64,000 nt of DNA from a virus. Below are positions 1 through 64,000 of this stretch, piece by piece. A program made the position numbers and the translations under genes. The first letter of the stretch is position 1. The number at the start of each line of letters is the position of its first letter. Where the stretch lies: the IMG/VR virus record IMGVR_UViG_3300033412_000008; one strand, 5' to 3'. The notes under the pieces were generated by a model. That model did not search any database, was not told the DNA's origin, and worked only from the letters and a program-made list of their open reading frames with translations.

Positions 1-9220: not shown

Positions 9221-9311
9221 ACATCGACTACCACAACATCAAGCCGAGTGACCTCTGGTTTGCTCGCATCGTTTGGCTGCTGGTTGGCCTGTTCGTGGGG
9301 CATAACTTCCT

Positions 9312-9521
9312 ATGAAGTCGCCTCTCGAAAAACGCTTCAGCGCTCAGAAGGAGTCGGCCGAAGCGCTCATTGCCGCGGAGTTTGGTGATGAAGCGTCCGG
9401 GTTCGTGTTCTCATTTTCGGAACTCGAATGCGTCATCGACTTCAAGCTGGGTAAAACCTGGGTGCGTTACGTGCTGATCGACAACGAAGACGAGCCAGAT
9501 AAACTGCGGCAGATCGGCTGA
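9312..9521 (+). CDS. Hypothetical protein
   Basis: Coupled ORF. Confidence 0.5.
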   Translation: MKSPLEKRFSAQKESAEALIAAEFGDEASGFVFSFSELECVIDFKLGKTWVRYVLIDNEDEPDKLRQIG

Positions 9522-9832
9522 TGGCACTCGCTGACGACAAGAAATGCGACGGTTGTGGCGCCGACCTCCGCGGGGCAGCGATTCCCGAGGATAGCCTGCA
9601 CTGCTACAACAGTGGGCCGAATGGGGAATTCCTTGCCACCATCGAGGATTACCGGGCCATTGCCGACCAGCTCGATAATCCCACGACGCATTTCTCCCGC
9701 GTCATTGGCGTCGAGTATCAAGACGGCTTTGATGGTGTCAGTGAGTGGCGCTGCCCGGATTGTGGGCGCCGTGAGGGGCGCTTCTCCGGCAAAGTACTGG
9801 AGGATGGCGAGGAGGAGGTTCGGCCGCGGTGA
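9521..9832 (+). CDS. Zinc-ribbon protein (paralog A)
   Basis: CDGC and CPDC pairs; VSEWRCPDCGRREGRF. Confidence 0.6.
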   Translation: MALADDKKCDGCGADLRGAAIPEDSLHCYNSGPNGEFLATIEDYRAIADQLDNPTTHFSRVIGVEYQDGFDGVSEWRCPDCGRREGRFSGKVLEDGEEEVRPR

Positions 9833-10074
9833 GCAACAACGAACAGATCATCCGCGAAGCCCTCAACGCGACGACCGCGAATCCCAAAGGCTACCCAGAG
9901 GACGGCAAGCTCTGCCGCATTGACTTCATTCAGGGCTTCGAGAAGTTCGGCGCCTATGAAACGTGGGGTTGTGGGTGGCGTGTCTCTGGCCGCGATGTGA
10001 TTGTCGAACACAAGAAACTCAACGCCGCCGTGAATGCCTGGGCGCTAGAGGTCTGGGAGAACGCTGTCGCGTGA
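9829..10074 (+). CDS. Hypothetical protein
   Basis: GTGA overlap, GAGGAGG RBS. Confidence 0.5.
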   Translation: MSNNEQIIREALNATTANPKGYPEDGKLCRIDFIQGFEKFGAYETWGCGWRVSGRDVIVEHKKLNAAVNAWALEVWENAVA

Positions 10075-10424
10075 CTGATGACGCCCTCATGAAAAGCCTA
10101 TTCGCTAGCGGTCGGCCGCCGGGACCGGCGCGCAAGCACGAGCCTGCGAAGAAGGACGCCAAGCTGGCCGACGGCTACTGCTGCCGGTGCGACCGGACGG
10201 TCATGCCCATCGGAGTCATCTACGAGGACGACCATCCTGAGTCGGCGCCGGGGGATGTCGGCCAGGTCAGCGAGTGGGAGTGCCCCCGCTGCGGCCGTCG
10301 CGAGGGGCGCTGGACCGGGTCCGTGCTGACGATGGGCGCCAGTGAGCCGTTCGAGGGAAAGGAAGACGACTCCAAGATCGAGGACGAGCAGGCCCGCTTC
10401 CCCACAGGGAGTCAGCCGCGGTGA
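10071..10424 (+). CDS. Zinc-ribbon protein (paralog B)
   Basis: CCRC and CPRC pairs; VSEWECPRCGRREGRW. Confidence 0.6.
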   Translation: MTDDALMKSLFASGRPPGPARKHEPAKKDAKLADGYCCRCDRTVMPIGVIYEDDHPESAPGDVGQVSEWECPRCGRREGRWTGSVLTMGASEPFEGKEDDSKIEDEQARFPTGSQPR

Positions 10425-11401
10425 GGCTCGCTGACGAAGCACAGATCATGCGCTGCCTGTTCGATGGCCGCCGGGACATTTTTGGTGTGGGCAAGGGCAC
10501 CATTGAGCGCTCGTCCACTGGCGCATTCTCCGAGGAGCGCTGGGATGGGCTGTTTGAGGCGCATCTACGCGGCGACCAGAATGCCGATCTCGGCATTTAT
10601 CTTGTTCGCGACGATGATACCGTCACCTACGCTCTGGTTGATATTGATGAGCCGAACTTTGACCTCGCCAAAGAGGTCGCCGACACGCTGCCGACTGACT
10701 ATGCGTGGGTTGAGCGTAGCCGGAGCGGTAACTACCATGTGCTCATTTTCTTCGATGAACCCCTGGAGGCATACTATGCCCGTGCCGTACTGCGCGGAGT
10801 TATTGTCGCTGTTGGACAACCAGCACTGGAGATTTTTCCTAAGCAGGATGGTCTGCGTGAGGGGATGGTAGGAAACTACGCTAGTATTCCGTGGCATGGC
10901 AACCAGCGGCCGATAGTGTGGGGTAAGTCTGGGCTTTGGAAGCATCAAGAGAATCTTGATTATCAAATTCTTCGTAAATTTTGGCTAGCATTCGCAGATG
11001 AACACCGTACGTCCGCCGAGGCTTGGCGGCGCCGTGGGCGGGCGCTGGGCGGCAAGCCGCGCGCTGAGGTCCGCTCAGGCGAGTTCGGCGAGCGCAATAG
11101 CCTTCATGTATGTGCGAGCTACATCTTCGAGCATCGTCACGATAATCCTCTAGTACCGGGCCACCGGGCCACCGTTCTCTTTAACGTTGCTAAGCAGCTA
11201 GCGAATTGCAAACATTACAATGAAAATGAGGCTATTCAGTTCATACAGGCAATTAACGACGCTGGGACCGATCCTATACCAGAGCGTGAAGTTCGTAGGT
11301 TTGTTAGGAACGCATATTCTGGAGGATTTACGAGTACTGGGTGCGACGAGGGCGGCATGAGCGCGTATGTTTCTCCGGACTGCAAGATAGCTAATGGCTA
11401 A
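10421..11401 (+). CDS. Archaeo-eukaryotic primase-type primase-polymerase with PriCT-like tail
   Basis: LVDIDE, ERSRSGNYHV, C-terminal PGHRATVLF. Confidence 0.75.
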   Translation: MRLADEAQIMRCLFDGRRDIFGVGKGTIERSSTGAFSEERWDGLFEAHLRGDQNADLGIYLVRDDDTVTYALVDIDEPNFDLAKEVADTLPTDYAWVERSRSGNYHVLIFFDEPLEAYYARAVLRGVIVAVGQPALEIFPKQDGLREGMVGNYASIPWHGNQRPIVWGKSGLWKHQENLDYQILRKFWLAFADEHRTSAEAWRRRGRALGGKPRAEVRSGEFGERNSLHVCASYIFEHRHDNPLVPGHRATVLFNVAKQLANCKHYNENEAIQFIQAINDAGTDPIPEREVRRFVRNAYSGGFTSTGCDEGGMSAYVSPDCKIANG

Positions 11402-11894
11402 GCACTATAGGGAGTTTCCAGATTGGTTTGAAGAACACATAGTTGCCGCACTATGCTCGCGGAGGTTTAATACTGGGCAAGTCGCTGCTTTGTTTGGTGT
11501 TACGCGCCATACTGTAATCAAAATTCGGCGGCGGTTTCATGTTCCTTTGACGTTGTATCCAAAGTGCCGCATTGTATATCCCTATAGCGATATACACGCG
11601 CCACATGAAGGCTACGTTAGTCGTGTACTACATCCGGCATATTGGCTGTATTCGTATGGTAGTCCTGTAGGACAGCCGAATGTGCGTGTAATGCTTGAGC
11701 ATCGACGCGTCATGGCGGAGTATCTACGTCGGCCGCTACTGTCAACTGAGACAATACATCATTTGAATGGTGATAAGCATGATAATCGCATTGAGAATCT
11801 AGAGTTGCATAGTGGAGAGCACGGTGCTGGACAGCGTTGGGTTTGTGCGAAATGTGGCTGTTCGGATAGGAAGGCAGTGTCTCTAGGTGCCTAA
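11394..11894 (+). CDS. HNH homing endonuclease
   Basis: EHRRVM..IHHLNGDKHDNRIENLEL; low GC. Confidence 0.85.
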   Translation: MAKHYREFPDWFEEHIVAALCSRRFNTGQVAALFGVTRHTVIKIRRRFHVPLTLYPKCRIVYPYSDIHAPHEGYVSRVLHPAYWLYSYGSPVGQPNVRVMLEHRRVMAEYLRRPLLSTETIHHLNGDKHDNRIENLELHSGEHGAGQRWVCAKCGCSDRKAVSLGA

Positions 11895-12267
11895 TCCTGG
11901 TTGGATTCCACCAACGACGAATTATGAGGACGATTGTTTCCGTCTCTCGCTTGCGTGCGCCACGGGGCTGTCGCTGGAGTCACTGCCACATATCGCCCCG
12001 GATGAGTTGACTGACCTGACGCCATCGCAGATCGACGCGATTTGGGTGGCCATCATGAAGGTGCTTGGGTGGAAACTTGGCTTGAGTGAGGCGGTTGACA
12101 AACCGGGAATGCATTTCTGGCTGGCCTGCGTGACCGACTCAACGCGCCTGAACCTACATATGGTTGTAATGCTTGGCCGCGACCTGTGGTACGACCCCGA
12201 GCAGAAGCGGAGTATTCGCCCACGCAAGTTCTACGAGAAATGGCACATAGGTCGCGATGAATCGTGA
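11887..12267 (+). CDS. Putative papain-like (C39-like) cysteine peptidase
   Basis: DDCFRLSLAC and HMVV..YDP; paralog at 55797. Confidence 0.4.
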   Translation: MPNPGWIPPTTNYEDDCFRLSLACATGLSLESLPHIAPDELTDLTPSQIDAIWVAIMKVLGWKLGLSEAVDKPGMHFWLACVTDSTRLNLHMVVMLGRDLWYDPEQKRSIRPRKFYEKWHIGRDES

Positions 12268-13402
12268 GTTTGAGAAACAGGCAGTAAATTACTTCGCAGG
12301 GCTTGACGCGGAAGCAAGGAAAGATGCCTTTTCTAGGGTCAACGCTGCCGTCAAGCTCACAGCCCCGGTCGATGAGGTCGATCCGCCGCCTCCGGTGCAT
12401 TCGCTGGAGGAGTATTTCGCGATGGACCTCAAGGAGCCGCCGAGTCTTATCTCGGACTGTCAGGTTGTGCGCGGCGAAATCACGGCGACCATCGCCCGCG
12501 CTGGCCGCGGGAAGACCACACTCCTCACGAACCGCATGATGCGGTGGGCTGCCGGGCTGCCGCTGTTCGATGACCTCCCAGACGTGCAGGCGCCCGACGA
12601 GCCGCTGCGGCTGCTCCTCATTGAGAACGAGGGAAGCGGCTACTACATGCGCGAAAACATGGAAAAGCTCTATGAGCACATCGCCATCACAGAGGAGAAG
12701 AAGGAACTCGCCAAAAAGAACCTGATGGTGTGGGGTGACGGTGGCTACACCGGCCTGAAGGTAGACCGCGACGAGGATATGGAAATTATCGAACGCGCTC
12801 TCCGTGAACACAAACCTGACATCCTTCTGCTGGAGCCATTCCGCGGTATCTGGTCCGGCGACGAGAACGATAACTCCGCAATGGAGGGCGTCCTTGATGG
12901 ACTCGTGGCGCTAGCGAACTCGTATGAGTGTGGGATCATGCTCTCGCACCACGCGAACAAGGCGCCCATCGAAGGCGACTGGATGGGTTCCTCGCGCGGT
13001 GCGACGGCGCTGGAGGGTAAGGTCGCCGCGATGGAGGTCTTCTACCCCGTTCACGCCGACGAGCAACGGGAGCTGAAGTGGGCGAAGAAGCGTTACGGCA
13101 AGAAGATTGCGCCCGCCCCGATCCGCATGGAGTACGACTTCGACACGCGCTCGCTCAAACGCATCCCCGACTCCGAGTTGGAGCAAGAAGTGCTGAGCTT
13201 CCTGGCGAGCGACGACCCGCCGATGTGGTGGAGCAAGGGACAGATAGCCGAGGAAGTTGACGAGACGCAGGACCGCATCGACAAGAAGGCTCTACGCTCA
13301 CTGCTTGCGCAGGGACGTATAGTAAAGAAGAACCAGGAAGGCACAACCAAGTATCGCCTCAAGGTGGGCGACAGCGACAAAGGAGAGGAGCTTGACTTCT
13401 AA
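12257..13402 (+). CDS. RecA-family AAA_25/RepA-like replicative helicase
   Basis: ARAGRGKTT, LLIENE, LLLEP, SHHANK, RGATAL. Confidence 0.8.
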   Translation: MNREFEKQAVNYFAGLDAEARKDAFSRVNAAVKLTAPVDEVDPPPPVHSLEEYFAMDLKEPPSLISDCQVVRGEITATIARAGRGKTTLLTNRMMRWAAGLPLFDDLPDVQAPDEPLRLLLIENEGSGYYMRENMEKLYEHIAITEEKKELAKKNLMVWGDGGYTGLKVDRDEDMEIIERALREHKPDILLLEPFRGIWSGDENDNSAMEGVLDGLVALANSYECGIMLSHHANKAPIEGDWMGSSRGATALEGKVAAMEVFYPVHADEQRELKWAKKRYGKKIAPAPIRMEYDFDTRSLKRIPDSELEQEVLSFLASDDPPMWWSKGQIAEEVDETQDRIDKKALRSLLAQGRIVKKNQEGTTKYRLKVGDSDKGEELDF

Positions 13403-13659
13403 TGGATGATAAACGCCCGCAGGAGAACATGACCGACGACTTTAAGGCGGAGGTCCAGAAGGCTACGGAGGCGGCGGCCGCACAGGTTGCCTTCTGGCGC
13501 GAGTTCTGGAAGGAGTGGATACCTGGCGGTCTGCGCAAACGCAAGCGCTACCGGACCAAGGGCCACGGCCGCAGGAAATTAGAACGTCGCCGCAAGAACA
13601 GGGTGGCGCGGGCTTCGCGCAAGCGGAACCGGCCGCACAAGAAACGGAGGAACAAATGA
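13402..13659 (+). CDS. Small protein with highly basic C-terminus
   Basis: Arg/Lys-rich tail RKRKRYRT...KKRRNK. Confidence 0.5.
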   Translation: MDDKRPQENMTDDFKAEVQKATEAAAAQVAFWREFWKEWIPGGLRKRKRYRTKGHGRRKLERRRKNRVARASRKRNRPHKKRRNK

Positions 13660-14465
13660 GCGGAATGGAACAAATAGAAGTCCTCGCTGAAAAAGCCGAA
13701 GTAGACGCGCTTGGGCCAGGCTACCGGCAACTTTACGATGAAGCTGGTGGCGCTTTGAAGCGCGAGGTCTTGGCGGCCGCAGCCGTAGACCCGGACGAAG
13801 GAAGCGTTGAAGACACGCGGCGCTGTCTCGATATTTACCCCGAGCGGGCGGCCGCGAACTCGCTGCATCGCGATGGACGGGATGCATGGAGCACGGCAGT
13901 CGGTAACATCGAGACGGCCTCCGGGCAACGTTACGACTTCCGTAGCCCGGACCCCGACACGGTCCTCCTTGCTGACATCGCACACGCTCTCTCGAACGTA
14001 TGTCGCTTCGCTGGACATATTCGGCGTTTTAACTCTGTTGCTGAGCACTCCGTGTTGGTTAGTCGGATTGTAGAGGCACGCTCGGCGGACGTTTACTGGT
14101 CTACAGTGGCGCTGCTACACGACGGTCATGAGGCATACATATGGGACGCGCCGTCTCCCGTGAAGCCGCTGCTTGGCGATGTGTTCAGGGAGTTGGGGGC
14201 GATTGCGGACAAAGTCATCGCTGAGAAGTTCCTTCCGCAGGTAGCGCCAACGGGACTAATCCCGCGGATCGAGGACTTCAAAGACCCACGGATCAAGGCG
14301 GCTGACCGTAACGCCTTGATGGTCGAAGGCCGCGCGCTGCTGCCGGTCGGACCCACCGACGACGAATGGGAGCCGCTGCCGCCGGGCGTTCAGTGGGACG
14401 GTGGCCTAACGCCCTACGAGGCAAAGACTCTATTCCTGCAACGTGCAAAGGAGCTGGGACTGTGA
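13656..14465 (+). CDS. HD-domain hydrolase (YfbR-like 5'-deoxynucleotidase)
   Basis: DIAHALSNVCRFAGH, SVAEHS, LLHDGHEAYIWD. Confidence 0.8.
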   Translation: MSGMEQIEVLAEKAEVDALGPGYRQLYDEAGGALKREVLAAAAVDPDEGSVEDTRRCLDIYPERAAANSLHRDGRDAWSTAVGNIETASGQRYDFRSPDPDTVLLADIAHALSNVCRFAGHIRRFNSVAEHSVLVSRIVEARSADVYWSTVALLHDGHEAYIWDAPSPVKPLLGDVFRELGAIADKVIAEKFLPQVAPTGLIPRIEDFKDPRIKAADRNALMVEGRALLPVGPTDDEWEPLPPGVQWDGGLTPYEAKTLFLQRAKELGL

Positions 14466-14797
14466 TGGAGAATATTTGGGTATGTAAGATAGGTGGCCGC
14501 ATAGACGAGTTGCCTGGCGGGCAAGATGCTCCGATGCGTCAAGCTGTCAACGCAGCGTTCACGGTTATTACTGGCTTGGAGGCTGAGTTCTGCTTTTCGG
14601 GCTGGTCAGGTACGTTGACAGAGGGAGAGCGGGCCTGTGTTGAGAATAGGGAGCCAGACATTACTAAGACGGCGCTAATGCCCCAGGATGCTAAGGCGTT
14701 GCTTGCGGCGATTATGGGCGATCATTTTGATAATGACGATCTAAATAGTGCACTTCATAAACTAGAATGGATTATTGAGGATGGGGGAGGAAACTAA
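14465..14797 (+). CDS. Hypothetical protein
   Basis: TGATG coupling. Confidence 0.5.
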   Translation: MENIWVCKIGGRIDELPGGQDAPMRQAVNAAFTVITGLEAEFCFSGWSGTLTEGERACVENREPDITKTALMPQDAKALLAAIMGDHFDNDDLNSALHKLEWIIEDGGGN

Positions 14798-15421
14798 ATG
14801 AAGATCATCGGACTGACTGGCGCCGCGGGTAGCGGCAAGGATACCGTTGCAGGGGTAGCTCTGGAGTGGTGCGAGGAGCACGGCTTGAACGCCGAACGCC
14901 TGGCGTTCGCGGACCCACTGAAGATCAGCGCGGCCGCCTGCTTCGGCGTCGCTGCCGAGGATGCACTGGAGTTCTGTAACTGGCTGAAGCAGCCTGGCCG
15001 CTATGTAATCGCGGCGCAGCTCGAAGGCCATCAGAACACGCGCAGTGATGATCCACAAGTTCGTGTTTCCGGTCGCCAATTCCTTCAGTTCTTCGGGACG
15101 GAGGCTCACCGCGACGTGTTCGGCACGGAGTTCTGGGTCGAGGTCACAGAGCGCGAGCTGGCGAAGCGCGCTGGGACCGATCTGGACGTGGTCTTTCTGA
15201 CGGACCCGCGCTTCCCGAGCGAGGCGACGATGATCCACAAACACGACGGCGAAATCTGGGAGGTCGTGCGGCCGCAGCAGAGCAAGGTCGAGGCCCACGC
15301 TTCCGAGGCAGGATTGCCCGAGGGCGCCATTGAGTTCCAGATTCATAACGTCAGCAGCCTTGATGCCTTGCGCGTGCTGGTACGCTCGGTATGCGAGGCC
15401 AATCTGAAGGAGGCAGAGTGA
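14798..15421 (+). CDS. Deoxynucleoside monophosphate kinase
   Basis: IIGLTGAAGSGKDT, LAFADPLK, RQFLQFFGTE, DPRFPSE. Confidence 0.9.
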   Translation: MKIIGLTGAAGSGKDTVAGVALEWCEEHGLNAERLAFADPLKISAAACFGVAAEDALEFCNWLKQPGRYVIAAQLEGHQNTRSDDPQVRVSGRQFLQFFGTEAHRDVFGTEFWVEVTERELAKRAGTDLDVVFLTDPRFPSEATMIHKHDGEIWEVVRPQQSKVEAHASEAGLPEGAIEFQIHNVSSLDALRVLVRSVCEANLKEAE

Positions 15422-15630
15422 GTAGCGTCATCTTCACGGATCAGCACGCCCCGGATGGGCGGACGATCCGCTTCAACGTAGACGAAGGAACCAGGGCGGC
15501 CGCGTCGAAAGTGACGACTGCCCTCCAGAGCGACATGCTTCTGGAAATCCCGAACGAGGAGGATGGACAGGAACCCATCTTCGTTAACCCCGAGCGCGTG
15601 GCGACCATCGTGCCACTGAAGGAGGACTAA
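15418..15630 (+). CDS. Hypothetical protein
   Basis: GTGA overlap, AAGGAGG RBS. Confidence 0.5.
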   Translation: MSSVIFTDQHAPDGRTIRFNVDEGTRAAASKVTTALQSDMLLEIPNEEDGQEPIFVNPERVATIVPLKED

Positions 15631-15631
15631 C

Positions 15632-16291
15632 GTGAGTCAATTCAAAGCGTGGCCCAAGATTCCGCGGCTCAACCGCGACTGCGTCGTGACTGAGAAGATC
15701 GACGGCACCAACGGCGCCGTCATCGTGGAGACGATGGAGCACGAGGGCGACTACACCGATGACGCCGTCGCAATAGTCCAGGCGCCCGACGATGTCTGGT
15801 ACGCCGTCTACGCGCAGAGCCGGAAGCACCTTCTTCAGCCGGGGAAGCAGTCCGACAACTTCGGCTTCGCCGGGTGGGTGAAGGAGAACGCTCTCGCCCT
15901 AGCGGCCGGTCTGGGAGAGGGCTACCACTTTGGCGAGTGGTACGGCTCAGGCATTCAGCGCGCCTACGGCCTCGACCACAAGCGCTTCGCGCTGTTCAAC
16001 GTTGGCCGCTGGCACGACCAGCAGGCCAACGGCTGCGGCCCTGACGTGGTGCCAGAGTGCTGCTCGGTGGTGCCGGTGCTCGCCGTTGGCGCCTTCAAGC
16101 CCGAGACGTGGGATGCCGCCCTCGGCGACCTCGCAGCCGACGGCAGCGCCGCGGCGCCGGGCTTCGACAACCCCGAGGGGATCGTCGTCTTCCACTCGGC
16201 CGCCCGGCAGTCGTTCAAGGTGACGCTAGAGGGCGATGAGTCGCCGAAGGGCGTCTACAAGGGGATGCACTCAGGCGAGGCGGCCGCATGA
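15632..16291 (+). CDS. RNA ligase (Rnl2-like nucleotidyltransferase domain)
   Basis: TEKIDGTNG, GEWYG, FALFN, PEGIVV. Confidence 0.8.
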   Translation: MSQFKAWPKIPRLNRDCVVTEKIDGTNGAVIVETMEHEGDYTDDAVAIVQAPDDVWYAVYAQSRKHLLQPGKQSDNFGFAGWVKENALALAAGLGEGYHFGEWYGSGIQRAYGLDHKRFALFNVGRWHDQQANGCGPDVVPECCSVVPVLAVGAFKPETWDAALGDLAADGSAAAPGFDNPEGIVVFHSAARQSFKVTLEGDESPKGVYKGMHSGEAAA

Positions 16292-16506
16292 AGCGTTGGC
16301 TTGGGAGTATTCTTCCTGGTGTGGTAATAGCGCTTGCCTTCAGTGTCGCTAGTCACATTGAGGATTCGATCTGGCATTTTGTCGCTTTGTGGGCAGCGTT
16401 CATGCTTCTTCAAATATTCTTTGTTCAGCGGTTTCCGCGGGCCGTAGCGCTGGAGTACGCATTGAAATTGAAGCCTGGACAGAAAGTTGAGGCTGAAGGT
16501 AAGTGA
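16288..16506 (+). CDS. Small membrane protein
   Basis: Two hydrophobic helices. Confidence 0.5.
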   Translation: MKRWLGSILPGVVIALAFSVASHIEDSIWHFVALWAAFMLLQIFFVQRFPRAVALEYALKLKPGQKVEAEGK

Positions 16507-16763
16507 AACATCCGATCCAGCACTTCGAGGCGATGAAGTGGCAGGACAAGGTCTTCTCGGTGGGGGAGATAGTCTTTCTTATCGGATTGATACCTTCACT
16601 GCTTAGTGACCATAAGCCCGCGGCTCTGACGAGCTTCATGACGGCAGCGATGTTGTATTCCTTTCTGCTCGTCTACGCTAGCTATAAACTGTGGGTAACG
16701 TTCGTACTTGGCGCCCTTACTGCGACCATCTGGCTCGCACTCGGTATCCAGGTGGCCGCATGA
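16503..16763 (+). CDS. Small membrane protein
   Basis: Three hydrophobic segments. Confidence 0.55.
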   Translation: MKHPIQHFEAMKWQDKVFSVGEIVFLIGLIPSLLSDHKPAALTSFMTAAMLYSFLLVYASYKLWVTFVLGALTATIWLALGIQVAA

Positions 16764-17038
16764 CAGTGCGTGAGTTTCTTTCCCAGCTCCAAGAAGCCCT
16801 CGACAGGGCAGCCTCTCGTAGGCTTTCGAACAAGGAGGTCATTGTCTCCTTTATCGCTCCCAGCTCGGGGTTCTGTGGGCCAACTATTCGGCCGAAGTTC
16901 TTGGGTTACACGGACGAGACGAAGACCATCACGAAGGGCGTTCCGGCGGAAGGTCGTTATGGCCTGACGCGCACTCAGGTCGAACGCCTGCTCGAAGCCT
17001 TCAACGTGACGCTCCCGCCGGAGAGCGAGTTCGCATGA
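16760..17038 (+). CDS. Hypothetical protein
   Basis: ATGA coupling. Confidence 0.5.
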   Translation: MTVREFLSQLQEALDRAASRRLSNKEVIVSFIAPSSGFCGPTIRPKFLGYTDETKTITKGVPAEGRYGLTRTQVERLLEAFNVTLPPESEFA

Positions 17039-17250
17039 GCGATAGCGCCCAGACAGCCGACGGTTGCCGCCGCTGCACGATCTGCGCGCTCTCGTTGCCC
17101 AACGACCCCGCGTGGGAGAAGTGCCCGAAATGCGGGGAGACAACCGACATCATCGTGAACGCAGGCCCGAACACGACGGCCGCCGAGGCTACGTCGCTAC
17201 TGCGGGCGCGTGAATTTGAGGAATATCTGGAGAAGGAGGGACGGACATGA
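17035..17250 (+). CDS. Small zinc-ribbon protein
   Basis: CTIC and CPKC. Confidence 0.5.
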   Translation: MSDSAQTADGCRRCTICALSLPNDPAWEKCPKCGETTDIIVNAGPNTTAAEATSLLRAREFEEYLEKEGRT

Positions 17251-17555
17251 TTGCAAATATCGCACTGGACTACACCGAGTGGGCGCCCCCGCTGTACATC
17301 GACGCAATCCGCATAGACATTGACACCTACGTCGCACAGCATGCTCGCTACCCAGCCAAGATTGTGCTGTGGGTTCACCAGTGGGACTTTCTCGTAAAGC
17401 AACACAAACACCTTATGCCGAAGTACATCGTGACGGAGGCGAAGTTCACGGGCAATGGAATTAACTTCTCCGCGCGCCCAGCAGAGTCAAGCGACGGCGG
17501 CCGTATCTGGGGAATTAAGGTAGAGGTTCGCGATCCAAAGGAGCACGCTCCATGA
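17247..17555 (+). CDS. Hypothetical protein
   Basis: ATGA coupling, AAGGAGG RBS. Confidence 0.5.
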   Translation: MIANIALDYTEWAPPLYIDAIRIDIDTYVAQHARYPAKIVLWVHQWDFLVKQHKHLMPKYIVTEAKFTGNGINFSARPAESSDGGRIWGIKVEVRDPKEHAP

Positions 17556-17854
17556 TTGAACCCGTGTCTCAATGCAAAGAGTTGGCGAAGGATCAATTTC
17601 CAGGTGATCCTGAACCGGATGGTCGCATCCATTGGCGTATTAATCGAGAAATGGAAATTGCTGAACAACTCGCTCTAGACATATTGACGCATGACGTAGG
17701 TAAAGTCTGGTATGCAGGCGCTCTCAGGGACGCAATTTACACTTCGCCTACTTGGGACATTGCCGAATCTTCGTGTATTAGTTTGGCACTCAATCGTATG
17801 GAGAAGCAGGGCAAAATTGAGGTAGATAAGGAAGGAATAGTGTTCTTGCCATGA
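17552..17854 (+). CDS. Hypothetical protein
   Basis: ATGA coupling. Confidence 0.45.
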   Translation: MIEPVSQCKELAKDQFPGDPEPDGRIHWRINREMEIAEQLALDILTHDVGKVWYAGALRDAIYTSPTWDIAESSCISLALNRMEKQGKIEVDKEGIVFLP

Positions 17855-18513
17855 TTGAAGCTCCCCCGAATCCGTGGCAGACTGAGGATAGCTACCGCCA
17901 CCTGTGCGGTACCTTTCCTGCGCTGCGTGACTGGAGCTGCCTAGAGGTTTGGCGCGGAAGCATCGCTCACGGCACGTACGTCCCGAACGACGACCCGCTG
18001 TCGATTGACGACAAGGACTTGATCGGAATCTGTATCCCGCCTGCGGAATACTACGTTGGGTTGCGTCAGTTCGGCAGCCGGGGGACGGAAGAAATCCAGA
18101 GTGACCCCTGGGATGTGGTGGTCTACGAGCACCGCAAGGCGCTCCGCCTCCTGGCGAAGGGCAACCCGAACATGCTCTGCATGTTGTGGGCGCCGCCCGA
18201 GTTCACCACGTACTACACGGCCGCCGGGGAGGCGCTGCTGGCCTGCACCGATAAGGACGTGATAGAGCGTGCAGCAACGTTGCTAGAGGTTAATCTTCGC
18301 GGCCCATATCAACAGAAAAATCACCACAAGGAGTATTGGACGTTTCGTCTAGCAGCGCGCGACGATGTCCTAGCGTGGTGTCATCGTCTGCGGCCACTTA
18401 TGGGCGTACGCCGCCAGGAACAAATCGACACAGTAATTGCCGCAGATAAGGAATATCCTCGGCGGCGGACTGGTGTCCATACGGGAAGGAAGAACGCATG
18501 GCAGAGCAGCTAA
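17851..18513 (+). CDS. Truncated Pol-beta-type nucleotidyltransferase fused to a LAGLIDADG C-terminal fragment
   Basis: RGSIAHG..DDKD..GNPN, followed by TDKDVIERAA..LRPLMGVRRQEQID, which is similar to the C-terminal half of ORF 49270-49698. Confidence 0.65.
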   Translation: MIEAPPNPWQTEDSYRHLCGTFPALRDWSCLEVWRGSIAHGTYVPNDDPLSIDDKDLIGICIPPAEYYVGLRQFGSRGTEEIQSDPWDVVVYEHRKALRLLAKGNPNMLCMLWAPPEFTTYYTAAGEALLACTDKDVIERAATLLEVNLRGPYQQKNHHKEYWTFRLAARDDVLAWCHRLRPLMGVRRQEQIDTVIAADKEYPRRRTGVHTGRKNAWQSS

Positions 18514-20453
18514 GCGACCGGCGGGTTATTGACTTCGATGTAGAGACGACTGGCCTACAGTGGTACGCGCATGACTTGTTTATGGCGCAGTTCTTCGATC
18601 CAGAAGACGAGGAGTGCCTCCAGTATCCGACACACTGTCCGAACTGTGACGGACTAGTCAACGAAGAAGGCTGCTGCGACGGCAGCGCGGCCGCCGAGGT
18701 GGGTGGCTGTGGCTTCGACATCGAGCCGGAACCGAAAGCTGTTATTTTCCGACACCCCGAGGATAAAGAGGAAATTCAACGTTGGTTGGATAAGGATGCG
18801 TACTTCCGGGCACACAACGCGAAGTTTGACAACCATCATTTGGAGTCGGTCGGATACAAACTACCCCCGCGGGATCGCTGGGAAGATTCCATGCTCGTCG
18901 CCCACGTCCTTGACGAGCGGCGCAGTGTCGCGCTCCAGGCAGTCGGCGACAAGATGTTCGGTACGGAGCCGTGGCCGGAGGGCGCGGGCGTCGAGCTGGA
19001 GAAAGCCGTCAAGGTGTGGGTTAGCAACGAGAACAAGAAACGCCGGAAACACAGTAAGGACACCGGCGAGAAGTTCGTCATCGCCAACTACTCCGACGTG
19101 CCTGACGAGGACATGGAGGTCTACGCCGCACACGACGTGGAACTCCAGCGCCGCATCTGCGACGCCATCGTGCCGCAGTTGGAGGCCAACCCAGACCTCG
19201 TCGGCGTGTACGAGCTGGAGCGGAAAGTGCTATCGGCTCTCTACGACGTGGAGTCGCTTGGGATGGGTATCGACGAGGCCGGGGCGAAAGCGCTGGAGGT
19301 CGAACTCGAAAATGAACTGACCAAAATCCGGCTCGACTTGTTCGAGCTGACCGGCAACGACGAATTCAACCCGAACTCTCCAATCCAACTCGAAGCTGCC
19401 TTTCATGCGCGCGGCGTAGACCTCAGCCACATTGAGAAGTCAGGGAAGACTGGCCGCCGGTCGATGGCGGCCGACGTGCTGGAGGGCCTGGACGACGACC
19501 TCGCCCGCAAGATTGATGACTTCCGCGGCGCCGACAAGATGATGTCTACCTACGTCTGGCCGCTGCTGCACGACCAGCCCGACACCGACAAGGGCTACGT
19601 CTACGCAAGCCTCCACACCGATGGACGCCTCCACACGGACCTCCGCCAGGTCGGCGCGCGCACCGGGCGGATGTCGTCCAGCCCGAACGTGCAGAACTGG
19701 CCGCGCGACGACCTTCGGATGCGCCATCTGGTCGTCGCCGACGAAGGCAAGAAGCTCGTCGCCGTTGACCTCGACAGCATCGAGCTTCTGCTGTTCGCGG
19801 CCTTCCTCGGCCGGGACTCCATCATCCTCAACATGATGAAAGACCCTGATGCCGACATGCACACCCACACGGCCAACATGATCGGCCTCAAACCGCGCGA
19901 CCGCGGGTTGGGCGTGGTGGAATCGCCGCGGCAGCGGGGCAAGAAGTTCAACTACGAACGCATCTACGGCGGCGGCATCAAAGCCATCAAGAAATGGCAC
20001 GGTGTGGATACGCCGACAGCCAGGAAATGGCTGAACCGTTACTACGAGGCGTACCCGGAAGTCGAAGAATTCCAAGACATGATCGAGTTGCGCCTCGAAG
20101 AACGTGGGTTCGTGAAAACTCCCTGGGGGCGGCGTCACCGCGCGTACAATCCACAGTTCGCGGAGCGCGAGGCGTACAAGTTCGTCAACTACCTCGTCCA
20201 GGGTTCGGCGGCCGACCTGTTCAAGGAAGCGGTCGTGCGGACTCACGAGGCGGGCATCCCGATGATCGCCCTGACACACGACGAGATTCTGGCGGAAGTA
20301 GACGCGGCCGACGCGGAGGACGCGAAGCGCGAAATCCAGAGCTTCATGTGCGACTTTCCCAAGATCAACAAGCTGATTCAGGTCACGGCTGAGGGCGACG
20401 TGGTTGACCGCTGGTCCCAGGCGAAAGACCCCGACTTCGATCCGGGGTGGTGA
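18498..20453 (+). CDS. polA: DNA polymerase family A with 3'-5' exonuclease domain
   Basis: DVETTG, HNAKFD, RTGRMSSSPNVQN, DLDSIE, RGKKFNYERIYG, THDE. Confidence 0.95.
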   Translation: MAEQLSDRRVIDFDVETTGLQWYAHDLFMAQFFDPEDEECLQYPTHCPNCDGLVNEEGCCDGSAAAEVGGCGFDIEPEPKAVIFRHPEDKEEIQRWLDKDAYFRAHNAKFDNHHLESVGYKLPPRDRWEDSMLVAHVLDERRSVALQAVGDKMFGTEPWPEGAGVELEKAVKVWVSNENKKRRKHSKDTGEKFVIANYSDVPDEDMEVYAAHDVELQRRICDAIVPQLEANPDLVGVYELERKVLSALYDVESLGMGIDEAGAKALEVELENELTKIRLDLFELTGNDEFNPNSPIQLEAAFHARGVDLSHIEKSGKTGRRSMAADVLEGLDDDLARKIDDFRGADKMMSTYVWPLLHDQPDTDKGYVYASLHTDGRLHTDLRQVGARTGRMSSSPNVQNWPRDDLRMRHLVVADEGKKLVAVDLDSIELLLFAAFLGRDSIILNMMKDPDADMHTHTANMIGLKPRDRGLGVVESPRQRGKKFNYERIYGGGIKAIKKWHGVDTPTARKWLNRYYEAYPEVEEFQDMIELRLEERGFVKTPWGRRHRAYNPQFAEREAYKFVNYLVQGSAADLFKEAVVRTHEAGIPMIALTHDEILAEVDAADAEDAKREIQSFMCDFPKINKLIQVTAEGDVVDRWSQAKDPDFDPGW

Positions 20454-20454
20454 C

Positions 20455-20658
20455 GTGGCGCGTAAGCTAGGCCGTGGCTACAAGGAGCTGATTAAGGCGG
20501 CCGAAGCCGACGGTTGGACGCTGGAGCAGACGAAGAAGGGCTATCGGATGAAGCATCCCAACGGCAAAGACACAGTTGGCTTCCACGGCACGCCATCTGA
20601 CAACCGCGCCCTCAAGAACGCACGCGGCGACTTCCGTAGGGCAGGTTTGGACGTATGA
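20455..20658 (+). CDS. hicA: HicA-like toxin-family protein
   Basis: KELIKAAEADGW..MKHPNG..VGFHGTPSD matches the HicA pattern. Confidence 0.7.
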   Translation: MARKLGRGYKELIKAAEADGWTLEQTKKGYRMKHPNGKDTVGFHGTPSDNRALKNARGDFRRAGLDV

Positions 20659-20883
20659 GTCTGACCGACAACCCGGCTGCCGTGAAGGCAGCTATTGAGG
20701 CGTTTCGTGCGGGGGTCACGCGGTATACGATGATGGACCTCCGGCAAGGGTCCGGGCAAAGGTAACTACGACCGCATCGAGAAACTGCGCATCGAAGACG
20801 CCATTCGAGCGGCCGAGGACGTGGGGGTTGACGAGCAGGATACGATGGTTCTGGAAGACATCAGCGAAGACGAAGGAGAGTAA
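20655..20883 (+). pseudogene. Possibly frameshifted small gene
   Basis: A 36-codon ORF (20655-20765); a startless +1 frame continues WTSGKGPGKGNYDRIEKLRIEDAIRAAE to 20883. Confidence 0.3.
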
Positions 20884-21093
20884 ATGCGGCAAATAATGAA
20901 TGAATCGCTTGAGCCAGCGCAGCAGGCTAGTGTCTGTGAGCACGCTGCCCTTTGTCTTCTTGACGATTCTGATCTATCTCCTGATGAGATTGCGCAGGCG
21001 CAAGCCTATGCGACCATAGCGCAGTCTCTTCGTTTGCGCGGCTGTGAAGAATGGCTTGCTTCAATCCGCGACGATGGAGTCGGCGTTGGATAG
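20884..21093 (+). CDS. Hypothetical protein
   Basis: AAGGAG RBS. Confidence 0.45.
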   Translation: MRQIMNESLEPAQQASVCEHAALCLLDDSDLSPDEIAQAQAYATIAQSLRLRGCEEWLASIRDDGVGVG

Positions 21094-21589
21094 GTACGAA
21101 GCACTCAAGCACGCAATCAAGGCACACGGCAATGCGCTCGATAAGTGCGGCCAGCTCTACGTGCTGCATCCAATAGCAGTTGCCGAAGCCGTTGAACGAA
21201 ATTGGCATTTGGTAGCAGGCGCGGATCTCTACGGCGCTCTCCCTGACCGTACAAGTATCGAGACCGCCATTATCATTGCGCTTCTTCATGATGTCTGGGA
21301 GGACACTGACTACGATATTCCAACAGGGACGCTAACTAACGCGCAGTACACCATCTTCCAAGCCGTCACGCGGTTGCCGGATGAATCTTACCGGCAATAT
21401 ATCGAGGGTATTTGCAATTGCGAGCATTCAATTGCCATCATCGTTAAGCTCGCAGACCTCTGGCATAATCTTCAGCCAGAGCGGCAGGATTGTCTTCCGA
21501 TATTCGAAGCTATTAGTCTGCGCGACCGCTACCTGACTTCGCGGGATATGCTCTGGGAGGCGCTGGGACAGAAATGGTGGCCTGCATGA
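21074..21589 (+). CDS. Small HD hydrolase of RelA/SpoT (p)ppGpp-hydrolase (Mesh1-like) type
   Basis: AIKAHG..YVLHPIAVA, ALLHDVWEDT, VKLADLWHNL. Confidence 0.7.
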   Translation: MESALDRYEALKHAIKAHGNALDKCGQLYVLHPIAVAEAVERNWHLVAGADLYGALPDRTSIETAIIIALLHDVWEDTDYDIPTGTLTNAQYTIFQAVTRLPDESYRQYIEGICNCEHSIAIIVKLADLWHNLQPERQDCLPIFEAISLRDRYLTSRDMLWEALGQKWWPA

Positions 21590-21915
21590 GTACTATTGTT
21601 ATTCACAAGCGCAATCAGCAGCCCGGTGACGTATACATTGGGCGGCCGTCGAAGTGGGGCAACCCATTCGTCATCGGTCCAGATGGCGACCGCGATGAAG
21701 TCATTAGTAAGTACCGCTACTGGATAGAGGATCGACCGGAGCTGCTGGCCGCCCTCTCTGAGCTGAAGGGCAAGCGGCTCGTCTGCTACTGCGCCCCAAA
21801 GCCCTGTCACGGCGATGTGCTCGCGGAGTTGGCGGACGAAGTTGATCCCGAGTTCTCCAAGCGGATGCGGGAGTTGGAAGACGAAGCATTTCTAAACGGA
21901 ACAGGAGGAACATGA
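21586..21915 (+). CDS. DUF4326-type protein
   Basis: DVYIGRPSKWGNPF..LKGKRLVCYCAPKPCHGDVL. Confidence 0.8.
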   Translation: MSTIVIHKRNQQPGDVYIGRPSKWGNPFVIGPDGDRDEVISKYRYWIEDRPELLAALSELKGKRLVCYCAPKPCHGDVLAELADEVDPEFSKRMRELEDEAFLNGTGGT

Positions 21916-22406
21916 TGTACTGGCTTTGCGTAGACCCTGGCGAGACAACAGGCTGGTCGATCTGGAAGGACGGCGACCTGATCCTTGCCGACCAGACTCC
22001 GATGTGGGAGTTCATCGACATGGTCGATGCAACGCTCCTCGGCCCATCTTCAGAGGTCACAGCGCGGCCGGGGTGTGGGCACAAGGGCATCTTCACACCA
22101 GACGGTGAGCTGGTTGAGCTAAACGCGATGATCGTCGAGGACTGGCTGCTCTACCCGTGGGTCATTCGCGACGGCGGCCTCGACTTCGACAAATGCCGGA
22201 CGGCGCGCGCCATCGGCGCCCTAACGCTGCTTTGTCGCCAGCATGGCGTCAAACTCGTCTTCCAGGGCGCCGATATCAAGAAGGGCGCCCAGGCGGCTGG
22301 GGCGGAAAACTTGTATCTAGAACCAGTACATGAGAATCGTCACGCCAACGACTCCATTCAGCACGGCTGCTATTATTTGGCGAGGAATGGAAGCCCGCCA
22401 ACGTGA
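21912..22406 (+). CDS. RuvC-like Holliday junction resolvase
   Basis: VDPGETTGWS, IVED, RHANDSIQH. Confidence 0.7.
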   Translation: MMYWLCVDPGETTGWSIWKDGDLILADQTPMWEFIDMVDATLLGPSSEVTARPGCGHKGIFTPDGELVELNAMIVEDWLLYPWVIRDGGLDFDKCRTARAIGALTLLCRQHGVKLVFQGADIKKGAQAAGAENLYLEPVHENRHANDSIQHGCYYLARNGSPPT

Positions 22407-22809
22407 ATCTCCATATCGTAATGCTAGGTGTTCAGTCGATGGCTGTACACGAACGGCTTCACGTAAGTGGCTATGCAGCATGCACTATCAACGCAAGCGG
22501 AAGCGTGGGAGCGTAAATCCGTTGCCGCATAAGGCACCAAATGGAGCGGGACATACGCGCGCTGATGGATATCGTTACCGGCATATAAATGGTCGGTATC
22601 GGCTTGAGCACCGCGTGATTATGGCAGAGCATATTGGGCGTGATCTTTTGCCTACGGAGCGCGTGCATCATATCAACGGCGCTCGAAACGATAATCGCGT
22701 TGAGAATCTTGAGCTATGGTCAACTGACCATCCAAATGGCGGCCGCGTAGTTGATCTTGTCGCCTGGGCGCGGCGGGTTCTGGCGCAATACGGTGATGAG
22801 CATGCTTGA
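22387..22809 (+). CDS. HNH homing endonuclease
   Basis: CSVDGC, LEHRVIM, VHHINGARNDNRVENLELW. Confidence 0.85.
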   Translation: MEARQRESPYRNARCSVDGCTRTASRKWLCSMHYQRKRKRGSVNPLPHKAPNGAGHTRADGYRYRHINGRYRLEHRVIMAEHIGRDLLPTERVHHINGARNDNRVENLELWSTDHPNGGRVVDLVAWARRVLAQYGDEHA

Positions 22810-22948
22810 GGGAGAGACGTTTGTGCCCATCCAGACGCCCACGGGACGCAACTATGGCGAGATAGTCGCCCGGCTGGAAGAAATTGAAGCGGAGGAAGAA
22901 GAACTAAGCAAGGAAGCAATAAAACTAATGAATGAGGCTGAATCGTGA
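22802..22948 (+). CDS. Hypothetical protein
   Basis: Short coupled ORF. Confidence 0.4.
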   Translation: MLEGETFVPIQTPTGRNYGEIVARLEEIEAEEEELSKEAIKLMNEAES

Positions 22949-24183
22949 CAGATGACGGCGCCGTTAAAGCGCGTGCGGCAGCGAATGGATTGAACGCTCA
23001 GAGCCTTGCTTGGCAGCATGGCGGAAAGTGGGGTAGGCGCGCCGTCGCGGCGGCCGCGTTTGCGCAGTTGGCCTGGCCTACGGTGAAGGCGGCGCGGGAC
23101 TGGTACCGCGGCCGTGGTGGATCGTTCAGCCTGACGATTCAGGGCGAAGACCCGATCTACGCCGACACCCATGCCTGGGTACTGGAGCAGATGGAGGACA
23201 TCGACCGGCGCTCCATGCAGGCCAACACCGAAATCACTTACGACGAGGACGACAACGAGATTCCCAGCATCCAGCTCGCCTTCGACGGCAGCGTGCAGCA
23301 GCAAATCACCATCGGCGGACATCCGGTCGTCGTGAAGGTGAATCGCGAACAGTTGCCTGATCGCATCAGCCTCTCGTCATCGAGCAACTGGCGCCTCAGC
23401 ATGGAGAAGATTTCGTTCACGGCGGAGACGCTGGAGGGCAGGGCGGCCGTGGTCGCGGCGCTGGAAGCCCTGGCCGCCGAGAAGTACAAGAGCGACGAGC
23501 CTCCGGCGCTGATGATGCCTTCGCGTTGGGGCAGCGGATGGTTGAAACGTGGTGATTTGCCCACTCGCGACCTGGACTCCGTCGTGCTGAAGGCAGGGCA
23601 GTTGGAGGGGCTGCGCGCGGACCTGGCGAACTTCCTCAATTCCGAGGCGCGCTACAACAGGATGTCGCAGCCCTGGCACCGCGGCTACCTGTTCTACGGG
23701 CCGCCGGGGACCGGGAAGACCTCTGTCGCGCGGGCGCTCGCCACCGAGTTTGACTTGCCGACGTACTACTTGCCCCTGGGCGACATCGCCAAAGACTCTG
23801 ACCTCATGCAGCTCGTGGGCAACATCAAACCGCGCTCCGTGCTGCTGCTAGAGGACGTGGACGGCTTCCATGCGGCCACCGACCGCAGTGACGAGAAGGA
23901 CCACGCCTCCGTTGCCACGATGCTGAACGCCCTCGACGGCGTCTGGACTCCGCACGGCCTTATCACGATGATGACTACGAACAACCGCGAGGCGCTTGAC
24001 CCAGCGCTCGTGCGCGCTGGGCGTATCGACGTTGACGAAGAACTGAGCGTGCTCGACGAGGAGCAGGCAGTGCGGCTCGCGGAGCGCCTGCTCCCCGGCG
24101 GCTTGACAGATGCCGTAACCTTTGCAGGTAGGGCGCCTTCTGAGCTGATCGAGCACATCCGCAACAATACGCAAGGAGGATGA
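22945..24183 (+). CDS. BCS1-like AAA+ ATPase
   Basis: PWHRGYLFYGPPGTGKTS, LLLEDVD, LNALDG, DPALVRAGRID. Confidence 0.85.
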   Translation: MTDDGAVKARAAANGLNAQSLAWQHGGKWGRRAVAAAAFAQLAWPTVKAARDWYRGRGGSFSLTIQGEDPIYADTHAWVLEQMEDIDRRSMQANTEITYDEDDNEIPSIQLAFDGSVQQQITIGGHPVVVKVNREQLPDRISLSSSSNWRLSMEKISFTAETLEGRAAVVAALEALAAEKYKSDEPPALMMPSRWGSGWLKRGDLPTRDLDSVVLKAGQLEGLRADLANFLNSEARYNRMSQPWHRGYLFYGPPGTGKTSVARALATEFDLPTYYLPLGDIAKDSDLMQLVGNIKPRSVLLLEDVDGFHAATDRSDEKDHASVATMLNALDGVWTPHGLITMMTTNNREALDPALVRAGRIDVDEELSVLDEEQAVRLAERLLPGGLTDAVTFAGRAPSELIEHIRNNTQGG

Positions 24184-24282
24184 CATGAAAACAGCCCGCC
24201 AAATATTCTTGAGCCTGCTCGCCATCGCGGCCGCCGAAGCCGCTGTCCGGGCCGTGGAACGCCGCGTGCGTCGGAAGGACTA

Positions 24283-24495
24283 ATGGAACAGCGTTCGCTA
24301 GAGGTCAACGGTGTGATGATGAGTGTGATGATGACGCGCCGGGAATGGAAGGAATTTATGGATGCATGTCCACACGAACGCTTTACACACCCCGGCGTTA
24401 CTCTCATGGACGGCAGCCCGATGTCAATCTGCGAACGCTGCAAGTTCATCCAGCACGAAGCCATCGCCAAAATGATCGAAGGAGAGAATAACTGA
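24283..24495 (+). CDS. Hypothetical protein
   Basis: TAATG coupling. Confidence 0.45.
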   Translation: MEQRSLEVNGVMMSVMMTRREWKEFMDACPHERFTHPGVTLMDGSPMSICERCKFIQHEAIAKMIEGENN

Positions 24496-24731
24496 TGCTG
24501 ACTCAAGACGACAGGCTCATTCTTATCGGCCTGACCAGCGTAGTCATCCGGCAGCGTAGGGACGTTGACTACACAGAAGGCATCATCCAGAAAGCACTAG
24601 AATCACACGGCGTAGACGCCGAAAACGCGCGGACGTGGGCAGGCGAAATAGCCTACAACGAGGGCGACGATCCCATCGCGGCCGTGGAGAGCGTTCTGGA
24701 GACGCTGGAGCTGGAGGTTGAACCAGAGTGA
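24495..24731 (+). CDS. Hypothetical protein
   Basis: TGATG coupling. Confidence 0.5.
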   Translation: MLTQDDRLILIGLTSVVIRQRRDVDYTEGIIQKALESHGVDAENARTWAGEIAYNEGDDPIAAVESVLETLELEVEPE

Positions 24732-25111
24732 TTCGCGTCAAAGTCGAAATCGTCCCACACGGCGTAGAGGCGGCCGCCGAGGTACTGGACTCCGTCCTGA
24801 TTATCAACGACGGCACGCGCGTCGCTCTTGGTGAGGATGAGGGCGGCGTTGGCAACTACGAAGTCCACGATAACGGCGACCTCGACCATCTGCACGTCGT
24901 GGACTACCCGCACATGTACGCTTGCGGCTTCATCAAAGGCGTCGAGCGTACCCCGAAGCACCGGCTGTTCCTCGCCGAGCAGGCGCTAGGGATAGTTCAA
25001 GAGGCGCGCAAGCTAGCGGAGGAAGGGAAGTTGAATGGCAAGAGCGCATTCGATAGGCCCACGCGTGACTTCGAGCGCCCAGCAGTACTTGACTCACTAA
25101 ATATCCCATAG
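24728..25111 (+). CDS. Hypothetical protein
   Basis: GTGA coupling. Confidence 0.5.
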   Translation: MIRVKVEIVPHGVEAAAEVLDSVLIINDGTRVALGEDEGGVGNYEVHDNGDLDHLHVVDYPHMYACGFIKGVERTPKHRLFLAEQALGIVQEARKLAEEGKLNGKSAFDRPTRDFERPAVLDSLNIP

Positions 25112-25147
25112 ACACAACTATTGCGGAAGCGCAATAGTTGTGTCTAT
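25108..25147. repeat. Perfect 18-bp inverted repeat with GAAG loop
   Basis: ATAGACACAACTATTGCG-GAAG-CGCAATAGTTGTGTCTAT. Confidence 0.9.
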
Positions 25148-25171
25148 CGCCAGCGTGCTACGCTAGGGACC

Positions 25172-25309
25172 ATGAGTCCCCACGACATCATTCAGAAGGG
25201 GAAGCAGCGCTGGGCTATCATCTGGTGCCCCGAGAGGCGGCCTACGCAGGAGGCCGCTCAGCGGGAGATTAGGCGCCAAAAAAGCCGCGACCAGAGCCGC
25301 CGCCCGTAA
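25172..25309 (+). CDS. Small leaderless hypothetical protein
   Basis: TGC-TACGCT 7 nt before ATG. Confidence 0.45.
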   Translation: MSPHDIIQKGKQRWAIIWCPERRPTQEAAQREIRRQKSRDQSRRP

Positions 25310-27707
25310 CGAAGTCGCCGAGGCCAGTCCAGACCTCCGGGCGGGCCATGATGGCGGCCGGGGAGTCCGCGACCGCAGGCTCGTTGCGCACCAGAATGGC
25401 CTCGCGCAGGCGCGCCTCGTCTGTGGGGTCGTCGCGTTCGATGGTGACAATCTCAACGCCCTGGCCGCCCTCGTGGACGCGCCCCCAATGCGCGAGCATC
25501 TTGGCGGCGACCATGTCGTCGTGCCCGGTGGCCGCCTCGAACTGGTAGCGCCCGTTAGCCGTCAGCGTGAACTCGTAGCTCTCGAACTCCTCGCGCATGT
25601 CGCTGAGGACGCACGCGCGGCCGTGCTCCATGTCGGCGGCCAGGAGGCGGGCCATCTGCTCCTTCGACTGGTTCGTGAATTTGACGGGCGTCACGTCCAC
25701 CCCGGCGGCCGTCAGGTTGTCGTAGACCACGTCGCCGAGGCCCGTGGAGTCGATCATCGCGGTGACGCTCTCGACGCCGGGGGCGTCTTCCAGCTCGGCG
25801 ATGGCGTAGGCGATGCGATTCTGCTGGGTCGGCCAGTCGATCTGGTTGAAGCGCTCGAAGTAGCAGGGCATTCCGTCGTCTTCGCGGTCGGCGGTGATGA
25901 CGGTGAAGTCCTCCTGCTTCGCCAGGTCGATCCCGACGAAGACGTTACCGCGCGGCTCGACAATCTCGTCGATGAGGGCGCCGGGGCGCTCCAGGCCGAG
26001 GCCGAAGATCGAGGCGCCAGCGGCCAGGAATTCGGCCATAATCTCCTGCCGGAAGATGATGGTCGGGAGTTCGTCTTCGGCAGCGTCCGTCTCCTCCTGT
26101 GGGACGAAGGGGTTGGCGGTCTGTGGGAAGCGCCATGACTCGTAGCCGGGCTTGCCTTCCTGACCGAGCTTCCACATTTTCCAGAACCAGTTGTGTCCAC
26201 GCGGCGTGCTGATGATGAACGCCTCACCGCCGGTGTCCATGAGGGTCGGCCGGATGAGCTGCTGCCAGACGTTGTCGGGAATCAGGGCTGCCTCGTCTAC
26301 GACGACGAAGTCCACACCCTCGCCAGCCAGCGAGTCGGGTGAGCCGCCCGAGTAGAACTCGATCATCGTGCCGTTCTTGAGCTGAAGAATCTTCGTGGTG
26401 CTGGTGTACGCCGGGGCAGGCTTCGCCAGCCATGACGGAGGAATCTGGTTGACGACCTCACGGTAGCCACGGGAGACGTTCTTGTAGGTGTTGTGGCTGA
26501 GTAGATATCCAGTTGTTACGTAAAGATGGTCAGTAGCCTCTACTTCTATACAAACCATGTCACATTTATCATTTGTGGGGCGAATATCAATGATTTGCCG
26601 CCGGGAAGCGCGAGGTACGGCGCTCCAGTCTACTGACTTACGAGCACAGTAAAATGGGCAAGTATCCGGCATTGATACCCTTGTACGCCATATACGACCA
26701 TCATGCATAACCGTTGCGCGGCCGCCTAGTGAGCGCGTCAAATCAGCGACGCCACGCGCAAGGCGCTCAGACTTTGATGTAAATTGAACGCCGCCAGATG
26801 CGTTACCGCCGTCAGTATCAAGTAGTCCCGCTAGGACATCGGCGCGATATTTTGCTGGCGCTTGTAGTACAACCATAGGAAGAAACTTAGATTTGGAGCG
26901 TACATCTACTAGACCAACTTCGGAAAGCTGGCGGCGTAGACGTGAAGCATTAGATATCCCGAAATTTATTGGCCCATAACATTTCCATGTGGCACCAGTG
27001 TCTTCTGCTGCATCGCGTACACGAGCAACGATGTCTGCATCTTGATTGGCAAATAGAAGCGTTTGTTTCTCACGAATACAACCATCCCCCAGCATTGCGC
27101 CTAGTAGATAGCCATCAACTTTGGGCGCCTTACCATCAGGAACAGGCGATGCATTATCAATTGAAAACCGACTACGTCCACATGGTTGTCGAAGACCGCG
27201 CTTAAGTATCTCTTTAGTTTTCAATGTACGCGCCGCATTGTGGCCCAACTGCCGCACACGCCAAAGATGATCGTCGGCGCAGCGCACAACTACACCATCC
27301 GACATTTCTACTTCCCATACCTCGCGTTCGGAATGGGCATATACACCCAAAACTTTAGTTGGCTGTCCATCACTACCAATTACAGCGTCGCCAACTTTCA
27401 ATGCTCCCATCGTGCCCCAACCATTCGGCGTGAGAACTGGCTCGTCAAGTGGTTGTGCATTAGCGATCCACCAGATCATTTGGTTCGGCCTGCGCGCCCG
27501 GCGCACAATTTCGTGGGCGGCGACCTTCGTCTTCCCCCAGCGCCGCCCAGCGGCCAGAGTGCGGAAGCGAGCCTCCGAGTTGAGGATGTTTTCCTGGCCG
27601 CCGGAGTGCGGGATCAGAAGGCGGCTGCGGAGTTCGTTGCGGGCGCGCTCTAGCGCCTCTGGGTTGTCGCGGCCTAGTGCTTCGACCCGCTGACGCTCAT
27701 TCGGCAT
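25269..27707 (-). CDS. terL: Terminase large subunit containing an intein
   Basis: AGRRWGKT, VVVDEAA, IISTPRG, GIDLA, HDDMV. Confidence 0.92.
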   Translation of the reverse strand: MPNERQRVEALGRDNPEALERARNELRSRLLIPHSGGQENILNSEARFRTLAAGRRWGKTKVAAHEIVRRARRPNQMIWWIANAQPLDEPVLTPNGWGTMGALKVGDAVIGSDGQPTKVLGVYAHSEREVWEVEMSDGVVVRCADDHLWRVRQLGHNAARTLKTKEILKRGLRQPCGRSRFSIDNASPVPDGKAPKVDGYLLGAMLGDGCIREKQTLLFANQDADIVARVRDAAEDTGATWKCYGPINFGISNASRLRRQLSEVGLVDVRSKSKFLPMVVLQAPAKYRADVLAGLLDTDGGNASGGVQFTSKSERLARGVADLTRSLGGRATVMHDGRIWRTRVSMPDTCPFYCARKSVDWSAVPRASRRQIIDIRPTNDKCDMVCIEVEATDHLYVTTGYLLSHNTYKNVSRGYREVVNQIPPSWLAKPAPAYTSTTKILQLKNGTMIEFYSGGSPDSLAGEGVDFVVVDEAALIPDNVWQQLIRPTLMDTGGEAFIISTPRGHNWFWKMWKLGQEGKPGYESWRFPQTANPFVPQEETDAAEDELPTIIFRQEIMAEFLAAGASIFGLGLERPGALIDEIVEPRGNVFVGIDLAKQEDFTVITADREDDGMPCYFERFNQIDWPTQQNRIAYAIAELEDAPGVESVTAMIDSTGLGDVVYDNLTAAGVDVTPVKFTNQSKEQMARLLAADMEHGRACVLSDMREEFESYEFTLTANGRYQFEAATGHDDMVAAKMLAHWGRVHEGGQGVEIVTIERDDPTDEARLREAILVRNEPAVADSPAAIMARPEVWTGLGDFVTGGGSGRGFFGA
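26490..27458 (-). mobile_element. Class 3-type intein with LAGLIDADG endonuclease (323 aa)
   Basis: Starts AQPLDEPVLTP, block B DDHLW, block F MVCIEV, ends SHN/T; LGAMLGDG and LAGLLDTDG motifs; low GC. Confidence 0.88.
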
Positions 27708-28137
27708 TGGCCGCGTCGCCAGCGATCTTCTTCGCTAGCTCTGGGTCATCTACCGCGGCGCCGAACAGGTCGCTGGCAGCGTCGGCCGGGTCGATGCGCT
27801 CGGCGTCATCGAGCACGTCGCGGGCGGGGGCAATCTCTTTGCGGATTTTGATTATCTCGTCCACGGTCAACTCGTCAGGGTTTTCGAGACGGTCTGCCAG
27901 GGCGGAGTCGGTGCACCGAACGATACGGCTGATGCGCTCGCGCATGATGGCGTGAATCTTGTTGGAAACCTGTTCGTCATGGCGCCAGTTAATGATGGTG
28001 CTCTTGACTGGCACGGACTCGATTTCGGCGAACTCTTTGTGGACAGTTTCGGCGATCCCTTTGTTCGAGTAGCCGTCGGCCCACAGCTCCGCAATGCGGT
28101 CGCGTAGGCCATCAACACGGTCCAATGTATTGGTCAT
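27697..28137 (-). CDS. terS: Putative terminase small subunit (HTH)
   Basis: HTH N-terminus; directly upstream of and overlapping terL. Confidence 0.6.
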   Translation of the reverse strand: MTNTLDRVDGLRDRIAELWADGYSNKGIAETVHKEFAEIESVPVKSTIINWRHDEQVSNKIHAIMRERISRIVRCTDSALADRLENPDELTVDEIIKIRKEIAPARDVLDDAERIDPADAASDLFGAAVDDPELAKKIAGDAANAE

Positions 28138-28182
28138 TCCCACAACTTCTAGTCTATCAAGTAGACGATTGAGACACAAGGG

Positions 28183-28211
28183 ACTCCCCCTATCCCGAAT
28201 TTCGGGGGAGT
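28183..28211 (-). terminator. Hairpin after holin
   Basis: ACTCCCCC/GGGGGAGT inverted repeat. Confidence 0.4.
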
Positions 28212-28272
28212 GGCGCCGGGGAACTTCTCGGGACCGGCCATGCCTTAATCGGTCTGCTGGCAGTGTAGCAGG

Positions 28273-28515
28273 TTAAATGCCGTTCTCGTACTGCTTCGCC
28301 TTCTCTAGCGCGGGGACAAGGTACTTCGTCTCCTCGCGAACGAGGAAGGCGGCCGCGGTGCCGATGGCGCCGTTGATGAGCTGAGCGACGAGTGGGTCCG
28401 GGTTGTAGCCCGGAATCACGAGCTGGAGGACAGTCGAGACTGCGTAGCCCAGCGCGCCCACAATCACCTTCTTTGCGACCGGCGGATTCGAGGTCGTGGC
28501 TGCTATGGAAATCAC
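28273..28515 (-). CDS. Holin
   Basis: Two TM helices, charged C-terminus, AAGGAGG RBS before GTG; follows the lysins. Confidence 0.7.
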   Translation of the reverse strand: MISIAATTSNPPVAKKVIVGALGYAVSTVLQLVIPGYNPDPLVAQLINGAIGTAAAFLVREETKYLVPALEKAKQYENGI

Positions 28516-28522
28516 CCCCTCC

Positions 28523-28948
28523 TTAGCTGGCGATGGGCCGACTCTCAAGCTGGCCCAAAGTGTTTGGAGTGCGATTGTGCTTGATGTCGTCAAGCACCTG
28601 AAGAACAAGCGATGCGTCTGTGCCCCAATCAGATTCACCAATGGCCTGTACGATCCGCGTCGCCGGAAGGTTGCGCCGCAGAGCGCGAAGAATCTTCTCG
28701 TAGCCGTGACCTTTGTACTTCAGTGTCTTCACCGTGGCCTGGATGCCTTCCTCTGCCGTAGCGTAGTTCTGTACGCCGACCCAATTGTAGCGAGTCGAGT
28801 GGGGCATCGGCTGCGTGGTGTTGAAGGGGTTGTTGCGCGCTCCGCCGCCCTCAGTTTGCATCTGAGCCTGGCCCGCACGCCGCGTATGCAGCGTGACATC
28901 GGCACCCAGGCGCCGCGTTACCTCGTTCCAGAAAGGTCCGCGATTCAT
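28523..28948 (-). CDS. Lysozyme-like glycosidase (second lysin)
   Basis: TEGG..NNPFNTT..GVQNY..GIQAT..WGT; in lysis cassette. Confidence 0.6.
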   Translation of the reverse strand: MNRGPFWNEVTRRLGADVTLHTRRAGQAQMQTEGGGARNNPFNTTQPMPHSTRYNWVGVQNYATAEEGIQATVKTLKYKGHGYEKILRALRRNLPATRIVQAIGESDWGTDASLVLQVLDDIKHNRTPNTLGQLESRPIAS

Positions 28949-29664
28949 GGCCGCAGCCTTGCGACATCGCGGGCGAGACGCTTACGGCCGCCAGTCTGGA
29001 TGCGCAAGCCCTTGTGGTCGCGCACGAGACGCTTGCGCTTGTTGCGCGCGGCGTACTGCTTGTGGAAGATGGCTGAAATGCGATGAGCAGTCTTCTCACC
29101 GATGACTCCGTCGGCAGTCATTTCCTGATCCTTCTGGAACCGGATGACAGCCTGCCGGAGCTTGGCGCCAAAGACGCGCCGTTGCCCGTGGTAGTAGGCA
29201 GCGTGACCGCTTGGGTGGATGTAGGCAAGACGCTTGGCGTAGAAGCGCACGCGCTTGCCCTTGTCGCCCTTCGAGAGATTGACGAACGGCGAACGATAGG
29301 CGCCACCAGTGTAGTTGACGTGCCACCACTCGGAGAAGGCTTCGGTCTTGTGCCAGCCGTAACGGCCGCCGTGGTCATCGGCCCACGAGCGCATCCAGGT
29401 CATCTTCAGGTCAACGGCCTTACCGCAGCCATGCTCAGACGTGTAGGGACGCGCGGCCAGGGGTCCACCGGCGAGGTAGACGGCCCAGGTATGATCCTGC
29501 CCGGCGCGGTCGCGATACGTCGAAAGTTCTGGTCCAGTCGGTTCGAGGCCAGCGGGCGCCAGGCCGTCGTTCCATGAATTGCCCGCGTCCTTCTGCAAGC
29601 GCCCGTAGGGGCGAATGTTGACGAGGTCGGAAGCAGGTAGAGCGCCGTTGTTCGAACAGGGCAT
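28945..29664 (-). CDS. Endolysin: M15-type peptidase plus peptidoglycan-binding domain
   Basis: STYR, SEHGCGKAVD, EWWH; AVIRFQKDQEMTADGVIGEKT. Confidence 0.85.
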   Translation of the reverse strand: MPCSNNGALPASDLVNIRPYGRLQKDAGNSWNDGLAPAGLEPTGPELSTYRDRAGQDHTWAVYLAGGPLAARPYTSEHGCGKAVDLKMTWMRSWADDHGGRYGWHKTEAFSEWWHVNYTGGAYRSPFVNLSKGDKGKRVRFYAKRLAYIHPSGHAAYYHGQRRVFGAKLRQAVIRFQKDQEMTADGVIGEKTAHRISAIFHKQYAARNKRKRLVRDHKGLRIQTGGRKRLARDVARLRP

Positions 29665-29681
29665 ACCCGTAGTCTAGCAAG

Positions 29682-30725
29682 TCAAGCGCCAGCGCGGAAG
29701 TAGACCGAGGCGATTCCGGCCTTGAATGCAGCCTGGGCGGCGCTGGACGACTCAATCGGCCAGTCCATCGTCTTCCCGCCCTCAACGATAGGCCAGTTGA
29801 ACCAGCACACGGCTTTGACGGCAGGCATCTGCTCCTGAAGGACTGGCCCGAGGAAGTCAGCGATCCAGGCAGCCTTGCTCGTGCCGCTGGGGGCACCCTG
29901 CTCTGTGGAGGCCGTCTCAGCGATGATGATGTCCTTGGTCGGCGCCAGACCGCGAAGTTTCGTGTACGTGGGGCCGAAGACCGCCGTCGCCGACTTCCAG
30001 CTCGTGTTCTTCAGCGGGCCAGCGTTGTAGCCGTCCATGCCGACGTAGTCAACGTATGACTCTCCAGGGAACCAAGCGGCCGGGTCGGAGGCGGTATCCC
30101 ACATGACGTTCGGGCACCAGAGGAACTTGACGTTCGGCGCGATGGCCTTGACGCGCGTGTACAGGCGCCGCCATGCGGCGACGTAGTACGGGCTGCGTCC
30201 CCAGGCGTACCAAGTGCCGTTGAACTCCCACCACGGCCGGTAGATGATTTCGCTGCCGAAGCTCTTGGCCTTCTGTGCCCAGGCATCTATCACCGAATCC
30301 TGGCCGCCTTCCGCGACGGCCTGGAGCGTGGTGCTGCCGATGCCGTGGTCGAGCAGCGAAACGGCGCCGCGAGACTTGACGGCGGCCAGGGCGTTGCTGT
30401 CGAGCTGCCCCCAGGGCTGTCCCCAATGCACGATGCCGACTTTCTTCCCGGCGTGTTCCTCAAACTTGTTCCAGGTGGTCTGGTCCCAGGGGACATCGCC
30501 GCCGGTGCCGTAGGTGCTGCCGTCGATCCAGGCGCCCCAGCGAATGTCGGCTGTCGGGGGAGGCGGTTCCGGCGTGGGCGGCTGCGCTTCTTGTTCGATC
30601 AGAGCCTTGGCTTCCCGAACCCGCGCCTTGCCGTTGCTGAGCGCTGTATTCGACGCGGAGTCGCGAGGCTTGACCTTAGCCAGTTCCGTCAGCGACGTGG
30701 CGAGCAGTTCAATGGCGGATGCCAT
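29682..30725 (-). CDS. Glycoside hydrolase family 26
   Basis: YRPWWEFNGTWY.WG, WCPN, WFPGESYVDYVGMDGYN, IIAETAS. Confidence 0.85.
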   Translation of the reverse strand: MASAIELLATSLTELAKVKPRDSASNTALSNGKARVREAKALIEQEAQPPTPEPPPPTADIRWGAWIDGSTYGTGGDVPWDQTTWNKFEEHAGKKVGIVHWGQPWGQLDSNALAAVKSRGAVSLLDHGIGSTTLQAVAEGGQDSVIDAWAQKAKSFGSEIIYRPWWEFNGTWYAWGRSPYYVAAWRRLYTRVKAIAPNVKFLWCPNVMWDTASDPAAWFPGESYVDYVGMDGYNAGPLKNTSWKSATAVFGPTYTKLRGLAPTKDIIIAETASTEQGAPSGTSKAAWIADFLGPVLQEQMPAVKAVCWFNWPIVEGGKTMDWPIESSSAAQAAFKAGIASVYFRAGA

Positions 30726-30753
30726 GAAGGCAGTTTAGCACGTCATACGATCT

Positions 30754-31176
30754 TCAACATGCCTCCCATAGGATCGTGTATGTAGCTTCTTCTCCTGCTG
30801 CCGGTGTCTGATTAAGCATAAACGTAAATTTTGTCGTTGTCCGTGAAATTATCCGAAATCCAAATGTTCCAGAGCCTTTTGCGCGCTCAATAGATAGACC
30901 AACAAAGGTAGGTTTAGCGCCCAAGCCGTGTTCAATAGTTTTTTCTTCGCTTTCTGTTGCCCCAGATTTTATTTTCACGGTAGTTTCTCCGCGCGCAATT
31001 GGAATTTCGCCGCCAGCAGGGCCTTCTTTACCTTCTTTGCCTTCTGGTCCTTCCGCGCCTGCCGGACCCGATCCAACACGGAGCCGAATTGGATCCTTCG
31101 CATCATCGAACTCACCAAGCTTACGCGCCGAGCGCTCGGGGCTGCTGACGCTGATGTCGATGGGATCGCGTGGCAT
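30754..31176 (-). CDS. Minor tail/fibre protein with short collagen-like stretch
   Basis: GPAGAEGPEGKEGKEGPAG; HGLGAKP. Confidence 0.55.
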   Translation of the reverse strand: MPRDPIDISVSSPERSARKLGEFDDAKDPIRLRVGSGPAGAEGPEGKEGKEGPAGGEIPIARGETTVKIKSGATESEEKTIEHGLGAKPTFVGLSIERAKGSGTFGFRIISRTTTKFTFMLNQTPAAGEEATYTILWEAC

Positions 31177-32285
31177 TACAGTTCCGAGCCTTCTTCGTCG
31201 ATGAGCACCGGCGTCACGGTCCCCGCGCCGTTGTCATTCAGCGCGACCTGAATCTGGTAGACGCGAACTTTGCCGTTGAACATCGTCACGTTATTGATGA
31301 CGGAGCGAGCTTCGACCATGTCGCCAAGCCAGAAGTTCGTGCCGATAGCGGGGACGCGGCCAGTCCCGTCGTCAACGTCCAGCGTCATGCTGACCACGAA
31401 GCGCGGGTTCTTCCGTACGCGCACGACCTCGTCAACCCAGCTTTGCCGCAGCGCCCCGTCAACGAGGCCGAACCCGTCGGCAACGATTTCGAAGCGACCG
31501 CGTTCTTTGACGGAGGCTTCGCTTTCGGAGGACTTGACTTCGGCGCCTTTTTCTTCGAATCCGCCGTCGGGAAGGTGAACCGCCTTGTTCGCGAGGCCAC
31601 CCAGGTCGCGAAGGTAGTTGAGTGATTTGACGTTCTTTTGCCCGTAGCCATGCTCGAACACCGCGGCCGCGGTGCCGCCGTACGTGGGTTTGGCTTCGAA
31701 CGTCACCAGCTTATTTTCGACGCTATCTAGCGCTTTCATGTACCAATCAAAGCCGTCCAGGCCGTGAGCAAGGTCGTTGATGCAAGACAGGGCAGTCTTG
31801 TAGGGACCAGCGACGTATATGCCCGACCCGCCCGCGCTGTATTCGGCTTCCGCGAGGAGTTTGATGCCCGTCTCCGCTTTCGTCGGGTATGTGGCGCCCG
31901 TGGTGTTGAGTTCATTAATCATTTTGTACGCGACCTTCGCCTTGTCGCCTTCGTATTTCGTCCCACCGGAGGACAGGCCAAGCAGACGCCGCGCGAGGCG
32001 CCATGCCGGGTCTGCCGCGTTGACCTTCACGCTGGGCTGGCTGCCGTCCTCCTGCGTCGCCAGCTCAGATGATACGACGTTGCCGTAGAACCGGAGCGTG
32101 GTTTCTTCGTAGACCTTGAGCAGCGTGTCTTCGGCAAACAGCGATGTCATCAGGGGGTTGTCCGGCCGGATCGTGAAGGATGCCGTCGATGGCTTGTTCA
32201 GCGACATGATGACGCTGCGCGCCGTAGCCTGCCGAATCTCGTTGATGGGCGTGCCGTCCAGTTTGGTCAGTATCATCGTCCACAT
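31176..32285 (-). CDS. Minor tail (hub/Gp37-like) protein
   Basis: Position after Dit; FWLGDMV. Confidence 0.65.
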   Translation of the reverse strand: MWTMILTKLDGTPINEIRQATARSVIMSLNKPSTASFTIRPDNPLMTSLFAEDTLLKVYEETTLRFYGNVVSSELATQEDGSQPSVKVNAADPAWRLARRLLGLSSGGTKYEGDKAKVAYKMINELNTTGATYPTKAETGIKLLAEAEYSAGGSGIYVAGPYKTALSCINDLAHGLDGFDWYMKALDSVENKLVTFEAKPTYGGTAAAVFEHGYGQKNVKSLNYLRDLGGLANKAVHLPDGGFEEKGAEVKSSESEASVKERGRFEIVADGFGLVDGALRQSWVDEVVRVRKNPRFVVSMTLDVDDGTGRVPAIGTNFWLGDMVEARSVINNVTMFNGKVRVYQIQVALNDNGAGTVTPVLIDEEGSEL

Positions 32286-32311
32286 GGTGTATTAGTCTAG
32301 GATCGTGGTCA

Positions 32312-33844
32312 TTAGGCGTAGGTGTCACGCCATTTAACTTCGTATGGGCCGCCTGTGATTTTGAGAGAATTTTTGCCCGGTTCGATCTGCCACCAAGTGG
32401 AACTTGCGAACTGAAGTGCGTTGTAGGCATATGTTGATCCATCTTGCGTAATCGTATGGTTCTTGAAGTCGATATCGAAGTATTTAGACGCCGTTTTTAG
32501 TTCGACGTTGTTCAACAAGATCGACTGTCCAGTAGTCGTATTTTCAATTTTGTATTCTTTGCCTGGCCCATAGACACGGATCGTTGGGAAGGCAGGTACA
32601 TCACCTTCATTCACCACGTCTGCATTCTTGGTCGCGCGTCCAATCCGCTTAGCTGACGATCCCCTAATCCAATAAATGTAACTTGAATCGGCAGTTATAT
32701 CACGGGGGGAACTGCCAGAAGGTAGATATTCTGTGTTGATTTCTGTGCCATCTAGATTCGAACGCGCAATTTTGGCAGCGCTGCCGCGTGTCCAATACAA
32801 ATATTTGCTGTCAACTACAGTGATGCCAATCGGTTCACTGCCGGGGCTAATGAATTCTGAATTGGCGCCCGTCCCATCCAATTTGGCGCGCCCGATTTTG
32901 TTGGCGTTAGTGCGCGTCCAATACAGATACGTACCATCGTTCGTTATAAAGTTCGGTTCGCTACCAGCCGCGATGAATTCTTTGTTGACTTCCGTGCCGT
33001 TCAGTTTCGCCCGGCCAATTTTGGCAGGCGTTCCAAGCGTCCAGTAGAGATAGGTTCCATCCGTGGTCAAACTCTTTGGTTCAGTGCCTGTTTCTTTGAT
33101 AAATTCTGCGTTAACTTCCGTGCCATCTAGTTTTGCGCGGCCAACCTTGTTCGTCGCAGACAGTACCCAATAGAGATACGTGCCATCAGTTGTCACATCC
33201 GACACGCTGGTATGCCCAGCACTGATGAATTCTTCGTTGACTCCCGTGCCGTCGATTTTCGCGCGGCAAATTTTACCTGACGCGCCAGAACGTGTCCAGT
33301 ACAGGTATTCGCCGTAGACGACGATTCCCCCGCTAGGTTCACCTGTGAGTTCCGCGCTAAGTTCTGTATCAACTTCGCTGACGTGCGTCGTTAGCCCCTT
33401 GGGGGATGGGTCCGCGGCTACCATCGGAATCTGGAAGTCCTTGACGTAGCCTTTCGTGATGCGCACTGGCTGCTGACGACGAAGCAAAAGTTCGACTTCC
33501 GGGCCGCCCGCAGGCTGCCATTTTAGGGTCGCATCTTTCCGCAGTGCCCGCGACGCGAGCTTGATCCGGCGCGACTTTTCGTTGCGGTTCGTGGCGCTGG
33601 AAGCAATGATGGTCCCAACGAGCACGACCGGGCGCCGTCCGTCGTAGAAGTCGCCGTGATGCCCACCATCTTCTTCGACGGCCTCAGTCGCATCCTCCCG
33701 CACGTCAGCCGAGTCCAGGCCGGAGGTTTCAGGTCCGAGAATGCCGACGAAGTCCGGGTCCGTGGAGTCGTTGAAGACGGCGCGCGTGCCGTCTGGGCCG
33801 GTCAGGACGTATTTGCAGCCGTATTCAACGCCGAGAACGGTCAC
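32312..33844 (-). CDS. Distal tail protein with inserted six-bladed YWTD-like propeller
   Basis: Follows the tape measure; six Y(L/I)YW repeats about 42 aa apart; Dit-like C-terminus. Confidence 0.75.
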   Translation of the reverse strand: MTVLGVEYGCKYVLTGPDGTRAVFNDSTDPDFVGILGPETSGLDSADVREDATEAVEEDGGHHGDFYDGRRPVVLVGTIIASSATNRNEKSRRIKLASRALRKDATLKWQPAGGPEVELLLRRQQPVRITKGYVKDFQIPMVAADPSPKGLTTHVSEVDTELSAELTGEPSGGIVVYGEYLYWTRSGASGKICRAKIDGTGVNEEFISAGHTSVSDVTTDGTYLYWVLSATNKVGRAKLDGTEVNAEFIKETGTEPKSLTTDGTYLYWTLGTPAKIGRAKLNGTEVNKEFIAAGSEPNFITNDGTYLYWTRTNANKIGRAKLDGTGANSEFISPGSEPIGITVVDSKYLYWTRGSAAKIARSNLDGTEINTEYLPSGSSPRDITADSSYIYWIRGSSAKRIGRATKNADVVNEGDVPAFPTIRVYGPGKEYKIENTTTGQSILLNNVELKTASKYFDIDFKNHTITQDGSTYAYNALQFASSTWWQIEPGKNSLKITGGPYEVKWRDTYA

Positions 33845-36800
33845 GACAGCGCTCCCAGCTCGAACTCCTGCTGCTTCGTCCAGGTGTGCGGATCGGGCGG
33901 CGGCGCCGCAAAGTGATTCACGACCTCAATCTTAGTGCCTCCGGCCGCGCTGTGCCAGTCGTCGCTCGCGCCGCCATGCTTCTGCGACGGCCGCGTGCTA
34001 CTCCCGCCGGGGATGTAGTTCGGGTGGCCGCCTGTGCGACCGATGGCGTCGCTGATGGCCTTCTGGAGGTAGTTCGGCTGCCCGCCGGGGGCGCCAACGG
34101 CGAATGTGGACGGACCACCAGGGCCGCCGCCAGCCGAGGAGGCACCAGGAGCGGCCGCGGGGGTCGTCTGGCCGGTGATGTTGCTGGCGAACTGCTCGTA
34201 GAGCTGTTCACGCGCTTCGTTGTAGGACGCAGTCTGCTCGCCGATGCTCGGGCCTTCTTTGCCCCCGGCACCGCCGCCGGTTTCGTACGGCGCTTCGACG
34301 GTGCCGGTTTCGACATCGGTGATGTATTGCACGTCGTCTTCGGCTTCAGACAGCGCGTCTTTGATGCTCGGAACCTCGCCGCGGAATTTCGCCAGTTCCT
34401 GCTTCGCTTCTTTGATGAGGTCTTCCTCGTGTTTGCGCGCCTTTTTAAGTTCGGCCTGCTGCTTCTTCCATTCGTCGATCTGATGTTTCTTCTGCCGCTT
34501 CTTGGTGTTGTAGTCCTTGGTGCTTTCGGATTTGCTTTTTTCCATCTTGCTGTATTCGTTTTCGAGCTTGCCAATCGTTCCACTCACCTGACTCAGCCGA
34601 GAGCGCGTACCTTTCAGCGCTTTTTCCGCCTTGCCCTGCTGATTCAGGATTTTCTTTTCGATGTGAGGGACGATGGGGTTCAGCAGTTTGCGCTCGTCCT
34701 CGCGGATATTTTCCTTGTAACCACGGAGCAGCCCGTAGTTCCAGTTTTCCATCCGCCCCGCGGCAATCTCGCGTTCCTCGTGCGATAGCTCCGCAGAGTA
34801 GTGCCCTTCTTCGCTTTCCGCGTTCTTTTCGGTCGCGTTGTACCGCTCCAGCCAATCGCCGTAGTTAAGCCGCGTAGCTTTCAGGTAGTGGTGAACCCGT
34901 TTCGAGAGTTTCGGCGGGTGCGGCCCAGGGCCGCCTTTCGCCCCGCTGCCGGAACCGGAGCCTTTTTTACCTTTCCCTTTGCCTTTTTTGTAGGCCGGGA
35001 CGACTTCGTAGCCAAGGTCGCTGGCCGCCTGATCCAGGTACCGTTCGTTGGCGCCACGGTAGGCAGGGTTCGTCGCAATGACGTACTCGTGATGCTGCGG
35101 CGCCTGCTCCCCAACCAACATCGTTGGCTTGTTAATCCGCTGACTCGGGCCAGACTGTTTGCGGATCGCCTTTTCGTTCGCGCGCTGTAGCTCGCGGTCG
35201 TTGAGGCCGCCGCTGGCGAAGGTCGAGTAGAACGTGTCGGCTGTGCCACCGGAGTAGCCGCCGCTCTTATGCGTGATGACGTTGACGTTGACCGTTTTGT
35301 CGTGGAGGCCAGACAGAGCAGCGTTGACGGCCTGGATCGAGTTGAGGGCCTGCTGGTTAGTCGCCGTAATGTTCAGCTTGTAGTGCTGTTTCGCAGCGCT
35401 CTTGCCTGCGCCTTCGGCCTTCTTCGCCTTGCCGGAGGCATTGTCGATGGCCTCCAGGCGGGCAGAATACTTCTCGTCTACGGCGCGGCGCATATTGTGG
35501 TGCGCGCGTTCGGCCGGGGTCGTCGCCTTGTCGAGCGCCTTGATTTCGGCCTGGTACTTATCGTGGGCAACGTCGCGCAGATGCGCCTTCAGGCGCCGGA
35601 TAGCCGCCTCGGCGGACTCCGAGCGAGCGAGGATGTTGACCGTGTTCTTCGTGCCCGTGACGCGCTGCGAGAGCGCGGCCAGGCGCTTGAGCTTGGCCTG
35701 CGCCTGCTGGTCGTTAGCGCCAACCTTGATGTTGGCGCGCGTCGCTTCGACCTTGTTGGTCTGCGCCTGGAGCTTCTGGAGCTTGGCGATGGTCTGGTCG
35801 GCACCCTGCGACTTCACGGCGATATTCTTCACCTGACCGCCGCGGCCAAGGTTCGTCAGCTTGTTGCCCAGCTCCGTGACCTTCGCCACATCCTTCGGGT
35901 TAACGAAGCTACCGATTTTCTTTGTCGCCGTGGCGCCGATGGTTTCAGCCAGCTTGTGCAGGCCGCGCTCCGTCGCCGCGGAGATTGGCTTCAAGTCCTT
36001 GATCGAACGCGCGTAGGGAACGGCCGTGGCCGCCTCCTGGCGCTGAGCGCGCGACACGTCAAGCATCGCCTGCGCCAGGTCGCGTTCAGATTTGGCTAGC
36101 TTGTTCCGTTCTTTGGCTTCCCAGGTACCGCCGCCGGGGCCGGACATCCGTTCTTCTGCCCGGATGCGTTCCTTGTACGTCTTAATCTCCTCGCGCGCCG
36201 TCTTGACGCGATTGCGGGCGCCCGTCAGGAGGGCTTTCTGACTGTCGATCTGTTCGCGGTTGACGGCGCCGGTCTGGTGGGCGGCGCGCGCCTGCTGCCG
36301 TTCAGCGTGCGTTAGCGCTTCGACCGCCTTCGTCACCTTGTCGGCGGGCGCACCTTCCTTCTGGAGCTTGACAAGGTGAGCGCGTGCCTCGGAGGCGTTC
36401 TTCGAAGCGCTGGCGTTGTGTTGCTGAGCGGCCGCGTATTTGTCGATGGCCTTCGAGGCGCCAGTCAGCGAGTTGTCGATTTCGTGTCCGGCCTTGCGGA
36501 AGTCCGCTTCAACGTCCTGAATCGACTGTCCAGTGTCGCCGAGGACGATCCCAAGGGTGACGAGGCCCGCGATAACGGCCGCCGGGATCAGTACCTCTGG
36601 CGCTAGGGCGGCCGCCAGGAGGCCAGCACCCGCCTCAGCCTCGCCGAATCCAAGTGCTGCGCGAGTAGCGGCCGCGGCGCCTGCGCCCAGCCCCGCATCT
36701 GCGCTCAAAGCGGCTACTGCTGTAGCCTCAGTCGCAACAGTGGCCTCGGCGGCGGCGACCGCCTCAGCCTCTAGTGCGGCAGCCGCCGTGGCGGCGGCGC

Positions 36801-38862
36801 CAGCCTCAGCCTCCATTGCAGCGGCCGCCTCAGCGGAAGCTACAGCCTCAGCCTCAGTCGCCGCGACGGCCGTTGTCTCAATGCCGACGTATCCGGCGAG
36901 GCGTGTGCTAACAGTCTTGATCGAATCGGCGTAGGTCAGCACCTTGGAAGCAACGAATAGACCTGCAAGAACGATCCCGATGCCCTGGAAAATCTGCTTG
37001 ACGCCGACCAGGCCGTCGGCGGCCGAGATAATGTCACCGATGAAGGTCACGACCTTCAGCAGGCCATTGGCGAGCGGCGCCGTAGCGCGCGAGAACTCAA
37101 ACAGCAGCTTCGTCAGGTGCGCCAGCGACGACATGAAGTCTTCGGTGGCTTCCTTCGAGTCGCCGAAGAATTCGGCGAGGCCAGCTTTGCCGCTCGCACT
37201 CTGCGTCCACTTGTCCCAGCGCTTGATGACGTTGTCGAGCGACTTGACCATGCCCTGGCCGGAGTTCGCGCCCGCGTCGAAAATGTGAACGATAAGGCTG
37301 CCGGTGTCCTGCGTCAGGTGTCCCAAGTCCTGCATCTGGCTGACGAGGCGGCCTACGTCGGACTGAAGGGCCGCGCCGCCGCCTACTGCCTTCTCTAGGT
37401 TGTTCGCCCACTCAGCGAAGCCGTTGCTCAGGCCAGGCAGGAAGTGCGCGCCCGCGGCGCCGAGACGGCCGATTATCGCCACCAGCGAGCCAAGGCCGCT
37501 GGCGAGGCCAGGGATAGACGCCCGGAAGTCGCTCATGATGTTGCCGAGTAGCTTTTTCGCTTCACTGGAGCGCAGTGACTTCATCCACGAGTCCCAAGCT
37601 TTCCCGGCGACCTTCGTCGTCGCCGTGCTTTCACGAGCAAACTCAGGGAGAAGCGACTGCACCGTCTTGAGGCTTTCGCCGAATGCGTTGAAGACAGCCG
37701 GGCGCGCAGCCTTCGTCAACGCTTTCCAACGGTTCGTTAGATTTCCGTAGTCTTCGAAGGCTTCCTTCGCGATAGGGCTGACGCCATGAAGCTCGTTGTT
37801 CAACCGTTCCTGCGCCGTTTTGACCTGTTCACTACCCTTGCCGTATTTCAGCTCGGCTTTGGTGAGCGCTTCGGCGGCCGCGTGGACTTCCTTGAATTCG
37901 TGGACCATCGGCGCGATGACGAAGCCGACCCCGGCCGCTGAGGTCGCGAGGCCGCCCAGGGCGCCCGTGGCGACGACAGCGCCGCCAGCCAGGCCCTCGC
38001 CGAGCGTCCCGGCCAGCGAGACGACGCCGCCGCCCAGCTCGAACAGCAGCGGCCCGAGGAGGCCCAGGCCGACGCCGAGGCCCTTGATAGAAGTCGTGAT
38101 TGGCCCGAGGCGGACAGTAGTGTCGCCGAGCTTCGAGAGCCAGCGGTCGAGCAGCGACGAGTTGCGTGAAATCTGTGGGTCCAGGTGATCGACGGAGCCG
38201 CCAAGCTGCTCAATGCGGTGCTTGACGTGGTCAGCCTCGGAGGCGACGCGCTCCAGTTTGCGGGCCTCCTGCTCCGCGACGGCGAGAGAGCGACCGGAGA
38301 ATACGCGGCGACTCGATTTTTCCAGCCCGCGCTGCTTGCCGATCAGCTTCTCGTATGATTCAGAGAGGCGGGCAATCTCGGCGCGCGACTTGATAGCGTC
38401 ATCGGTGGCGCGCTGCCGCTCGCGCGAAACCATCCGCTCGGCTTTCGCCTGCTGTAGCGCAACCCGTTCGTCGAGGCGGCGAGCCTCCGAGAGGAGACGC
38501 TGTTCCTTGTTCGCAGCGCGAAGCTGTTTGCTGTCGATGGAAATCGACGTGCGCTGTTTACTGAGCGCTTTAAGCTCCGCCTCGGCGGCCGCTACTTGCT
38601 CGTCAAAGTGCTTCTTCGCGAGGTCGAGAGTCGCCGTCGCCCGACGCGACTTGAAGTAGTCGAGTTTGCCCTTCGCCTCGTCGATCTTCTTGTCGAACTC
38701 GGCGGCTTTGAGTGTAAGCTCGGCCTCCGCTTTCTTGCGACTCAGCTCGGCGAAGTCGCGGTCAACTTTCGACTTGAGCGCGGCCAGCTCAGCTTCGCCG
38801 GGACCGGCGTTGACATGAATGTCTACACGCGCTTCACCAACCTTGTCGCCTCCGGGGGGCAT
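33841..38862 (-). CDS. Tape measure protein
   Basis: 1673 aa, Ala-rich helical, central hydrophobic segments, position. Confidence 0.92.
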   Translation of the reverse strand: MPPGGDKVGEARVDIHVNAGPGEAELAALKSKVDRDFAELSRKKAEAELTLKAAEFDKKIDEAKGKLDYFKSRRATATLDLAKKHFDEQVAAAEAELKALSKQRTSISIDSKQLRAANKEQRLLSEARRLDERVALQQAKAERMVSRERQRATDDAIKSRAEIARLSESYEKLIGKQRGLEKSSRRVFSGRSLAVAEQEARKLERVASEADHVKHRIEQLGGSVDHLDPQISRNSSLLDRWLSKLGDTTVRLGPITTSIKGLGVGLGLLGPLLFELGGGVVSLAGTLGEGLAGGAVVATGALGGLATSAAGVGFVIAPMVHEFKEVHAAAEALTKAELKYGKGSEQVKTAQERLNNELHGVSPIAKEAFEDYGNLTNRWKALTKAARPAVFNAFGESLKTVQSLLPEFARESTATTKVAGKAWDSWMKSLRSSEAKKLLGNIMSDFRASIPGLASGLGSLVAIIGRLGAAGAHFLPGLSNGFAEWANNLEKAVGGGAALQSDVGRLVSQMQDLGHLTQDTGSLIVHIFDAGANSGQGMVKSLDNVIKRWDKWTQSASGKAGLAEFFGDSKEATEDFMSSLAHLTKLLFEFSRATAPLANGLLKVVTFIGDIISAADGLVGVKQIFQGIGIVLAGLFVASKVLTYADSIKTVSTRLAGYVGIETTAVAATEAEAVASAEAAAAMEAEAGAAATAAAALEAEAVAAAEATVATEATAVAALSADAGLGAGAAAATRAALGFGEAEAGAGLLAAALAPEVLIPAAVIAGLVTLGIVLGDTGQSIQDVEADFRKAGHEIDNSLTGASKAIDKYAAAQQHNASASKNASEARAHLVKLQKEGAPADKVTKAVEALTHAERQQARAAHQTGAVNREQIDSQKALLTGARNRVKTAREEIKTYKERIRAEERMSGPGGGTWEAKERNKLAKSERDLAQAMLDVSRAQRQEAATAVPYARSIKDLKPISAATERGLHKLAETIGATATKKIGSFVNPKDVAKVTELGNKLTNLGRGGQVKNIAVKSQGADQTIAKLQKLQAQTNKVEATRANIKVGANDQQAQAKLKRLAALSQRVTGTKNTVNILARSESAEAAIRRLKAHLRDVAHDKYQAEIKALDKATTPAERAHHNMRRAVDEKYSARLEAIDNASGKAKKAEGAGKSAAKQHYKLNITATNQQALNSIQAVNAALSGLHDKTVNVNVITHKSGGYSGGTADTFYSTFASGGLNDRELQRANEKAIRKQSGPSQRINKPTMLVGEQAPQHHEYVIATNPAYRGANERYLDQAASDLGYEVVPAYKKGKGKGKKGSGSGSGAKGGPGPHPPKLSKRVHHYLKATRLNYGDWLERYNATEKNAESEEGHYSAELSHEEREIAAGRMENWNYGLLRGYKENIREDERKLLNPIVPHIEKKILNQQGKAEKALKGTRSRLSQVSGTIGKLENEYSKMEKSKSESTKDYNTKKRQKKHQIDEWKKQQAELKKARKHEEDLIKEAKQELAKFRGEVPSIKDALSEAEDDVQYITDVETGTVEAPYETGGGAGGKEGPSIGEQTASYNEAREQLYEQFASNITGQTTPAAAPGASSAGGGPGGPSTFAVGAPGGQPNYLQKAISDAIGRTGGHPNYIPGGSSTRPSQKHGGASDDWHSAAGGTKIEVVNHFAAPPPDPHTWTKQQEFELGALS

Positions 38863-39311
38863 TAGACTGTTCCCTCAATCAAATGCGTCAATAGCGGCTT
38901 AGTTCCCTTACTGCTATTACAGCTTTGACACAGCCCCGCGAAGTTCTCCCAGCCATGTTCGCCGCCAGTTGATAGGGCCTCAATGTGGTCGATATGAATC
39001 GGCCCTTTAGCGCCGCAGAGTTCACAGATGCCCTGCCGAAGGATTTGTTCATAGGCGGCCGCTTCGGTGGGATCGCCCTGTGGGGCGCTGGCCTTTAGGG
39101 CGCGACGCAAAGACGCCCCACTGCGCGCCGTACTGCGCGGCCGATCTGGCGCATCAACATACCGCTGCTTTTCCTGCGCCCGAATACGCCCACGGTTAGC
39201 CGCGTAGTAGTCCCGACGATATTTGCGCAGCGTGCCTGGCTGCCGTGCGCGCTTATTACGTAGCCAGGCACGCTGATACTCACGCTTCTTATCAAGGTCG
39301 GCGTAGGCCAT
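38862..39311 (-). CDS. HNH endonuclease
   Basis: CELCG..HIDHIEAL..GGEH..N..LCQSCNSSKG. Confidence 0.85.
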   Translation of the reverse strand: MAYADLDKKREYQRAWLRNKRARQPGTLRKYRRDYYAANRGRIRAQEKQRYVDAPDRPRSTARSGASLRRALKASAPQGDPTEAAAYEQILRQGICELCGAKGPIHIDHIEALSTGGEHGWENFAGLCQSCNSSKGTKPLLTHLIEGTV

Positions 39312-39529
39312 TAGCGACCGCTGCCCTCAGTTAGACCAGCTTCCTTGGCCCAATCCTTATGGCCCGCCATCCAATCTTGGCGCTCGCGATCTTTGTTCGC
39401 CTGAGTCCGTTCGTGCGCCGCCCGCGCCACTAGCGCCTCGTGAACCATAAAGTTCACTACATCATCCTCGCTGAATTGCGGGAGCGGCATTCCTGCTTCC
39501 TTATGCGTCCAGAAAATCCGACTCGCCAT
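39311..39529 (-). CDS. Tail assembly chaperone, downstream (T) part
   Basis: Overlaps the end of the chaperone ORF in the +1 frame; precedes TMP. Confidence 0.55.
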   Translation of the reverse strand: MASRIFWTHKEAGMPLPQFSEDDVVNFMVHEALVARAAHERTQANKDRERQDWMAGHKDWAKEAGLTEGSGR

Positions 39530-39962
39530 CGGCGATTCCACGAAAGCGACGGAAATCGGCGGAAACCTCCAGGCCGCCAATGTGGTGCCCGACAACGTCC
39601 ATGTCGCGGCGCCGGGACGCCAGTTCGACTATGACTTCGAGGTCCGGGGTCGGCACGACGCTGGGAACCTCCTCCGGCGTCAACGCCGGATCGACGAGCG
39701 TGTGGCTCACGAGCCAGGCGTGGAAATTCGCCAGCTTCGTCAGGTTCGCTTTCTTCTCCTCTGGGGAAAGCTCTTTTTCCGTCTCCTCGACCGCGCGGTC
39801 GGGGATGGCGTACTGGAGCAGCTCATTGTCGAGTTCGCCAGCCTGCGCCATCTGCGCAAGGTTCGGGATGCGGATTTTGACGCGGCTGCCGGAGGGTAGG
39901 GTGACGGTATGGACTCCCGCCGCCGCCCACTCGGCCTTACTGGTGGTAGATGTCTCACTCAC
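39501..39962 (-). CDS. Tail assembly chaperone (G)
   Basis: AAGGAGG RBS before GTG 39962; lies between major tail and TMP. Confidence 0.65.
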   Translation of the reverse strand: MSETSTTSKAEWAAAGVHTVTLPSGSRVKIRIPNLAQMAQAGELDNELLQYAIPDRAVEETEKELSPEEKKANLTKLANFHAWLVSHTLVDPALTPEEVPSVVPTPDLEVIVELASRRRDMDVVGHHIGGLEVSADFRRFRGIADGESDFLDA

Positions 39963-40113
39963 TTTTGTCCTCCTTGGACTGTAGTTGAACGATATGGTCA
40001 CGGAGAGCCGCCGCCTGCTGGTTCAGCCGCCGCGCTGCACGAGCATGACTCTTGGCCTCGGAAGCCAGCGAGGTTGCCAGTGCAGTGAGTGCGTCTACAT
40101 CGACCGTCTCCAT
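39955..40113 (-). CDS. Small leaderless hypothetical protein (52 aa)
   Basis: TGC-TATGCT 7 nt before ATG; not in the ORF track. Confidence 0.45.
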   Translation of the reverse strand: METVDVDALTALATSLASEAKSHARAARRLNQQAAALRDHIVQLQSKEDKSE

Positions 40114-40202
40114 GCTCTATAGCATAGCAGTCAAGCCCCGCCCTATCCTCTCTTGGGGCGGGATACAAAGCAGCTAGTCTAGACCACTAATGGAGTGACT
40201 GC

Positions 40203-41174
40203 TTATTTTTCTACGATGTTGCCAACAGTTGCCTGAAGGAAGCCTTCAGAGTGGCGCTGCGCGGCGCCCTTAACGGCGGCCGTGACAGGAGCGCCACCAG
40301 CATCTGGCTCCACGGGGAACTCAGTGTAGGCGGTTTTCGGCACTACCAATTTCAAGAAGTTTTTGGCGTCTTTCCCGGCAAATTCAAACGTCAGGTTTTC
40401 AGTCGTGAAGATCGAAGCGCTCTGCGCAGTGCCGGATTCTCCGCCGTAGTGGAACTTGTTATACTCTTTCAGGTCTTCAACAATGAAGTCGAAGCCGAGA
40501 GTAACGGCTAGCGGACCCTCAACGATGTCGAAAGGCACAGAATCATCTGTTTGCTGCACGGTCAGGTTATTACTGATCGTGAGTTCAAAGCTAGAGACGA
40601 GGCGGGTTTCGGCACCACCAATTTTGACAGTCGCGCCGTTGAAGTTTAGAGGGGCATCAGAATCTGTAGTCGGGGGCGCAAGTTCGCCTTTGAATTCTTC
40701 AGTCCCGCGGACAGCAGAGCGCCCCATGAAGCTAGCGGCTACAGTGCCCGGCTGTCCAGTGCTCCAGGCGAGTGTCAACTCATCGAGCTTGCAGTCATTG
40801 AACGTCTCCCAAAGCACGCCGCCCTGACCCTTACCAAGGGTGACGTACGGCAGTGCCGCTGCAGATGCCAGTTTGTGTTTATATTCTCCGGCCGCGCCTT
40901 CATCAGTTTTTGCGCCTAGAGCATAGTGCAGAAGATGGTGGATGGATCCAGCACGTACATATGCGGCCGGGGCGCCCTCGGAGCCAGTCTGCGTGACGAA
41001 GAAGTCGCCCGCGTTGCGATTGGAGTCTGTCTCAGAAAGCTGGTCGGTCTGACGACTCGGGGAAACGTTCCCGTCCGTGAATAGATACTTGTCCTGCCAT
41101 TTTTTCGCCGCTTTGGCCTTTTCTTCCTGGGCACCAGCGACCCAGAATGCCTGGTTTCCGCGGATACCAGCCAT
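40203..41174 (-). CDS. Major tail protein
   Basis: Size, position, phage tail tube-like sequence. Confidence 0.8.
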   Translation of the reverse strand: MAGIRGNQAFWVAGAQEEKAKAAKKWQDKYLFTDGNVSPSRQTDQLSETDSNRNAGDFFVTQTGSEGAPAAYVRAGSIHHLLHYALGAKTDEGAAGEYKHKLASAAALPYVTLGKGQGGVLWETFNDCKLDELTLAWSTGQPGTVAASFMGRSAVRGTEEFKGELAPPTTDSDAPLNFNGATVKIGGAETRLVSSFELTISNNLTVQQTDDSVPFDIVEGPLAVTLGFDFIVEDLKEYNKFHYGGESGTAQSASIFTTENLTFEFAGKDAKNFLKLVVPKTAYTEFPVEPDAGGAPVTAAVKGAAQRHSEGFLQATVGNIVEK

Positions 41175-41455
41175 TACGCGACAACCTCAACGTTCTGAAG
41201 GTAGGTGACCTGCTCGGCAACATCGGAGGGAACCTCAACCGTCGCACTCTCGTCCTCGAATACCAAGTCCAGCGCACCCACAACCGACAGGGTCAGCGGA
41301 TACTGCTCAACGTCCTTGGACCGCAGCGTGACCAAGGACGAATCTGCCTCGACGGCTGCTTCAACTTCGTTGGGCACGATTTCGGCGGCGATGTCTTCCT
41401 GGCGCGCGACCTCGGCTTCATGCTGTGCGTCGCTAGGCGTGTCAGTCACTGGCAT
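41174..41455 (-). CDS. Hypothetical acidic protein
   Basis: Start moved to MPVTD, preceded by TGC-TACACT at 7 nt. Confidence 0.6.
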   Translation of the reverse strand: MPVTDTPSDAQHEAEVARQEDIAAEIVPNEVEAAVEADSSLVTLRSKDVEQYPLTLSVVGALDLVFEDESATVEVPSDVAEQVTYLQNVEVVA

Positions 41456-41492
41456 ACGCCACAGTGTAGCAGATCGAGCGCTTGCACCTTTG

Positions 41493-41957
41493 TTACCCGG
41501 ATGCCCCTGAAAGCGCTGCATTTTGGGCCTTACCAATAACCGTGACAAGAAGACGCGTGATATTACCGCCAGGGTCTTGTGGGTAATCAACCCGACTAAC
41601 ACTATAAAACCAAAGATGTTCGTCAGCGTCAATGGTGCCCTCGAAGCCGTCGCTGTGGCAGGCCCGACGAATCCGCTCCGCCCATTCCTCTACAGGCGTC
41701 GGATCAATCGTCTTGTCGGGATCGACCTCTGCGGTCCACTTGCCAAAAAGCTGAATGAACGCCGTTGGTTCAATCACTAGCTCATTCCCAGCGGCCGCCT
41801 GCGTCGGACCAGGATATACGGCGCCAATAGCGCCTTCGCGGCCCTTGGAGTCATGAAGCTTATCATTAAGGAACCGGATGCCCTCGGGTTTGAACTCCGC
41901 AGTCAGCGCTTCAATGAGGCGCTCACGAAGGCGTGTCTCGGGGGCGGTAGTAGCCAT
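41493..41957 (-). CDS. Putative tail terminator
   Basis: Position in the head-tail block. Confidence 0.55.
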   Translation of the reverse strand: MATTAPETRLRERLIEALTAEFKPEGIRFLNDKLHDSKGREGAIGAVYPGPTQAAAGNELVIEPTAFIQLFGKWTAEVDPDKTIDPTPVEEWAERIRRACHSDGFEGTIDADEHLWFYSVSRVDYPQDPGGNITRLLVTVIGKAQNAALSGASG

Positions 41958-42054
41958 TAAGACATCTTAAGGCATTGCGCCGCCAAAATCCGCCGAATAC
42001 ATGCCGTACATGAGCACTCTGGAATCGATAGGCGCGTATGTGGACAAACAGCCA

Positions 42055-42456
42055 TCAGGGCATGTTACTACGGATGATGTCCATGATGCGGGCGTTGACG
42101 AGCCGCAGGGCGTCACGCATGAAGTGGGTTGCCGGGTTGCCGGGGTGGAGCACCGGGCCACGCGCCGGGCCAAATTCGTCCCCCATCAGAACCTCCGCCT
42201 CCCAGCCGATCCAGTGCGGCACCGCGCCCTCCTCCTGGGCGGCCGCGTATCCCGCGCTAGCAACGAAACCTGCGCCGGTCGCGCGAATCGTCGAGGCGAG
42301 GAAGCCGGAGCGCTTTGGCGCCAATGCGGCGGCCAGGGTGGCGCCTACCTCACTCGCCTGCTGCTGTGAGCGCCGAGCGCCGACGTTAAGTGTCTGCGCG
42401 AAGCGGCCGAACTCGTCGCGCCACTGGACGCGCGTTGAAATGCCGACGCCTGCCAT
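42055..42456 (-). CDS. HK97 gp10-like neck protein
   Basis: APKRSGFLASTI, HPGNPATHFMRDAL. Confidence 0.7.
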   Translation of the reverse strand: MAGVGISTRVQWRDEFGRFAQTLNVGARRSQQQASEVGATLAAALAPKRSGFLASTIRATGAGFVASAGYAAAQEEGAVPHWIGWEAEVLMGDEFGPARGPVLHPGNPATHFMRDALRLVNARIMDIIRSNMP

Positions 42457-42458
42457 GC

Positions 42459-43418
42459 TCAGAGCGTAATGCGCCGGTATGGGTCGAGGAGCGCCATCAC
42501 GCGCGCCGGGAGTTCGTGCTGTTCTTCGCGGGCGCGCTGGTACACGTAGCTGAGGTTGGCGATGGCTTCCGCCTGCAATTCGCCCTGCGTGCCATCTTTC
42601 TTGTAGAACTCGTCCACCAGCCAAGTGACGGCCTGCTTGATGCTCGCCGGGGCAGCGCCTGGCCATCCAAATTTGGCCGTGACCTTCGCGGTGACGGTGT
42701 CAATGCCTCCTCCGCGCCCGAAGTAAGTGTCCAGATTGCGTGTGAAGCCCATCGCGCCGATGCTGGCGGATGACAGATTACGTGCGGGCGTGAAGTCGAT
42801 GTAGTAGTACGTCTGTCCCTCGCGCGGCCCGAGCCAGTATGCGCTCGTCGGGAACGTCGTGCCGCTTCCGACTCCCGGAACCTCGAAGCTGATTTTTGAC
42901 GGTTTACCAACGAAGTCATCAGTCTCCAGAATCGTCGCGTGCATTTCCCACGGAAATTCGCGGAGTTCTTCAGTCTGCGCCATCGTGAAGTCGCGGCCGG
43001 TGTATTGGAGAATGGCGTCTTCGGCCGACGCGAGCGCGGCTTCGATAGCTTCGTCGCGTTCTGAGGAAGCCTCCGTGAGCTGACGCCGGAGCTTGTACTC
43101 GTCCAGCGACAGAATGCCGCTAGCGGCTAGTTCAAATGCGCTGCGGTGAACGGTGAGGACGCCCTCTTCAGCAAAGCCAACTCCGCCTGACCCCTCCCAG
43201 CGATATGGCCAGTCGCCGACTTCGTCTAGTTCAACGTCAATATAGTATTCGCCTTTACCAGGACGCGTGATATTCCCACCGACACCATATTCATAGGATA
43301 TCTCTTCTCCACTAGGTTTAAGCAGCCGAAATACAAGCAATTCGGGGTCCGCGGGAGCATCTTTTATATCGAAAATCGAGGCCGAAATCCTAGCTGTATC
43401 TCCGCGGTCGTAGCTCAT
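42459..43418 (-). CDS. Head-tail adaptor with extra N-terminal domain
   Basis: C-terminal TAKFGWP..PASIKQAV..LLDPYRR; separate N-terminal ~100 aa beta-rich module. Confidence 0.65.
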   Translation of the reverse strand: MSYDRGDTARISASIFDIKDAPADPELLVFRLLKPSGEEISYEYGVGGNITRPGKGEYYIDVELDEVGDWPYRWEGSGGVGFAEEGVLTVHRSAFELAASGILSLDEYKLRRQLTEASSERDEAIEAALASAEDAILQYTGRDFTMAQTEELREFPWEMHATILETDDFVGKPSKISFEVPGVGSGTTFPTSAYWLGPREGQTYYYIDFTPARNLSSASIGAMGFTRNLDTYFGRGGGIDTVTAKVTAKFGWPGAAPASIKQAVTWLVDEFYKKDGTQGELQAEAIANLSYVYQRAREEQHELPARVMALLDPYRRITL

Positions 43419-45196
43419 TCCTCCTCCGATAGTACAGGATGATCTTCAAGCCGGGCTGATCCAACGCTACTATCTCCCAGGGCAGCATCTGCAATAGACG
43501 CATCAGACAGCCTTGCTTTGCCAGGAACCGTAGTAAATAGCCGTTTAAGCCGCATTACAGCGGTTCCCAGACCACTCACAACAGCCGCCCCGAAGCTGCG
43601 ACGCGCACCAGTAGCTTTAGCGCCTGACGTTGCTGAGACCGACCCTGCGCCAAAGCGCCGCCGTACGCCAACATCCGACATGAAACTGCTCCCAGACGCT
43701 TCAGCGCCTCCGTAGCGCCGCCGAGCAGGCATCGCCTCAGTATCGCTCGTCCCAGAGAGCGCTCCACCGCCAAAGCGCCGCCGAACTCCGGCATCGGAAG
43801 CGAAGCTACCGCCGGATACCGAGGCCGAGCCACGACGACGACGAGTTCCCACTGACACAACGCTTGACAAGCCTGACGTGCTCCCGGCGCTAAACCGACG
43901 CCGCACTCCAGCGTCAGACGCAAAGCTATTTCCAGTCGGGTTGGCGCCAGACAGGCGGCGGCGGCGACCATCGAGCTGCGCAGTTGATGTTCCAGACGTA
44001 TTCGCTGCTCCATATACTATCTGAGGAACAATGACGACGAAGCCCCAATGGGCGCCGCCTGTGTTTTCAACAGGGGTGCCGGACGGAGTCGAACTCATCG
44101 TCATCCGTTCACCGTCAGTGGTGAAGGAGTGCGTGGTATCATTGCCGCTTGTCGCGGCGCCTTCGATTTTGACTTTCAGCCCCGAGGCCACGAAAGGCAG
44201 CTTCAGGTGCTCATAGACGCGCGCCTTCCCGGCCCCCGGTGCCGTCCCTGCCTCGACGTACAGCCGTTCGAATTTCAACCCTATGGGGCGCGGCAGATGC
44301 GCACCAGTCGTCCCCCAAGTGGCCTTCCAAGTGTCGGGCCAGCCGTACCTGACGACAGTGTTGCTCGACTCGGCAACTTCGACGGTTCCACCAGCGAACA
44401 TTTCACCTTTCACTTCAGATTCGACCACATAGCAGTACCGCACCGAACGAGCTGTAGGAGTGCCTGACGGGACTAGCTTGACCTCCAAAGTTTCCCCAGC
44501 TTTGAGTTGCGCAGATCCTTCGGCCACTTTGAACGTATCAACAGTGCCTTCGATTTTGACTGCCATTGTATCTTCAGAGCGATTGACGCGAGCATATAGC
44601 GTATAGCTCTTCCCAGAGCCAGGCGTGCCGCTAAGATCAAAGGCAACTCCCTTGAGTTTGAATTTGCCGGGCACGATAATCCGGTTCAAGCCCTCAGTCG
44701 CCTGCCACCCAGCACTGTTGATTCCATAGGGCGGGTTGTAAGAGGGTTCTCCAGTCAGGGAATTACCACTGCCGCCGCCAGCAATCCAGAAAGTATTCCC
44801 CACCGTTTCAACCCAGGTATAAATGGCGGCACCTTCTTCGCCTACTCCTGGGACTTCAGGTTCACCTGAAGGAACAAGGAGAATCTGGAAAGTATCTTTT
44901 TCTTTAAGTTTGAGTTCACCTTTCCATTCGCCTTTTTTAGCTGTGCCTTCTATTTTGACCCGCGTCGATGCGTCCTCAACGCCATTAACGACATAGGAGA
45001 GCGTCCACGACTTACCAGAGCCAGGCGCATTAGCAAAAGCCACAATGAGCTGACGCAAGGTGCCGCCGCCGGGTGGAACAGGGAACCGCCCAGTTATATT
45101 CGACGCACTCCAGCCCATCACCCCTTCTGGTGAAAGGAAGCGTTCGGCCGTTTTCGACGGAGAGTTCGTGGGGGAGGCCCAGAGCGGAAAGAGCAT
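43415..45196 (-). CDS. Virion structural/fibre protein with Arg-triplet repeats
   Basis: Internal beta repeats; C-terminal ~19-aa repeats (VRRRFG..SG.S). Confidence 0.55.
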   Translation of the reverse strand: MLFPLWASPTNSPSKTAERFLSPEGVMGWSASNITGRFPVPPGGGTLRQLIVAFANAPGSGKSWTLSYVVNGVEDASTRVKIEGTAKKGEWKGELKLKEKDTFQILLVPSGEPEVPGVGEEGAAIYTWVETVGNTFWIAGGGSGNSLTGEPSYNPPYGINSAGWQATEGLNRIIVPGKFKLKGVAFDLSGTPGSGKSYTLYARVNRSEDTMAVKIEGTVDTFKVAEGSAQLKAGETLEVKLVPSGTPTARSVRYCYVVESEVKGEMFAGGTVEVAESSNTVVRYGWPDTWKATWGTTGAHLPRPIGLKFERLYVEAGTAPGAGKARVYEHLKLPFVASGLKVKIEGAATSGNDTTHSFTTDGERMTMSSTPSGTPVENTGGAHWGFVVIVPQIVYGAANTSGTSTAQLDGRRRRLSGANPTGNSFASDAGVRRRFSAGSTSGLSSVVSVGTRRRRGSASVSGGSFASDAGVRRRFGGGALSGTSDTEAMPARRRYGGAEASGSSFMSDVGVRRRFGAGSVSATSGAKATGARRSFGAAVVSGLGTAVMRLKRLFTTVPGKARLSDASIADAALGDSSVGSARLEDHPVLSEEE

Positions 45197-45229
45197 TTAG
45201 TTAACAACCCAAAAGCGGGCAGACATGAC

Positions 45230-45622
45230 TTAGTCCAGACTGAAGACTAGTTTATTCGTTTCAATGAAATACTGGTCGGAGGTTTCGATTTTCTTCGCGG
45301 TTTCGAGCGGACCCCACCAATGGTAGTTGGCGGCGCCAGATTCAGCGTCGAGCACGGCGAAGTGGGTAATTTCTCCCCAATTGGCTCCCGCGACAGGGAA
45401 GACCAGATCGACTTTGTTTTTCTTCGCGCCTTCGGCCGCGGCCGACAGCTTTTCAGCGAGCGCGAGGCGTTTATACAGCGTGCCCCCGGCAGTCGTGACC
45501 TCAGTGCCGCCTCCGGCATCGCTCGGCGCAGCCGTGTACAGCGCCAGGTAGACCGCTTTGAACCCTCCGAGAAGGTAGTCGAGAGCTAGGCTCTCTCCGT
45601 AGTCAGCAATATTCCCGGCCAT
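45230..45622 (-). CDS. Conserved siphovirus structural protein
   Basis: YLALYTAAPSDAGGGTEV..FPVAGANWGEITHF. Confidence 0.6.
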   Translation of the reverse strand: MAGNIADYGESLALDYLLGGFKAVYLALYTAAPSDAGGGTEVTTAGGTLYKRLALAEKLSAAAEGAKKNKVDLVFPVAGANWGEITHFAVLDAESGAANYHWWGPLETAKKIETSDQYFIETNKLVFSLD

Positions 45623-45653
45623 CGCTGTAGTCTAGCAGTTCGCCTTAACGAAG

Positions 45654-45677
45654 ACCGGCCGCACGAAGGCGGCCGGT
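45654..45677 (-). terminator. Hairpin terminator
   Basis: ACCGGCCGC/GCGGCCGGT. Confidence 0.5.
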
Positions 45678-45702
45678 GGGTAGGGGGTGGACAGGGGAAG
45701 GA

Positions 45703-46212
45703 TTAGGCGTCGCCGAATTCGGACCCGTGGCCTGCGCGCCGCTCGGCAGGCGATTCGCCGGTGACGAGGGGTGAAGTGTCTTCGGTACGGTCGGCGAAGC
45801 CGGTCCCGCGCTGGACTGCGTCGGGGTTCTCGTCAGAGCCTTCAGTGACTACCGCCACTTTGGCTTTTTCTTCCCCTTCTTCGAGTCCAGCGTCGTCAAC
45901 GGTGATCGACGGGAAGTTGGCGCCAGCGTACTGGCCGTCAGCAGTCGCGGTGATGAAGTACGGTTTAGTGCCGAGTTCATCGCCCGGACCCCCGGTGACT
46001 ACGAAGTCACCCGAGTCAACGGCGCCAAGGTTCTCCAGCGCGGTCAGAACTTCCGCGGCAGAAGCGTTCGATTTCACGGCGGCCGTCTCGTCACCCTCGA
46101 CGCTGTAGACGAGGGAGCCTTTTTTGGCTTTAACCGTGACCGAAACGGAACCCTGCACCGCACTGATGTCGGTAATCGGTTCGTCGAGGATGGTTGTTGG
46201 GGTATCGCTCAT
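45703..46212 (-). CDS. Putative capsid decoration/structural protein
   Basis: TAAVKSNASAAEVLTALENL module; follows capsid gene. Confidence 0.45.
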   Translation of the reverse strand: MSDTPTTILDEPITDISAVQGSVSVTVKAKKGSLVYSVEGDETAAVKSNASAAEVLTALENLGAVDSGDFVVTGGPGDELGTKPYFITATADGQYAGANFPSITVDDAGLEEGEEKAKVAVVTEGSDENPDAVQRGTGFADRTEDTSPLVTGESPAERRAGHGSEFGDA

Positions 46213-46221
46213 AAGTTCTCC

Positions 46222-47649
46222 TTAGTGGGCCGCCAGGCCGTCTCCCTGGACAACCGCGAAGGCGTTTGGATAGCGACCGGCGGTGAATCCGACGCGCTCC
46301 TCCGAACGGAACACGGTCTGGTTGCTGGTGAAGAAGACGTGGGAGCTGGTGTCCGTCACGATCCCTTCGCGGTCGAGCACGAGGCCCTGCGAGAAGTCAC
46401 CGACGATGACGGCGCTCTCGTTTTCCGCGTCACCCAGGTTCGTGGGGACGTTGGGGGAGCAGTACACCGGCAGTCCGAACAGTTCGCCGCGGGGGAGCGG
46501 CCCACCGTTGTAGCCTGGGATGGCTTCGTTGGGCTTGCGAACCGTACCGGCCGCGCCTGCGCCGAGGAAGTATGCGTCGTCTTTGTTGCGGCCGCGAGCA
46601 AGGTAGCCCCAAGTCCGCGGATGCATGACGATTGCGTCGGGGAACCCGAGGAACTGAGTCTGAACCTCGGTGATCGCTTCACTGATCTTGTCAATCAGTG
46701 AAAGCTGATCCGGCGAAGCGTCAGCGTAAGGGATGCTGATGACGCCTGGAGTGTTGATGATCCCGAGCGGCTGCCCGACACCAGAGCCAGCGATGAACGC
46801 CTGCTCCTCCAGCGCGACGAAGCGCTTAGCCATGTCTTTCGTAATGAGCTGGTCAACGCTCCACTTCGCGTCCTTCAGAAGCTGGTTCGACACAGTCGCC
46901 AGCCCGGCGGCCGTGTAGATGTGCGTCTCGAACTCCGAGAAGCTGAGCTGGGACTGAATCTTCTCCGCGAACTCGGCGGTCCACGCGACTGCGAGGCCGG
47001 AGTCCTGAGCGACGAAGCGAAGGGTGTCGCTCGTCACGGGCTGCGAAGTAAACAGTTGGCGCAGGACGCTGACGCTGTCGCGCAGTGGGATCAGTTCGTT
47101 GCTGACCTCCGGCGGGACCAAGAAGCCACCGTCGGAATCGGTCCCCTCGCCCATCGCCTTGCCCTCGAAGAAGTCGTCGATGCGTTTCGCGGCAGTCACG
47201 TCGCCGGAGCGAGCGCGCCGCACGTCGTTGAAGTAGGAGTTATCGCCTTCCGGGCCGTAGACCTCGGGGTCGCCCGTGGCCTGCGTAGCGAAGAAGTCTG
47301 GCATCGCCTTCCCGGCGACCTTGCCGACGGCCTCGCCGAGCGTGTCGAGACGCTCAATCATGGCCTTGCGCTCCAGAGCGGCTTCCTCGGCCTGGCGTGC
47401 ATCGCTCAGGCGGGTCAGCTCCGGCTCCAGCTCGCCAAACTTCTCCAGCATGTCGGTAACGGCCTTGCCGTCCAGCTTGTCGGCGCCCTCGGCGACCTGA
47501 GTCTTCAGCTCGTCCATGTCAGTGCGCAGCGACTCAAACTGAGTGGAAAGCTCGGAAAGAGCCTCAGCGTCGAGGCCCTTGCCCTCCAGCGTGTCGGAAA
47601 TCTCTTTCGCGCGGTCAATGAGGGCGCTGATCTGCTCGGGGAAGTCCAT
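46222..47649 (-). CDS. HK97-fold major capsid protein
   Basis: N-terminal coiled-coil delta domain, DGGFLVPPE, GSGVGQPLGI, VIVGDFS; start moved to MDFPEQ. Confidence 0.92.
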   Translation of the reverse strand: MDFPEQISALIDRAKEISDTLEGKGLDAEALSELSTQFESLRTDMDELKTQVAEGADKLDGKAVTDMLEKFGELEPELTRLSDARQAEEAALERKAMIERLDTLGEAVGKVAGKAMPDFFATQATGDPEVYGPEGDNSYFNDVRRARSGDVTAAKRIDDFFEGKAMGEGTDSDGGFLVPPEVSNELIPLRDSVSVLRQLFTSQPVTSDTLRFVAQDSGLAVAWTAEFAEKIQSQLSFSEFETHIYTAAGLATVSNQLLKDAKWSVDQLITKDMAKRFVALEEQAFIAGSGVGQPLGIINTPGVISIPYADASPDQLSLIDKISEAITEVQTQFLGFPDAIVMHPRTWGYLARGRNKDDAYFLGAGAAGTVRKPNEAIPGYNGGPLPRGELFGLPVYCSPNVPTNLGDAENESAVIVGDFSQGLVLDREGIVTDTSSHVFFTSNQTVFRSEERVGFTAGRYPNAFAVVQGDGLAAH

Positions 47650-47674
47650 GCGCCGCATAGTAGCACATGTGTAA

Positions 47675-47694
47675 AGCGCCCCGGTCGGGGCGCT
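47675..47694 (-). terminator. Terminator between protease and capsid genes
   Basis: AGCGCCCC-GACC-GGGGCGCT followed by TTT on the - strand. Confidence 0.5.
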
Positions 47695-47704
47695 GGGAAA
47701 TGGC

Positions 47705-48472
47705 TTACTTAAGCCAGTCTTCGGGGATACACTCCATGCAGCCAAGCTCCTTCGCCACACGGATAAGGTAAGCACGTACCTCCGATTTACTCTCCGTACT
47801 CGACCCCGAACGGCTAATTGCGTTCTCCAGGTCAGTACGGTTGTCGATGGGGTACTTATCGGTGCCGGGGAAGTGGTATTTCGCGTTGCGGCGCTTTTCA
47901 GCACTGACGGCCTTGCCCGCTAGCCCCTCTAGAGTGTTAAACAGCTCATTGAGGCCAGAAATTGCGTCGTCCAGCTCGGAATCGCTGCCGAACGCCTTGC
48001 CCGCGAGGGCGAACAGACTGCCGGGTTCCATCGGTACCGGCGTCACCGAAATCTCCGCCACGTCGGCCGTGTGGATGCGCGGACCCTGCGGGGTCATCAT
48101 GCGTTTGAAGATGCCGCCGACCGAGAAGCCCTTGATGGTGCCCGACTTGACCTTGTTCCACACGTCGGCCAGGGGCGTACCCGGCTCGGGATCGTCGAGG
48201 CGAGCTTTCACGAACAGCCCCTTGCCGTCCAGTTTCGCCTCCTCGACCACGCCAAGGGGCTGATCTGTGTGGTGGTGGTAACAGAGCACGGGGTTGCGTT
48301 CGAAATACTTTTCGAGGCCCTTGTCGAAGACGCCCGGCATGAACGCCTCCCCCTCGCGATCCCGGTCGAACCCGGCCGCGTAGCCTTCGATGCGAAGTGC
48401 CTTGCCGTCCAGCTTAACACGAGACTCGGCGTCGAGCGCGAAGTCGAACGTAAATGCGGCGGAGTCCTTCAC
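47705..48472 (-). CDS. HK97-type prohead protease
   Basis: IEGYAA, YHH, KGFSVGG, EISVTPVP. Confidence 0.9.
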   Translation of the reverse strand: MKDSAAFTFDFALDAESRVKLDGKALRIEGYAAGFDRDREGEAFMPGVFDKGLEKYFERNPVLCYHHHTDQPLGVVEEAKLDGKGLFVKARLDDPEPGTPLADVWNKVKSGTIKGFSVGGIFKRMMTPQGPRIHTADVAEISVTPVPMEPGSLFALAGKAFGSDSELDDAISGLNELFNTLEGLAGKAVSAEKRRNAKYHFPGTDKYPIDNRTDLENAISRSGSSTESKSEVRAYLIRVAKELGCMECIPEDWLK

Positions 48473-48510
48473 GCCTAGGAGTATAGACGATTTAGCTCGT
48501 TACGTTTGCG

Positions 48511-48660
48511 TCAATCGCCCCAGGGGGTCGTATGAAGCTGCATCATCCAGTGCCAGGCGCCACGCTCCTTGCCCTTCTTGTCTGTCCATGTCGCCCAGAC
48601 CCAACCATCGTCGCAAGCGCCGTGGGTCTGTACCGGCTCGCCGAGGAAGTAGAGCGTCAT
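48511..48660 (-). CDS. Small hypothetical protein (49 aa)
   Basis: ATGA coupling to 48657 ORF; MTLYFLGEPVQTHG... Confidence 0.4.
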   Translation of the reverse strand: MTLYFLGEPVQTHGACDDGWVWATWTDKKGKERGAWHWMMQLHTTPWGD

Positions 48661-49025
48661 GCCGCAACCAAGTCAGGCCACAGATGAACGGCGTCGCAGA
48701 CGACACACACTTTCAGCGGATCGGAGTTCTCCCGCGGCGGCGTGTCGGCGGCCGGTTCGTCGTCTGGCGACAGCGGCGTCATGACTTGCGAGCGGCGGCG
48801 GCATTCGGCGCGCGTGACTTGCTTGCGGATGCGCGTCCCCGGCGAGGCACCGTTGGGGAAGTCCATCGTGATGCTGCGATCTGCGTGCGCTTCCTTCAGG
48901 AGGCGGCCGCCACGGTTGACGACGGTCTTGCCAAGCTGCTCGACGACTCCAGCGTCTGGATTCGGTACGACCGGCCACTCGTAGTCTTTGTGACTCCACT
49001 CGTCGTTCCACTCCGCCGTCGCCAT
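48657..49025 (-). CDS. Hypothetical protein
   Basis: AGGAGG RBS; upstream TTGACG-N7-TATGCT (49067-49085). Confidence 0.55.
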   Translation of the reverse strand: MATAEWNDEWSHKDYEWPVVPNPDAGVVEQLGKTVVNRGGRLLKEAHADRSITMDFPNGASPGTRIRKQVTRAECRRRSQVMTPLSPDDEPAADTPPRENSDPLKVCVVCDAVHLWPDLVAA

Positions 49026-49085
49026 GCCCCTCCTGTTCGATCAGTTGTTCAGTTCATTGCATATCCAGCATATCGCAGGCGTCAA

Positions 49086-49160
49086 ATCCGGGGGCAGGGT
49101 TCGAACCTGCACTTCGAGGTTCAGGGCCTCGCTGGCTGCCAATTACCTTATCACCCCGGA
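49086..49160 (-). tRNA. tRNA-Gln(CTG), atypical
   Basis: TCCGGGG/CCCCGGA acceptor, CGAGG-CCCTGAA-CCTCG, GCAGG-TTCGAAC-CCTGC; C33 and extra nt before the D-stem. Confidence 0.7.
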
Positions 49161-49161
49161 G

Positions 49162-49238
49162 TGGACTAGCTCGGATTCGAACCGAGGTCACGACTGCGCC
49201 CACGTCGTGGGCGCAACTCGTCTTTTCCTGTCTAGCCC
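49162..49238 (-). ncRNA. Mini-tmRNA (tRNA-like domain only)
   Basis: GGGCTAG/CTAGTCC-A with G3.U70, stemless D-loop ACAGGAAAAGAC, P2-like hairpin, GAC linker, CTCGG-TTCGAAT-CCGAG. Confidence 0.75.
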
Positions 49239-49244
49239 ACAACC

Positions 49245-49263
49245 ATCTTATCGAGTTGGTCAA
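49245..49263 (-). promoter_or_regulatory. TTGACC-N7-TAAGAT promoter of the mini-tmRNA
   Basis: -10 ends 6 nt before G1 of the RNA. Confidence 0.65.
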
Positions 49264-49269
49264 GGTTTA

Positions 49270-49698
49270 TCAAGCTGCAATATTCAAACGAATATACTCC
49301 TGCCGCTTTGCTTGGCAGCAGGCTTCGCACCGACATCCTTTCTTATACATATGAGTAGTCCCACAGCGCGCAGGCTGTCGAGGGCGCGCCACAAATCCAT
49401 TCAGCGCGGAATCAATTTGAGCTTGGCGCCGCTTGCTCATATACGGGCGCAGTTCATGCATCATTTTGGCTGCCGGGCTTCCTTGCAAACGCACATACCA
49501 GGGCTGCTTATGGTGCGCAATCTGCCGCCGTCCCACTTGAATTTTCCTGTCCCACAGCGCTGCGACACGTTCAATTACATCTAGGTCAGTCATGGACACG
49601 ATAACAATCGGATTATTCGGAGAAGATGGCGATCCAGCCATAAATGATCCCTCTCCCTCCAAGAGTCCAACCAACCAATGAAAATCAGCCGCATTCAC
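49270..49698 (-). CDS. Free-standing LAGLIDADG homing endonuclease
   Basis: WLVGLLEGEGSF; C-terminal CGT..Y..GCRC..C; leaderless GTG after TGC-TATGCT. Confidence 0.8.
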   Translation of the reverse strand: MNAADFHWLVGLLEGEGSFMAGSPSSPNNPIVIVSMTDLDVIERVAALWDRKIQVGRRQIAHHKQPWYVRLQGSPAAKMMHELRPYMSKRRQAQIDSALNGFVARPRQPARCGTTHMYKKGCRCEACCQAKRQEYIRLNIAA

Positions 49699-49801
49699 AA
49701 ATAAAGCATAGCATAAATTGGGAGCATGGGATTCAAGCGCGTTGATGCTCAATCCCGAACGGAGAGCGCTACCAGATTACGCTACGGCCCGAAAACGAAG
49801 T

Positions 49802-49960
49802 TTAGCGCTTACGGCTGGGCTTGCCGCGGCGGTACGAGTCCACCGTGACGCGCGACTTACCGCGATTCGGGCCGCGCGGGGACCGCGAGTGCTTACGCAC
49901 CCCGACAGCATTACCCGAGCCGGACTTCCGGCGCCGCTTGGCGCGCCCACGGGTCGCCAT
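49802..49960 (-). CDS. Small very basic protein (52 aa)
   Basis: MATRGRAKRRRKSGSGNAVGVRKHSRSPRG...; TAATG coupling; not in the ORF track. Confidence 0.55.
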   Translation of the reverse strand: MATRGRAKRRRKSGSGNAVGVRKHSRSPRGPNRGKSRVTVDSYRRGKPSRKR

Positions 49961-50057
49961 TAGGCAGTAACGAGATGTTCAAGCGGCCCCGGAGCACTCT
50001 CGGAGCGCGGCCGGAAGCGCGTAGTAAAACCGAAAATAGTGTCAAGGATTTCGATCA

Positions 50058-50234
50058 TTAGTTCTCCTCTGGCGGACCATTGTCCTTGTGAATAACGATA
50101 TAATCGCCGACCTCTAGCTTACTCGCAGTGGCCGCCTCAGCCACATCAGCCGCAGGGATAATATTAATGGCAAGCGCGCCATAACCGGTATTGGCTGGTT
50201 TAATACCTTGAATCCTGTAGGTTCCGTCGTCCAT
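50058..50234 (-). CDS. Small hypothetical protein (58 aa)
   Basis: MDDGTYRIQGIKP...; coupled to a 32-aa ORF at 49960-50058. Confidence 0.4.
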   Translation of the reverse strand: MDDGTYRIQGIKPANTGYGALAINIIPAADVAEAATASKLEVGDYIVIHKDNGPPEEN

Positions 50235-50252
50235 TAGTCAAGCCTAAGTATA

Positions 50253-50615
50253 TCAGCTTCCACTAGCCAAGCGAATTACGAGGTTAATGATAACAGCGAG
50301 GAAAACTGATCCAATAATAGATGCACCAGCAATCTTTGCCTGTGCGGTACGAATCACAGAAACATCTTCACGCATCCGCTGAACTTCGTCCTTAGTCGCA
50401 TACGTACTCTCCTTCTTTTCGCCAGAATGAATCAGGTCATTATGCTTTTGCGCTAGTTCGCCAGTTGCGTTATTAGCGGCCATTGCCTTATCCTCTGCCG
50501 CATTAACACGCTCATCAAGACGCTTCGCAATCTCCGCTACATTACGACGCTCCGCCTCACGCGCGGCCTCAAACTCACGCCATGAGACAGGAATAATATC
50601 GTCACCAGTAGACAT
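50253..50615 (-). CDS. Coiled-coil protein with C-terminal TM helix
   Basis: Hydrophobic C-terminus IAGASIIGSVFLAVIINLVI. Confidence 0.6.
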   Translation of the reverse strand: MSTGDDIIPVSWREFEAAREAERRNVAEIAKRLDERVNAAEDKAMAANNATGELAQKHNDLIHSGEKKESTYATKDEVQRMREDVSVIRTAQAKIAGASIIGSVFLAVIINLVIRLASGS

Positions 50616-50753
50616 TAGTAATCACCAAGCATATCGAACTCCTCTTCATTGCAGACCGCATCTTCCATCGCCTCCAACTCGTCCATCAGCGCGCCAGGAG
50701 GTCGCCGTTGGTTTGCGCGTCATCTTCCGTCAGCATAATGGTCATCGACGCAG

Positions 50754-52175
50754 TCATGTAACGGCGACGCCTTGCCGCTGAGCGGCTTCATCGAAGGTTG
50801 CGGTATTGCCGGGGTCTGGGGTACGTCCCGGCTCGCCGGGGAGCGGCCGGTCCTTGACGCCAGAAGCGTTATCGTTTTCTCCTGGCATATTGAGGACGAG
50901 ATTTTCAATCTCCTCTGCTTCATCCGCCTTGGGTCCAGCCATGACATCGCGCAGTGGGTCAAGGTTGAATTGTTTACGGACCTCCTTGACCAAGACGCCC
51001 GGAATCTTCGCAAATTCGGCCCCGAGCTTGAACTGATCCTCAATGGGCATCTGATATTCGTAGTCGATTTTGAGCTGGAGGCCGAAGTCGGCAGTCAGCT
51101 CTTTCGTCAACAGTGTCTGGAGGGTGTTGAGGATCGGCCGCATCCGCTTGTTGTCGAAGTTCCGCCGTTCTTCGCCGGGGGCGGTGGTCGAGGAAGTCTC
51201 GCTGGCGAGGCCCAACATCACGCGTGGAACGCGGAACAGCGCCAGAATACGGTCGCGCGACTGGTCCGACATCAGGCCGAACTCAGCTTTCTGGGCATTA
51301 GACTGAATTGGTTTGTAGGTAAGCCCCCTACCCAATACCGCGACCTGGAATGCCTGGCGCGCGCCAGCGTAGATGCCCGCGAACTGGCGGCGCAGCTTCG
51401 CCGCGTTGGACTCGGAAATCGCCTGCTCGGCCTCCAGCACGCCCTCCAGGCGCGCCCCGTTTTCGTAGTAGGCCGTCTTCGTCTCGGTGAGCGCAATCTC
51501 GCCGTCGAAGACCCGCGGACCCATCGCGATGACTCCGGCGCCGCGGTAGGAGTCGTGGGGGTTCGGGCCTTTCCAGTGGATGACTTTCTCGGGCGCAAGT
51601 TTGACAGGAGGCTGGCCGGGCGCCTTGTATTCGTAGCACTCGATCAGTTCGCCCTTCTTGCCCGGCACGACCTCGGTGTACTGCGGCGGGAGCCGCAGAA
51701 GCTGAAGGGGGCGTCCCTGGCCGTCGTCGCCGCGCTTGAGGAGGAAGCCGTCGCCGGTGATGTAGCGGTCGATGACGAACAGCTCGATGACTTCTTCCCA
51801 GGACTGGTAGCCATTCGGTTCTTCGAGGAGCTGCACGAGCCAGGGGTCTGCGAGGCGGGCGCCCTTCTCCGCTTCGGCGCGGGAGCGTGGGGCTGTGTTG
51901 CCTTCGTAGTCCTCCAGGTGCCAGGCGGCGTGGGCGGCCGTCTCGGCGATGACGCCCATGCAGTCGGCTACCCAATCCATCGCCTTGTCGGTGCCCGAGC
52001 CGTAGGCTTCGAGCTGCCGCTTCGCGGATGCCGCGGCGAAGCGCGAGCCAGTCTGGCCCATCTGCGTCCCGTAGACCTCCGGCGCTTCAGTGCGCGACCC
52101 AGGGATGACAGAGCGCGCGTTTACGGCCTTCCCTTCAAGAGAAAGCGCATCGCGAACGGAGTCCCAGAACGGCAT
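50754..52175 (-). CDS. Portal protein (HK97 family)
   Basis: YITGDGF, LRLPPQ, VIHWKGPNP, LFRVP. Confidence 0.92.
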   Translation of the reverse strand: MPFWDSVRDALSLEGKAVNARSVIPGSRTEAPEVYGTQMGQTGSRFAAASAKRQLEAYGSGTDKAMDWVADCMGVIAETAAHAAWHLEDYEGNTAPRSRAEAEKGARLADPWLVQLLEEPNGYQSWEEVIELFVIDRYITGDGFLLKRGDDGQGRPLQLLRLPPQYTEVVPGKKGELIECYEYKAPGQPPVKLAPEKVIHWKGPNPHDSYRGAGVIAMGPRVFDGEIALTETKTAYYENGARLEGVLEAEQAISESNAAKLRRQFAGIYAGARQAFQVAVLGRGLTYKPIQSNAQKAEFGLMSDQSRDRILALFRVPRVMLGLASETSSTTAPGEERRNFDNKRMRPILNTLQTLLTKELTADFGLQLKIDYEYQMPIEDQFKLGAEFAKIPGVLVKEVRKQFNLDPLRDVMAGPKADEAEEIENLVLNMPGENDNASGVKDRPLPGEPGRTPDPGNTATFDEAAQRQGVAVT

Positions 52176-52433
52176 GGTGCCAGTCTAGCAGCGAAACCGC
52201 GCGAAAGTGCGGCCTCGGAGCAGCGATGTAGGGTCGTAGGGTTGCCTTGACGGGCCTGCGAGTATGTGTTTGTCGTCCAGGGTGGTTTCAAGTAGCGGTC
52301 GAGGAGCGTGTGCCGTCAGGGCCGTTGCTCCGCCCCGCGGGGCTGCGCGAGGCCCTGAGCGTAGCACATTCGGATTTTTCTCTCAGATTTGGCTTTCTAG
52401 AGCGGTTGCGTGTGATAGGGTAATTCTGAAGCG

Positions 52434-52462
52434 AATTTGGCCTTTGGCCCTCTAGATTTGGC
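52434..52462 (+). repeat. Repeat shared with 103-132
   Basis: AATTTGGCCTTTGGCCCTCTA(A)GATTTGGC present at both sites. Confidence 0.8.
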
Positions 52463-52574
52463 TTTGTAGGCTATTTTGCGTCGTTTTTTGTGAATGTTTT
52501 GTCTCAAATTTGATATTGAAACGTTAGAGGTCGTGGCCGTAATTGACGCGAAGCTATGCTACTATGGTTGTGAA

Positions 52575-52862
52575 ATGCAAGATCGTCCTACCGATAAACA
52601 GCTTCAGCAAGCCATTGACATCGGCCGCATGGTCGCTAAGGCGTCTGCGGAGTGCCGTGCTCGCTATGGCCGCCGCCGGACGCCTCAACGCACCGAGCGG
52701 TTGACCCAGCATCGACAGCGCTGTGCTGATGCCGCTGTTCCGCTGCGGTCCTACATCGGCATGGTCGCCTGGCATGATTTGCCGCTGGAGTTTGATCTTC
52801 CGATGCGCGACGTTATTGGTGAACTGCGCTACGAGCGCCGCCAGATCACGAAGATGCTCTGA
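52575..52862 (+). CDS. Hypothetical protein
   Basis: Preceded by TTGACG-N6-TATGCT (52543-52560). Confidence 0.5.
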   Translation: MQDRPTDKQLQQAIDIGRMVAKASAECRARYGRRRTPQRTERLTQHRQRCADAAVPLRSYIGMVAWHDLPLEFDLPMRDVIGELRYERRQITKML

Positions 52863-52960
52863 TGGGCGAGGCCCTGGAAATCGTCGCTGCGTTTGGTCTT
52901 CTCTGGGGCTTCATGACGCTGTTCAAGCCTGGCCGCTCGCGCGGACCCTTTCGTTGGTGA

Positions 52961-53173
52961 TTACTTACAGGGACTTTTGAGTAGTTTGCCTTCGATGACG
53001 TAACCGTAGGCAGTCGCATCTGGTCCAGATATTGGCACATCAATGATAACGCCAATCTGGGCGCCACATTTGCATGTATACCAGCCTAGGGTTGGTCCGC
53101 GCTCGGAGTTAAGTAGTGCGGTTCCGCCTCCGTCCCAGATAAATTCGTGTTCATGCGCGTCGCTACTAGGCAT
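52961..53173 (-). CDS. Small leaderless hypothetical protein
   Basis: TGC-TATGCT 6 nt before ATG. Confidence 0.5.
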   Translation of the reverse strand: MPSSDAHEHEFIWDGGGTALLNSERGPTLGWYTCKCGAQIGVIIDVPISGPDATAYGYVIEGKLLKSPCK

Positions 53174-53188
53174 TAGTGAAGCATAGCA

Positions 53189-53262
53189 GGCGACCCGCGG
53201 GGATCGAACCCGCATTTGCCTGGACCACAACCAGGAGCTATTTCCTATTCGGCCAGGGCCGC
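53189..53262 (-). tRNA. tRNA-His(GTG)
   Basis: CCTGG-TTGTGGT-CCAGG, T-arm, C73; -1 base is T. Confidence 0.8.
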
Positions 53263-53263
53263 A

Positions 53264-53334
53264 AGGCGCGAGAGAGGATTGAACTCTCGAAGACCGGGTT
53301 GCAACCGGCCGCCTTACCACTCGGCCATCGCGCC
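53264..53334 (-). tRNA. tRNA-Cys(GCA)
   Basis: GGCGCGA acceptor, TTGCAAC loop, U73. Confidence 0.9.
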
Positions 53335-53336
53335 AG

Positions 53337-53411
53337 TAGCGGGGGCGGGATTTGAACCCGCGTGACCGGCTTATGAGGCCGTGCTGGAACCAAACTCCAG
53401 TCCACCCCGCT
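53337..53411 (-). tRNA. tRNA-Met(CAT)
   Basis: AGCGGGG/CCCCGCT, CTCATAA loop; fMet-like body but lacks the three G-C anticodon-stem pairs. Confidence 0.85.
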
Positions 53412-53417
53412 GCCTAC

Positions 53418-53436
53418 AGCATATCGTCCCTGTCAA
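53418..53436 (-). promoter_or_regulatory. TTGACA-N7-TATGCT promoter of the tRNA cluster
   Basis: -10 ends 6 nt before tRNA-Met position 1. Confidence 0.65.
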
Positions 53437-53575
53437 ATCCAAATTCTGGAGAAATTTGGACTTCGCTTGGAGTTCCGGCGATGGTAGTCCGACCGGGGAC
53501 CATTTGGCAAGTTTTCTGGCGAGAAAACCTAACATCTTGATTCGTATGCTAGGCAAAGGAAATGAACCGTTATCA

Positions 53576-53622
53576 CATCTGTCAAGCGTACGTAAATGAT
53601 GCCTTACACCATCTGTCAAGCG
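53576..53622. repeat. 13-bp direct repeat CATCTGTCAAGCG x2 (34-bp period)
   Basis: 53576-53588 and 53610-53622, in the divergent intergenic region. Confidence 0.7.
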
Positions 53623-53824
53623 GGCGAAATTGCGCCCCATTAGGGCTTTCACCCGTGCAAGCCCCGCCCCCACAACCCCACGCGCCTAAATTTTCGGGAT
53701 TTACAGCGTGCCTGCATCGTTTTGTCTTGTAGACGAAACGTTGCGAGCAGGTGGGGTCGTGGGGAATAAAAGGTAGGCGGATGTGTGGGGTTGCGGCCCG
53801 ATACCACAGCCCCACGTCCCTGTC

Positions 53825-53867
53825 TGTGCGATATCTCACACAACGTAAGGTAATCGCTTGCTAGGGT
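53825..53867 (+). promoter_or_regulatory. CRP-like box plus -10 (class II geometry)
   Basis: TGTGC-N6-TCACA 53825-53840; TGC-TAGGGT 53862-53867. Confidence 0.65.
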
Positions 53868-53907
53868 TGTGGGCGTCGCAACATAAACCACACGAAAGGA
53901 ACGCGAC

Positions 53908-54237
53908 ATGTTCAAGCAAATCCGCACCGCCTACACTGACGAGTCAATCAACGGAACGATCCTGAGACTAGGGACCGTCATCATCATGGTCTGTCTGACC
54001 ATGTGTGCCATCGCTGCCGTGGCTATCGCCATCGAAAGCAGCGAAGTCCCCGACACCACGGCGAAGCACGCGCCTCGCGTCTGCTTCCCCGCGAAGCGAT
54101 GGGGACCGGCACCCAAACGATATGCGCCCTGCGTCAGAGTGACGCATGTCTCCGAGGATGGTTCCTTCTCTTTCGCCGTGAGCGACAAGGGCGGCACCGT
54201 CCGCTACACCAGCGGCGCGGGCGCGCTAGACCGATGA
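53908..54237 (+). CDS. Membrane-anchored/secreted protein
   Basis: N-terminal TM segment; GAAAGGA RBS. Confidence 0.6.
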   Translation: MFKQIRTAYTDESINGTILRLGTVIIMVCLTMCAIAAVAIAIESSEVPDTTAKHAPRVCFPAKRWGPAPKRYAPCVRVTHVSEDGSFSFAVSDKGGTVRYTSGAGALDR

Positions 54238-54452
54238 TCCTCGCAACCCTCGCAACCCTCGCAAACATGTACAAATACGCGGCGCCCAATGTCGTCGCGT
54301 ATTCGCCAGTCACCGAAGAAGTATGCTCAGCCAACCCAGGCAACTACTGGTACATGACTAACTGCGACTGTCTTGAAGACAGCTTCGGCCACGATATGAT
54401 TCTTGCGTGTCGTATCCCCGAATACTTCAAACCATTGGAGGATGCATCATGA
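54234..54452 (+). CDS. Hypothetical protein
   Basis: ATGA coupling. Confidence 0.45.
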   Translation: MILATLATLANMYKYAAPNVVAYSPVTEEVCSANPGNYWYMTNCDCLEDSFGHDMILACRIPEYFKPLEDAS

Positions 54453-54631
54453 GTATCCGAATCAGGAACACCAGGACCGGCCGCACTACGCAGGCGCGAG
54501 ACGGCAAGGATGCGGCGGTTATAGCGAAGATAGAGCTTGACCGGCGAAGCGGAATAGAGACGACGGGGATGTACCCCGCCGCCCCGCCTAGCCTTCGCCG
54601 CCACTGCGCTCAAGTGAAAGCGGCATCATGA
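54449..54631 (+). CDS. Hypothetical protein
   Basis: GGAGG RBS. Confidence 0.45.
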   Translation: MSIRIRNTRTGRTTQARDGKDAAVIAKIELDRRSGIETTGMYPAAPPSLRRHCAQVKAAS

Positions 54632-54700
54632 AGGGGCGACAGCGGAAGCCAAGCTGGGCACGCAGCCACAGCGCGAAGCCTAAGCGAGTCGGCGGCCGTC

Positions 54701-55222
54701 GTGAGAGGGCCAGACTCCGTGAAGCCAAGCGGGCGCGCTATGCATAGGCATGGCACCCCCACGCCCCGATGGGTGCTGGTAGCGTGGGCGGCCCTGGCCG
54801 CCCTGCTGCTCTACCTCCCGCACACCGCAAATGCTGCCGCGCCCCCGCCACCGGAAGGATGGGGCGCGGCAGAGTTCAAGATGGCGCAGGCATATTGGGG
54901 CGTCGAGGTCCCGCCGCTGTGCGAGACAATCGAAGTCGCGTTTGACGTACCCCTATCGCCCGGCACAGCCGGGGAAGCCACGCAGCCGCGCTTCCCCGGC
55001 ACTCACTGCTGGATGCTGATTGCGCGACCGCTGCATGGCGTCTACTACCAATGCCTAACGGTCGTGCATGAGTTCGGGCACTGGATGGGGCTAGGACACT
55101 CCGCCGACACATCTAGTCCAATGGCAGCGGTCCTGAATCCCACAATCTACGTACGCGGCTGCGCCAAACTCTCGCGGGGTTATGTGACGAGAATCACACA
55201 TACCCGACTGCGAATGCGCTAG
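54701..55222 (+). CDS. Secreted matrixin (M10)-like zinc metalloprotease (start may be 54740)
   Basis: Signal peptide; HEFGHWMGLGHS; Met-turn SPM. Confidence 0.8.
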   Translation: MRGPDSVKPSGRAMHRHGTPTPRWVLVAWAALAALLLYLPHTANAAAPPPPEGWGAAEFKMAQAYWGVEVPPLCETIEVAFDVPLSPGTAGEATQPRFPGTHCWMLIARPLHGVYYQCLTVVHEFGHWMGLGHSADTSSPMAAVLNPTIYVRGCAKLSRGYVTRITHTRLRMR

Positions 55223-55225
55223 GAT
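55183..55225 (+). promoter_or_regulatory. CRP-like box plus -10
   Basis: TGTGA-CGAGAA-TCACA 55183-55198; TAGGAT 55220-55225. Confidence 0.7.
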
Positions 55226-55294
55226 GCGGCTGTAGTCAATCAATGAAAGGGAAACGTGAGAACACGCCCTAATAGCGATAGCGAAGGCGAAAGC

Positions 55295-55480
55295 ATGAGC
55301 GCCCGCGCCTACCCCGGCCGCGACAAGGCGCGGATCCTGCGCCGGGCGGCATCCCTACAGCGCCACCACGCGGCGGAGTCAAATCAGCGAGCGCAATGCT
55401 GCCGTAAGCCTGAGCATGTAGAAGTGCCTGACGCTGCGATCTTCACCACGCAATGCCGCAACTGTGGGGCGGTAGTATGA
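55295..55480 (+). CDS. Hypothetical protein
   Basis: Short ORF with C-terminal CRNC. Confidence 0.45.
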   Translation: MSARAYPGRDKARILRRAASLQRHHAAESNQRAQCCRKPEHVEVPDAAIFTTQCRNCGAVV

Positions 55481-55797
55481 GCGTCACAGTGCCAACCTTG
55501 GCCGAAACATCATCCGATTTCATCGGGCCGCTTAACCCGCACGTCGGCCGCCACACGGTGAGGCTCGCCCCCGGAGCGCGGGCATTCGTCACGAGTCATT
55601 CGCCCCTGCGCGTACAGCGGCACACACGCGGCCCGCGTGTCTACCTGGCAGGACGGCGCGTCCACCACGGCCTAGCGTTCGGCCTGGCCGCGTTGCTCGC
55701 GCTGACACGTCGTCATCGACGCCTAGCCCTCGCGCTTGGCGCCTGGGCCGCCACTGACTGGCGTGACATTCCATTCCGCGATAGGGATAATCACTAA
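55477..55797 (+). CDS. Putative membrane protein
   Basis: RRVHHG, hydrophobic C-terminal half. Confidence 0.5.
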   Translation: MSVTVPTLAETSSDFIGPLNPHVGRHTVRLAPGARAFVTSHSPLRVQRHTRGPRVYLAGRRVHHGLAFGLAALLALTRRHRRLALALGAWAATDWRDIPFRDRDNH

Positions 55798-56234
55798 TGC
55801 CCGCGCCCGGTTGGACACCGCCGCCAAGTGCGAATGCGGGCGAAGGCGACTGTATGCGCCGAGCGCTGGCTTGCGTTGTCGGCGTCCATCCCGACGAGAT
55901 TGACTGGATCAGACCACGCAGCGGTGTTCCATTCTGGCCGCTCTATCGCGCGGAGGCTAAGCGGCTCGGATGGTACATGCGCATTCGGAACTTTGAAGCG
56001 ACAGGCGGAATCCGGTGGGGAGACGTAGCAAAGCCATCGGGTCTGTGGATCGGTGTCGTGCGAGGTCGCGGCGGCCGGACTACACACGCCGTGGTGTTCG
56101 ACGGCGACAAATTCCACTTTGGCGAGCAACACCGTCGCCGCCACCCCAACAAGCTATACAAGATCATAGAACTACATGAGCTATCCATGTGTGACAAGAA
56201 TCACATACGAAGCCCTGACCATCTGATAGCGTGA
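55797..56234 (+). CDS. Putative papain-like (C39-like) cysteine peptidase
   Basis: GDCMRRALAC and THAVVFDG. Confidence 0.45.
   Translation: MPAPGWTPPPSANAGEGDCMRRALACVVGVHPDEIDWIRPRSGVPFWPLYRAEAKRLGWYMRIRNFEATGGIRWGDVAKPSGLWIGVVRGRGGRTTHAVVFDGDKFHFGEQHRRRHPNKLYKIIELHELSMCDKNHIRSPDHLIA
56190..56232 (+). promoter_or_regulatory. CRP-like box plus -10
   Basis: TGTGA-CAAGAA-TCACA 56190-56205; TGA-TAGCGT 56227-56232. Confidence 0.7.
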
Positions 56235-56262
56235 GCTATCCCTAGTGAAAGGAAACTAAGAA

Positions 56263-56688
56263 ATGGCTAAGACGAAGGCACGAAACGATGGCTGGGACCA
56301 CACAACGCGCGATCTGCTGGATGGGACCACCATTCGACACGGCGATACCGTGCTGGTTGAGGCTGAGTACACACAGAGCGACCGACCTCCTAACGGAAGG
56401 CTGGACGATCCACCCGGACCGGATGACAAGCTCTGGCTCAATGTACAGGGTCATGCGCCAATCATGGTTCCCCTGTGTGCGGTTCGGGCGCTCCCGACGC
56501 CGCAGACGCGTATGTACACGGTCATCGGCGTTCATGATGGCGGACAAGGAAATCGCTTCGCGGAATCTTACGAAGACATCTGCCCCGGCGGAGCGGAAGA
56601 CAAGGCAACCGCCGAGCACCCGGACCTGCTGATTTCCGGCGTGGTCGAGGGCGAGTGCGAGCTAGTCGATGACGACCCGACAATGTGA
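56263..56688 (+). CDS. Hypothetical protein
   Basis: GAAAGGA RBS. Confidence 0.55.
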   Translation: MAKTKARNDGWDHTTRDLLDGTTIRHGDTVLVEAEYTQSDRPPNGRLDDPPGPDDKLWLNVQGHAPIMVPLCAVRALPTPQTRMYTVIGVHDGGQGNRFAESYEDICPGGAEDKATAEHPDLLISGVVEGECELVDDDPTM

Positions 56689-56726
56689 CCAACGTCACAC
56701 ATAAACCCAAATCAACCTGCTAGTAT
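56684..56726 (+). promoter_or_regulatory. CRP-like box plus -10 upstream of rIIA
   Basis: TGTGA-CCAACG-TCACA 56684-56699; TGC-TAGTAT 56721-56726. Confidence 0.7.
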
Positions 56727-56768
56727 CGAGCTATCCATAGGAAACACAAACGAAAGGACCCCCCCCCT

Positions 56769-58823
56769 ATGATTCCCGAGCGAACCGGAGTTACCGTCGA
56801 TAGCACCGTCCAAGGTGAGGACGTGGCTATGAGCATCGACCAGTCGGCGTTGGCCCACATCATGAACGTCCTCACGGACCTGTATGCCGACTCGGAATTG
56901 GCCGTCATTCGCGAGTACAGCACGAACGCGCTGGACTCCCACATCGAGGCCGGACAGACGCGCCCAATCGAGGTTACGACCCCGACGCCGCTGCGGCCGC
57001 TGCTGACGATCCGAGACTACGGCGTCGGCCTAGACGCTGACGACATTCGAGACATTTACTCCCGCTACGGCGCGAGCACGAAGCGCACGAGCAATGACGC
57101 GGTTGGGATGCTCGGCCTCGGCTGCAAGTCGGCGCTCGCCTACGTTGACCAGTTCACGCTGGCCGGAATCAAGGATGGGCAGAGGATGCTCGTCTCCATC
57201 GCGCGAGACGAGCACGGTGCCGGAACGATGACGGTCCTAGAGGCCGGGCCGACCGACGAACCAGACGGCGTCGAAATCGGTATCCCTACCGATGACGAGT
57301 ACAGTCTGGAACGCAAGGCGCGCGATTTCTTCTCCTACTGGCAGCCGGGACTCGTGCTGCTGAATGGCGAGGAACCCCCGCAGCTATCCGGCTACGCCGT
57401 TGGCGACAACTACCTAGTGGCCGACCGGGACAATTCGTTCGGCGCTTCCGGCCGCCACGATGGCCGCCCGCTGACCATCGTGATGGGGAACGTGTCCTAC
57501 CCGCCACCCGACGATTACGAGCACGAGGCGGTAGACACGCTGCCGAATGACAAGCGGCTTGTCGTCAACGTCCCCATTGGCGCCGTCCACTTCACACCTT
57601 CGCGTGAGGGACTACAGGATTCCGAGCGCACACGCAAAGCAATCGACGCCGCGCTTGCAGATTTCCAGCGCGAAGTCGCGGAAGTCGTGACCGATGCAAT
57701 CACCGGGGCGCCCGACCGCCCGGCTGCCGCGAAGGCGCTGATTGAAGCCCGCGCCGCGTTCGGTAAAAAGAATGTCCCCGACCTACAGTGGAAAGGTGAG
57801 GACATCCCCACGGTGCTGTCTGCCGAAGACTTGGACCCGGTCGTGGTAGAAGATGGCAAACGCGAATACGCGGCGTCACTGTGGGCAGCCAAGAGGGTGC
57901 ATGGCTACTCGCGCTCTACGTCTCACCGTACACCGGCTGGGCAAATCACGCTCGACGTGGCGGGAGAGAACCCCTGGGTTCTCGGCTACCCGAACGCGAA
58001 ATGGTCTGCGACTCAGAGCCGCAAGCTGCACCGCTACCTGGAACACCACGGGATGCACGATGCGCCGGACAAAGCCACGATTTTCATAACGGATTCGGCC
58101 GCCGTGCCTTGCCCTCAGTGGATCGACGGCGCCGTGACTGCGGTCAACTGGCAGGACGTGCGGGACTGGAAAGACCCGCTTAAGGTGAACGAAGGCGGGA
58201 GCGGCGCCGTCAAGTACGCGGGCACCTACCCCGTGATTACGGGCGGCCGATACTGGAATGAGAAATTCGAGGCTGACGAGTTGCCTACGGTAGGGCGCAA
58301 GCTCTACTACGTGATTGGCGAAAAGCGCTCAGAGTTGGCCTACTCAGTGGCGAAGTGTCTGCCAGAGGACGCCTACGTGGTTTGTCTCGTCTACACGCGC
58401 GCCGACAAGTTCAAGCGTCTGTTTCCGCATGCCCGCAACGGCTTGGAGGCAGTACGACGTGGGGCGACCGGATGGTACAAGTCCCTGGGCGCCAAGTCCC
58501 GACTGGCTATCACGCTTGGCCTGGAGCTTCGCTATCGCTACGTCGGGCCGATTGCGCTGCCTGCTGACAAGGTTGATGACCCGGAGCTATCCGCGCTCTG
58601 CCGAGCCTGGCGCCTGTGGGAGTCGGGGACGCTGAAGGAACGCTATCAAGCGCGAGCGGAGTTCATTCAGCGGCCAGATGACGAGGAAATGATTGACTAC
58701 GCGACGGTCTGCCAGCGCTACCCCTTGCTAGACGAGGAGTTGGAGTCTACAATCGAGAGCCATCTTGACCATGCCCTGCTGTATGTCAATGCGGTCTACG
58801 CCGCCAACAAAGGAGGTAAATAA
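56769..58823 (+). CDS. rIIA: rIIA-like protein (N-terminal HSP90/GHKL ATPase)
   Basis: IREYSTNALDSH, IRDYGVGL, YGASTKR..GMLGLGCKS; followed by rIIB-like gene. Confidence 0.8.
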   Translation: MIPERTGVTVDSTVQGEDVAMSIDQSALAHIMNVLTDLYADSELAVIREYSTNALDSHIEAGQTRPIEVTTPTPLRPLLTIRDYGVGLDADDIRDIYSRYGASTKRTSNDAVGMLGLGCKSALAYVDQFTLAGIKDGQRMLVSIARDEHGAGTMTVLEAGPTDEPDGVEIGIPTDDEYSLERKARDFFSYWQPGLVLLNGEEPPQLSGYAVGDNYLVADRDNSFGASGRHDGRPLTIVMGNVSYPPPDDYEHEAVDTLPNDKRLVVNVPIGAVHFTPSREGLQDSERTRKAIDAALADFQREVAEVVTDAITGAPDRPAAAKALIEARAAFGKKNVPDLQWKGEDIPTVLSAEDLDPVVVEDGKREYAASLWAAKRVHGYSRSTSHRTPAGQITLDVAGENPWVLGYPNAKWSATQSRKLHRYLEHHGMHDAPDKATIFITDSAAVPCPQWIDGAVTAVNWQDVRDWKDPLKVNEGGSGAVKYAGTYPVITGGRYWNEKFEADELPTVGRKLYYVIGEKRSELAYSVAKCLPEDAYVVCLVYTRADKFKRLFPHARNGLEAVRRGATGWYKSLGAKSRLAITLGLELRYRYVGPIALPADKVDDPELSALCRAWRLWESGTLKERYQARAEFIQRPDDEEMIDYATVCQRYPLLDEELESTIESHLDHALLYVNAVYAANKGGK

Positions 58824-59836
58824 TGCACCCGTACCACCACGTTAGGACGGAGGACGGCCGCGAGAGCTTGACGGTATTCATGCCGAGCGGTGCGCCCGTC
58901 GTCGCCACCGGGGACCATCCTCACTTCGCCGAGCTTTTGGAGGGCGCACAGTCGGATGCTTCCGCTGACGACCTTCGCAGCCTGGCGGACCTGAGCAACG
59001 CCGTCGCGCAGCACTTCGACACGCTGAGCGAGCGGGTAGCCGTCGCCAATGGCCGCGTTTACTTCGACGGTGACGAGGTCGATTCCACGATTACGCAACA
59101 GATTCGCCGCTGCCTGGACGATCCGGGCGTTGGCGACTGGCGGCCGCTCGTGCGGTTCATGGAAAACGTCGCGGCTAACCCGAATGAGCACTCGCGGGAA
59201 CAGCTTTTCGACTGGCTGCGGGACCGCGAGTTCACAATCACCACGAATGGCTGCTTCATCGCCTACAAGGGCGTCACGTCCGACGGCGAGGACAACTACG
59301 TGTCAAGTAGTCGCGGCCACGGCATCGTCAACGGCGAGCGTTACGAGGGGCAGCTACCCAACCCCGTTGGCGCTGCCGTCGAAATGCCGCGTAGCGACGT
59401 ACAGCACGACCCCGGCGTCGGCTGCCACACTGGCCTGCACGTCGGGACGTATGAGTACGCGCAGGGGTACGCGAGCGCGGCGCTGCTGACCGTTCTCGTT
59501 AATCCTCGCGACGTGGTTAGCGTTCCAACCGATTGCGAGGCAGCCAAGATGCGCGTCTGCCGGTACGTCGTCTCAGACGACGAACCGACGGCGCCGCAGG
59601 AATCGGCCGCCATCGCAGACGAGGGCGAGGTCTACACAGACACGCTCGCCCCGGACGCCGACTATGACGGCTATGACGAATTCGTGGCGACCGGGGAAGT
59701 CCGGTACGCACGGCTGGGCGAGTTCTACACCCTGGGCGAGGGACAGACCTGGGCTGGAAAGGTCTGCCGGGCGATGTACGACCACGACTCAGGGCCGGTA
59801 GATCACATCTTGGTCCCGAGGTACCCGAGGGACTAG
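58823..59836 (+). CDS. rIIB: rIIB-like protein
   Basis: FTITTNGCFIAYKGV, MPRSDV, CHTGLHVG, VNPRDVVSVP.D..KMRVCRY. Confidence 0.8.
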   Translation: MHPYHHVRTEDGRESLTVFMPSGAPVVATGDHPHFAELLEGAQSDASADDLRSLADLSNAVAQHFDTLSERVAVANGRVYFDGDEVDSTITQQIRRCLDDPGVGDWRPLVRFMENVAANPNEHSREQLFDWLRDREFTITTNGCFIAYKGVTSDGEDNYVSSSRGHGIVNGERYEGQLPNPVGAAVEMPRSDVQHDPGVGCHTGLHVGTYEYAQGYASAALLTVLVNPRDVVSVPTDCEAAKMRVCRYVVSDDEPTAPQESAAIADEGEVYTDTLAPDADYDGYDEFVATGEVRYARLGEFYTLGEGQTWAGKVCRAMYDHDSGPVDHILVPRYPRD

Positions 59837-59842
59837 GGGGAC

Positions 59843-59876
59843 GGGGCGCTCTGTGACGGGAATCACAGAGCGCCCC
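59843..59876. promoter_or_regulatory. 14-bp hairpin whose core is a CRP-like box
   Basis: GGGGCGCTCTGTGA-CGGGAA-TCACAGAGCGCCCC. Confidence 0.65.
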
Positions 59877-60043
59877 ACAAATCTGTGATACAAATACTCC
59901 CACTTGACCGGGGCGCGCTCCCACGAAGCGAGCGTACGCAGGCAGCACCCTGCCCCGCGAATAATGAGGTGACTAGTCGGGCCGATCAAGCGACTGACTA
60001 GGGCGAACATAGAGGCCGTAAACCTTTGCCTCATTGTTCCGGT

Positions 60044-60122
60044 GGCGGCGCCGTGGCAGCACTAGCGTAGCCGGTGGCTCTACCCAGGGCCAGCCGTCGG
60101 GGTTCGATTCCCCGAGCCGCCA
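60044..60122 (+). ncRNA. tRNA-like RNA without anticodon loop
   Basis: GGCGGC/GCCGCC-A plus TCGGGG-TTCGATT-CCCCGA (12-bp top half); TGGCTCT-ACCC-AGGGCCA hairpin in place of the anticodon arm. Confidence 0.55.
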
Positions 60123-60150
60123 ATGAGATATTCAACACAGAAAGGAAACG

Positions 60151-60765
60151 ATGACGAAGCGACAGAGACAAGCCAAACACGCCGCAGAGCACCGCCACAT
60201 GCGCGACCGGCTGCTTCGCCTCTATGAGGCGGCGCCGGAGAGCGCGCTAGAGGCCGGACGCCTCTGGTACCCGACTGCGGAGAGCGTCATCGCTTCTATG
60301 TCTCGCGAGTACGCCGTGGGGCGCCCGACAGTTGCCGCCATCGTGGCCGCACTCTCGCCGCAACAGCGGTGGCGCACGAACGTAGCAAGCGCCCGCGCCG
60401 TGCTGGCCGGGCACCCCTGGAACGCAGCGGGCTATGCGACCAACCGCGCCAAGGCCGAACGGCTGGCAGCGGGCGAGTCGCCCCTGATTGTCCTGGGCGG
60501 CGACAAGGTTACGAACTTCTGGGCGAACCTGAACGGCAGCCGCATGGCCGTCACGATTGACCGCTGGGGACAGGCTGCCGCCCTTGGCTTCGCCTACCCG
60601 CACCAGCCAAAGCACAAACGCTACGCGAGGATCGCGAAGGCATACGCCGCGGCCGCGGCCATCGTCGGCGAAACGCCGCGTGAGTTCCAGAGCATCATCT
60701 GGCAGATCATTCGCCCCGCCGTGGAACACGAGCGCGATTGGAGGATTATCCATGCCACATCTTGA
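60151..60765 (+). CDS. Conserved phage protein (possible HhH-like fold)
   Basis: GRLWY, VAALSPQQRW..N, GDKVTNF, VTIDRW; GAAAGGA RBS. Confidence 0.6.
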   Translation: MTKRQRQAKHAAEHRHMRDRLLRLYEAAPESALEAGRLWYPTAESVIASMSREYAVGRPTVAAIVAALSPQQRWRTNVASARAVLAGHPWNAAGYATNRAKAERLAAGESPLIVLGGDKVTNFWANLNGSRMAVTIDRWGQAAALGFAYPHQPKHKRYARIAKAYAAAAAIVGETPREFQSIIWQIIRPAVEHERDWRIIHATS

Positions 60766-61042
60766 CGAGCACGAGCGGATTGAGCGTGCCCACGCGGCGG
60801 AGCTTAGCCGGGCGGCGCGGGCTAAGGCGGATCGCGCTGAGAATGAGGCGCGCATTCGCGAGCAAGTCGAAGCTGCCCCACGCCGTGGTTGCCAGCGATG
60901 CGGCGATCCCTACGCGGCAATCAATCTTGACGGCCGCTGTGACCTATGCGAACGCGATGCGCAGCTTGATGGCGCTCGCGACAAGCTAGGGCCAGAGGAG
61001 CTTTACCCCGAGCACTTTCCAGACCCAGACGAAAACGAGTGA
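60752..61042 (+). CDS. Hypothetical protein
   Basis: GGAGG RBS; CQRC and CDLC. Confidence 0.5.
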   Translation: MPHLDEHERIERAHAAELSRAARAKADRAENEARIREQVEAAPRRGCQRCGDPYAAINLDGRCDLCERDAQLDGARDKLGPEELYPEHFPDPDENE

Positions 61043-61566
61043 AAGGAGTAGCAATGGAACCCACCAGCATTACCATCGTGGCGATCCAGAACCCCGGCGA
61101 CGCCGAGGCGACTATCGTCAACCCGCAGGAAATAATCACCCCGGACGATGCCATCGAAAAGTTCGGCACGCAGATCGAGCAGGGAGCGTTCGTGTCCCTG
61201 ACCGGCCGCAGCATAAATGGCAATACGATCGGCGTCCAAATACTCGTCGCAGACCGTAGCGGCGCCTCCCTCTACCTTCAGGACAATGAGTTCATGCAGG
61301 ACGAGGAAACGGCCGCCGACGTAGACAACATCGGCAAAGTCATCGCCAGTGGCTACGCGCCGCTGCCGCAGTTGAACACCTACACGGTGTTCGGCTCGAA
61401 TGACGACGGCGAGCGGTTCGTCAACGTCTGCACGGCGGAGACGCCGGAGGAGGCGGCGAAGCAGACGAAGACCGCCGTGCTCGTGGACGCCGGATGCGAG
61501 AGCATGGTGGACATCGTCATCGTGCTCACCGGCGACCACTCGGACGCGGAGGCCGTCAACCCATAG
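61039..61566 (+). CDS. Hypothetical acidic protein
   Basis: Open frame; start may be 61054. Confidence 0.55.
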   Translation: MKGVAMEPTSITIVAIQNPGDAEATIVNPQEIITPDDAIEKFGTQIEQGAFVSLTGRSINGNTIGVQILVADRSGASLYLQDNEFMQDEETAADVDNIGKVIASGYAPLPQLNTYTVFGSNDDGERFVNVCTAETPEEAAKQTKTAVLVDAGCESMVDIVIVLTGDHSDAEAVNP

Positions 61567-61636
61567 TGCCTGTCACGGGGGGGGGCAGGGTTCCCTCCCC
61601 TCCCCGTGATACACTAACTACGAAGGGAGCTATCCA

Positions 61637-61831
61637 ATGACAACAAAACTTATTTCATCCCCAGATACCGTAGGGATCGACCCGGAGGAAATCCGTGCAA
61701 ACCCCGGCGCTCTTGTCGAGGTTCACGAGGACGTGCTGCGCGACCTAATGCGCACCCCGCACGCGATTGAACGGCCGCGCCCTATTGAGCATGGCGACCT
61801 TCAGCACCCGCGGCGGAGGATGTGCGTCTGA
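61637..61831 (+). CDS. Hypothetical protein
   Basis: Follows TGA-TACACT -10 at 61610. Confidence 0.45.
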   Translation: MTTKLISSPDTVGIDPEEIRANPGALVEVHEDVLRDLMRTPHAIERPRPIEHGDLQHPRRRMCV

Positions 61832-62376
61832 TGTTGGCCGACGCTAAGAGTCGCAACCGCGCTGTCCTGGGCCGCGCCGTACATCCGGCTGCGCTCGACC
61901 GTTTGCACGAGCTTTTTCCAGAGGCGCGCGTTAATGTCGAACATGAGGCTCACCCGGTAGAATTGCTGAAGGGCAGTATGAAGATGAGCCGCCGTTTCTA
62001 CCAGCGCCCTTCGCACGAGACGCGGGTATTCATTGACCTGGACGGCGACAAACGGCCAGGCGGGACGATCTTCGGTACCGCAACCTGTCACCACGAAGAC
62101 AATTTCGACCGGCGCAAGGGAATCACGCTGGCATACAGACGGGCGCTCGATATTGCCCGGCGCACTTCCGCGAGTCGGATACAGGACTCCGCGTATAAGC
62201 AACAGGGACTCAAAGCGGTGATTGAGCGGGCGTCGGGTGCAGTGCTGCGCACAAGGCTCGAAACGCTCAAAGCCACCCTGGGCGCCGGTCCCTTGGGAGA
62301 GTCAATCGCTTACCCACTTCGGCGCGAGCGCGACATGATCGAAGACGAGTTCAAGCGCCGGGGGCAGTCGATATGA
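61822..62376 (+). CDS. Hypothetical phage protein
   Basis: GTATCHHEDNFDRRKGITLAYRRAL module. Confidence 0.55.
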   Translation: MRLMLADAKSRNRAVLGRAVHPAALDRLHELFPEARVNVEHEAHPVELLKGSMKMSRRFYQRPSHETRVFIDLDGDKRPGGTIFGTATCHHEDNFDRRKGITLAYRRALDIARRTSASRIQDSAYKQQGLKAVIERASGAVLRTRLETLKATLGAGPLGESIAYPLRRERDMIEDEFKRRGQSI

Positions 62377-62591
62377 CTACACTCACCGAGAGTAAAGAAA
62401 CGCTGGAACGGCGGATCGCCTGGGCGATCCGTGAGCGCGACGAAGCGAAGGCGCGCGAGCAACGCTCAGTACACAACGCTGACAATGCCCGGAGGCGCCG
62501 CGAAGAAATGCACCGCCATGTTGGGTACTTGCAGGACCGGAAGCGCGAGGTCGAAAACGTTGAAGCTGCAATGAAAGGAATCGCGCCATGA
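62373..62591 (+). CDS. Coiled-coil hypothetical protein
   Basis: ATGA coupling. Confidence 0.5.
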   Translation: MTTLTESKETLERRIAWAIRERDEAKAREQRSVHNADNARRRREEMHRHVGYLQDRKREVENVEAAMKGIAP

Positions 62592-63205
62592 GGCCACCTG
62601 ACGCACGAAGCCCTGCGGAATGGCGCCAGTACCACGCCGAGCGGTTGGGTGCATGGTGGGCGCAGTGGGAGTCCTCCCTGCGGCGCCACGATGACCTGGG
62701 CGCGACCGTCGCGGCTGGCGACAACTGCGCTTTCTTCGCGAAGCAGATGGGACTCGGCCGCTCGCGGTGGCTCGCTGAGGCGTTGGCCGCCGCTGACTCG
62801 TGCTCGCGCGTGCTCGTGTTGTGTCCGCCTGCCGTCAAACGCATGTGGTGCGAGCAGTTGCTTAAAGCCGGGTTCGCGGCGCAGCGGATCGAGGCGGTGA
62901 GCGCGTGGCAGGCAAGTCGCGGAGCTATCCGCGCTCAGGCCGCGCTGCTACGGAAGATTGACGAAGCCGACGTGGTCATTATCGAACCGCCGTGCCGCCC
63001 CGGCACGAAGCTGTTTGCTGCGTTGGCGAAGCAAGTCCGCGAAGCTAGCCGCTCGACGCAGATCATTACGACCACGACGCTCGTCTGGGGATCGGTCACG
63101 ATGCCGCCCGCCTACGTGGACTCGTGTCTCAAACTGCTGGGCTATCTGGACGAGACGCCGGTCAAGGTCTGCTGGGCTGACGACTGCTGGGCGGCGGCAG
63201 CATGA
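62588..63205 (+). CDS. Degenerate SNF2-like N-terminal domain
   Basis: AKQMGLGRS and RVLVLCPPAVKRMW parallel LADDMGGGKT and RVLVIAPASVLDHW of ORF 4318. Confidence 0.45.
   Translation: MRPPDARSPAEWRQYHAERLGAWWAQWESSLRRHDDLGATVAAGDNCAFFAKQMGLGRSRWLAEALAAADSCSRVLVLCPPAVKRMWCEQLLKAGFAAQRIEAVSAWQASRGAIRAQAALLRKIDEADVVIIEPPCRPGTKLFAALAKQVREASRSTQIITTTTLVWGSVTMPPAYVDSCLKLLGYLDETPVKVCWADDCWAAAA

Positions 63206-64000: not shown

What the first reader, a model, noticed from the sequence alone, without database searches (positions are those of the whole stretch)
15632..60122. Candidate coordinated system for taking over translation and stress control
One genome carries a TLD-only tmRNA, two more anticodon-less tRNA mimics, four tRNAs, an RNA ligase, a Pol-beta nucleotidyltransferase remnant, a SpoT/Mesh1-like HD hydrolase, an orphan HicA-like RNase and a HIT hydrolase. 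Each is seen in sequence; that they act together is inference. Together they could counter tRNA-cleaving defences, the stringent response and ribosome rescue.
Basis: inference. Interest (0 to 1): 0.65.

Follow-up and report, generated by a model that had tools for sequence, protein, structure and literature searches.

The report
Loose phage translation-protection gene kit
An uncultured soil phage really does carry most of the listed RNA-repair, tRNA-like and nucleotide-hydrolase genes, but comparison with other phages shows they come and go independently, so this is an ordinary, already described kind of accessory kit and not one coordinated system.

Summary
All listed elements exist, with corrections. 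The HIT gene (63202-63894) and one tRNA mimic (988-1066) lie outside the stated span. The Pol-beta gene is a dead-looking chimera of an RlaP core and half a homing endonuclease. The HicA-like protein has the HicA fold but lacks the catalytic histidine. The HD protein is a small alarmone hydrolase closest to the (p)ppApp hydrolase Aph1. The "TLD-only tmRNA" is real and conserved.

Two collinear relatives lack RlaP, carry 12-15 tRNAs instead of 4, and add RtcB and a DNA ligase. In public phage genomes, homologues of each protein sit in largely different phage groups. Of 78 other viral HD loci, none has the ligase, RlaP or HicA-like gene within 6 kb. Of 20 other TLD-bearing viral records of 30 kb or more, 3 have an RNA ligase and none the HD or HIT gene.

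Only loose links remain. Four protein genes lie within 6 kb on one strand. The relatives have HD next to RtcB. RlaP tracks tRNA-rich phages.

The tRNA, ligase and RlaP kit is already described (PMC7824862). This scan has already reported the mini-tmRNA family on many other genomes.

The parts
15632..16291 (+). Small stand-alone ATP-dependent RNA ligase (nucleotidyltransferase domain, KIDGTN motif)
   Evidence: PF09414 at 1.1e-13. phrog_548 'RNA ligase' at 3.4e-24. Conserved in G1 (68% identity) and G2 (60%). No solved relative by sequence.
17851..18513 (+). Chimeric remnant: RlaP-type Pol-beta nucleotidyltransferase core (residues 33-128) fused to the C-terminal half of a LAGLIDADG-type homing endonuclease
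   Evidence: PF10127 at 1.3e-12, but only model positions 27-113 of 249. phrog_388 on residues 35-130 and the endonuclease phrog_5046 on residues 131-214. blastp 1e-12 to ORF 49270-49752. The nucleotidyltransferase part is absent from G1 and G2.
20404..20658 (+). HicA-fold small protein without the canonical catalytic histidine and with no HicB partner found
   Evidence: PF07927 at 22.7 bits, below the cut-off of 27. phrog_2089 at 4e-13. The AlphaFold model has HicA toxins as its best fold matches. The catalytic position reads KGY here, KGL/KGI in G1/G2 and G-H in annotated actinophage HicA-likes.
21044..21589 (+). Small alarmone hydrolase (RelA/SpoT-type HD domain), closest to the Aph1 (p)ppApp hydrolase
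   Evidence: Best solved relative 7smg at 2.6e-8, then Rel/SpoT hydrolase domains. phrog_990 at 2.3e-25. Catalytic motifs conserved in W, G1 and G2. Phage homologues are annotated as SpoT-like.
21574..21915 (+). DUF4326 gene overlapping the end of the HD gene.
   Evidence: PF14216 at 8.1e-29. Only the last 26 or so residues have a counterpart in G1 and G2.
49162..49238 (-). TLD-only mini-tmRNA: alanine-identity acceptor stem (G3:U70, A73), stemless D-loop analogue ending in GAC, closed 10-bp hairpin, T arm
   Evidence: Orthologues lie at the same place in G1 (55814-55897) and G2 (50023-50104), with compensatory acceptor-stem changes. It shares its design with phage DS6A 28478-28557 (PMC4131195). 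Three pattern-family members reach Rfam's tmRNA gathering score.
49245..49273 (-). Sigma-70-like promoter (TTGATA, 17-nt spacer, TAAGAT) ending 6 nt before the first base of the TLD
   Evidence: TTGAC/TTTAC and TAnACT hexamers lie at the same position in G1 and G2.
49086..49160 (-). Atypical tRNA-Gln(CUG) with C32 and C33, one base after the TLD
   Evidence: Rfam tRNA 33 bits. Differs at 1 of 69 nt from the G2 copy. G1 has a canonical Gln(CUG) in the same position.
49270..49752 (-). LAGLIDADG-type homing endonuclease ORF occupying the place where G1 and G2 carry 2-3 tRNA genes
   Evidence: LAGLIDADG-like motif LLEGEGSF. Homologous to the G2 ORF 19735-20121, which matches PF00961 weakly. Synteny.
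53189..53412 (-). tRNA array: His(GTG), Cys(GCA) and a CAU-anticodon tRNA with an unusual D arm
   Evidence: ARAGORN and Rfam, plus manual reading. G1 has 9 tRNAs and G2 has 6 at this locus.
60044..60122 (+). tRNA-like RNA (6-bp acceptor stem, T arm, no anticodon loop) between rIIB and the DUF7178 gene
   Evidence: Fold. Best Rfam match is mascRNA-menRNA at 24.9 bits, below its threshold. G2 has a true tRNA-Leu(CAA) at this exact site and G1 has nothing.
988..1066 (+). tRNA-like RNA with the anticodon arm extended into a GAAA-capped hairpin (outside the stated span)
   Evidence: Rfam tRNA 37.5 bits. ARAGORN reads it as Ser(CGA). Fold. It resembles G2 53533-53621. There is no counterpart at this site in G1 or G2.
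63202..63894 (+). HIT-family hydrolase (Hint/Fhit branch) with a 115-residue Cys/His-rich C-terminal extension (outside the stated span)
   Evidence: PF01230 at 1.5e-12. HHIHVHV motif. Solved relatives are HIT, Fhit and Ap4A enzymes. G1 copy is 77% identical.

Best explanation
The window holds about 64 kb of the roughly 70-kb genome of an uncultured actinophage-like siphovirus. The listed elements are separate accessory genes that each help keep phage translation going. They are not parts of one machine.

Shown by sequence:
- An intact small RNA ligase.
- An intact RelA/SpoT-type small alarmone hydrolase.
- An intact HIT hydrolase.
- Four decoding tRNAs.
- A conserved, promoter-equipped, alanine-identity mini-tmRNA.

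Inferred functions:
- The ligase reseals nicked tRNA.
- The HD enzyme degrades (p)ppApp or (p)ppGpp, or strips the 3' pyrophosphate that toxic alarmone synthetases add to tRNA.
- The mini-tmRNA is alanylated and titrates SmpB or otherwise disturbs trans-translation.
- The tRNAs replace host tRNAs that are lost.

Decayed or repurposed parts:
- The RlaP gene is broken by homing-endonuclease traffic.
- The HicA-fold protein lacks its catalytic His and is more likely an RNA binder than an RNase.
- The two other tRNA-shaped RNAs sit at sites where tRNA genes turn over.

The set is reshuffled gene by gene between close relatives. It is an instance of the phage kit of tRNA provisioning and RNA repair described for large phages.
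For: Close relatives. G1 and G2 are collinear with the window at 70-85% nucleotide identity.
- They keep the ligase, HD and HicA-like genes and the TLD plus Gln tRNA pair. G1 also keeps HIT.
- They lack RlaP.
- They carry 15 and 12 tRNAs against 4 here.
- They add RtcB and an ATP-dependent DNA ligase. G1 also adds an Rv2179c-like exoribonuclease. All of these are absent from the window.

Public phage genomes. tblastn hit sets for the five proteins fall in largely different phage groups. In a 19-genome matrix, no phage outside this lineage has more than 3 of the 5 proteins.
- 10 phages have one element.
- 5 have two, always RlaP plus one other, and all are 115 kb or larger.
- 1 has three.

Gene neighbourhood. 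Among 78 other viral HD loci, the counts within 6 kb are: RNA ligase 0, RlaP 0, HicA-like 0, HIT 2, RtcB 1.

TLD family. The family (42 distinct sequences in 64 viral contigs) has no tRNA nearby in 40 of 64 loci. Among 20 other TLD-bearing records of 30 kb or more, PF09414 is found in 3 (none of the 12 near-complete ones), the HD profile in 0 and HIT in 0.

Literature.
- Kit concept: PMC7824862, section 3.4.9.
- RlaP repairs RNA 3' ends: bioRxiv 10.64898/2025.12.29.696909.
- Small alarmone hydrolases reverse tRNA CCA pyrophosphorylation: 10.1101/2021.04.30.441581.
- A TLD-only tmRNA in phage DS6A, and a TLD that inhibits tmRNA: PMC4131195.
Against: - Four of the five protein genes lie on one strand within 6 kb, so co-expression in the replication module is likely.
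- In G1 and G2 the HD gene overlaps or abuts RtcB, and the HicA-like gene follows the DNA ligase. This looks operon-like.
- All 8 RlaP-positive phages in my sample have 6 or more tRNAs, against 2 of 11 RlaP-negative ones. Some real functional coupling therefore exists within the kit.
- Phage DS6A combines a TLD-only tmRNA with RtcB and MazG, an analogous trio.
- My samples were picked through one element each and are not corrected for phylogeny or genome size.
- tblastn with single queries misses distant homologues.
- No function was tested.
Confidence: 0.7

Rival explanations
1. This phage lineage has a true RNA-repair operon just after the DNA polymerase gene: HD hydrolase, an exoribonuclease, RtcB, a ligase and the HicA-fold RNA binder. 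The window carries a rearranged, partly deleted version of it, with the PF09414 ligase and the RlaP remnant as a second repair pair upstream.
For: The order PolA, HD, (exoRNase), RtcB, DNA ligase, HicA-like is conserved in G1 and G2, with overlapping or abutting genes. RlaP was named for its linkage to RNA ligases, and here it lies 1.5 kb after one. I did not check that note.
Against: Outside G1 and G2, only 1 of 78 HD loci has RtcB within 6 kb and none has the ligase or the HicA-like gene. The window lacks RtcB. RlaP is truncated here and absent from the relatives. The region is a hot spot of small accessory genes and homing endonucleases, so adjacency may reflect insertion history.
Confidence: 0.2
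2. One reading: all the elements form one coordinated programme that takes over translation, the stringent response and ribosome rescue.
For: All the elements touch tRNA, translation or nucleotide alarmones. All occur in one genome.
Against: The elements are independently distributed at every scale tested. They lie in at least four separate transcription contexts on both strands. One component is decayed and one lacks its catalytic residue.
Confidence: 0.05
3. This rival concerns only two elements and is compatible with the best explanation. The tRNA-shaped RNAs at 60044-60122 and 988-1066 may be decaying or remodelled tRNA genes, or RNase P/Z processing signals, with no role of their own in translation control.
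For: G2 has a true tRNA-Leu(CAA) exactly where the window has the 60044 element, and G1 has nothing there. The 988 element has no counterpart at that site in G1 or G2. The window has lost most of the lineage's tRNAs, and a homing endonuclease sits where the relatives have tRNAs. The best Rfam match of the 60044 element is mascRNA, an RNase P/Z-processed tRNA-like RNA.
Against: Both elements keep well-paired acceptor stems, T arms and a stable capped hairpin, which random decay would not preserve. The 988 design recurs in G2 with a different hairpin. An earlier follow-up (e1-5325111) judged it a selected mimic.
Confidence: 0.35

Closest known systems
RNA-repair and tRNA-provisioning kit of large and jumbo phages (Iyer, Anantharaman, Krishnan, Burroughs and Aravind 2021, PMC7824862, section 3.4.9)
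   Same: It combines phage tRNAs, an ATP-dependent RNA ligase (the review notes divergent actinophage ligases outside Rnl1 and Rnl2), an RlaP nucleotidyltransferase, and calcineurin-like or HD phosphoesterases. The review reads these as answers to host attacks on the translation apparatus. The content varies from phage to phage.
   Different: This genome is only about 70 kb. Its RlaP is a remnant. No polynucleotide kinase was found in the window. The HD enzyme is of the alarmone-hydrolase type. The set also includes a mini-tmRNA and two further non-decoding tRNA mimics, which the review does not treat (the word tmRNA does not occur in it).
T4 Pnkp plus Rnl1 tRNA repair against the PrrC anticodon nuclease (named from established knowledge; also cited in PMC7824862)
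   Same: A phage-encoded RNA ligase is assumed to reseal cleaved tRNA.
   Different: No end-healing kinase/phosphatase was found. The adjacent P-loop kinase is a dNMP kinase (phrog_139, 2.6e-37). The ligase is a 219-residue single-domain enzyme with no solved relative by sequence.
'TLD only' tmRNA of mycobacteriophage DS6A (tmRNA Website tmID 11587; Hudson, Lau and Williams 2014, PMC4131195)
   Same: About 80 nt, a 7-bp acceptor stem with G3:U70 and A73, a stemless D-loop analogue ending in GAC, a closing hairpin in place of the pseudoknots and tag frame, and a T arm.
   Different: There is no sequence similarity beyond these shared features. Here the RNA is fused to a Gln tRNA gene inside the structural-gene block. 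The window's copy itself does not reach Rfam's tmRNA threshold.
Aph1 and other small alarmone hydrolases, including those that neutralise toxic alarmone synthetases (PMC10083569; 10.1101/2021.04.30.441581)
   Same: A single HD domain of about 150-180 residues with the RelA/SpoT hydrolase motifs. Phage- or prophage-encoded.
   Different: No cognate synthetase toxin lies next to it. The substrate is unknown. Pfam's HD_4 model did not report it at E 0.01 or better.
HicA toxins of HicAB toxin-antitoxin pairs
   Same: The alpha-beta-beta-beta-alpha fold. Actinophage homologues are annotated as 'HicA-like toxin'.
   Different: The catalytic His is replaced by Tyr, Leu or Ile. No HicB neighbour was found. 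The score is below Pfam's cut-off.

Membership tests
One coordinated, co-inherited multi-gene system | The components co-occur across genomes more often than expected | tested here: not met
   Matrix of 19 genomes. Disjoint tblastn hit sets. TLD-bearing records lack the HD and HIT genes.
One coordinated, co-inherited multi-gene system | A conserved gene neighbourhood or operon | tested here: not met
   The elements are spread over 988-63894 on both strands. Among 78 other HD loci, 0 have the ligase, 0 RlaP and 0 the HicA-like gene within 6 kb. Only the lineage-specific HD-RtcB adjacency in G1 and G2 was found.
tmRNA (Rfam RF00023), TLD-only form | A 7-bp acceptor stem with G3:U70 and A73, a stemless D-loop analogue, and a T arm | tested here: met
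   Across 42 family sequences the five unconstrained pairs are 95-100% canonical, with 3-5 pair types each.
tmRNA (Rfam RF00023), TLD-only form | Reaches Rfam's gathering score for tmRNA | tested here: not met
   The window's copy is listed only as a sub-threshold tRNA match at 20.3 bits. Three members of the same pattern family do reach it, at 62.7, 53.5 and 47.3 bits against a threshold of 47.
tmRNA (full length) | An mRNA-like domain with a resume codon, a tag reading frame and pseudoknots | tested here: not met
   The whole RNA is 77 nt, and a 10-bp hairpin with a 5-nt loop joins its two halves.
tmRNA (TLD-only) | Alanylation by AlaRS and binding of SmpB | not testable with these tools
   Needs biochemistry.
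RlaP (PF10127) RNA-repair nucleotidyltransferase | A full-length two-domain protein | tested here: not met
   Only model positions 27-113 of 249 match. The rest of the ORF is homing-endonuclease sequence.
RlaP (PF10127) | The Pol-beta GS...DxD catalytic motif | tested here: met
   The ORF reads GS, 15 residues, then DDKD (translation).
ATP-dependent RNA ligase (PF09414) | A nucleotidyltransferase domain over the curated cut-off, with the KxDG lysine | tested here: met
   52.2 bits against a cut-off of 27. KIDGTN motif.
T4-type tRNA repair pathway | A polynucleotide kinase/phosphatase partner | tested here: not met
   No such domain was found in the roughly 100 ORFs scanned. The neighbouring kinase is a dNMP kinase. 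About 6 kb of the genome lies outside the window. Five ORFs tested in the matching part of G1 gave no Pfam hit.
HicA toxin (PF07927) | Pfam gathering score | tested here: not met
   22.7 bits against a cut-off of 27.
HicA toxin | The catalytic histidine of the G(S)H motif | tested here: not met
   Tyr in the window and in six close homologues, Leu or Ile in G1 and G2, His in annotated actinophage HicA-likes.
HicA toxin | The HicA fold | tested here: met
   The top Foldseek hits are 6g26, 4c26, 1whz, 4p78 and 6hpb, with TM 0.52-0.65 and probability up to 0.94. The E-values are weak, at 0.09 or more.
HicAB toxin-antitoxin pair | An adjacent HicB antitoxin | tested here: not met
   The neighbouring ORFs have no HicB match.
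Small alarmone hydrolase (RelA/SpoT HD domain) | Conserved metal and catalytic motifs, and homology to characterised hydrolases | tested here: met
Small alarmone hydrolase | Substrate: (p)ppGpp, (p)ppApp or pyrophosphorylated tRNA | not testable with these tools
   Needs an enzyme assay.
HIT superfamily | The histidine triad HxHxHxx and a Pfam score over the cut-off | tested here: met

The most novel reading that the evidence does not exclude
This lineage may deploy a set of non-decoding tRNA mimics as decoys or inhibitors for host factors that recognise the tRNA acceptor end. The set is the conserved alanine-identity mini-tmRNA plus two anticodon-less tRNA shapes. Candidate targets are SmpB/tmRNA, toxic alarmone synthetases that pyrophosphorylate CCA ends, and nucleotidyltransferase toxins. 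The HD hydrolase would then repair pyrophosphorylated tRNA 3' ends. Together this would be an acceptor-end protection strategy, distinct from the classical repair of the anticodon loop.
Probability: 0.12. Interest if true: 0.7.

Novelty: new member of a known kind. Interest (0 to 1): 0.3.

Why it matters
Counting translation-related genes in one phage genome easily suggests a 'system'. Here the comparison shows a modular kit whose pieces are gained, lost and broken one at a time, often through homing-endonuclease traffic.

The result also gives concrete leads for bench work:
- An intact alarmone-hydrolase-type HD enzyme that sits next to RtcB in the relatives.
- A HicA-fold protein without the catalytic histidine.
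- A promoter-driven mini-tmRNA fused to an unusual Gln tRNA.

It does not open a new class of mechanism.

Tried and rejected
- **Near and distant DNA searches of public phage genomes** with the tRNA region and with the TLD plus Gln unit found nothing useful.
- **The DNA polymerase profile** found only the same two relatives in the viral contigs.
- **A whole genome for the window** is not held.
The 69-kb contig that encodes a HicA-like protein 91% identical to the window's (P0001) could therefore not be examined.
- **A covariance model of the TLD was not built.** The MAFFT alignment of the variable hairpin was poor. I used a descriptor scan and an IUPAC pattern instead.
- **Rejected: the P-loop kinase at 14798-15421 as the missing polynucleotide kinase.** It is a dNMP kinase (phrog_139, 2.6e-37).
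- **Rejected: the TLD as merely a decayed tRNA-Ala.** G1 and G2 keep it alongside a normal tRNA-Ala(UGC), with compensatory changes.
- **Rejected: a short-spacer promoter for the TLD.** A standard promoter with a 17-nt spacer fits.
- **Considered and set aside: hairpin inserts in the tRNA-like RNAs as introns** that the ligase would rejoin. No splice-like bulge-helix-bulge structure or restorable anticodon loop was seen on inspection.
- **HIT as an aprataxin-like partner of the ligase** is unsupported. Its solved relatives are Hint, Fhit and Ap4A enzymes.

Full report
**What the window is.** It has 58-64% G+C. Structural genes lie on the minus strand from about 25 to 52 kb: an intein-bearing terminase, lysis genes, a tape measure, a tail tube, the capsid, a protease and the portal. 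Early and replication genes lie on the plus strand on both sides: an SNF2 helicase, a dNMP kinase, a family A DNA polymerase, an AAA ATPase and rIIA/rIIB-like genes. No close relative exists among public phage genomes, and the capsid is only 26-29% identical to mycobacteriophage capsids. Two IMG/VR contigs are collinear relatives at 70-85% nucleotide identity. I call them G1 (69,851 bp) and G2 (63,647 bp). The end of the window maps to the start of G1, so the genome is about 70 kb and about 6 kb lies outside the window.

**The protein elements.**
- *RNA ligase, 15632-16291.* It matches PF09414 and phrog_548 and has the KIDGTN lysine motif.
- *Pol-beta ORF, 17851-18513.* It matches only positions 27-113 of the 249-position RlaP model. 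Its C-terminal half is homologous to the C-terminal half of the LAGLIDADG-type ORF at 49270-49752. At the same site G2 has an intact free-standing endonuclease of that type and G1 has nothing. It is a remnant created by homing-endonuclease traffic.
- *HicA-like ORF, 20404-20658.* It is below Pfam's cut-off. An AlphaFold model (pLDDT 83) has HicA toxins as its best fold matches. The catalytic histidine is Tyr here and in six close homologues, and Leu or Ile in G1 and G2, whereas annotated actinophage HicA-likes keep His. No HicB partner was found.
- *HD protein, 21044-21589.* It has intact RelA/SpoT hydrolase motifs. Its best solved relative is the (p)ppApp hydrolase Aph1, followed by Rel/SpoT hydrolase domains. 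Phage homologues are annotated as SpoT-like.
- *HIT gene, 63202-63894.* It lies outside the stated span. It has the histidine triad and resembles Hint, Fhit and Ap4A enzymes.

**The RNA elements.** ARAGORN and Rfam agree on tRNA-His and tRNA-Cys. The third gene of that array has a CAU anticodon and an unusual D arm. At 49086-49238 two genes lie one base apart, and a standard promoter (TTGATA, 17-nt spacer, TAAGAT) ends 6 nt upstream of the first.

The first of the two genes (49162-49238) has G1-C72, G3:U70 and A73, a stemless D-loop analogue ending in GAC, a 10-bp closed hairpin and a T arm. The second is a Gln(CUG)-type tRNA with C32 and C33. It differs at one base in 69 from the G2 copy.

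G1 and G2 carry the same alanine-identity RNA directly 5' of their Gln tRNA. Their acceptor stems show compensatory changes and their central hairpins differ. Both also keep a normal tRNA-Ala(UGC), so the element is not a decayed tRNA-Ala.

A descriptor scan found the same design in mycobacteriophage DS6A at 28478-28557. The tmRNA Website lists that sequence as 'TLD only', and the paper notes that a similar molecule strongly inhibits tmRNA (PMC4131195).

A pattern taken from the three copies finds 64 viral contigs. Of these, 63 have a perfect acceptor stem. There are 42 distinct sequences, with 95-100% canonical pairing and 3-5 pair types at the five pairs the pattern left free. Three members reach Rfam's tmRNA gathering score end to end. 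The window's copy itself does not. This scan has already reported this family on many other genomes, so it is not new here.

The element at 60044-60122 sits where G2 has a true tRNA-Leu(CAA) and G1 has nothing. Its best Rfam match is the tRNA-like mascRNA, below threshold. The element at 988-1066 lies outside the span, has no counterpart at that site in the relatives, and resembles an odd gene in G2's tRNA array.

**Do they act together?** I tested this at four scales.

*1. Close relatives.* The ligase, the HD and HicA-like genes and the TLD plus Gln pair are shared by both, and HIT by G1 (the G2 contig ends before that region). RlaP is absent from both. They have 15 and 12 tRNAs against 4 here. 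Both have the order PolA, HD, RtcB, ATP-dependent DNA ligase, HicA-like, and G1 also has an Rv2179c-like exoribonuclease. The window lacks RtcB and that ligase, and its order is PolA, HicA-like, a small ORF, HD, DUF4326.

*2. Public phage genomes.* tblastn hit sets for the five proteins fall in largely different groups:
- HD: Streptomyces phages of about 185-200 kb, Rhodococcus phages, pneumococcal prophages and enterobacterial myoviruses.
- Ligase: small Streptomyces, Arthrobacter and Microbacterium phages, 52-kb mycobacteriophages and giant Caulobacter phages.
- RlaP: 80-kb mycobacteriophages of the Bongo type, and Gordonia and Bacillus phages.
- HicA-like: 40-kb Microbacterium phages and Gordonia phages.
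- HIT: 110-kb and 164-kb mycobacteriophages.

In a matrix of 19 genomes, no phage outside the lineage has more than three of the five. Ten have one. Five have two, always RlaP plus one other, and all of these are 115 kb or larger. One has three. RlaP does track tRNA-rich genomes: all 8 RlaP-positive phages have 6 or more tRNAs, against 2 of 11 negative ones. By my own arithmetic the one-sided hypergeometric p is about 6e-4.

*3. Neighbourhood.* Within 6 kb of 78 other viral HD genes there is no ligase of this type, no RlaP and no HicA-like gene. There are two HIT genes and one RtcB, and 14 loci have a tRNA.

*4. The TLD family.* Forty of 64 loci have no tRNA nearby, and none carries any of the protein elements in its flank. 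Among 20 other TLD-bearing records of 30 kb or more, 12 of them at least 90% complete, PF09414 occurs in 3 (none of them among the near-complete records), the HD profile in 0 and HIT in 0.

**Reading.** What remains is a loose, co-directional cluster in the replication module and a lineage-specific HD-RtcB adjacency.

The kit concept is published: phage tRNAs plus RNA ligases, RlaP and phosphoesterases as an answer to host attacks on the translation apparatus, with content that varies between phages (PMC7824862). RlaP adds one or two nucleotides to damaged RNA 3' ends. Some small alarmone hydrolases reverse the pyrophosphorylation of tRNA CCA ends by toxic alarmone synthetases. That gives the HD enzyme a plausible direct link to tRNA, but it is an inference.

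DS6A pairs its TLD-only tmRNA with RtcB and MazG. This is an analogous trio, but a single case.

**Limits.** No function was tested. Samples were chosen through single elements. Single-query tblastn misses remote homologues. G2 is truncated. About 6 kb of the genome is unseen.

Noticed in passing
window 25269-27707 (-): The large terminase carries a LAGLIDADG domain between its N-terminal part and its ATPase and nuclease domains, which is probably an intein. The relatives align across a gap of about 970 nt that exists only in the window (26492-27460).
   Followed up: partly
window 17851-18513, 22330-22809, 25269-27707, 38862-39311, 49270-49752: At least five homing-endonuclease-type genes or fragments (LAGLIDADG and HNH) are scattered through the genome. 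Two coincide with places where the relatives have other genes: tRNAs at about 49.3-49.8 kb and an intact endonuclease at about 18 kb. Endonuclease traffic appears to drive gene loss here.
   Followed up: partly
L012 6950-9972 (G1) and L016 2623-4885 (G2): Between the HD and HicA-like genes the relatives carry RtcB and an ATP-dependent DNA ligase. G1 also carries an Rv2179c-like 3'-5' exoribonuclease. All are missing from the window. The longest G1 reading frame over RtcB is 554 residues against 461 in G2, but homology to the G2 RtcB starts only at residue 106.
   Followed up: partly
window 49086-49160 (-) and G2 49950-50018: A Gln(CUG)-type tRNA with C32 and C33 in place of the near-universal U33. 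The two phages differ at 1 of 69 nt although their genomes are only about 70-75% identical nearby. G1 has a normal UUCUGAG loop.
   Followed up: partly
G1 59426-59498 (-); L120 8207-8353 and L143 5425-5571: ARAGORN reports tRNA genes with two-base 'anticodons' (six-nucleotide loops) inside several phage tRNA arrays, including the close relative G1.
   Followed up: no
window 63547-63894 (+): The HIT protein has a C-terminal extension of about 115 residues, rich in Cys, His and Trp, with no family match. It is conserved in G1.
   Followed up: no
window 1142-2401 (+): A calcineurin-like metallophosphoesterase with an N-terminal helix-turn-helix starts 76 nt after the tRNA-like RNA at 988-1066. 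It is 81-82% identical in G1 and G2. It could be an RNA-end-healing enzyme or an ordinary phage phosphatase.
   Followed up: no
window 32312-33844 (-): The distal tail protein carries a beta-propeller insert (YWTD/LDL-receptor class B repeats and Vgb-lyase-like matches).
   Followed up: no
L139 1217-1295, L157 5872-5956, L123 668-754: TLD-only RNAs in unrelated viral contigs score above Rfam's tmRNA gathering threshold, with the whole internal part of the model deleted. Standard annotation could therefore detect some members of the family.
   Followed up: yes

Follow-up and report, generated by a model that had tools for sequence, protein, structure and literature searches.

A conserved alanine-type tRNA-like RNA gene in the head module of uncultured soil phages fits a diverged TLD-only tmRNA

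The stretch of DNA analyzed here (IMG/VR record IMGVR_UViG_3300033412_000008; 64,000 nucleotides, called the window in the following) is part of a tailed-phage genome encoding a portal, a head protease, a major head protein and a tape measure protein. It also carries genes for a terminase with a LAGLIDADG insert, a family-A DNA polymerase, an SNF2 helicase and a primase as well as two RNA-repair genes, namely an RNA ligase (15632-16291) and RlaP (17851-18513). The head module has the order portal, small ORFs, HNH endonuclease, a small tRNA-like RNA gene (the mini RNA) together with a tRNA-Gln gene, a 122-aa ORF, protease and capsid. The Rfam tRNA match of the tRNA-Gln(CUG) gene covers 49157..49089, and judged from its U1-A72 acceptor the gene extends over 49160..49087 with the discriminator at 49086. 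One C at 49161 separates A73 of the mini RNA from U1 of tRNA-Gln, so that the distance of 1 nt given in the initial annotation of this locus is correct, and in all relatives described below it is 0–1 nt. The features of the locus are as follows.

49162..49238, minus strand: TLD-only tmRNA-like RNA gene of 77 nt (TLD, tRNA-like domain), G1 being 49238 and A73 being 49162 (from fold, covariation and covariance model R1)
49232..49238, minus strand: acceptor 5' strand GGGCUAG, which pairs with 49169..49163 and holds G3 of G3.U70 (alignment of seven homologues)
49222..49231, minus strand: 10-nt analogue of a D-loop without stem, ACAGGAAAAG, with A10, G11, G12 and G17 invariant in the clade (alignment A2)
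49190..49221, minus strand: closed central hairpin, at the place of the anticodon arm in a tRNA or of helix 2 and the mRNA-like domain in tmRNA (MFE fold)
49187..49189, minus strand: linker GAC preceding the T stem, with its A invariant and its last base C or U
49170..49186, minus strand: T arm CUCGG-UUCGAAU-CCGAG, with compensatory changes in four of five pairs and 100% of the alignment cells paired
49162..49169, minus strand: acceptor 3' strand CUAGUCC and discriminator A73 (sequence and alignment)
49161..49161, minus strand: single C spacer between the RNA gene and tRNA-Gln, a C in six of seven homologues and absent in L005
49086..49160, minus strand: tRNA-Gln(CUG) with U1-A72, directly downstream of the mini RNA (Rfam tRNA, 33 bits)
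49245..49263, minus strand: conserved motif resembling a promoter, TTGACCAACTCGATAAGAT, separated from G1 by 6 nt
49067..49085, minus strand: second copy of this motif, immediately behind tRNA-Gln and in front of the genes for the 122-aa ORF, protease and capsid

The window DNA was seen only in soil and rhizosphere metagenomes, and the sequencing runs listed with the locus or a part of it comprise 11 DNA runs and no RNA run. Among isolated phages megablast found no close relative and blastn matched T-arm fragments only, and the portal and the DNA polymerase show at most 27% identity to any isolate. An exact 15-mer search of viral contigs gave chance matches only, and no prophage host was found when bacterial genomes were searched with the portal. 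Weak actinobacterial hints on the host side come from one of the two protein comparisons to isolates, from a Microbacteriaceae MAG (L348) and from an Arthrobacter contig.

The minus-strand sequence from 49238 to 49162 reads as quoted in the initial annotation and its predicted stability agrees with the structure claimed there, as RNAfold gave an MFE of -38.4 kcal/mol compared to -23.8 ± 3.2 kcal/mol for shuffled sequences (z = -4.62), with none of 200 shuffles folding as stably. The MFE fold is exactly the proposed one, consisting of the acceptor, a long hairpin with a 3-nt loop and the T arm. From the sequence, the acceptor stem has 7 bp including G1-C72, G2-C71 and G3.U70 and is followed by discriminator A73. 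A D stem is absent and GG is found at positions 11–12, and the description as a stemless D-loop bounded by A8, GG and GAC therefore holds for the missing stem and the GG. The loop has a length of 10 nt. It does not hold for its GAC, which is mostly part of the central helix: A18-U49 and C19-G48 pair in a helix that covaries, and this GAC is not conserved among the homologues. The second GAC, claimed as a linker before the T arm, is indeed present at this position.

The central hairpin is GC-rich and built from 4 bp, an internal loop, a 10-bp upper stem and the 3-nt loop. As predicted, it stands closed in the MFE fold where tmRNA would carry its pseudoknots and tag ORF, and with 32 nt between D-loop and linker it leaves no room for a tag ORF. 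Neither a resume codon nor a tag ORF with a stop codon nor flanking pseudoknots are found in the RNA, and since the mRNA-like domain is absent the RNA is not a full tmRNA. CCA is not encoded by the gene. A protein-coding reading was rejected, because only spurious overlapping ORFs lie at the locus and the pattern of variation is RNA-like. ARAGORN, suggested as a check in the initial annotation, called neither the mini RNA nor the adjoining tRNA-Gln in the window and found no tmRNA there.

Homologues were located through the portal protein and not through the RNA itself. The portal search led to five viral contigs and one other metagenome contig with 76–83% portal identity, and all six relatives carry a homologue of the mini RNA 0–1 nt upstream of tRNA-Gln(CUG), so that the gene pair is present in seven of seven contigs including the window. 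In more distant relatives (45% portal identity) tRNA-Gln is present and the mini RNA was not found. The homologues lie at the following positions of their contigs.

L001: 3842-3920
L002: 8208-8291
L003: 8240-8321
L004: 3329-3404
L005: 3441-3504
L230: 5792-5875

For the covariation test we used an alignment of the seven sequences (A2) and 15 pairs, namely those of the acceptor and of the T stem plus the three at the base of the central helix. In this alignment 98% of the cells are paired and compensatory changes occur in 9 of the 15 pairs, a result reached by none of 500 shuffles, while sliding the partners by 1–3 columns in either direction lowers the pairing to 26–50%. The covariation among homologues which the initial annotation had proposed as a check is therefore present. 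Acceptor pairs 5 and 6 covary with four and three Watson-Crick types, respectively. G1-C72, G2-C71, G3.U70, C4-G69 and A73 are invariant in all seven sequences, which extends the earlier observation of the first three elements and A73 from the window to the whole clade, and G3.U70 is kept throughout although one U-to-C substitution would suffice to strengthen the pair. Equally invariant in the clade are A10, G11, G12, G17 and the linker A (A51 in A2); in a further alignment (A3) A52 is invariant and C53 is conserved in at least 90%. The three basal pairs of the central hairpin covary as well, whereas the remainder varies completely in length and sequence among the homologues and is thus a stub rather than an anticodon arm. 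A decoding tRNA-Val(AAC), as called by ARAGORN in two of the siblings, was rejected for the window RNA, as the anticodon-like loop is not conserved in the other five sequences. The window RNA is a real and conserved phage RNA gene.

These data also bear on the extremely improbable case that the locus has no RNA function at all and represents a chance hairpin, an intrinsic terminator of the plus strand or an attP-like piece of a tRNA or tmRNA gene of the host. A terminator-like site does exist on the plus strand at 49195-49215, where the complement of the hairpin is followed by a T-rich run, yet all annotated genes at the locus are on the minus strand and the T-run is specific for the window. 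Phages integrating into ssrA are known to carry 3' ssrA fragments (PMC9004378), which would offer a precedent for an attP-like fragment. Against this, the compensatory changes in the acceptor strands and the T stem point to selection for pairing and not for identity to a host gene, and no integrase was present among the ORFs scanned.

The promoter-like motif upstream of the mini RNA belongs to a series, as TTGAC-N8-TAnnnT occurs nine times in the window compared to 0.68 expected occurrences, and its consensus can be written as TTGAC-N6-cGATAnaCT-GG with a length of roughly 19–21 nt. A gap of 6 nt separates its end from the predicted mature 5' end of the mini RNA, both in the window and in four of its six relatives; of the two exceptions L230 keeps only the TAnnnT part and L004 has no motif before its intact copy. 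In the relatives it also precedes tRNA-Ala and tRNA-Met genes, and it is found before ORFs at a less fixed distance. The second copy precedes tRNA-Ala(UGC) in most relatives, a gene that the window does not have. The promoter TTGACC-N7-TAAGAT of the initial annotation is hence a conserved motif at the described distance from G1, even if its 7-nt gap does not correspond to a sigma-70 spacing; in the window only, this TAAGAT also has a TTGATA in front of it at the canonical distance of 17 nt. Because the motif recurs at a fixed distance before the mini RNA and also before tRNA genes, it is very probably a promoter with a predicted start at or next to G1.

In order to place the RNA among known families we compared it to Rfam models. 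With the tRNA model (RF00005) it reached 20.3 bits compared to a cut-off of 29, the D and anticodon regions being treated as large insertions, and one overlapping match from the same clan, of which the tmRNA model is a member, scored below 20.3 bits. The window copy thus stays below every Rfam threshold, the gathering cut-off of the tmRNA model (RF00023) being 47 bits. With the tmRNA model the sibling contigs gave 27–32 bits, which was the best match of the record in four of five of them (L004 was unmatched), although these scores discriminate only weakly as the scores of ordinary tRNAs extend to 27 bits. Of the five sibling mini RNAs just one is recognized by the tRNA model. The proposed check with the Rfam tmRNA model therefore gave a divided answer, since the window copy and its siblings stay below the cut-off and two members of the wider family from the IMG/VR scans described below, L164 (67 nt, 54.6 bits) and L152 (79 nt, 50.3 bits), exceed it without having an mRNA-like domain. 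Both of the latter carry the canonical GGUUUCGAC...GGAC motifs. L138 reached 41.2 bits and the RNA of Mycobacterium phage DS6A, a published TLD-only tmRNA, 43.2 bits, each being the top match of its record.

We then used a covariance model (R1) made from 22 anticodon-less RNAs, with the DS6A RNA included and the clade of the window left out. Most of its training members had been ascertained with a pattern requiring GTCCA, and its E-values are rough; with this reservation the window RNA scored 47.5 bits (E 1.5e-6). R1 ranks the seven RNAs of the clade first with 39–57 bits, while true tRNAs reach 28.4 bits or less, and this comparison includes the tRNA-Ala of these phages with its identical GGGC/GUCC ends. 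The window RNA is not a tRNA. Judged from the model scores it groups with the TLD-only tmRNA of DS6A and fits a diverged member of this kind of phage tmRNA. Its earlier description as a mini-tmRNA lacking the mRNA-like domain is consequently in line with its architecture and with its family as seen with R1 and DS6A, with the limitation that the window copy lies below the Rfam tmRNA threshold. A phage mini-tmRNA is not unprecedented, as the TLD-only tmRNA of DS6A has been published (PMC4131195, PMC11915505).

Two pattern scans of IMG/VR revealed many more anticodon-less, alanine-type tRNA-like RNAs. As the first pattern forced GTCCA, the scan was repeated with a pattern that fixed nothing but the 5' strand and the T loop; since the wider family was collected by such patterns, its counts do not amount to a census. 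The repeated scan, in which the 3' strand was free to vary, gave 44 unique candidates having six or more acceptor pairs. Their base at position 70 is U in 38 cases, C in 5 and A in 1, and two of the five with C are artefacts that contain a real tRNA. The discriminator is A in 42 of the 44. Dozens of distinct versions that keep the alanine identity set are found in uncultured phage contigs from soil, freshwater and marine habitats, and phages appear to carry such RNAs much more often than one would expect from the one case in the literature. In bacterial genomes, with GTCCA forced, 22 matches were obtained in 185,579 species genomes, mostly on short MAG contigs, and one of them from a Microbacteriaceae MAG has the acceptor GGGCUAG/CUAGUCC as in the window. 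In a second, aquatic group of phages the TLD-like RNA is joined to the structured leader of an operon for a putative scaffold (phrog_7813) and the major capsid protein. TLD-like RNAs head a capsid-assembly operon in at least two unrelated lineages. No consistent peptide emerged when the sequences following the TLD in the aquatic phages were searched for a tag ORF, and the TLD with its leader had no match in INPHARED or in Rfam.

This arrangement raises the question of a role in cis. The mini RNA might be a decayed or re-purposed tRNA-Ala paralogue that serves as RNase P or RNase Z 'punctuation' or as a stabilizing element of the tRNA-Gln and capsid unit, having no part in trans-translation. 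It is invariably joined to tRNA-Gln and situated shortly before the head-morphogenesis genes, the TLD-like RNA of the aquatic phages sits on the leader of a scaffold and capsid operon, the true tRNA-Ala of the phages has the same GGGC/GUCC ends, and the window contains further anticodon-less tRNA-like RNAs. However, a processing signal would need neither G3.U70 nor A73 and both are invariant, the features of D-loop and linker separate the mini RNAs from tRNA-Ala under R1, and the window and L005 have retained the mini RNA despite their loss of tRNA-Ala. We therefore consider such a role in cis unlikely.

G3.U70 together with A73 forms the identity set of alanyl-tRNA synthetase (AlaRS), SmpB binds the elbow of the TLD, and EF-Tu binds the aminoacylated acceptor and T helices. 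Trans-translation is the main ribosome-rescue and quality-control pathway of bacteria and a drug target. With this background the following model can be proposed. The mini RNA would be transcribed together with tRNA-Gln from its own promoter-like motif with little or no 5' leader. RNase P cleavage at the 5' end of tRNA-Gln would leave a 3' end ...A73-C74, the C spacer becoming C74, and the CCA enzyme would complete this end with almost no trimming needed. The RNA would then be charged with alanine, as expected from its invariant G3.U70 and A73 and the AlaRS identity rules, and host SmpB would be bound by the elbow formed by D-loop and T-loop with its predicted G...A-Y junction, the bases of which are conserved. 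A search for an SmpB gene in two related contigs of 60–70 kb was negative, so that any SmpB partner must come from the host. Without resume codon, tag ORF and pseudoknots the RNA could not template a degradation tag, and with no template its only option would be competition with host tmRNA, for SmpB and perhaps also for EF-Tu and stalled ribosomes, by which ssrA tagging would be reduced during infection. The window RNA probably interferes with or redirects the ribosome rescue of its host. That it is a stand-alone phage TLD of tmRNA of the same kind as in DS6A and interferes with tagging through SmpB is the reading we favor, with somewhat better than even confidence.

The published data on the phage form agree with interference. 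Hudson et al. 2014 (Hudson, Lau and Williams) have 'Mycobacterium phage DS6A (TLD only)' in their list (PMC4131195), and the passage of this paper that refers to Mao et al. 2009 describes a similar molecule as strongly inhibiting tmRNA whether chargeable or not, perhaps by titration of SmpB. According to the corresponding passage of the 2025 tmRNA database paper by the same group, which again cites Mao et al. [quoted passage not shown] If inhibition is independent of chargeability, as stated in that passage of PMC4131195, pure titration of SmpB fails to explain the strict alanine identity. The strictness of this identity in the sequences suggests that charging matters, which would favor competition on the ribosome or a tag-free rescue over a simple sequestration of SmpB.

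A productive tag-free rescue would mean that the alanyl-TLD goes into stalled ribosomes together with SmpB and EF-Tu and accepts the nascent chain, and that the complex is resolved without tagging, in the way proposed for mitochondrial tmRNAs having no mRNA-like region, allowing phage proteins from damaged mRNAs to escape proteolysis and ribosomes to be recycled. It would account for an alanine identity set that is strict in all seven homologues and, for G3.U70, kept in 38 of the 44 candidates of the wider set, as this identity is needed for charging and, following the cited passage of PMC4131195, not for inhibition. A parallel is provided by tmRNAs without coding sequence (CDS-less) co-occurring with SmpB in jakobid mitochondria and two plastids (PMC11915505), and the RNA ligase and RlaP of the window suggest a phage that expects RNA damage. 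On the other hand, no mechanism of chain termination and release is known for an RNA having neither resume nor stop codon, the single experiment cited on the phage form in the relevant passage of PMC11915505 describes inhibition and not rescue, and the Rfam mt-tmRNA model (RF02544) had no match at E <= 10 in the five sibling contigs. Taken together, we regard a productive rescue as rather improbable.

The window contains at least two other anticodon-less tRNA-like RNAs, and these multiple RNAs together with the RNA-repair genes could point to a different, tRNA-centered purpose. The mini RNA might for example be a decoy or sponge whose target is not SmpB but another host factor, such as a defense nuclease directed against tRNA or tmRNA, AlaRS or a tRNA-sensing system, in concert with the other tRNA mimics and the repair genes. 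Several tRNA-like RNAs without usable anticodon in one genome, the presence of RNA ligase and RlaP, and elbow-forming elements that are kept while the middle varies freely would all fit a decoy. Its closest structural match is nevertheless the TLD of tmRNA with SmpB as known partner, the decoy reading is purely inferential, and we know of no defense system that targets specifically the acceptor, D-loop or T-loop of tRNA-Ala or tmRNA. We hence judge it to be quite unlikely.

Coming back to interference with tagging through SmpB, it is speculation that RNA ligase and RlaP fit a phage facing RNA-damaging defenses, a situation in which stalling and the tagging of phage proteins would be harmful. 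As a tentative and in our opinion doubtful extension, TLD-only tmRNAs might form a widespread and unrecognized class of phage genes whose products are charged and enter stalled ribosomes with host SmpB, and might serve as a viral device that switches off or bypasses ssrA tagging during late protein synthesis, possibly countering RNA-cleaving defenses.

So far DS6A is the only phage for which a natural TLD-only tmRNA has been described, and its inhibitory effect has been reported once, in E. coli. What is added here is a clade of uncultured soil phages with an RNA that fits a diverged TLD-only relative, is conserved and covarying and has a strict alanine identity. With this, the interference of phages with ribosome rescue becomes testable and could be a common strategy. 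For annotation the RNAs represent a class that is overlooked by ARAGORN or, in the case of two siblings, labelled 'tRNA-Val(AAC)', and whose scores mostly stay below the thresholds of the Rfam tRNA and tmRNA models.

Compared to known systems, the window RNA shares G3.U70, A73 and the T arm with canonical tRNA-Ala, and the tRNA-Ala(UGC) of these phages even has the same GGGC/GUCC acceptor ends as the mini RNA. Unlike tRNA-Ala, it has no D stem and no 7-nt anticodon loop, its loop being 3 nt long, and its central arm differs from homologue to homologue. With bacterial tmRNA (RF00023) it has in common the alanine-identity acceptor, about ten unpaired D-loop positions with GG and a helix right after them, and its T loop matches the consensus UUCGAnU. 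The sequence '...A-C' at its putative junction to the T stem resembles '...GGA-C-[T stem]' of the consensus. In contrast to RF00023 it lacks the pseudoknots, the resume codon and the tag ORF, about 318 consensus positions being missing, the canonical D-loop motif UUCGAC is replaced by AAAAGA, and position 4 forms C4-G69 where tmRNA usually has G4-C69.

A reduction to the tRNA-like part is also known from the CDS-less tmRNAs of jakobid and oomycete mitochondria and of the Mallomonadaceae plastid (RF02544), which are thought to work with SmpB without tagging (PMC11915505); the two plastid examples added by the 2025 paper have roughly 65 bp each (PMC11915505). These organellar RNAs arose by reduction from a resident tmRNA gene, whereas the window RNA would be an extra gene brought along by a parasite.

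The TLD-only tmRNA of DS6A is listed as 'Phage__Mycobacterium.9' on the tmRNA Website, and we located it at JN698994: 28478-28560, where it is unannotated in GenBank. The two phages are unrelated, with no DNA match, and the DS6A copy lies between small ORFs and a DNA polymerase III gene while the window copy lies beside tRNA-Gln in the head module. DS6A keeps the canonical tmRNA motifs (GGGG start and GGUCGAC) where the window RNA has GGGC and AAAAGA. Despite these differences both RNAs are phage-borne, have about 80 nt and a 7-bp acceptor with G3.U70 and A73, and combine a stemless D-loop containing GG with a short linker, a T arm (with UUCGAUU in DS6A) and a short closed hairpin that replaces the mRNA-like domain.

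A conserved motif of ~19–21 nt, TTGAC-N6-cGATAnaCT-GG, is found in the window and among L001–L005 and L230, the six related contigs that carry a homologue of the mini RNA, a tmRNA-like RNA with the architecture of the tRNA-like domain (TLD) only. In the window the motif was counted nine times against 0.68 expected, and the sites include:

49245-49263, minus strand, motif
49067-49085, minus strand, motif
53418-53436, minus strand, motif

For the mini RNA, tRNA-Ala and tRNA-Met genes, the motif stops 6 nt short of the mature 5' end, and ORFs too have the motif upstream. As its hexamers are 7 nt apart, which is not the spacing of sigma-70 promoters, the motif may be a phage-specific promoter type.

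The tRNA at 53337-53411 (minus strand) was labelled 'tRNA-Ala (agc) at position 27' by ARAGORN, but reading the anticodon loop by eye as CUCAUAA gives the anticodon CAU of the Met/Ile2 type, so that the window is without any tRNA-Ala. In most relatives, unlike in the window, tRNA-Ala(UGC) directly follows tRNA-Gln. Two more tRNA-like RNAs of the window possess no normal anticodon arm:

989-1065, plus strand, 37.5 bits with the Rfam tRNA model, labelled tRNA-Ser(CGA) by ARAGORN, homologue at 2795-2877 of the related contig L230
60044-60122, plus strand, acceptor stem of 6 bp and T stem of 6 bp

The surroundings of the mini RNA also contain HNH endonuclease genes and, it seems, incomplete RNA genes:

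49270-49752, minus strand, HNH ORF
~49740-49795, minus strand, apparent remnant of a decayed tRNA-Pro, immediately upstream of the HNH start and overlapping it
L004 2895-2965 and 2978-3316, truncated mini RNA copy and HNH ORF

The remnant, called as a tRNA by no tool, was read by eye in comparison with an intact tRNA-Pro(CGG) at the equivalent place in the related contig L004. This contig has an extra mini RNA copy, truncated (5' strand through T loop) and split by an HNH endonuclease ORF, after which the intact copy comes; the arrangement looks like a homing-endonuclease insertion into a mini RNA gene.

Other protein-coding genes of the window are:

15632-16291, plus strand, early region, RNA ligase (PF09414)
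17851-18513, plus strand, early region, RlaP RNA-repair nucleotidyltransferase (PF10127)
25269-27707, minus strand, large terminase (812 aa)
49805-49960, minus strand, small, very basic ORF (~50 aa, R/K-rich)

The first two suggest RNA or tRNA repair during infection, and the LAGLIDADG domain within the terminase (between residues ~288 and 338) is probably an intein or homing-endonuclease insertion. The basic ORF lies upstream of the tRNA region and is conserved there, even in distant relatives without the mini RNA (L007 1812-1976).

A subfamily of similar anticodon-less RNAs, present in the viral contigs L238, L272 and L281 and in a contig of Arthrobacter sp. PsM3 (L349), shares the conserved middle …GCUGAAACCAA…CCCCC…GGAAGUA…. 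Three members would lack alanine identity because G3-C70 replaces G3.U70; the Arthrobacter copy has G3.U70.

In a second, aquatic phage group a TLD-like RNA is fused directly to a conserved ~110-nt structured leader (L133 3675-3900; also L128, L147, L152 and ~25 other viral contigs), which shows CUCC, pseudoknot-like stems and a hairpin with a C-rich loop and is followed by a GGGAG Shine-Dalgarno sequence, a phrog_7813 protein, the probable scaffold, and the major head protein. No tag ORF is present at this TLD-leader locus, it gave zero Rfam hits and no isolated phage matched it. The TLD of L152 exceeds the Rfam threshold for tmRNA.

Follow-up and report, generated by a model that had tools for sequence, protein, structure and literature searches.

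Promoters in which a fixed-distance box replaces the -35 element while a host-type -10 is kept occur in temporal classes of phages T4 (MotA box) and Mu (Mor/C sites), and these boxes are bound by phage proteins made from earlier promoters. Phage activators bound near -42 are well known, as in the case of lambda CI at PRM and Mu Mor/C, and repressor operators often cover the -10 or +1. In the early region of actinophages, a short site may be repeated many times, as with the L5 stoperators and the phiC31 conserved inverted repeats. Phages of this type encode a repressor and an integrase, and the stoperators are asymmetric and located within transcription units.

On the host side, regulators of the CRP/GlxR type recognize the consensus TGTGA-N6-TCACA (PMC4254451, PMC5758884). 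Actinobacterial CRP has an E. coli-like motif, and its upstream sites are linked to activation in M. tuberculosis (PMC4117774), while GlxR is mostly an activator (PMC4254451). E. coli CRP needs cAMP for DNA binding, in contrast to the M. tuberculosis protein (PMC5758884). A precedent for the idea that phages use such regulators is given by cyanophages, in whose genomes predicted sites for the host regulator NtcA, a member of this family, occur in multiple copies (PMC3037559).

The window considered here, i.e., the whole 64-kb stretch of DNA analysed, belongs to a family of virulent-looking, uncultured soil siphophages of about 69 kb. The first box of its + strand arm lies directly past a divergent switch region, which follows a - strand tRNA cluster (53189-53411). 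The arm carries five boxes of the TGTGA-N6-TCACA type, each with a -10 region in its wake:

53825..53840, + strand: box 1, TGTGC-GATATC-TCACA with one mismatch, at the first promoter of the arm
53859..53867, + strand: extended -10 of P1, TGCTAGGGT, with its hexamer at box start +37
53908-54237, + strand: gene after P1, a small membrane-like protein
55183..55198, + strand: box 2, perfect (TGTGA-CGAGAA-TCACA), overlapping the 3' end of an M10-peptidase-like ORF (54701-55222)
55220..55225, + strand: -10 of P2, TAGGAT, at +37 and without TGn, its TAG doubling as the stop codon of the upstream ORF
55256/55295-55480: gene after P2, a conserved Cys/His zinc-ribbon-like protein
56190..56205, + strand: box 3, perfect (TGTGA-CAAGAA-TCACA)
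56224..56232, + strand: extended -10 of P3, TGATAGCGT, followed directly by GAGCTATCC (56233-56241); downstream gene at 56263-56688
56684..56699, + strand: box 4, perfect (TGTGA-CCAACG-TCACA), equal to the family consensus
56718..56726, + strand: extended -10 of P4, TGCTAGTAT, followed by GAGCTATCC at 56728-56736
56769-58823 and 58823-59836, + strand: rIIA and rIIB, the genes served by P4
59852-59867, + strand: box 5, perfect, at the tip of a 14-bp perfect hairpin (59843..59876) directly past the rIIB stop codon
59886..59894, + strand: -10 region of P5, TGATACAAA, in the +37 register of box 5 (TGA-TACAAA, final T missing)
59895..60010, + strand: candidate structured non-coding RNA downstream of P5, highly conserved and with several helices

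The stop codon of ORF 56263-56688 falls within the left half of box 4, and a Shine-Dalgarno sequence, GAAAGGA, then a run of nine C (56759-56767) lie between P4 and the rIIA start codon. Both rII assignments are backed by PHROGs matches (RIIA, 1.7e-88; RIIB, 1.4e-53), and rIIA shares about 34% identity with rIIA of Streptomyces phages (tblastn). The genes are probably early ones, judging from their position, and the host is presumed to be an actinobacterium solely on the basis of distant capsid hits, TAnnnT promoters and GC content.

A motif scan, which the initial annotation had proposed as a check on the full genome, was made of the window for the 16-bp palindrome and finds the four perfect boxes (starts 55183, 56190, 56684 and 59852) against 0.08 expected, a number reached in 0/100 shuffles, so that the enrichment is real and the four perfect positions and the one-mismatch box at 53825 are reproduced. 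When up to two mismatches are allowed, 20 sites are found in 64 kb for 17.7 expected, and the rest of the window is thus at chance level. The core matches that of CRP/GlxR exactly (10/10, N6 spacing included), as had been claimed (PMC4254451, PMC5758884). Together with the relatives, the window yields the family consensus tgTGTGAC.AAc.TCACACA-N17-TGnTAgnnT, whose palindrome can be extended to tgTGTGAC-NAAN-GTCACAca with TG/CA flanks outside the core. The central AA is near-invariant and always in one orientation (31/34 and 29/34 sites), and the C/A at -33/-32 is more strongly conserved than the mirror positions in the 34 family sites.

The distance between box and -10 is the second constant of this arrangement. 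In the window, the hexamers TAGGGT (53862), TAGGAT (55220), TAGCGT (56227) and TAGTAT (56721) all start 37 nt after the box start, which bears out the offset first noticed at four of the five boxes. TAnnnT occupies 0.53% of + strand positions, and the probability of a +37 hit at four or more of five boxes is 3.8e-9. The fifth box has TG-A-TACAAA at the same offset, as had been described, and lacks the final T; relatives carry TGATACAGT or TGATACATT at the place of TGATACAAA. When the window and six relatives are taken together, a TAnnnT stands at +37 for 29 of the 39 boxes with at most one mismatch, whereas the 17 nt between box and -10 are not conserved. Over these seven genomes, the spacing has a probability of about 5e-58 against background frequency if sites are taken as independent, an overstated value given the common descent of orthologous sites in related genomes. 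The box-to--10 spacing is under selection, and its fixity fits a stereospecific contact with RNA polymerase.

With the -10 taken as -12 to -7 and start sites inferred from it, the box centre would fall at -41.5; both this arithmetic and the class II activation geometry deduced from it in the initial annotation agree with the arrangement of boxes and -10s. Transcription would then start near 53874, 55232, 56239 and 56733. The -10 is preceded by an extended TGn at three of the four window promoters and at 25/34 family sites, and a -35 is weak or absent, as no more than 2-3/6 positions of TTGACA are matched at spacings of 16-19 nt in 33/34 family sites. All boxes share one register, and none overlaps the -10 or +1. 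In short, 17 nt separate a 20-bp palindrome from an extended -10. The module would consist of a dimer-type palindrome at about -49 to -34, 17 non-conserved bases and a TAgnnT -10, often TGn-extended, without a -35. It can be held with high confidence that the boxes and their fixed-distance -10s form a real, conserved and family-specific promoter module with activator-type geometry.

This module is kept in all six close relatives compared, and the box architecture is conserved across at least nine related genomes. A box 4 ortholog stands upstream of rIIA in 7/7 aligned genomes, and L001 (a perfect box) and L006 have arm-head orthologs in which the spacer is a palindromic GATATC or ATATAT. In a relative of about 70 kb, all seven boxes (7/7) are packed into 12.4 kb at the front of the early arm, with none elsewhere; the divergent relative L168 has four boxes in 2.8 kb. 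The + strand arm with rIIA/rIIB, the early arm of the initial annotation, has this conserved module at its head. At comparable positions, the more distant and box-less L007 has promoters with a canonical TTGACA -35. IMG/VR-wide, the full architecture occurs in multiple copies only in members of this phage family, and other actinophages do not visibly carry such a module.

The boxes had been described as drivers of early genes; P1 to P4 precede protein genes, whereas box 5 precedes the structured RNA. In this RNA candidate (59895..60010), 11 of 44 predicted pairs still pair after changes on both sides, and no match is found in Rfam. The hairpin bearing box 5 has a centroid energy of -30.7 kcal/mol (z = -4.3), and together they look like a combined terminator/promoter module. 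Similar extended palindromes surround some boxes of L004 and L005.

Which protein binds the box can be approached through the regulators that the phage may encode. No CRP, Cro/CI, sigma, RNA polymerase or integrase was found among the approximately 95 window ORFs, nor were CRP-like, Cro/CI-like, sigma, RNA polymerase or integrase genes found in the 70-kb relative, from which cNMP_binding, HTH_Crp_2, HTH_3, HTH_17 and HTH_31 are absent in a six-frame search. The initial annotation had seen no phage CRP-like gene in the window, and this observation can be extended to the six frames of the relative. HTH, RHH, Cro/CI and repressor families went undetected in both, integrase, recombinase, CI/Cro and Xre families were likewise found in neither, and the small early ORFs have no PHROGs match. 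A set of temperate-phage immunity operators is not supported, as neither a phage repressor nor an integration function was found in the window or the relative. The C-terminal part of Phage_Repressor_c gives a sub-threshold match at 50253-50615 (E = 0.0064, 16 bits for a cut-off of 27). Some 40 small ORFs lack an assigned function, and a DNA-binding protein could be concealed among them.

Binding of the box by a host activator of the CRP/GlxR family, with class II activation, is the likeliest mechanism, with nearly an even chance of being correct. The replacement of the usual early-promoter -35 by a CRP/GlxR-type box suggests that a host global activator starts the infection. A CRP/GlxR-family dimer already in the cell would occupy the box with its centre at -41.5, make up for the absent -35 contact and bring in the sigma-A RNA polymerase of the host. 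Transcription of the genes that come first in the + arm, i.e., small ORFs, rIIA/rIIB and the conserved small RNA, would then begin straight after DNA entry with no need for a phage protein. The arm's very first promoter already has a box, and therefore it is not obvious which earlier phage gene could provide an activator. Against the host regulator stand the TG/CA flanks, the oriented AA and the C/A at -33/-32, which are features not described for CRP, the restriction of the multi-copy architecture to one phage family in IMG/VR, and a small family-restricted protein (54449-54631) that co-occurs with the boxes in every genome checked. Extended -10 promoters can work without an activator, and as most -10s are TGn-extended (25/34), the box could equally be an operator. 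A coupling of infection to the carbon/energy state of the host is speculative. The wider proposal, that a virulent actinophage lineage gave up its -35s and its own early regulators, wired all its arm-head promoters, those of rIIA/B and the conserved small RNA among them, in class II fashion to host CRP/GlxR, avoided the closely similar Rex operator and made its infection onset dependent on the host master regulator and tuned by it, is a tentative one, somewhat below an even chance.

A dimeric DNA-binding protein of the phage, missed by current profiles, may bind the box instead, a serious possibility albeit one that is on balance doubtful. It could be a delayed-early or middle activator replacing the -35 in the style of T4 MotA or Mu Mor, or a Cro-like shut-off or autoregulatory repressor blocking the access of sigma region 4 and alpha at extended -10 promoters, for which the strict single-register placement would be unusual. 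The motif is family-specific, with TG/CA flanks and an oriented central AA as extras beyond the CRP core, and an activator is not strictly needed where the -10 is extended; yet the exact match to the CRP core would then be a coincidence. A first candidate binder is the 54449-54631 protein, from a rare family with about 22 cluster representatives in a collection of 1.8 billion proteins. Between the window and L006, it is 71% identical by local BLAST (60-62% in full alignments), against 49% for rIIA. It is present in every box-bearing genome covered, L168 included, and not seen in the box-less L007, but this co-occurrence is explicable by shared descent, as one gain or loss parts L007 from the rest. 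It is modelled as a basic beta-hairpin plus helix (pLDDT of about 90 over residues 1-30), and the conserved zinc-ribbon protein (55295-55480) is a second candidate. Nevertheless, HTH, RHH, Cro/CI and repressor searches are negative, as seen above, and for both candidates the comparison with known DNA-binding folds and families gives no match. Both genes lie behind box promoters, and therefore an activator role would need prior basal expression.

It is very improbable that the palindrome is mainly something other than a protein site on DNA, such as an RNA hairpin (terminator, stabiliser or processing signal) or an element read by RNA polymerase. Several boxes do tip longer GC-rich hairpins right past gene ends (59843-59876; L004, L005), and L007 carries a comparable hairpin whose loop contains the -35. 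However, the stem is invariant in sequence without compensatory covariation, the extended stem is missing at most boxes and a 6-bp stem alone is weak, the nucleotide-exact distance to the -10 points to an initiation role on DNA, and the 21 nt from half-site to -10 are compatible with no sigma-70-family -35. Slimmer still is the chance of another host regulator with a TGTGA-N6-TCACA-type operator, either a non-CRP member of the CRP/FNR family or the redox repressor Rex, whose Streptomyces operator, TTGTGAA-N4-TTCACAA, holds the same 16-bp core and whose footprinted sites overlap the -35 region alike (e.g., -42 to -16 and -50 to -22), but which usually sits between -35 and -10, closer to the -10 than the boxes, and requires a T before TGTGA, an A after it and the mirror positions, found in 0/34 sites at each of the four, and therefore TGTGAA in 0/68 half-sites (PMC5355995).

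If host CRP/GlxR binds, this family would offer the clearest example of a lytic phage that leaves it to a global activator of the host to start its programme. A crp/glxR-dependent host range would be predicted, host physiology would be tied to infection success in soil Actinobacteria, and a compact, portable set of CRP-dependent promoters would become available for actinobacterial genetics. Should the binder be a phage protein instead, a new small regulator, together with its operator, is defined by the module. Under either reading, the architecture is sharply defined and testable on short DNA fragments, even though phage and host are uncultured.

Among known systems, the L5 stoperators and phiC31 repeats differ by the repressor and integrase, not found here, and by the fixed promoter register of the present boxes. 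T4 MotA and Mu Mor/C promoters share the conserved fixed-distance box in place of the -35, but no gene for a box-binding phage protein can be recognised here, where even the arm's first promoter comes with its box. Class II CRP promoters of the E. coli galP1 type and actinobacterial CRP/GlxR regulons are alike in the 16-bp core, the inferred -41.5 centre and the overlapped or replaced -35. Here, by contrast, it is a phage that carries the sites, essentially all promoters of one arm have one, the flanks are TG/CA rather than A/T-rich and the central AA is fixed in its orientation. The NtcA sites of marine T4-like cyanophages are similar in that a host CRP/FNR-family activator is apparently borrowed, each genome has several sites and the phage itself carries no copy of this regulator (PMC3037559). 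They have a GTA-N8-TAC motif, which does not fit the present boxes and leaves the concept alone as shared, belong to another host phylum and are scattered over diverse genes, whereas the present boxes are concentrated at one arm head with nucleotide-exact spacing.

The window covers most of a phage genome of ~69.5 kb, the phage's own rIIA protein being recorded on a 69,480-bp contig, and has a GC content of ~0.60. The sequencing runs containing its DNA come from soil metagenomes. Its features are arranged as follows:

1 to ~25,300, + strand: genes including those for a family A DNA polymerase, a primase, an SNF2 helicase and a dNMP kinase
988-1066, + strand: "tRNA-Ser(cga)" or tRNA-like sequence (ARAGORN)
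~25,270 to 52,175, - strand: structural arm with terminase, tape measure protein, capsid, protease and portal
49089-49157, - strand: weak tRNA match
53189-53411, - strand: tight cluster of three tRNA genes (His, Cys, Ala) just ahead of the + arm
53908, + strand: restart of the + arm
56769-58823, + strand: rIIA, identity confirmed
58823-59836, + strand: rIIB, identity confirmed

Integrase, repressor, sigma factor and RNA polymerase genes were not detected in the window, and the phage thus looks virulent and dependent on the host RNA polymerase. Neither megablast of the region nor blastn of a single promoter against 50,697 phage records gave a meaningful match, so that no DNA-level similarity to named phages was found there. 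At the protein level, the best rIIA matches in the phage collection are Streptomyces phages (~34% identity), and the capsid resembles those of Mycobacterium, Arthrobacter and Gordonia phages only distantly. Genome contigs scanned with the nearest NCBI rIIA for a host lead gave no match, nor did a scan of IMG/VR with back-translated rIIA. Many metagenomic rIIA relatives occur on contigs of 63-70 kb. The large terminase ORF (25269-27707, - strand, 812 aa) has a LAGLIDADG_3 match (residues 288-338) preceding that to Terminase_6N (436-568), which suggests an intein or a homing-endonuclease insertion. Two ORFs of low GC3 in the replication arm, 11394-11894 (0.41) and 6102-6578 (0.37), look like inserted mobile nucleases; HNH_3 and HTH_23 domains are encoded by one of them, an Endonuclease VII domain by its counterpart.

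The + arm carries a repeated promoter module, in which a 16-bp TGTGA-N6-TCACA palindrome (the box) precedes a -10 element of the form TAnnnT. The initial annotation had placed boxes at 53825 (one mismatch), 55183, 56190, 56684 and 59852, and all its coordinates proved correct. A motif scan of the window found the four perfect boxes, versus 0.08 expected, and the single-mismatch site, whereas looser matches are no more frequent than chance. At four sites, the distance from the start of the box to that of TAnnnT is exactly 37 nt (+37; background frequency of TAnnnT 0.53%, P = 3.8e-9), and three of these four -10 elements bear a TGn extension. The promoter geometry initially proposed, with the box at a class II position, stands as to the exact box/-10 spacing, with predicted start sites. 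The "early" class of the arm genes is inferred from their position.

The same arrangement recurs in relatives, whose rIIA flanks were examined for loci L001-L005 (63-86% rIIA identity), L006 (49%) and L007 (41%). The box is present in every one of L001-L006, with three to eight copies per ~20 kb. Allowing one mismatch, the window and these six loci have 39 boxes, of which 29 have TAnnnT exactly at +37, while a further two have it at +36 or +38. A profile of 34 sites reads tgTGTGAC.AAc.TCACACAc, followed by non-conserved bases and then tGcTAg.gT; 25 of them have TGn ahead of the -10, and in 33 the best -35 match reaches just 2-3 of 6 positions. G001, an IMG/VR relative of ~70 kb, has seven boxes, all confined to 12.4 kb where the + arm begins, and a reversed control pattern gave none. 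Four perfect boxes also occur within 2.8 kb of a small divergent contig of GC 0.67 (L168); three form a tandem array at the arm head, and TAnnnT stands at +37 for two of these four boxes. Across all of IMG/VR, the full architecture TGTGAC-N5-TCACA-N18-TGnTAnnnT is multi-copy in two contigs only, both members of the family. The box is absent from L007, whose promoters have canonical TTGACA -35 hexamers. At 2389-2467 and 1345-1370 of that locus, a GC-rich hairpin holds a canonical TTGACA -35 in its loop, and a TTGACA-N7-TAGGGT arrangement is also seen.

On sequence evidence, the box and the -10 together form a genuine promoter module, which is conserved within this phage family and specific to it. 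Its spacing is exact to the nucleotide although the spacers have diverged, which argues that a factor bound to the box stands in a stereospecific relation to RNA polymerase. The module lacks a -35, whereas the box-less outgroup L007 has a normal one, and this argues that the box stands in functionally for this element. All boxes share a single register, and none covers the -10 or the start. An activator accounts for these features better than a repressor of the classical kind, although the frequent extended -10 means that an activator is not strictly needed.

Upstream of rIIA, the alignment of relatives acts as a phylogenetic footprint in which the only fixed parts are the box, the extended -10, the 9-mer GAGCTATCC and the Shine-Dalgarno sequence. 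The 9-mer has seven exact copies in the window (56178, 56233, 56728, 58584, 61627, 62922 and 2063), always on the + strand. Each copy lies right behind the -10 of a box promoter, a short way upstream of a box or immediately ahead of a start codon, as at 61627, which precedes an ATG at 61637. The element is kept in all relatives, including the box-less L007, and is similar to start-associated sequences known from some mycobacteriophages. Between the Shine-Dalgarno and the rIIA start codon, a run of nine C occupies 56759-56767; the orthologous tract of L003 has 11-13 C, so the length of this homopolymer differs among relatives.

The fifth site (59852), also annotated initially as an early gene promoter, retains its TGA-TACAAA in the +37 register, but what follows is a conserved candidate structured RNA and not a protein gene. 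Its box caps a perfect hairpin of 14 bp immediately 3' of the rIIB stop codon, and the site is a predicted combined hairpin and promoter module. Downstream, 59895-60010 is a candidate structured non-coding RNA of ~110 nt, very strongly conserved in the window, L001, L002, L004 and L162, with several helices and compensatory changes in 11 of 44 predicted pairs. It has no match in Rfam and is followed by a variable hairpin.

Concerning the factor that binds the box, class II activation by a host CRP-family protein is tentatively preferred, at somewhat under an even chance. The CRP/GlxR consensus is identical to the box core (PMC4254451, PMC5758884), and the motif of actinobacterial CRP resembles that of E. 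coli, its upstream sites being tied to activation (PMC4117774). The reported absence of a phage CRP gene was borne out, as no CRP-family domain was found in the window ORFs or by six-frame search of G001; six-frame family searches of G001 likewise gave no Xre/Cro/CI or HTH_17 domain. Since such genes were not found and the first promoter of the arm already bears a box, a CRP/GlxR-type activator of the host, present before infection, is the favoured candidate. Several points count against this reading: CRP sites are not known to have the TG/CA flanks and oriented central AA of the 34-site profile, only one phage family has the architecture, and there are two conserved early phage proteins, one of which co-occurs with the boxes. 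The coupling of infection to the host carbon/energy state, which had been proposed with it, gains no support from any result here and is doubtful in Actinobacteria, for which PMC5758884 draws a contrast with E. coli CRP.

A regulator encoded by the phage itself is a possible but less favoured binder. The first candidate, the product of 54449-54631, is a tiny early protein of 60 aa (core IRxxNTRTGRxxxAxDGKDAAxxxKIExDRRSG) found together with the boxes and more conserved than rIIA. Its family has ~22 cluster representatives among 1.8 billion proteins and is restricted to this phage group; this co-occurrence lies, however, within a single clade and is weak evidence. The second conserved early protein (55295-55480, 61 aa) combines a basic helix with an invariant, zinc-ribbon-like CC-x4-H...C-x2-C motif. 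Neither resembles a known DNA binder. The AlphaFold model of the first, a beta-hairpin and a long helix (pLDDT 78), retrieved nothing from the PDB with Foldseek at E <= 0.001, that of the second (pLDDT 63) was too poor for structure search, and ESM Atlas searches with both scored at most 0.81. Pfam on ~95 ORFs, PHROGs on 20 and six-frame family searches of the relative genome gave HTH matches only in the HNH homing endonuclease (11394-11894) and the N-terminus of a metallophosphoesterase (1142-2401). The 60-aa gene is adjoined by an ORF of 39 aa (54628-54747) that is conserved and extremely basic. A small WYL protein was ruled out as the binder, being also encoded by the box-less L007.

An element acting at the RNA level or directly on the polymerase is improbable, and a purely RNA-level role unlikely, because the box is conserved in sequence and not in pairing and its spacing from the -10 does not vary. 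Rex or another host factor is still less probable: the Rex operator has the same core (PMC5355995), but its discriminating bases are missing from all 68 half-sites, on which ground it was rejected, and the total lack of TGTGAA could, speculatively, reflect avoidance of Rex.

Boxes also occur in many unrelated viral contigs of low GC (0.36-0.57) from IMG/VR, with six to nine perfect copies each (loci L009, L010, L012, L035-L037, L069 and others; records G002-G006). Searches of G002-G006 over their full length placed most boxes within 5-14 kb and found no HTH_Crp gene in any of the five. A portal from this group shares 46% identity with the portals of Streptomyces BE-cluster phages; no box occurs in Streptomyces phage Jay2Jay. 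These clusters were not taken as independent evidence of a host factor, because tblastx links 24 of 26 multi-box loci to one another and only eight boxes stand in a fixed register, which is a different one, 10 nt upstream of a canonical TTGACA-N17-TATAAT (centre ~-53.5).

Boxes that substitute for a -35 are already known for phage-encoded activators. The literature search found no paper tying the present motif to phages. What appears new is a whole early promoter set, in an actinophage-like lineage with no recognisable regulator of its own, that matches the CRP consensus exactly and would keep class II spacing to the nucleotide. Cyanophages carry predicted sites for NtcA, a host regulator of the CRP/FNR family (PMC3037559).
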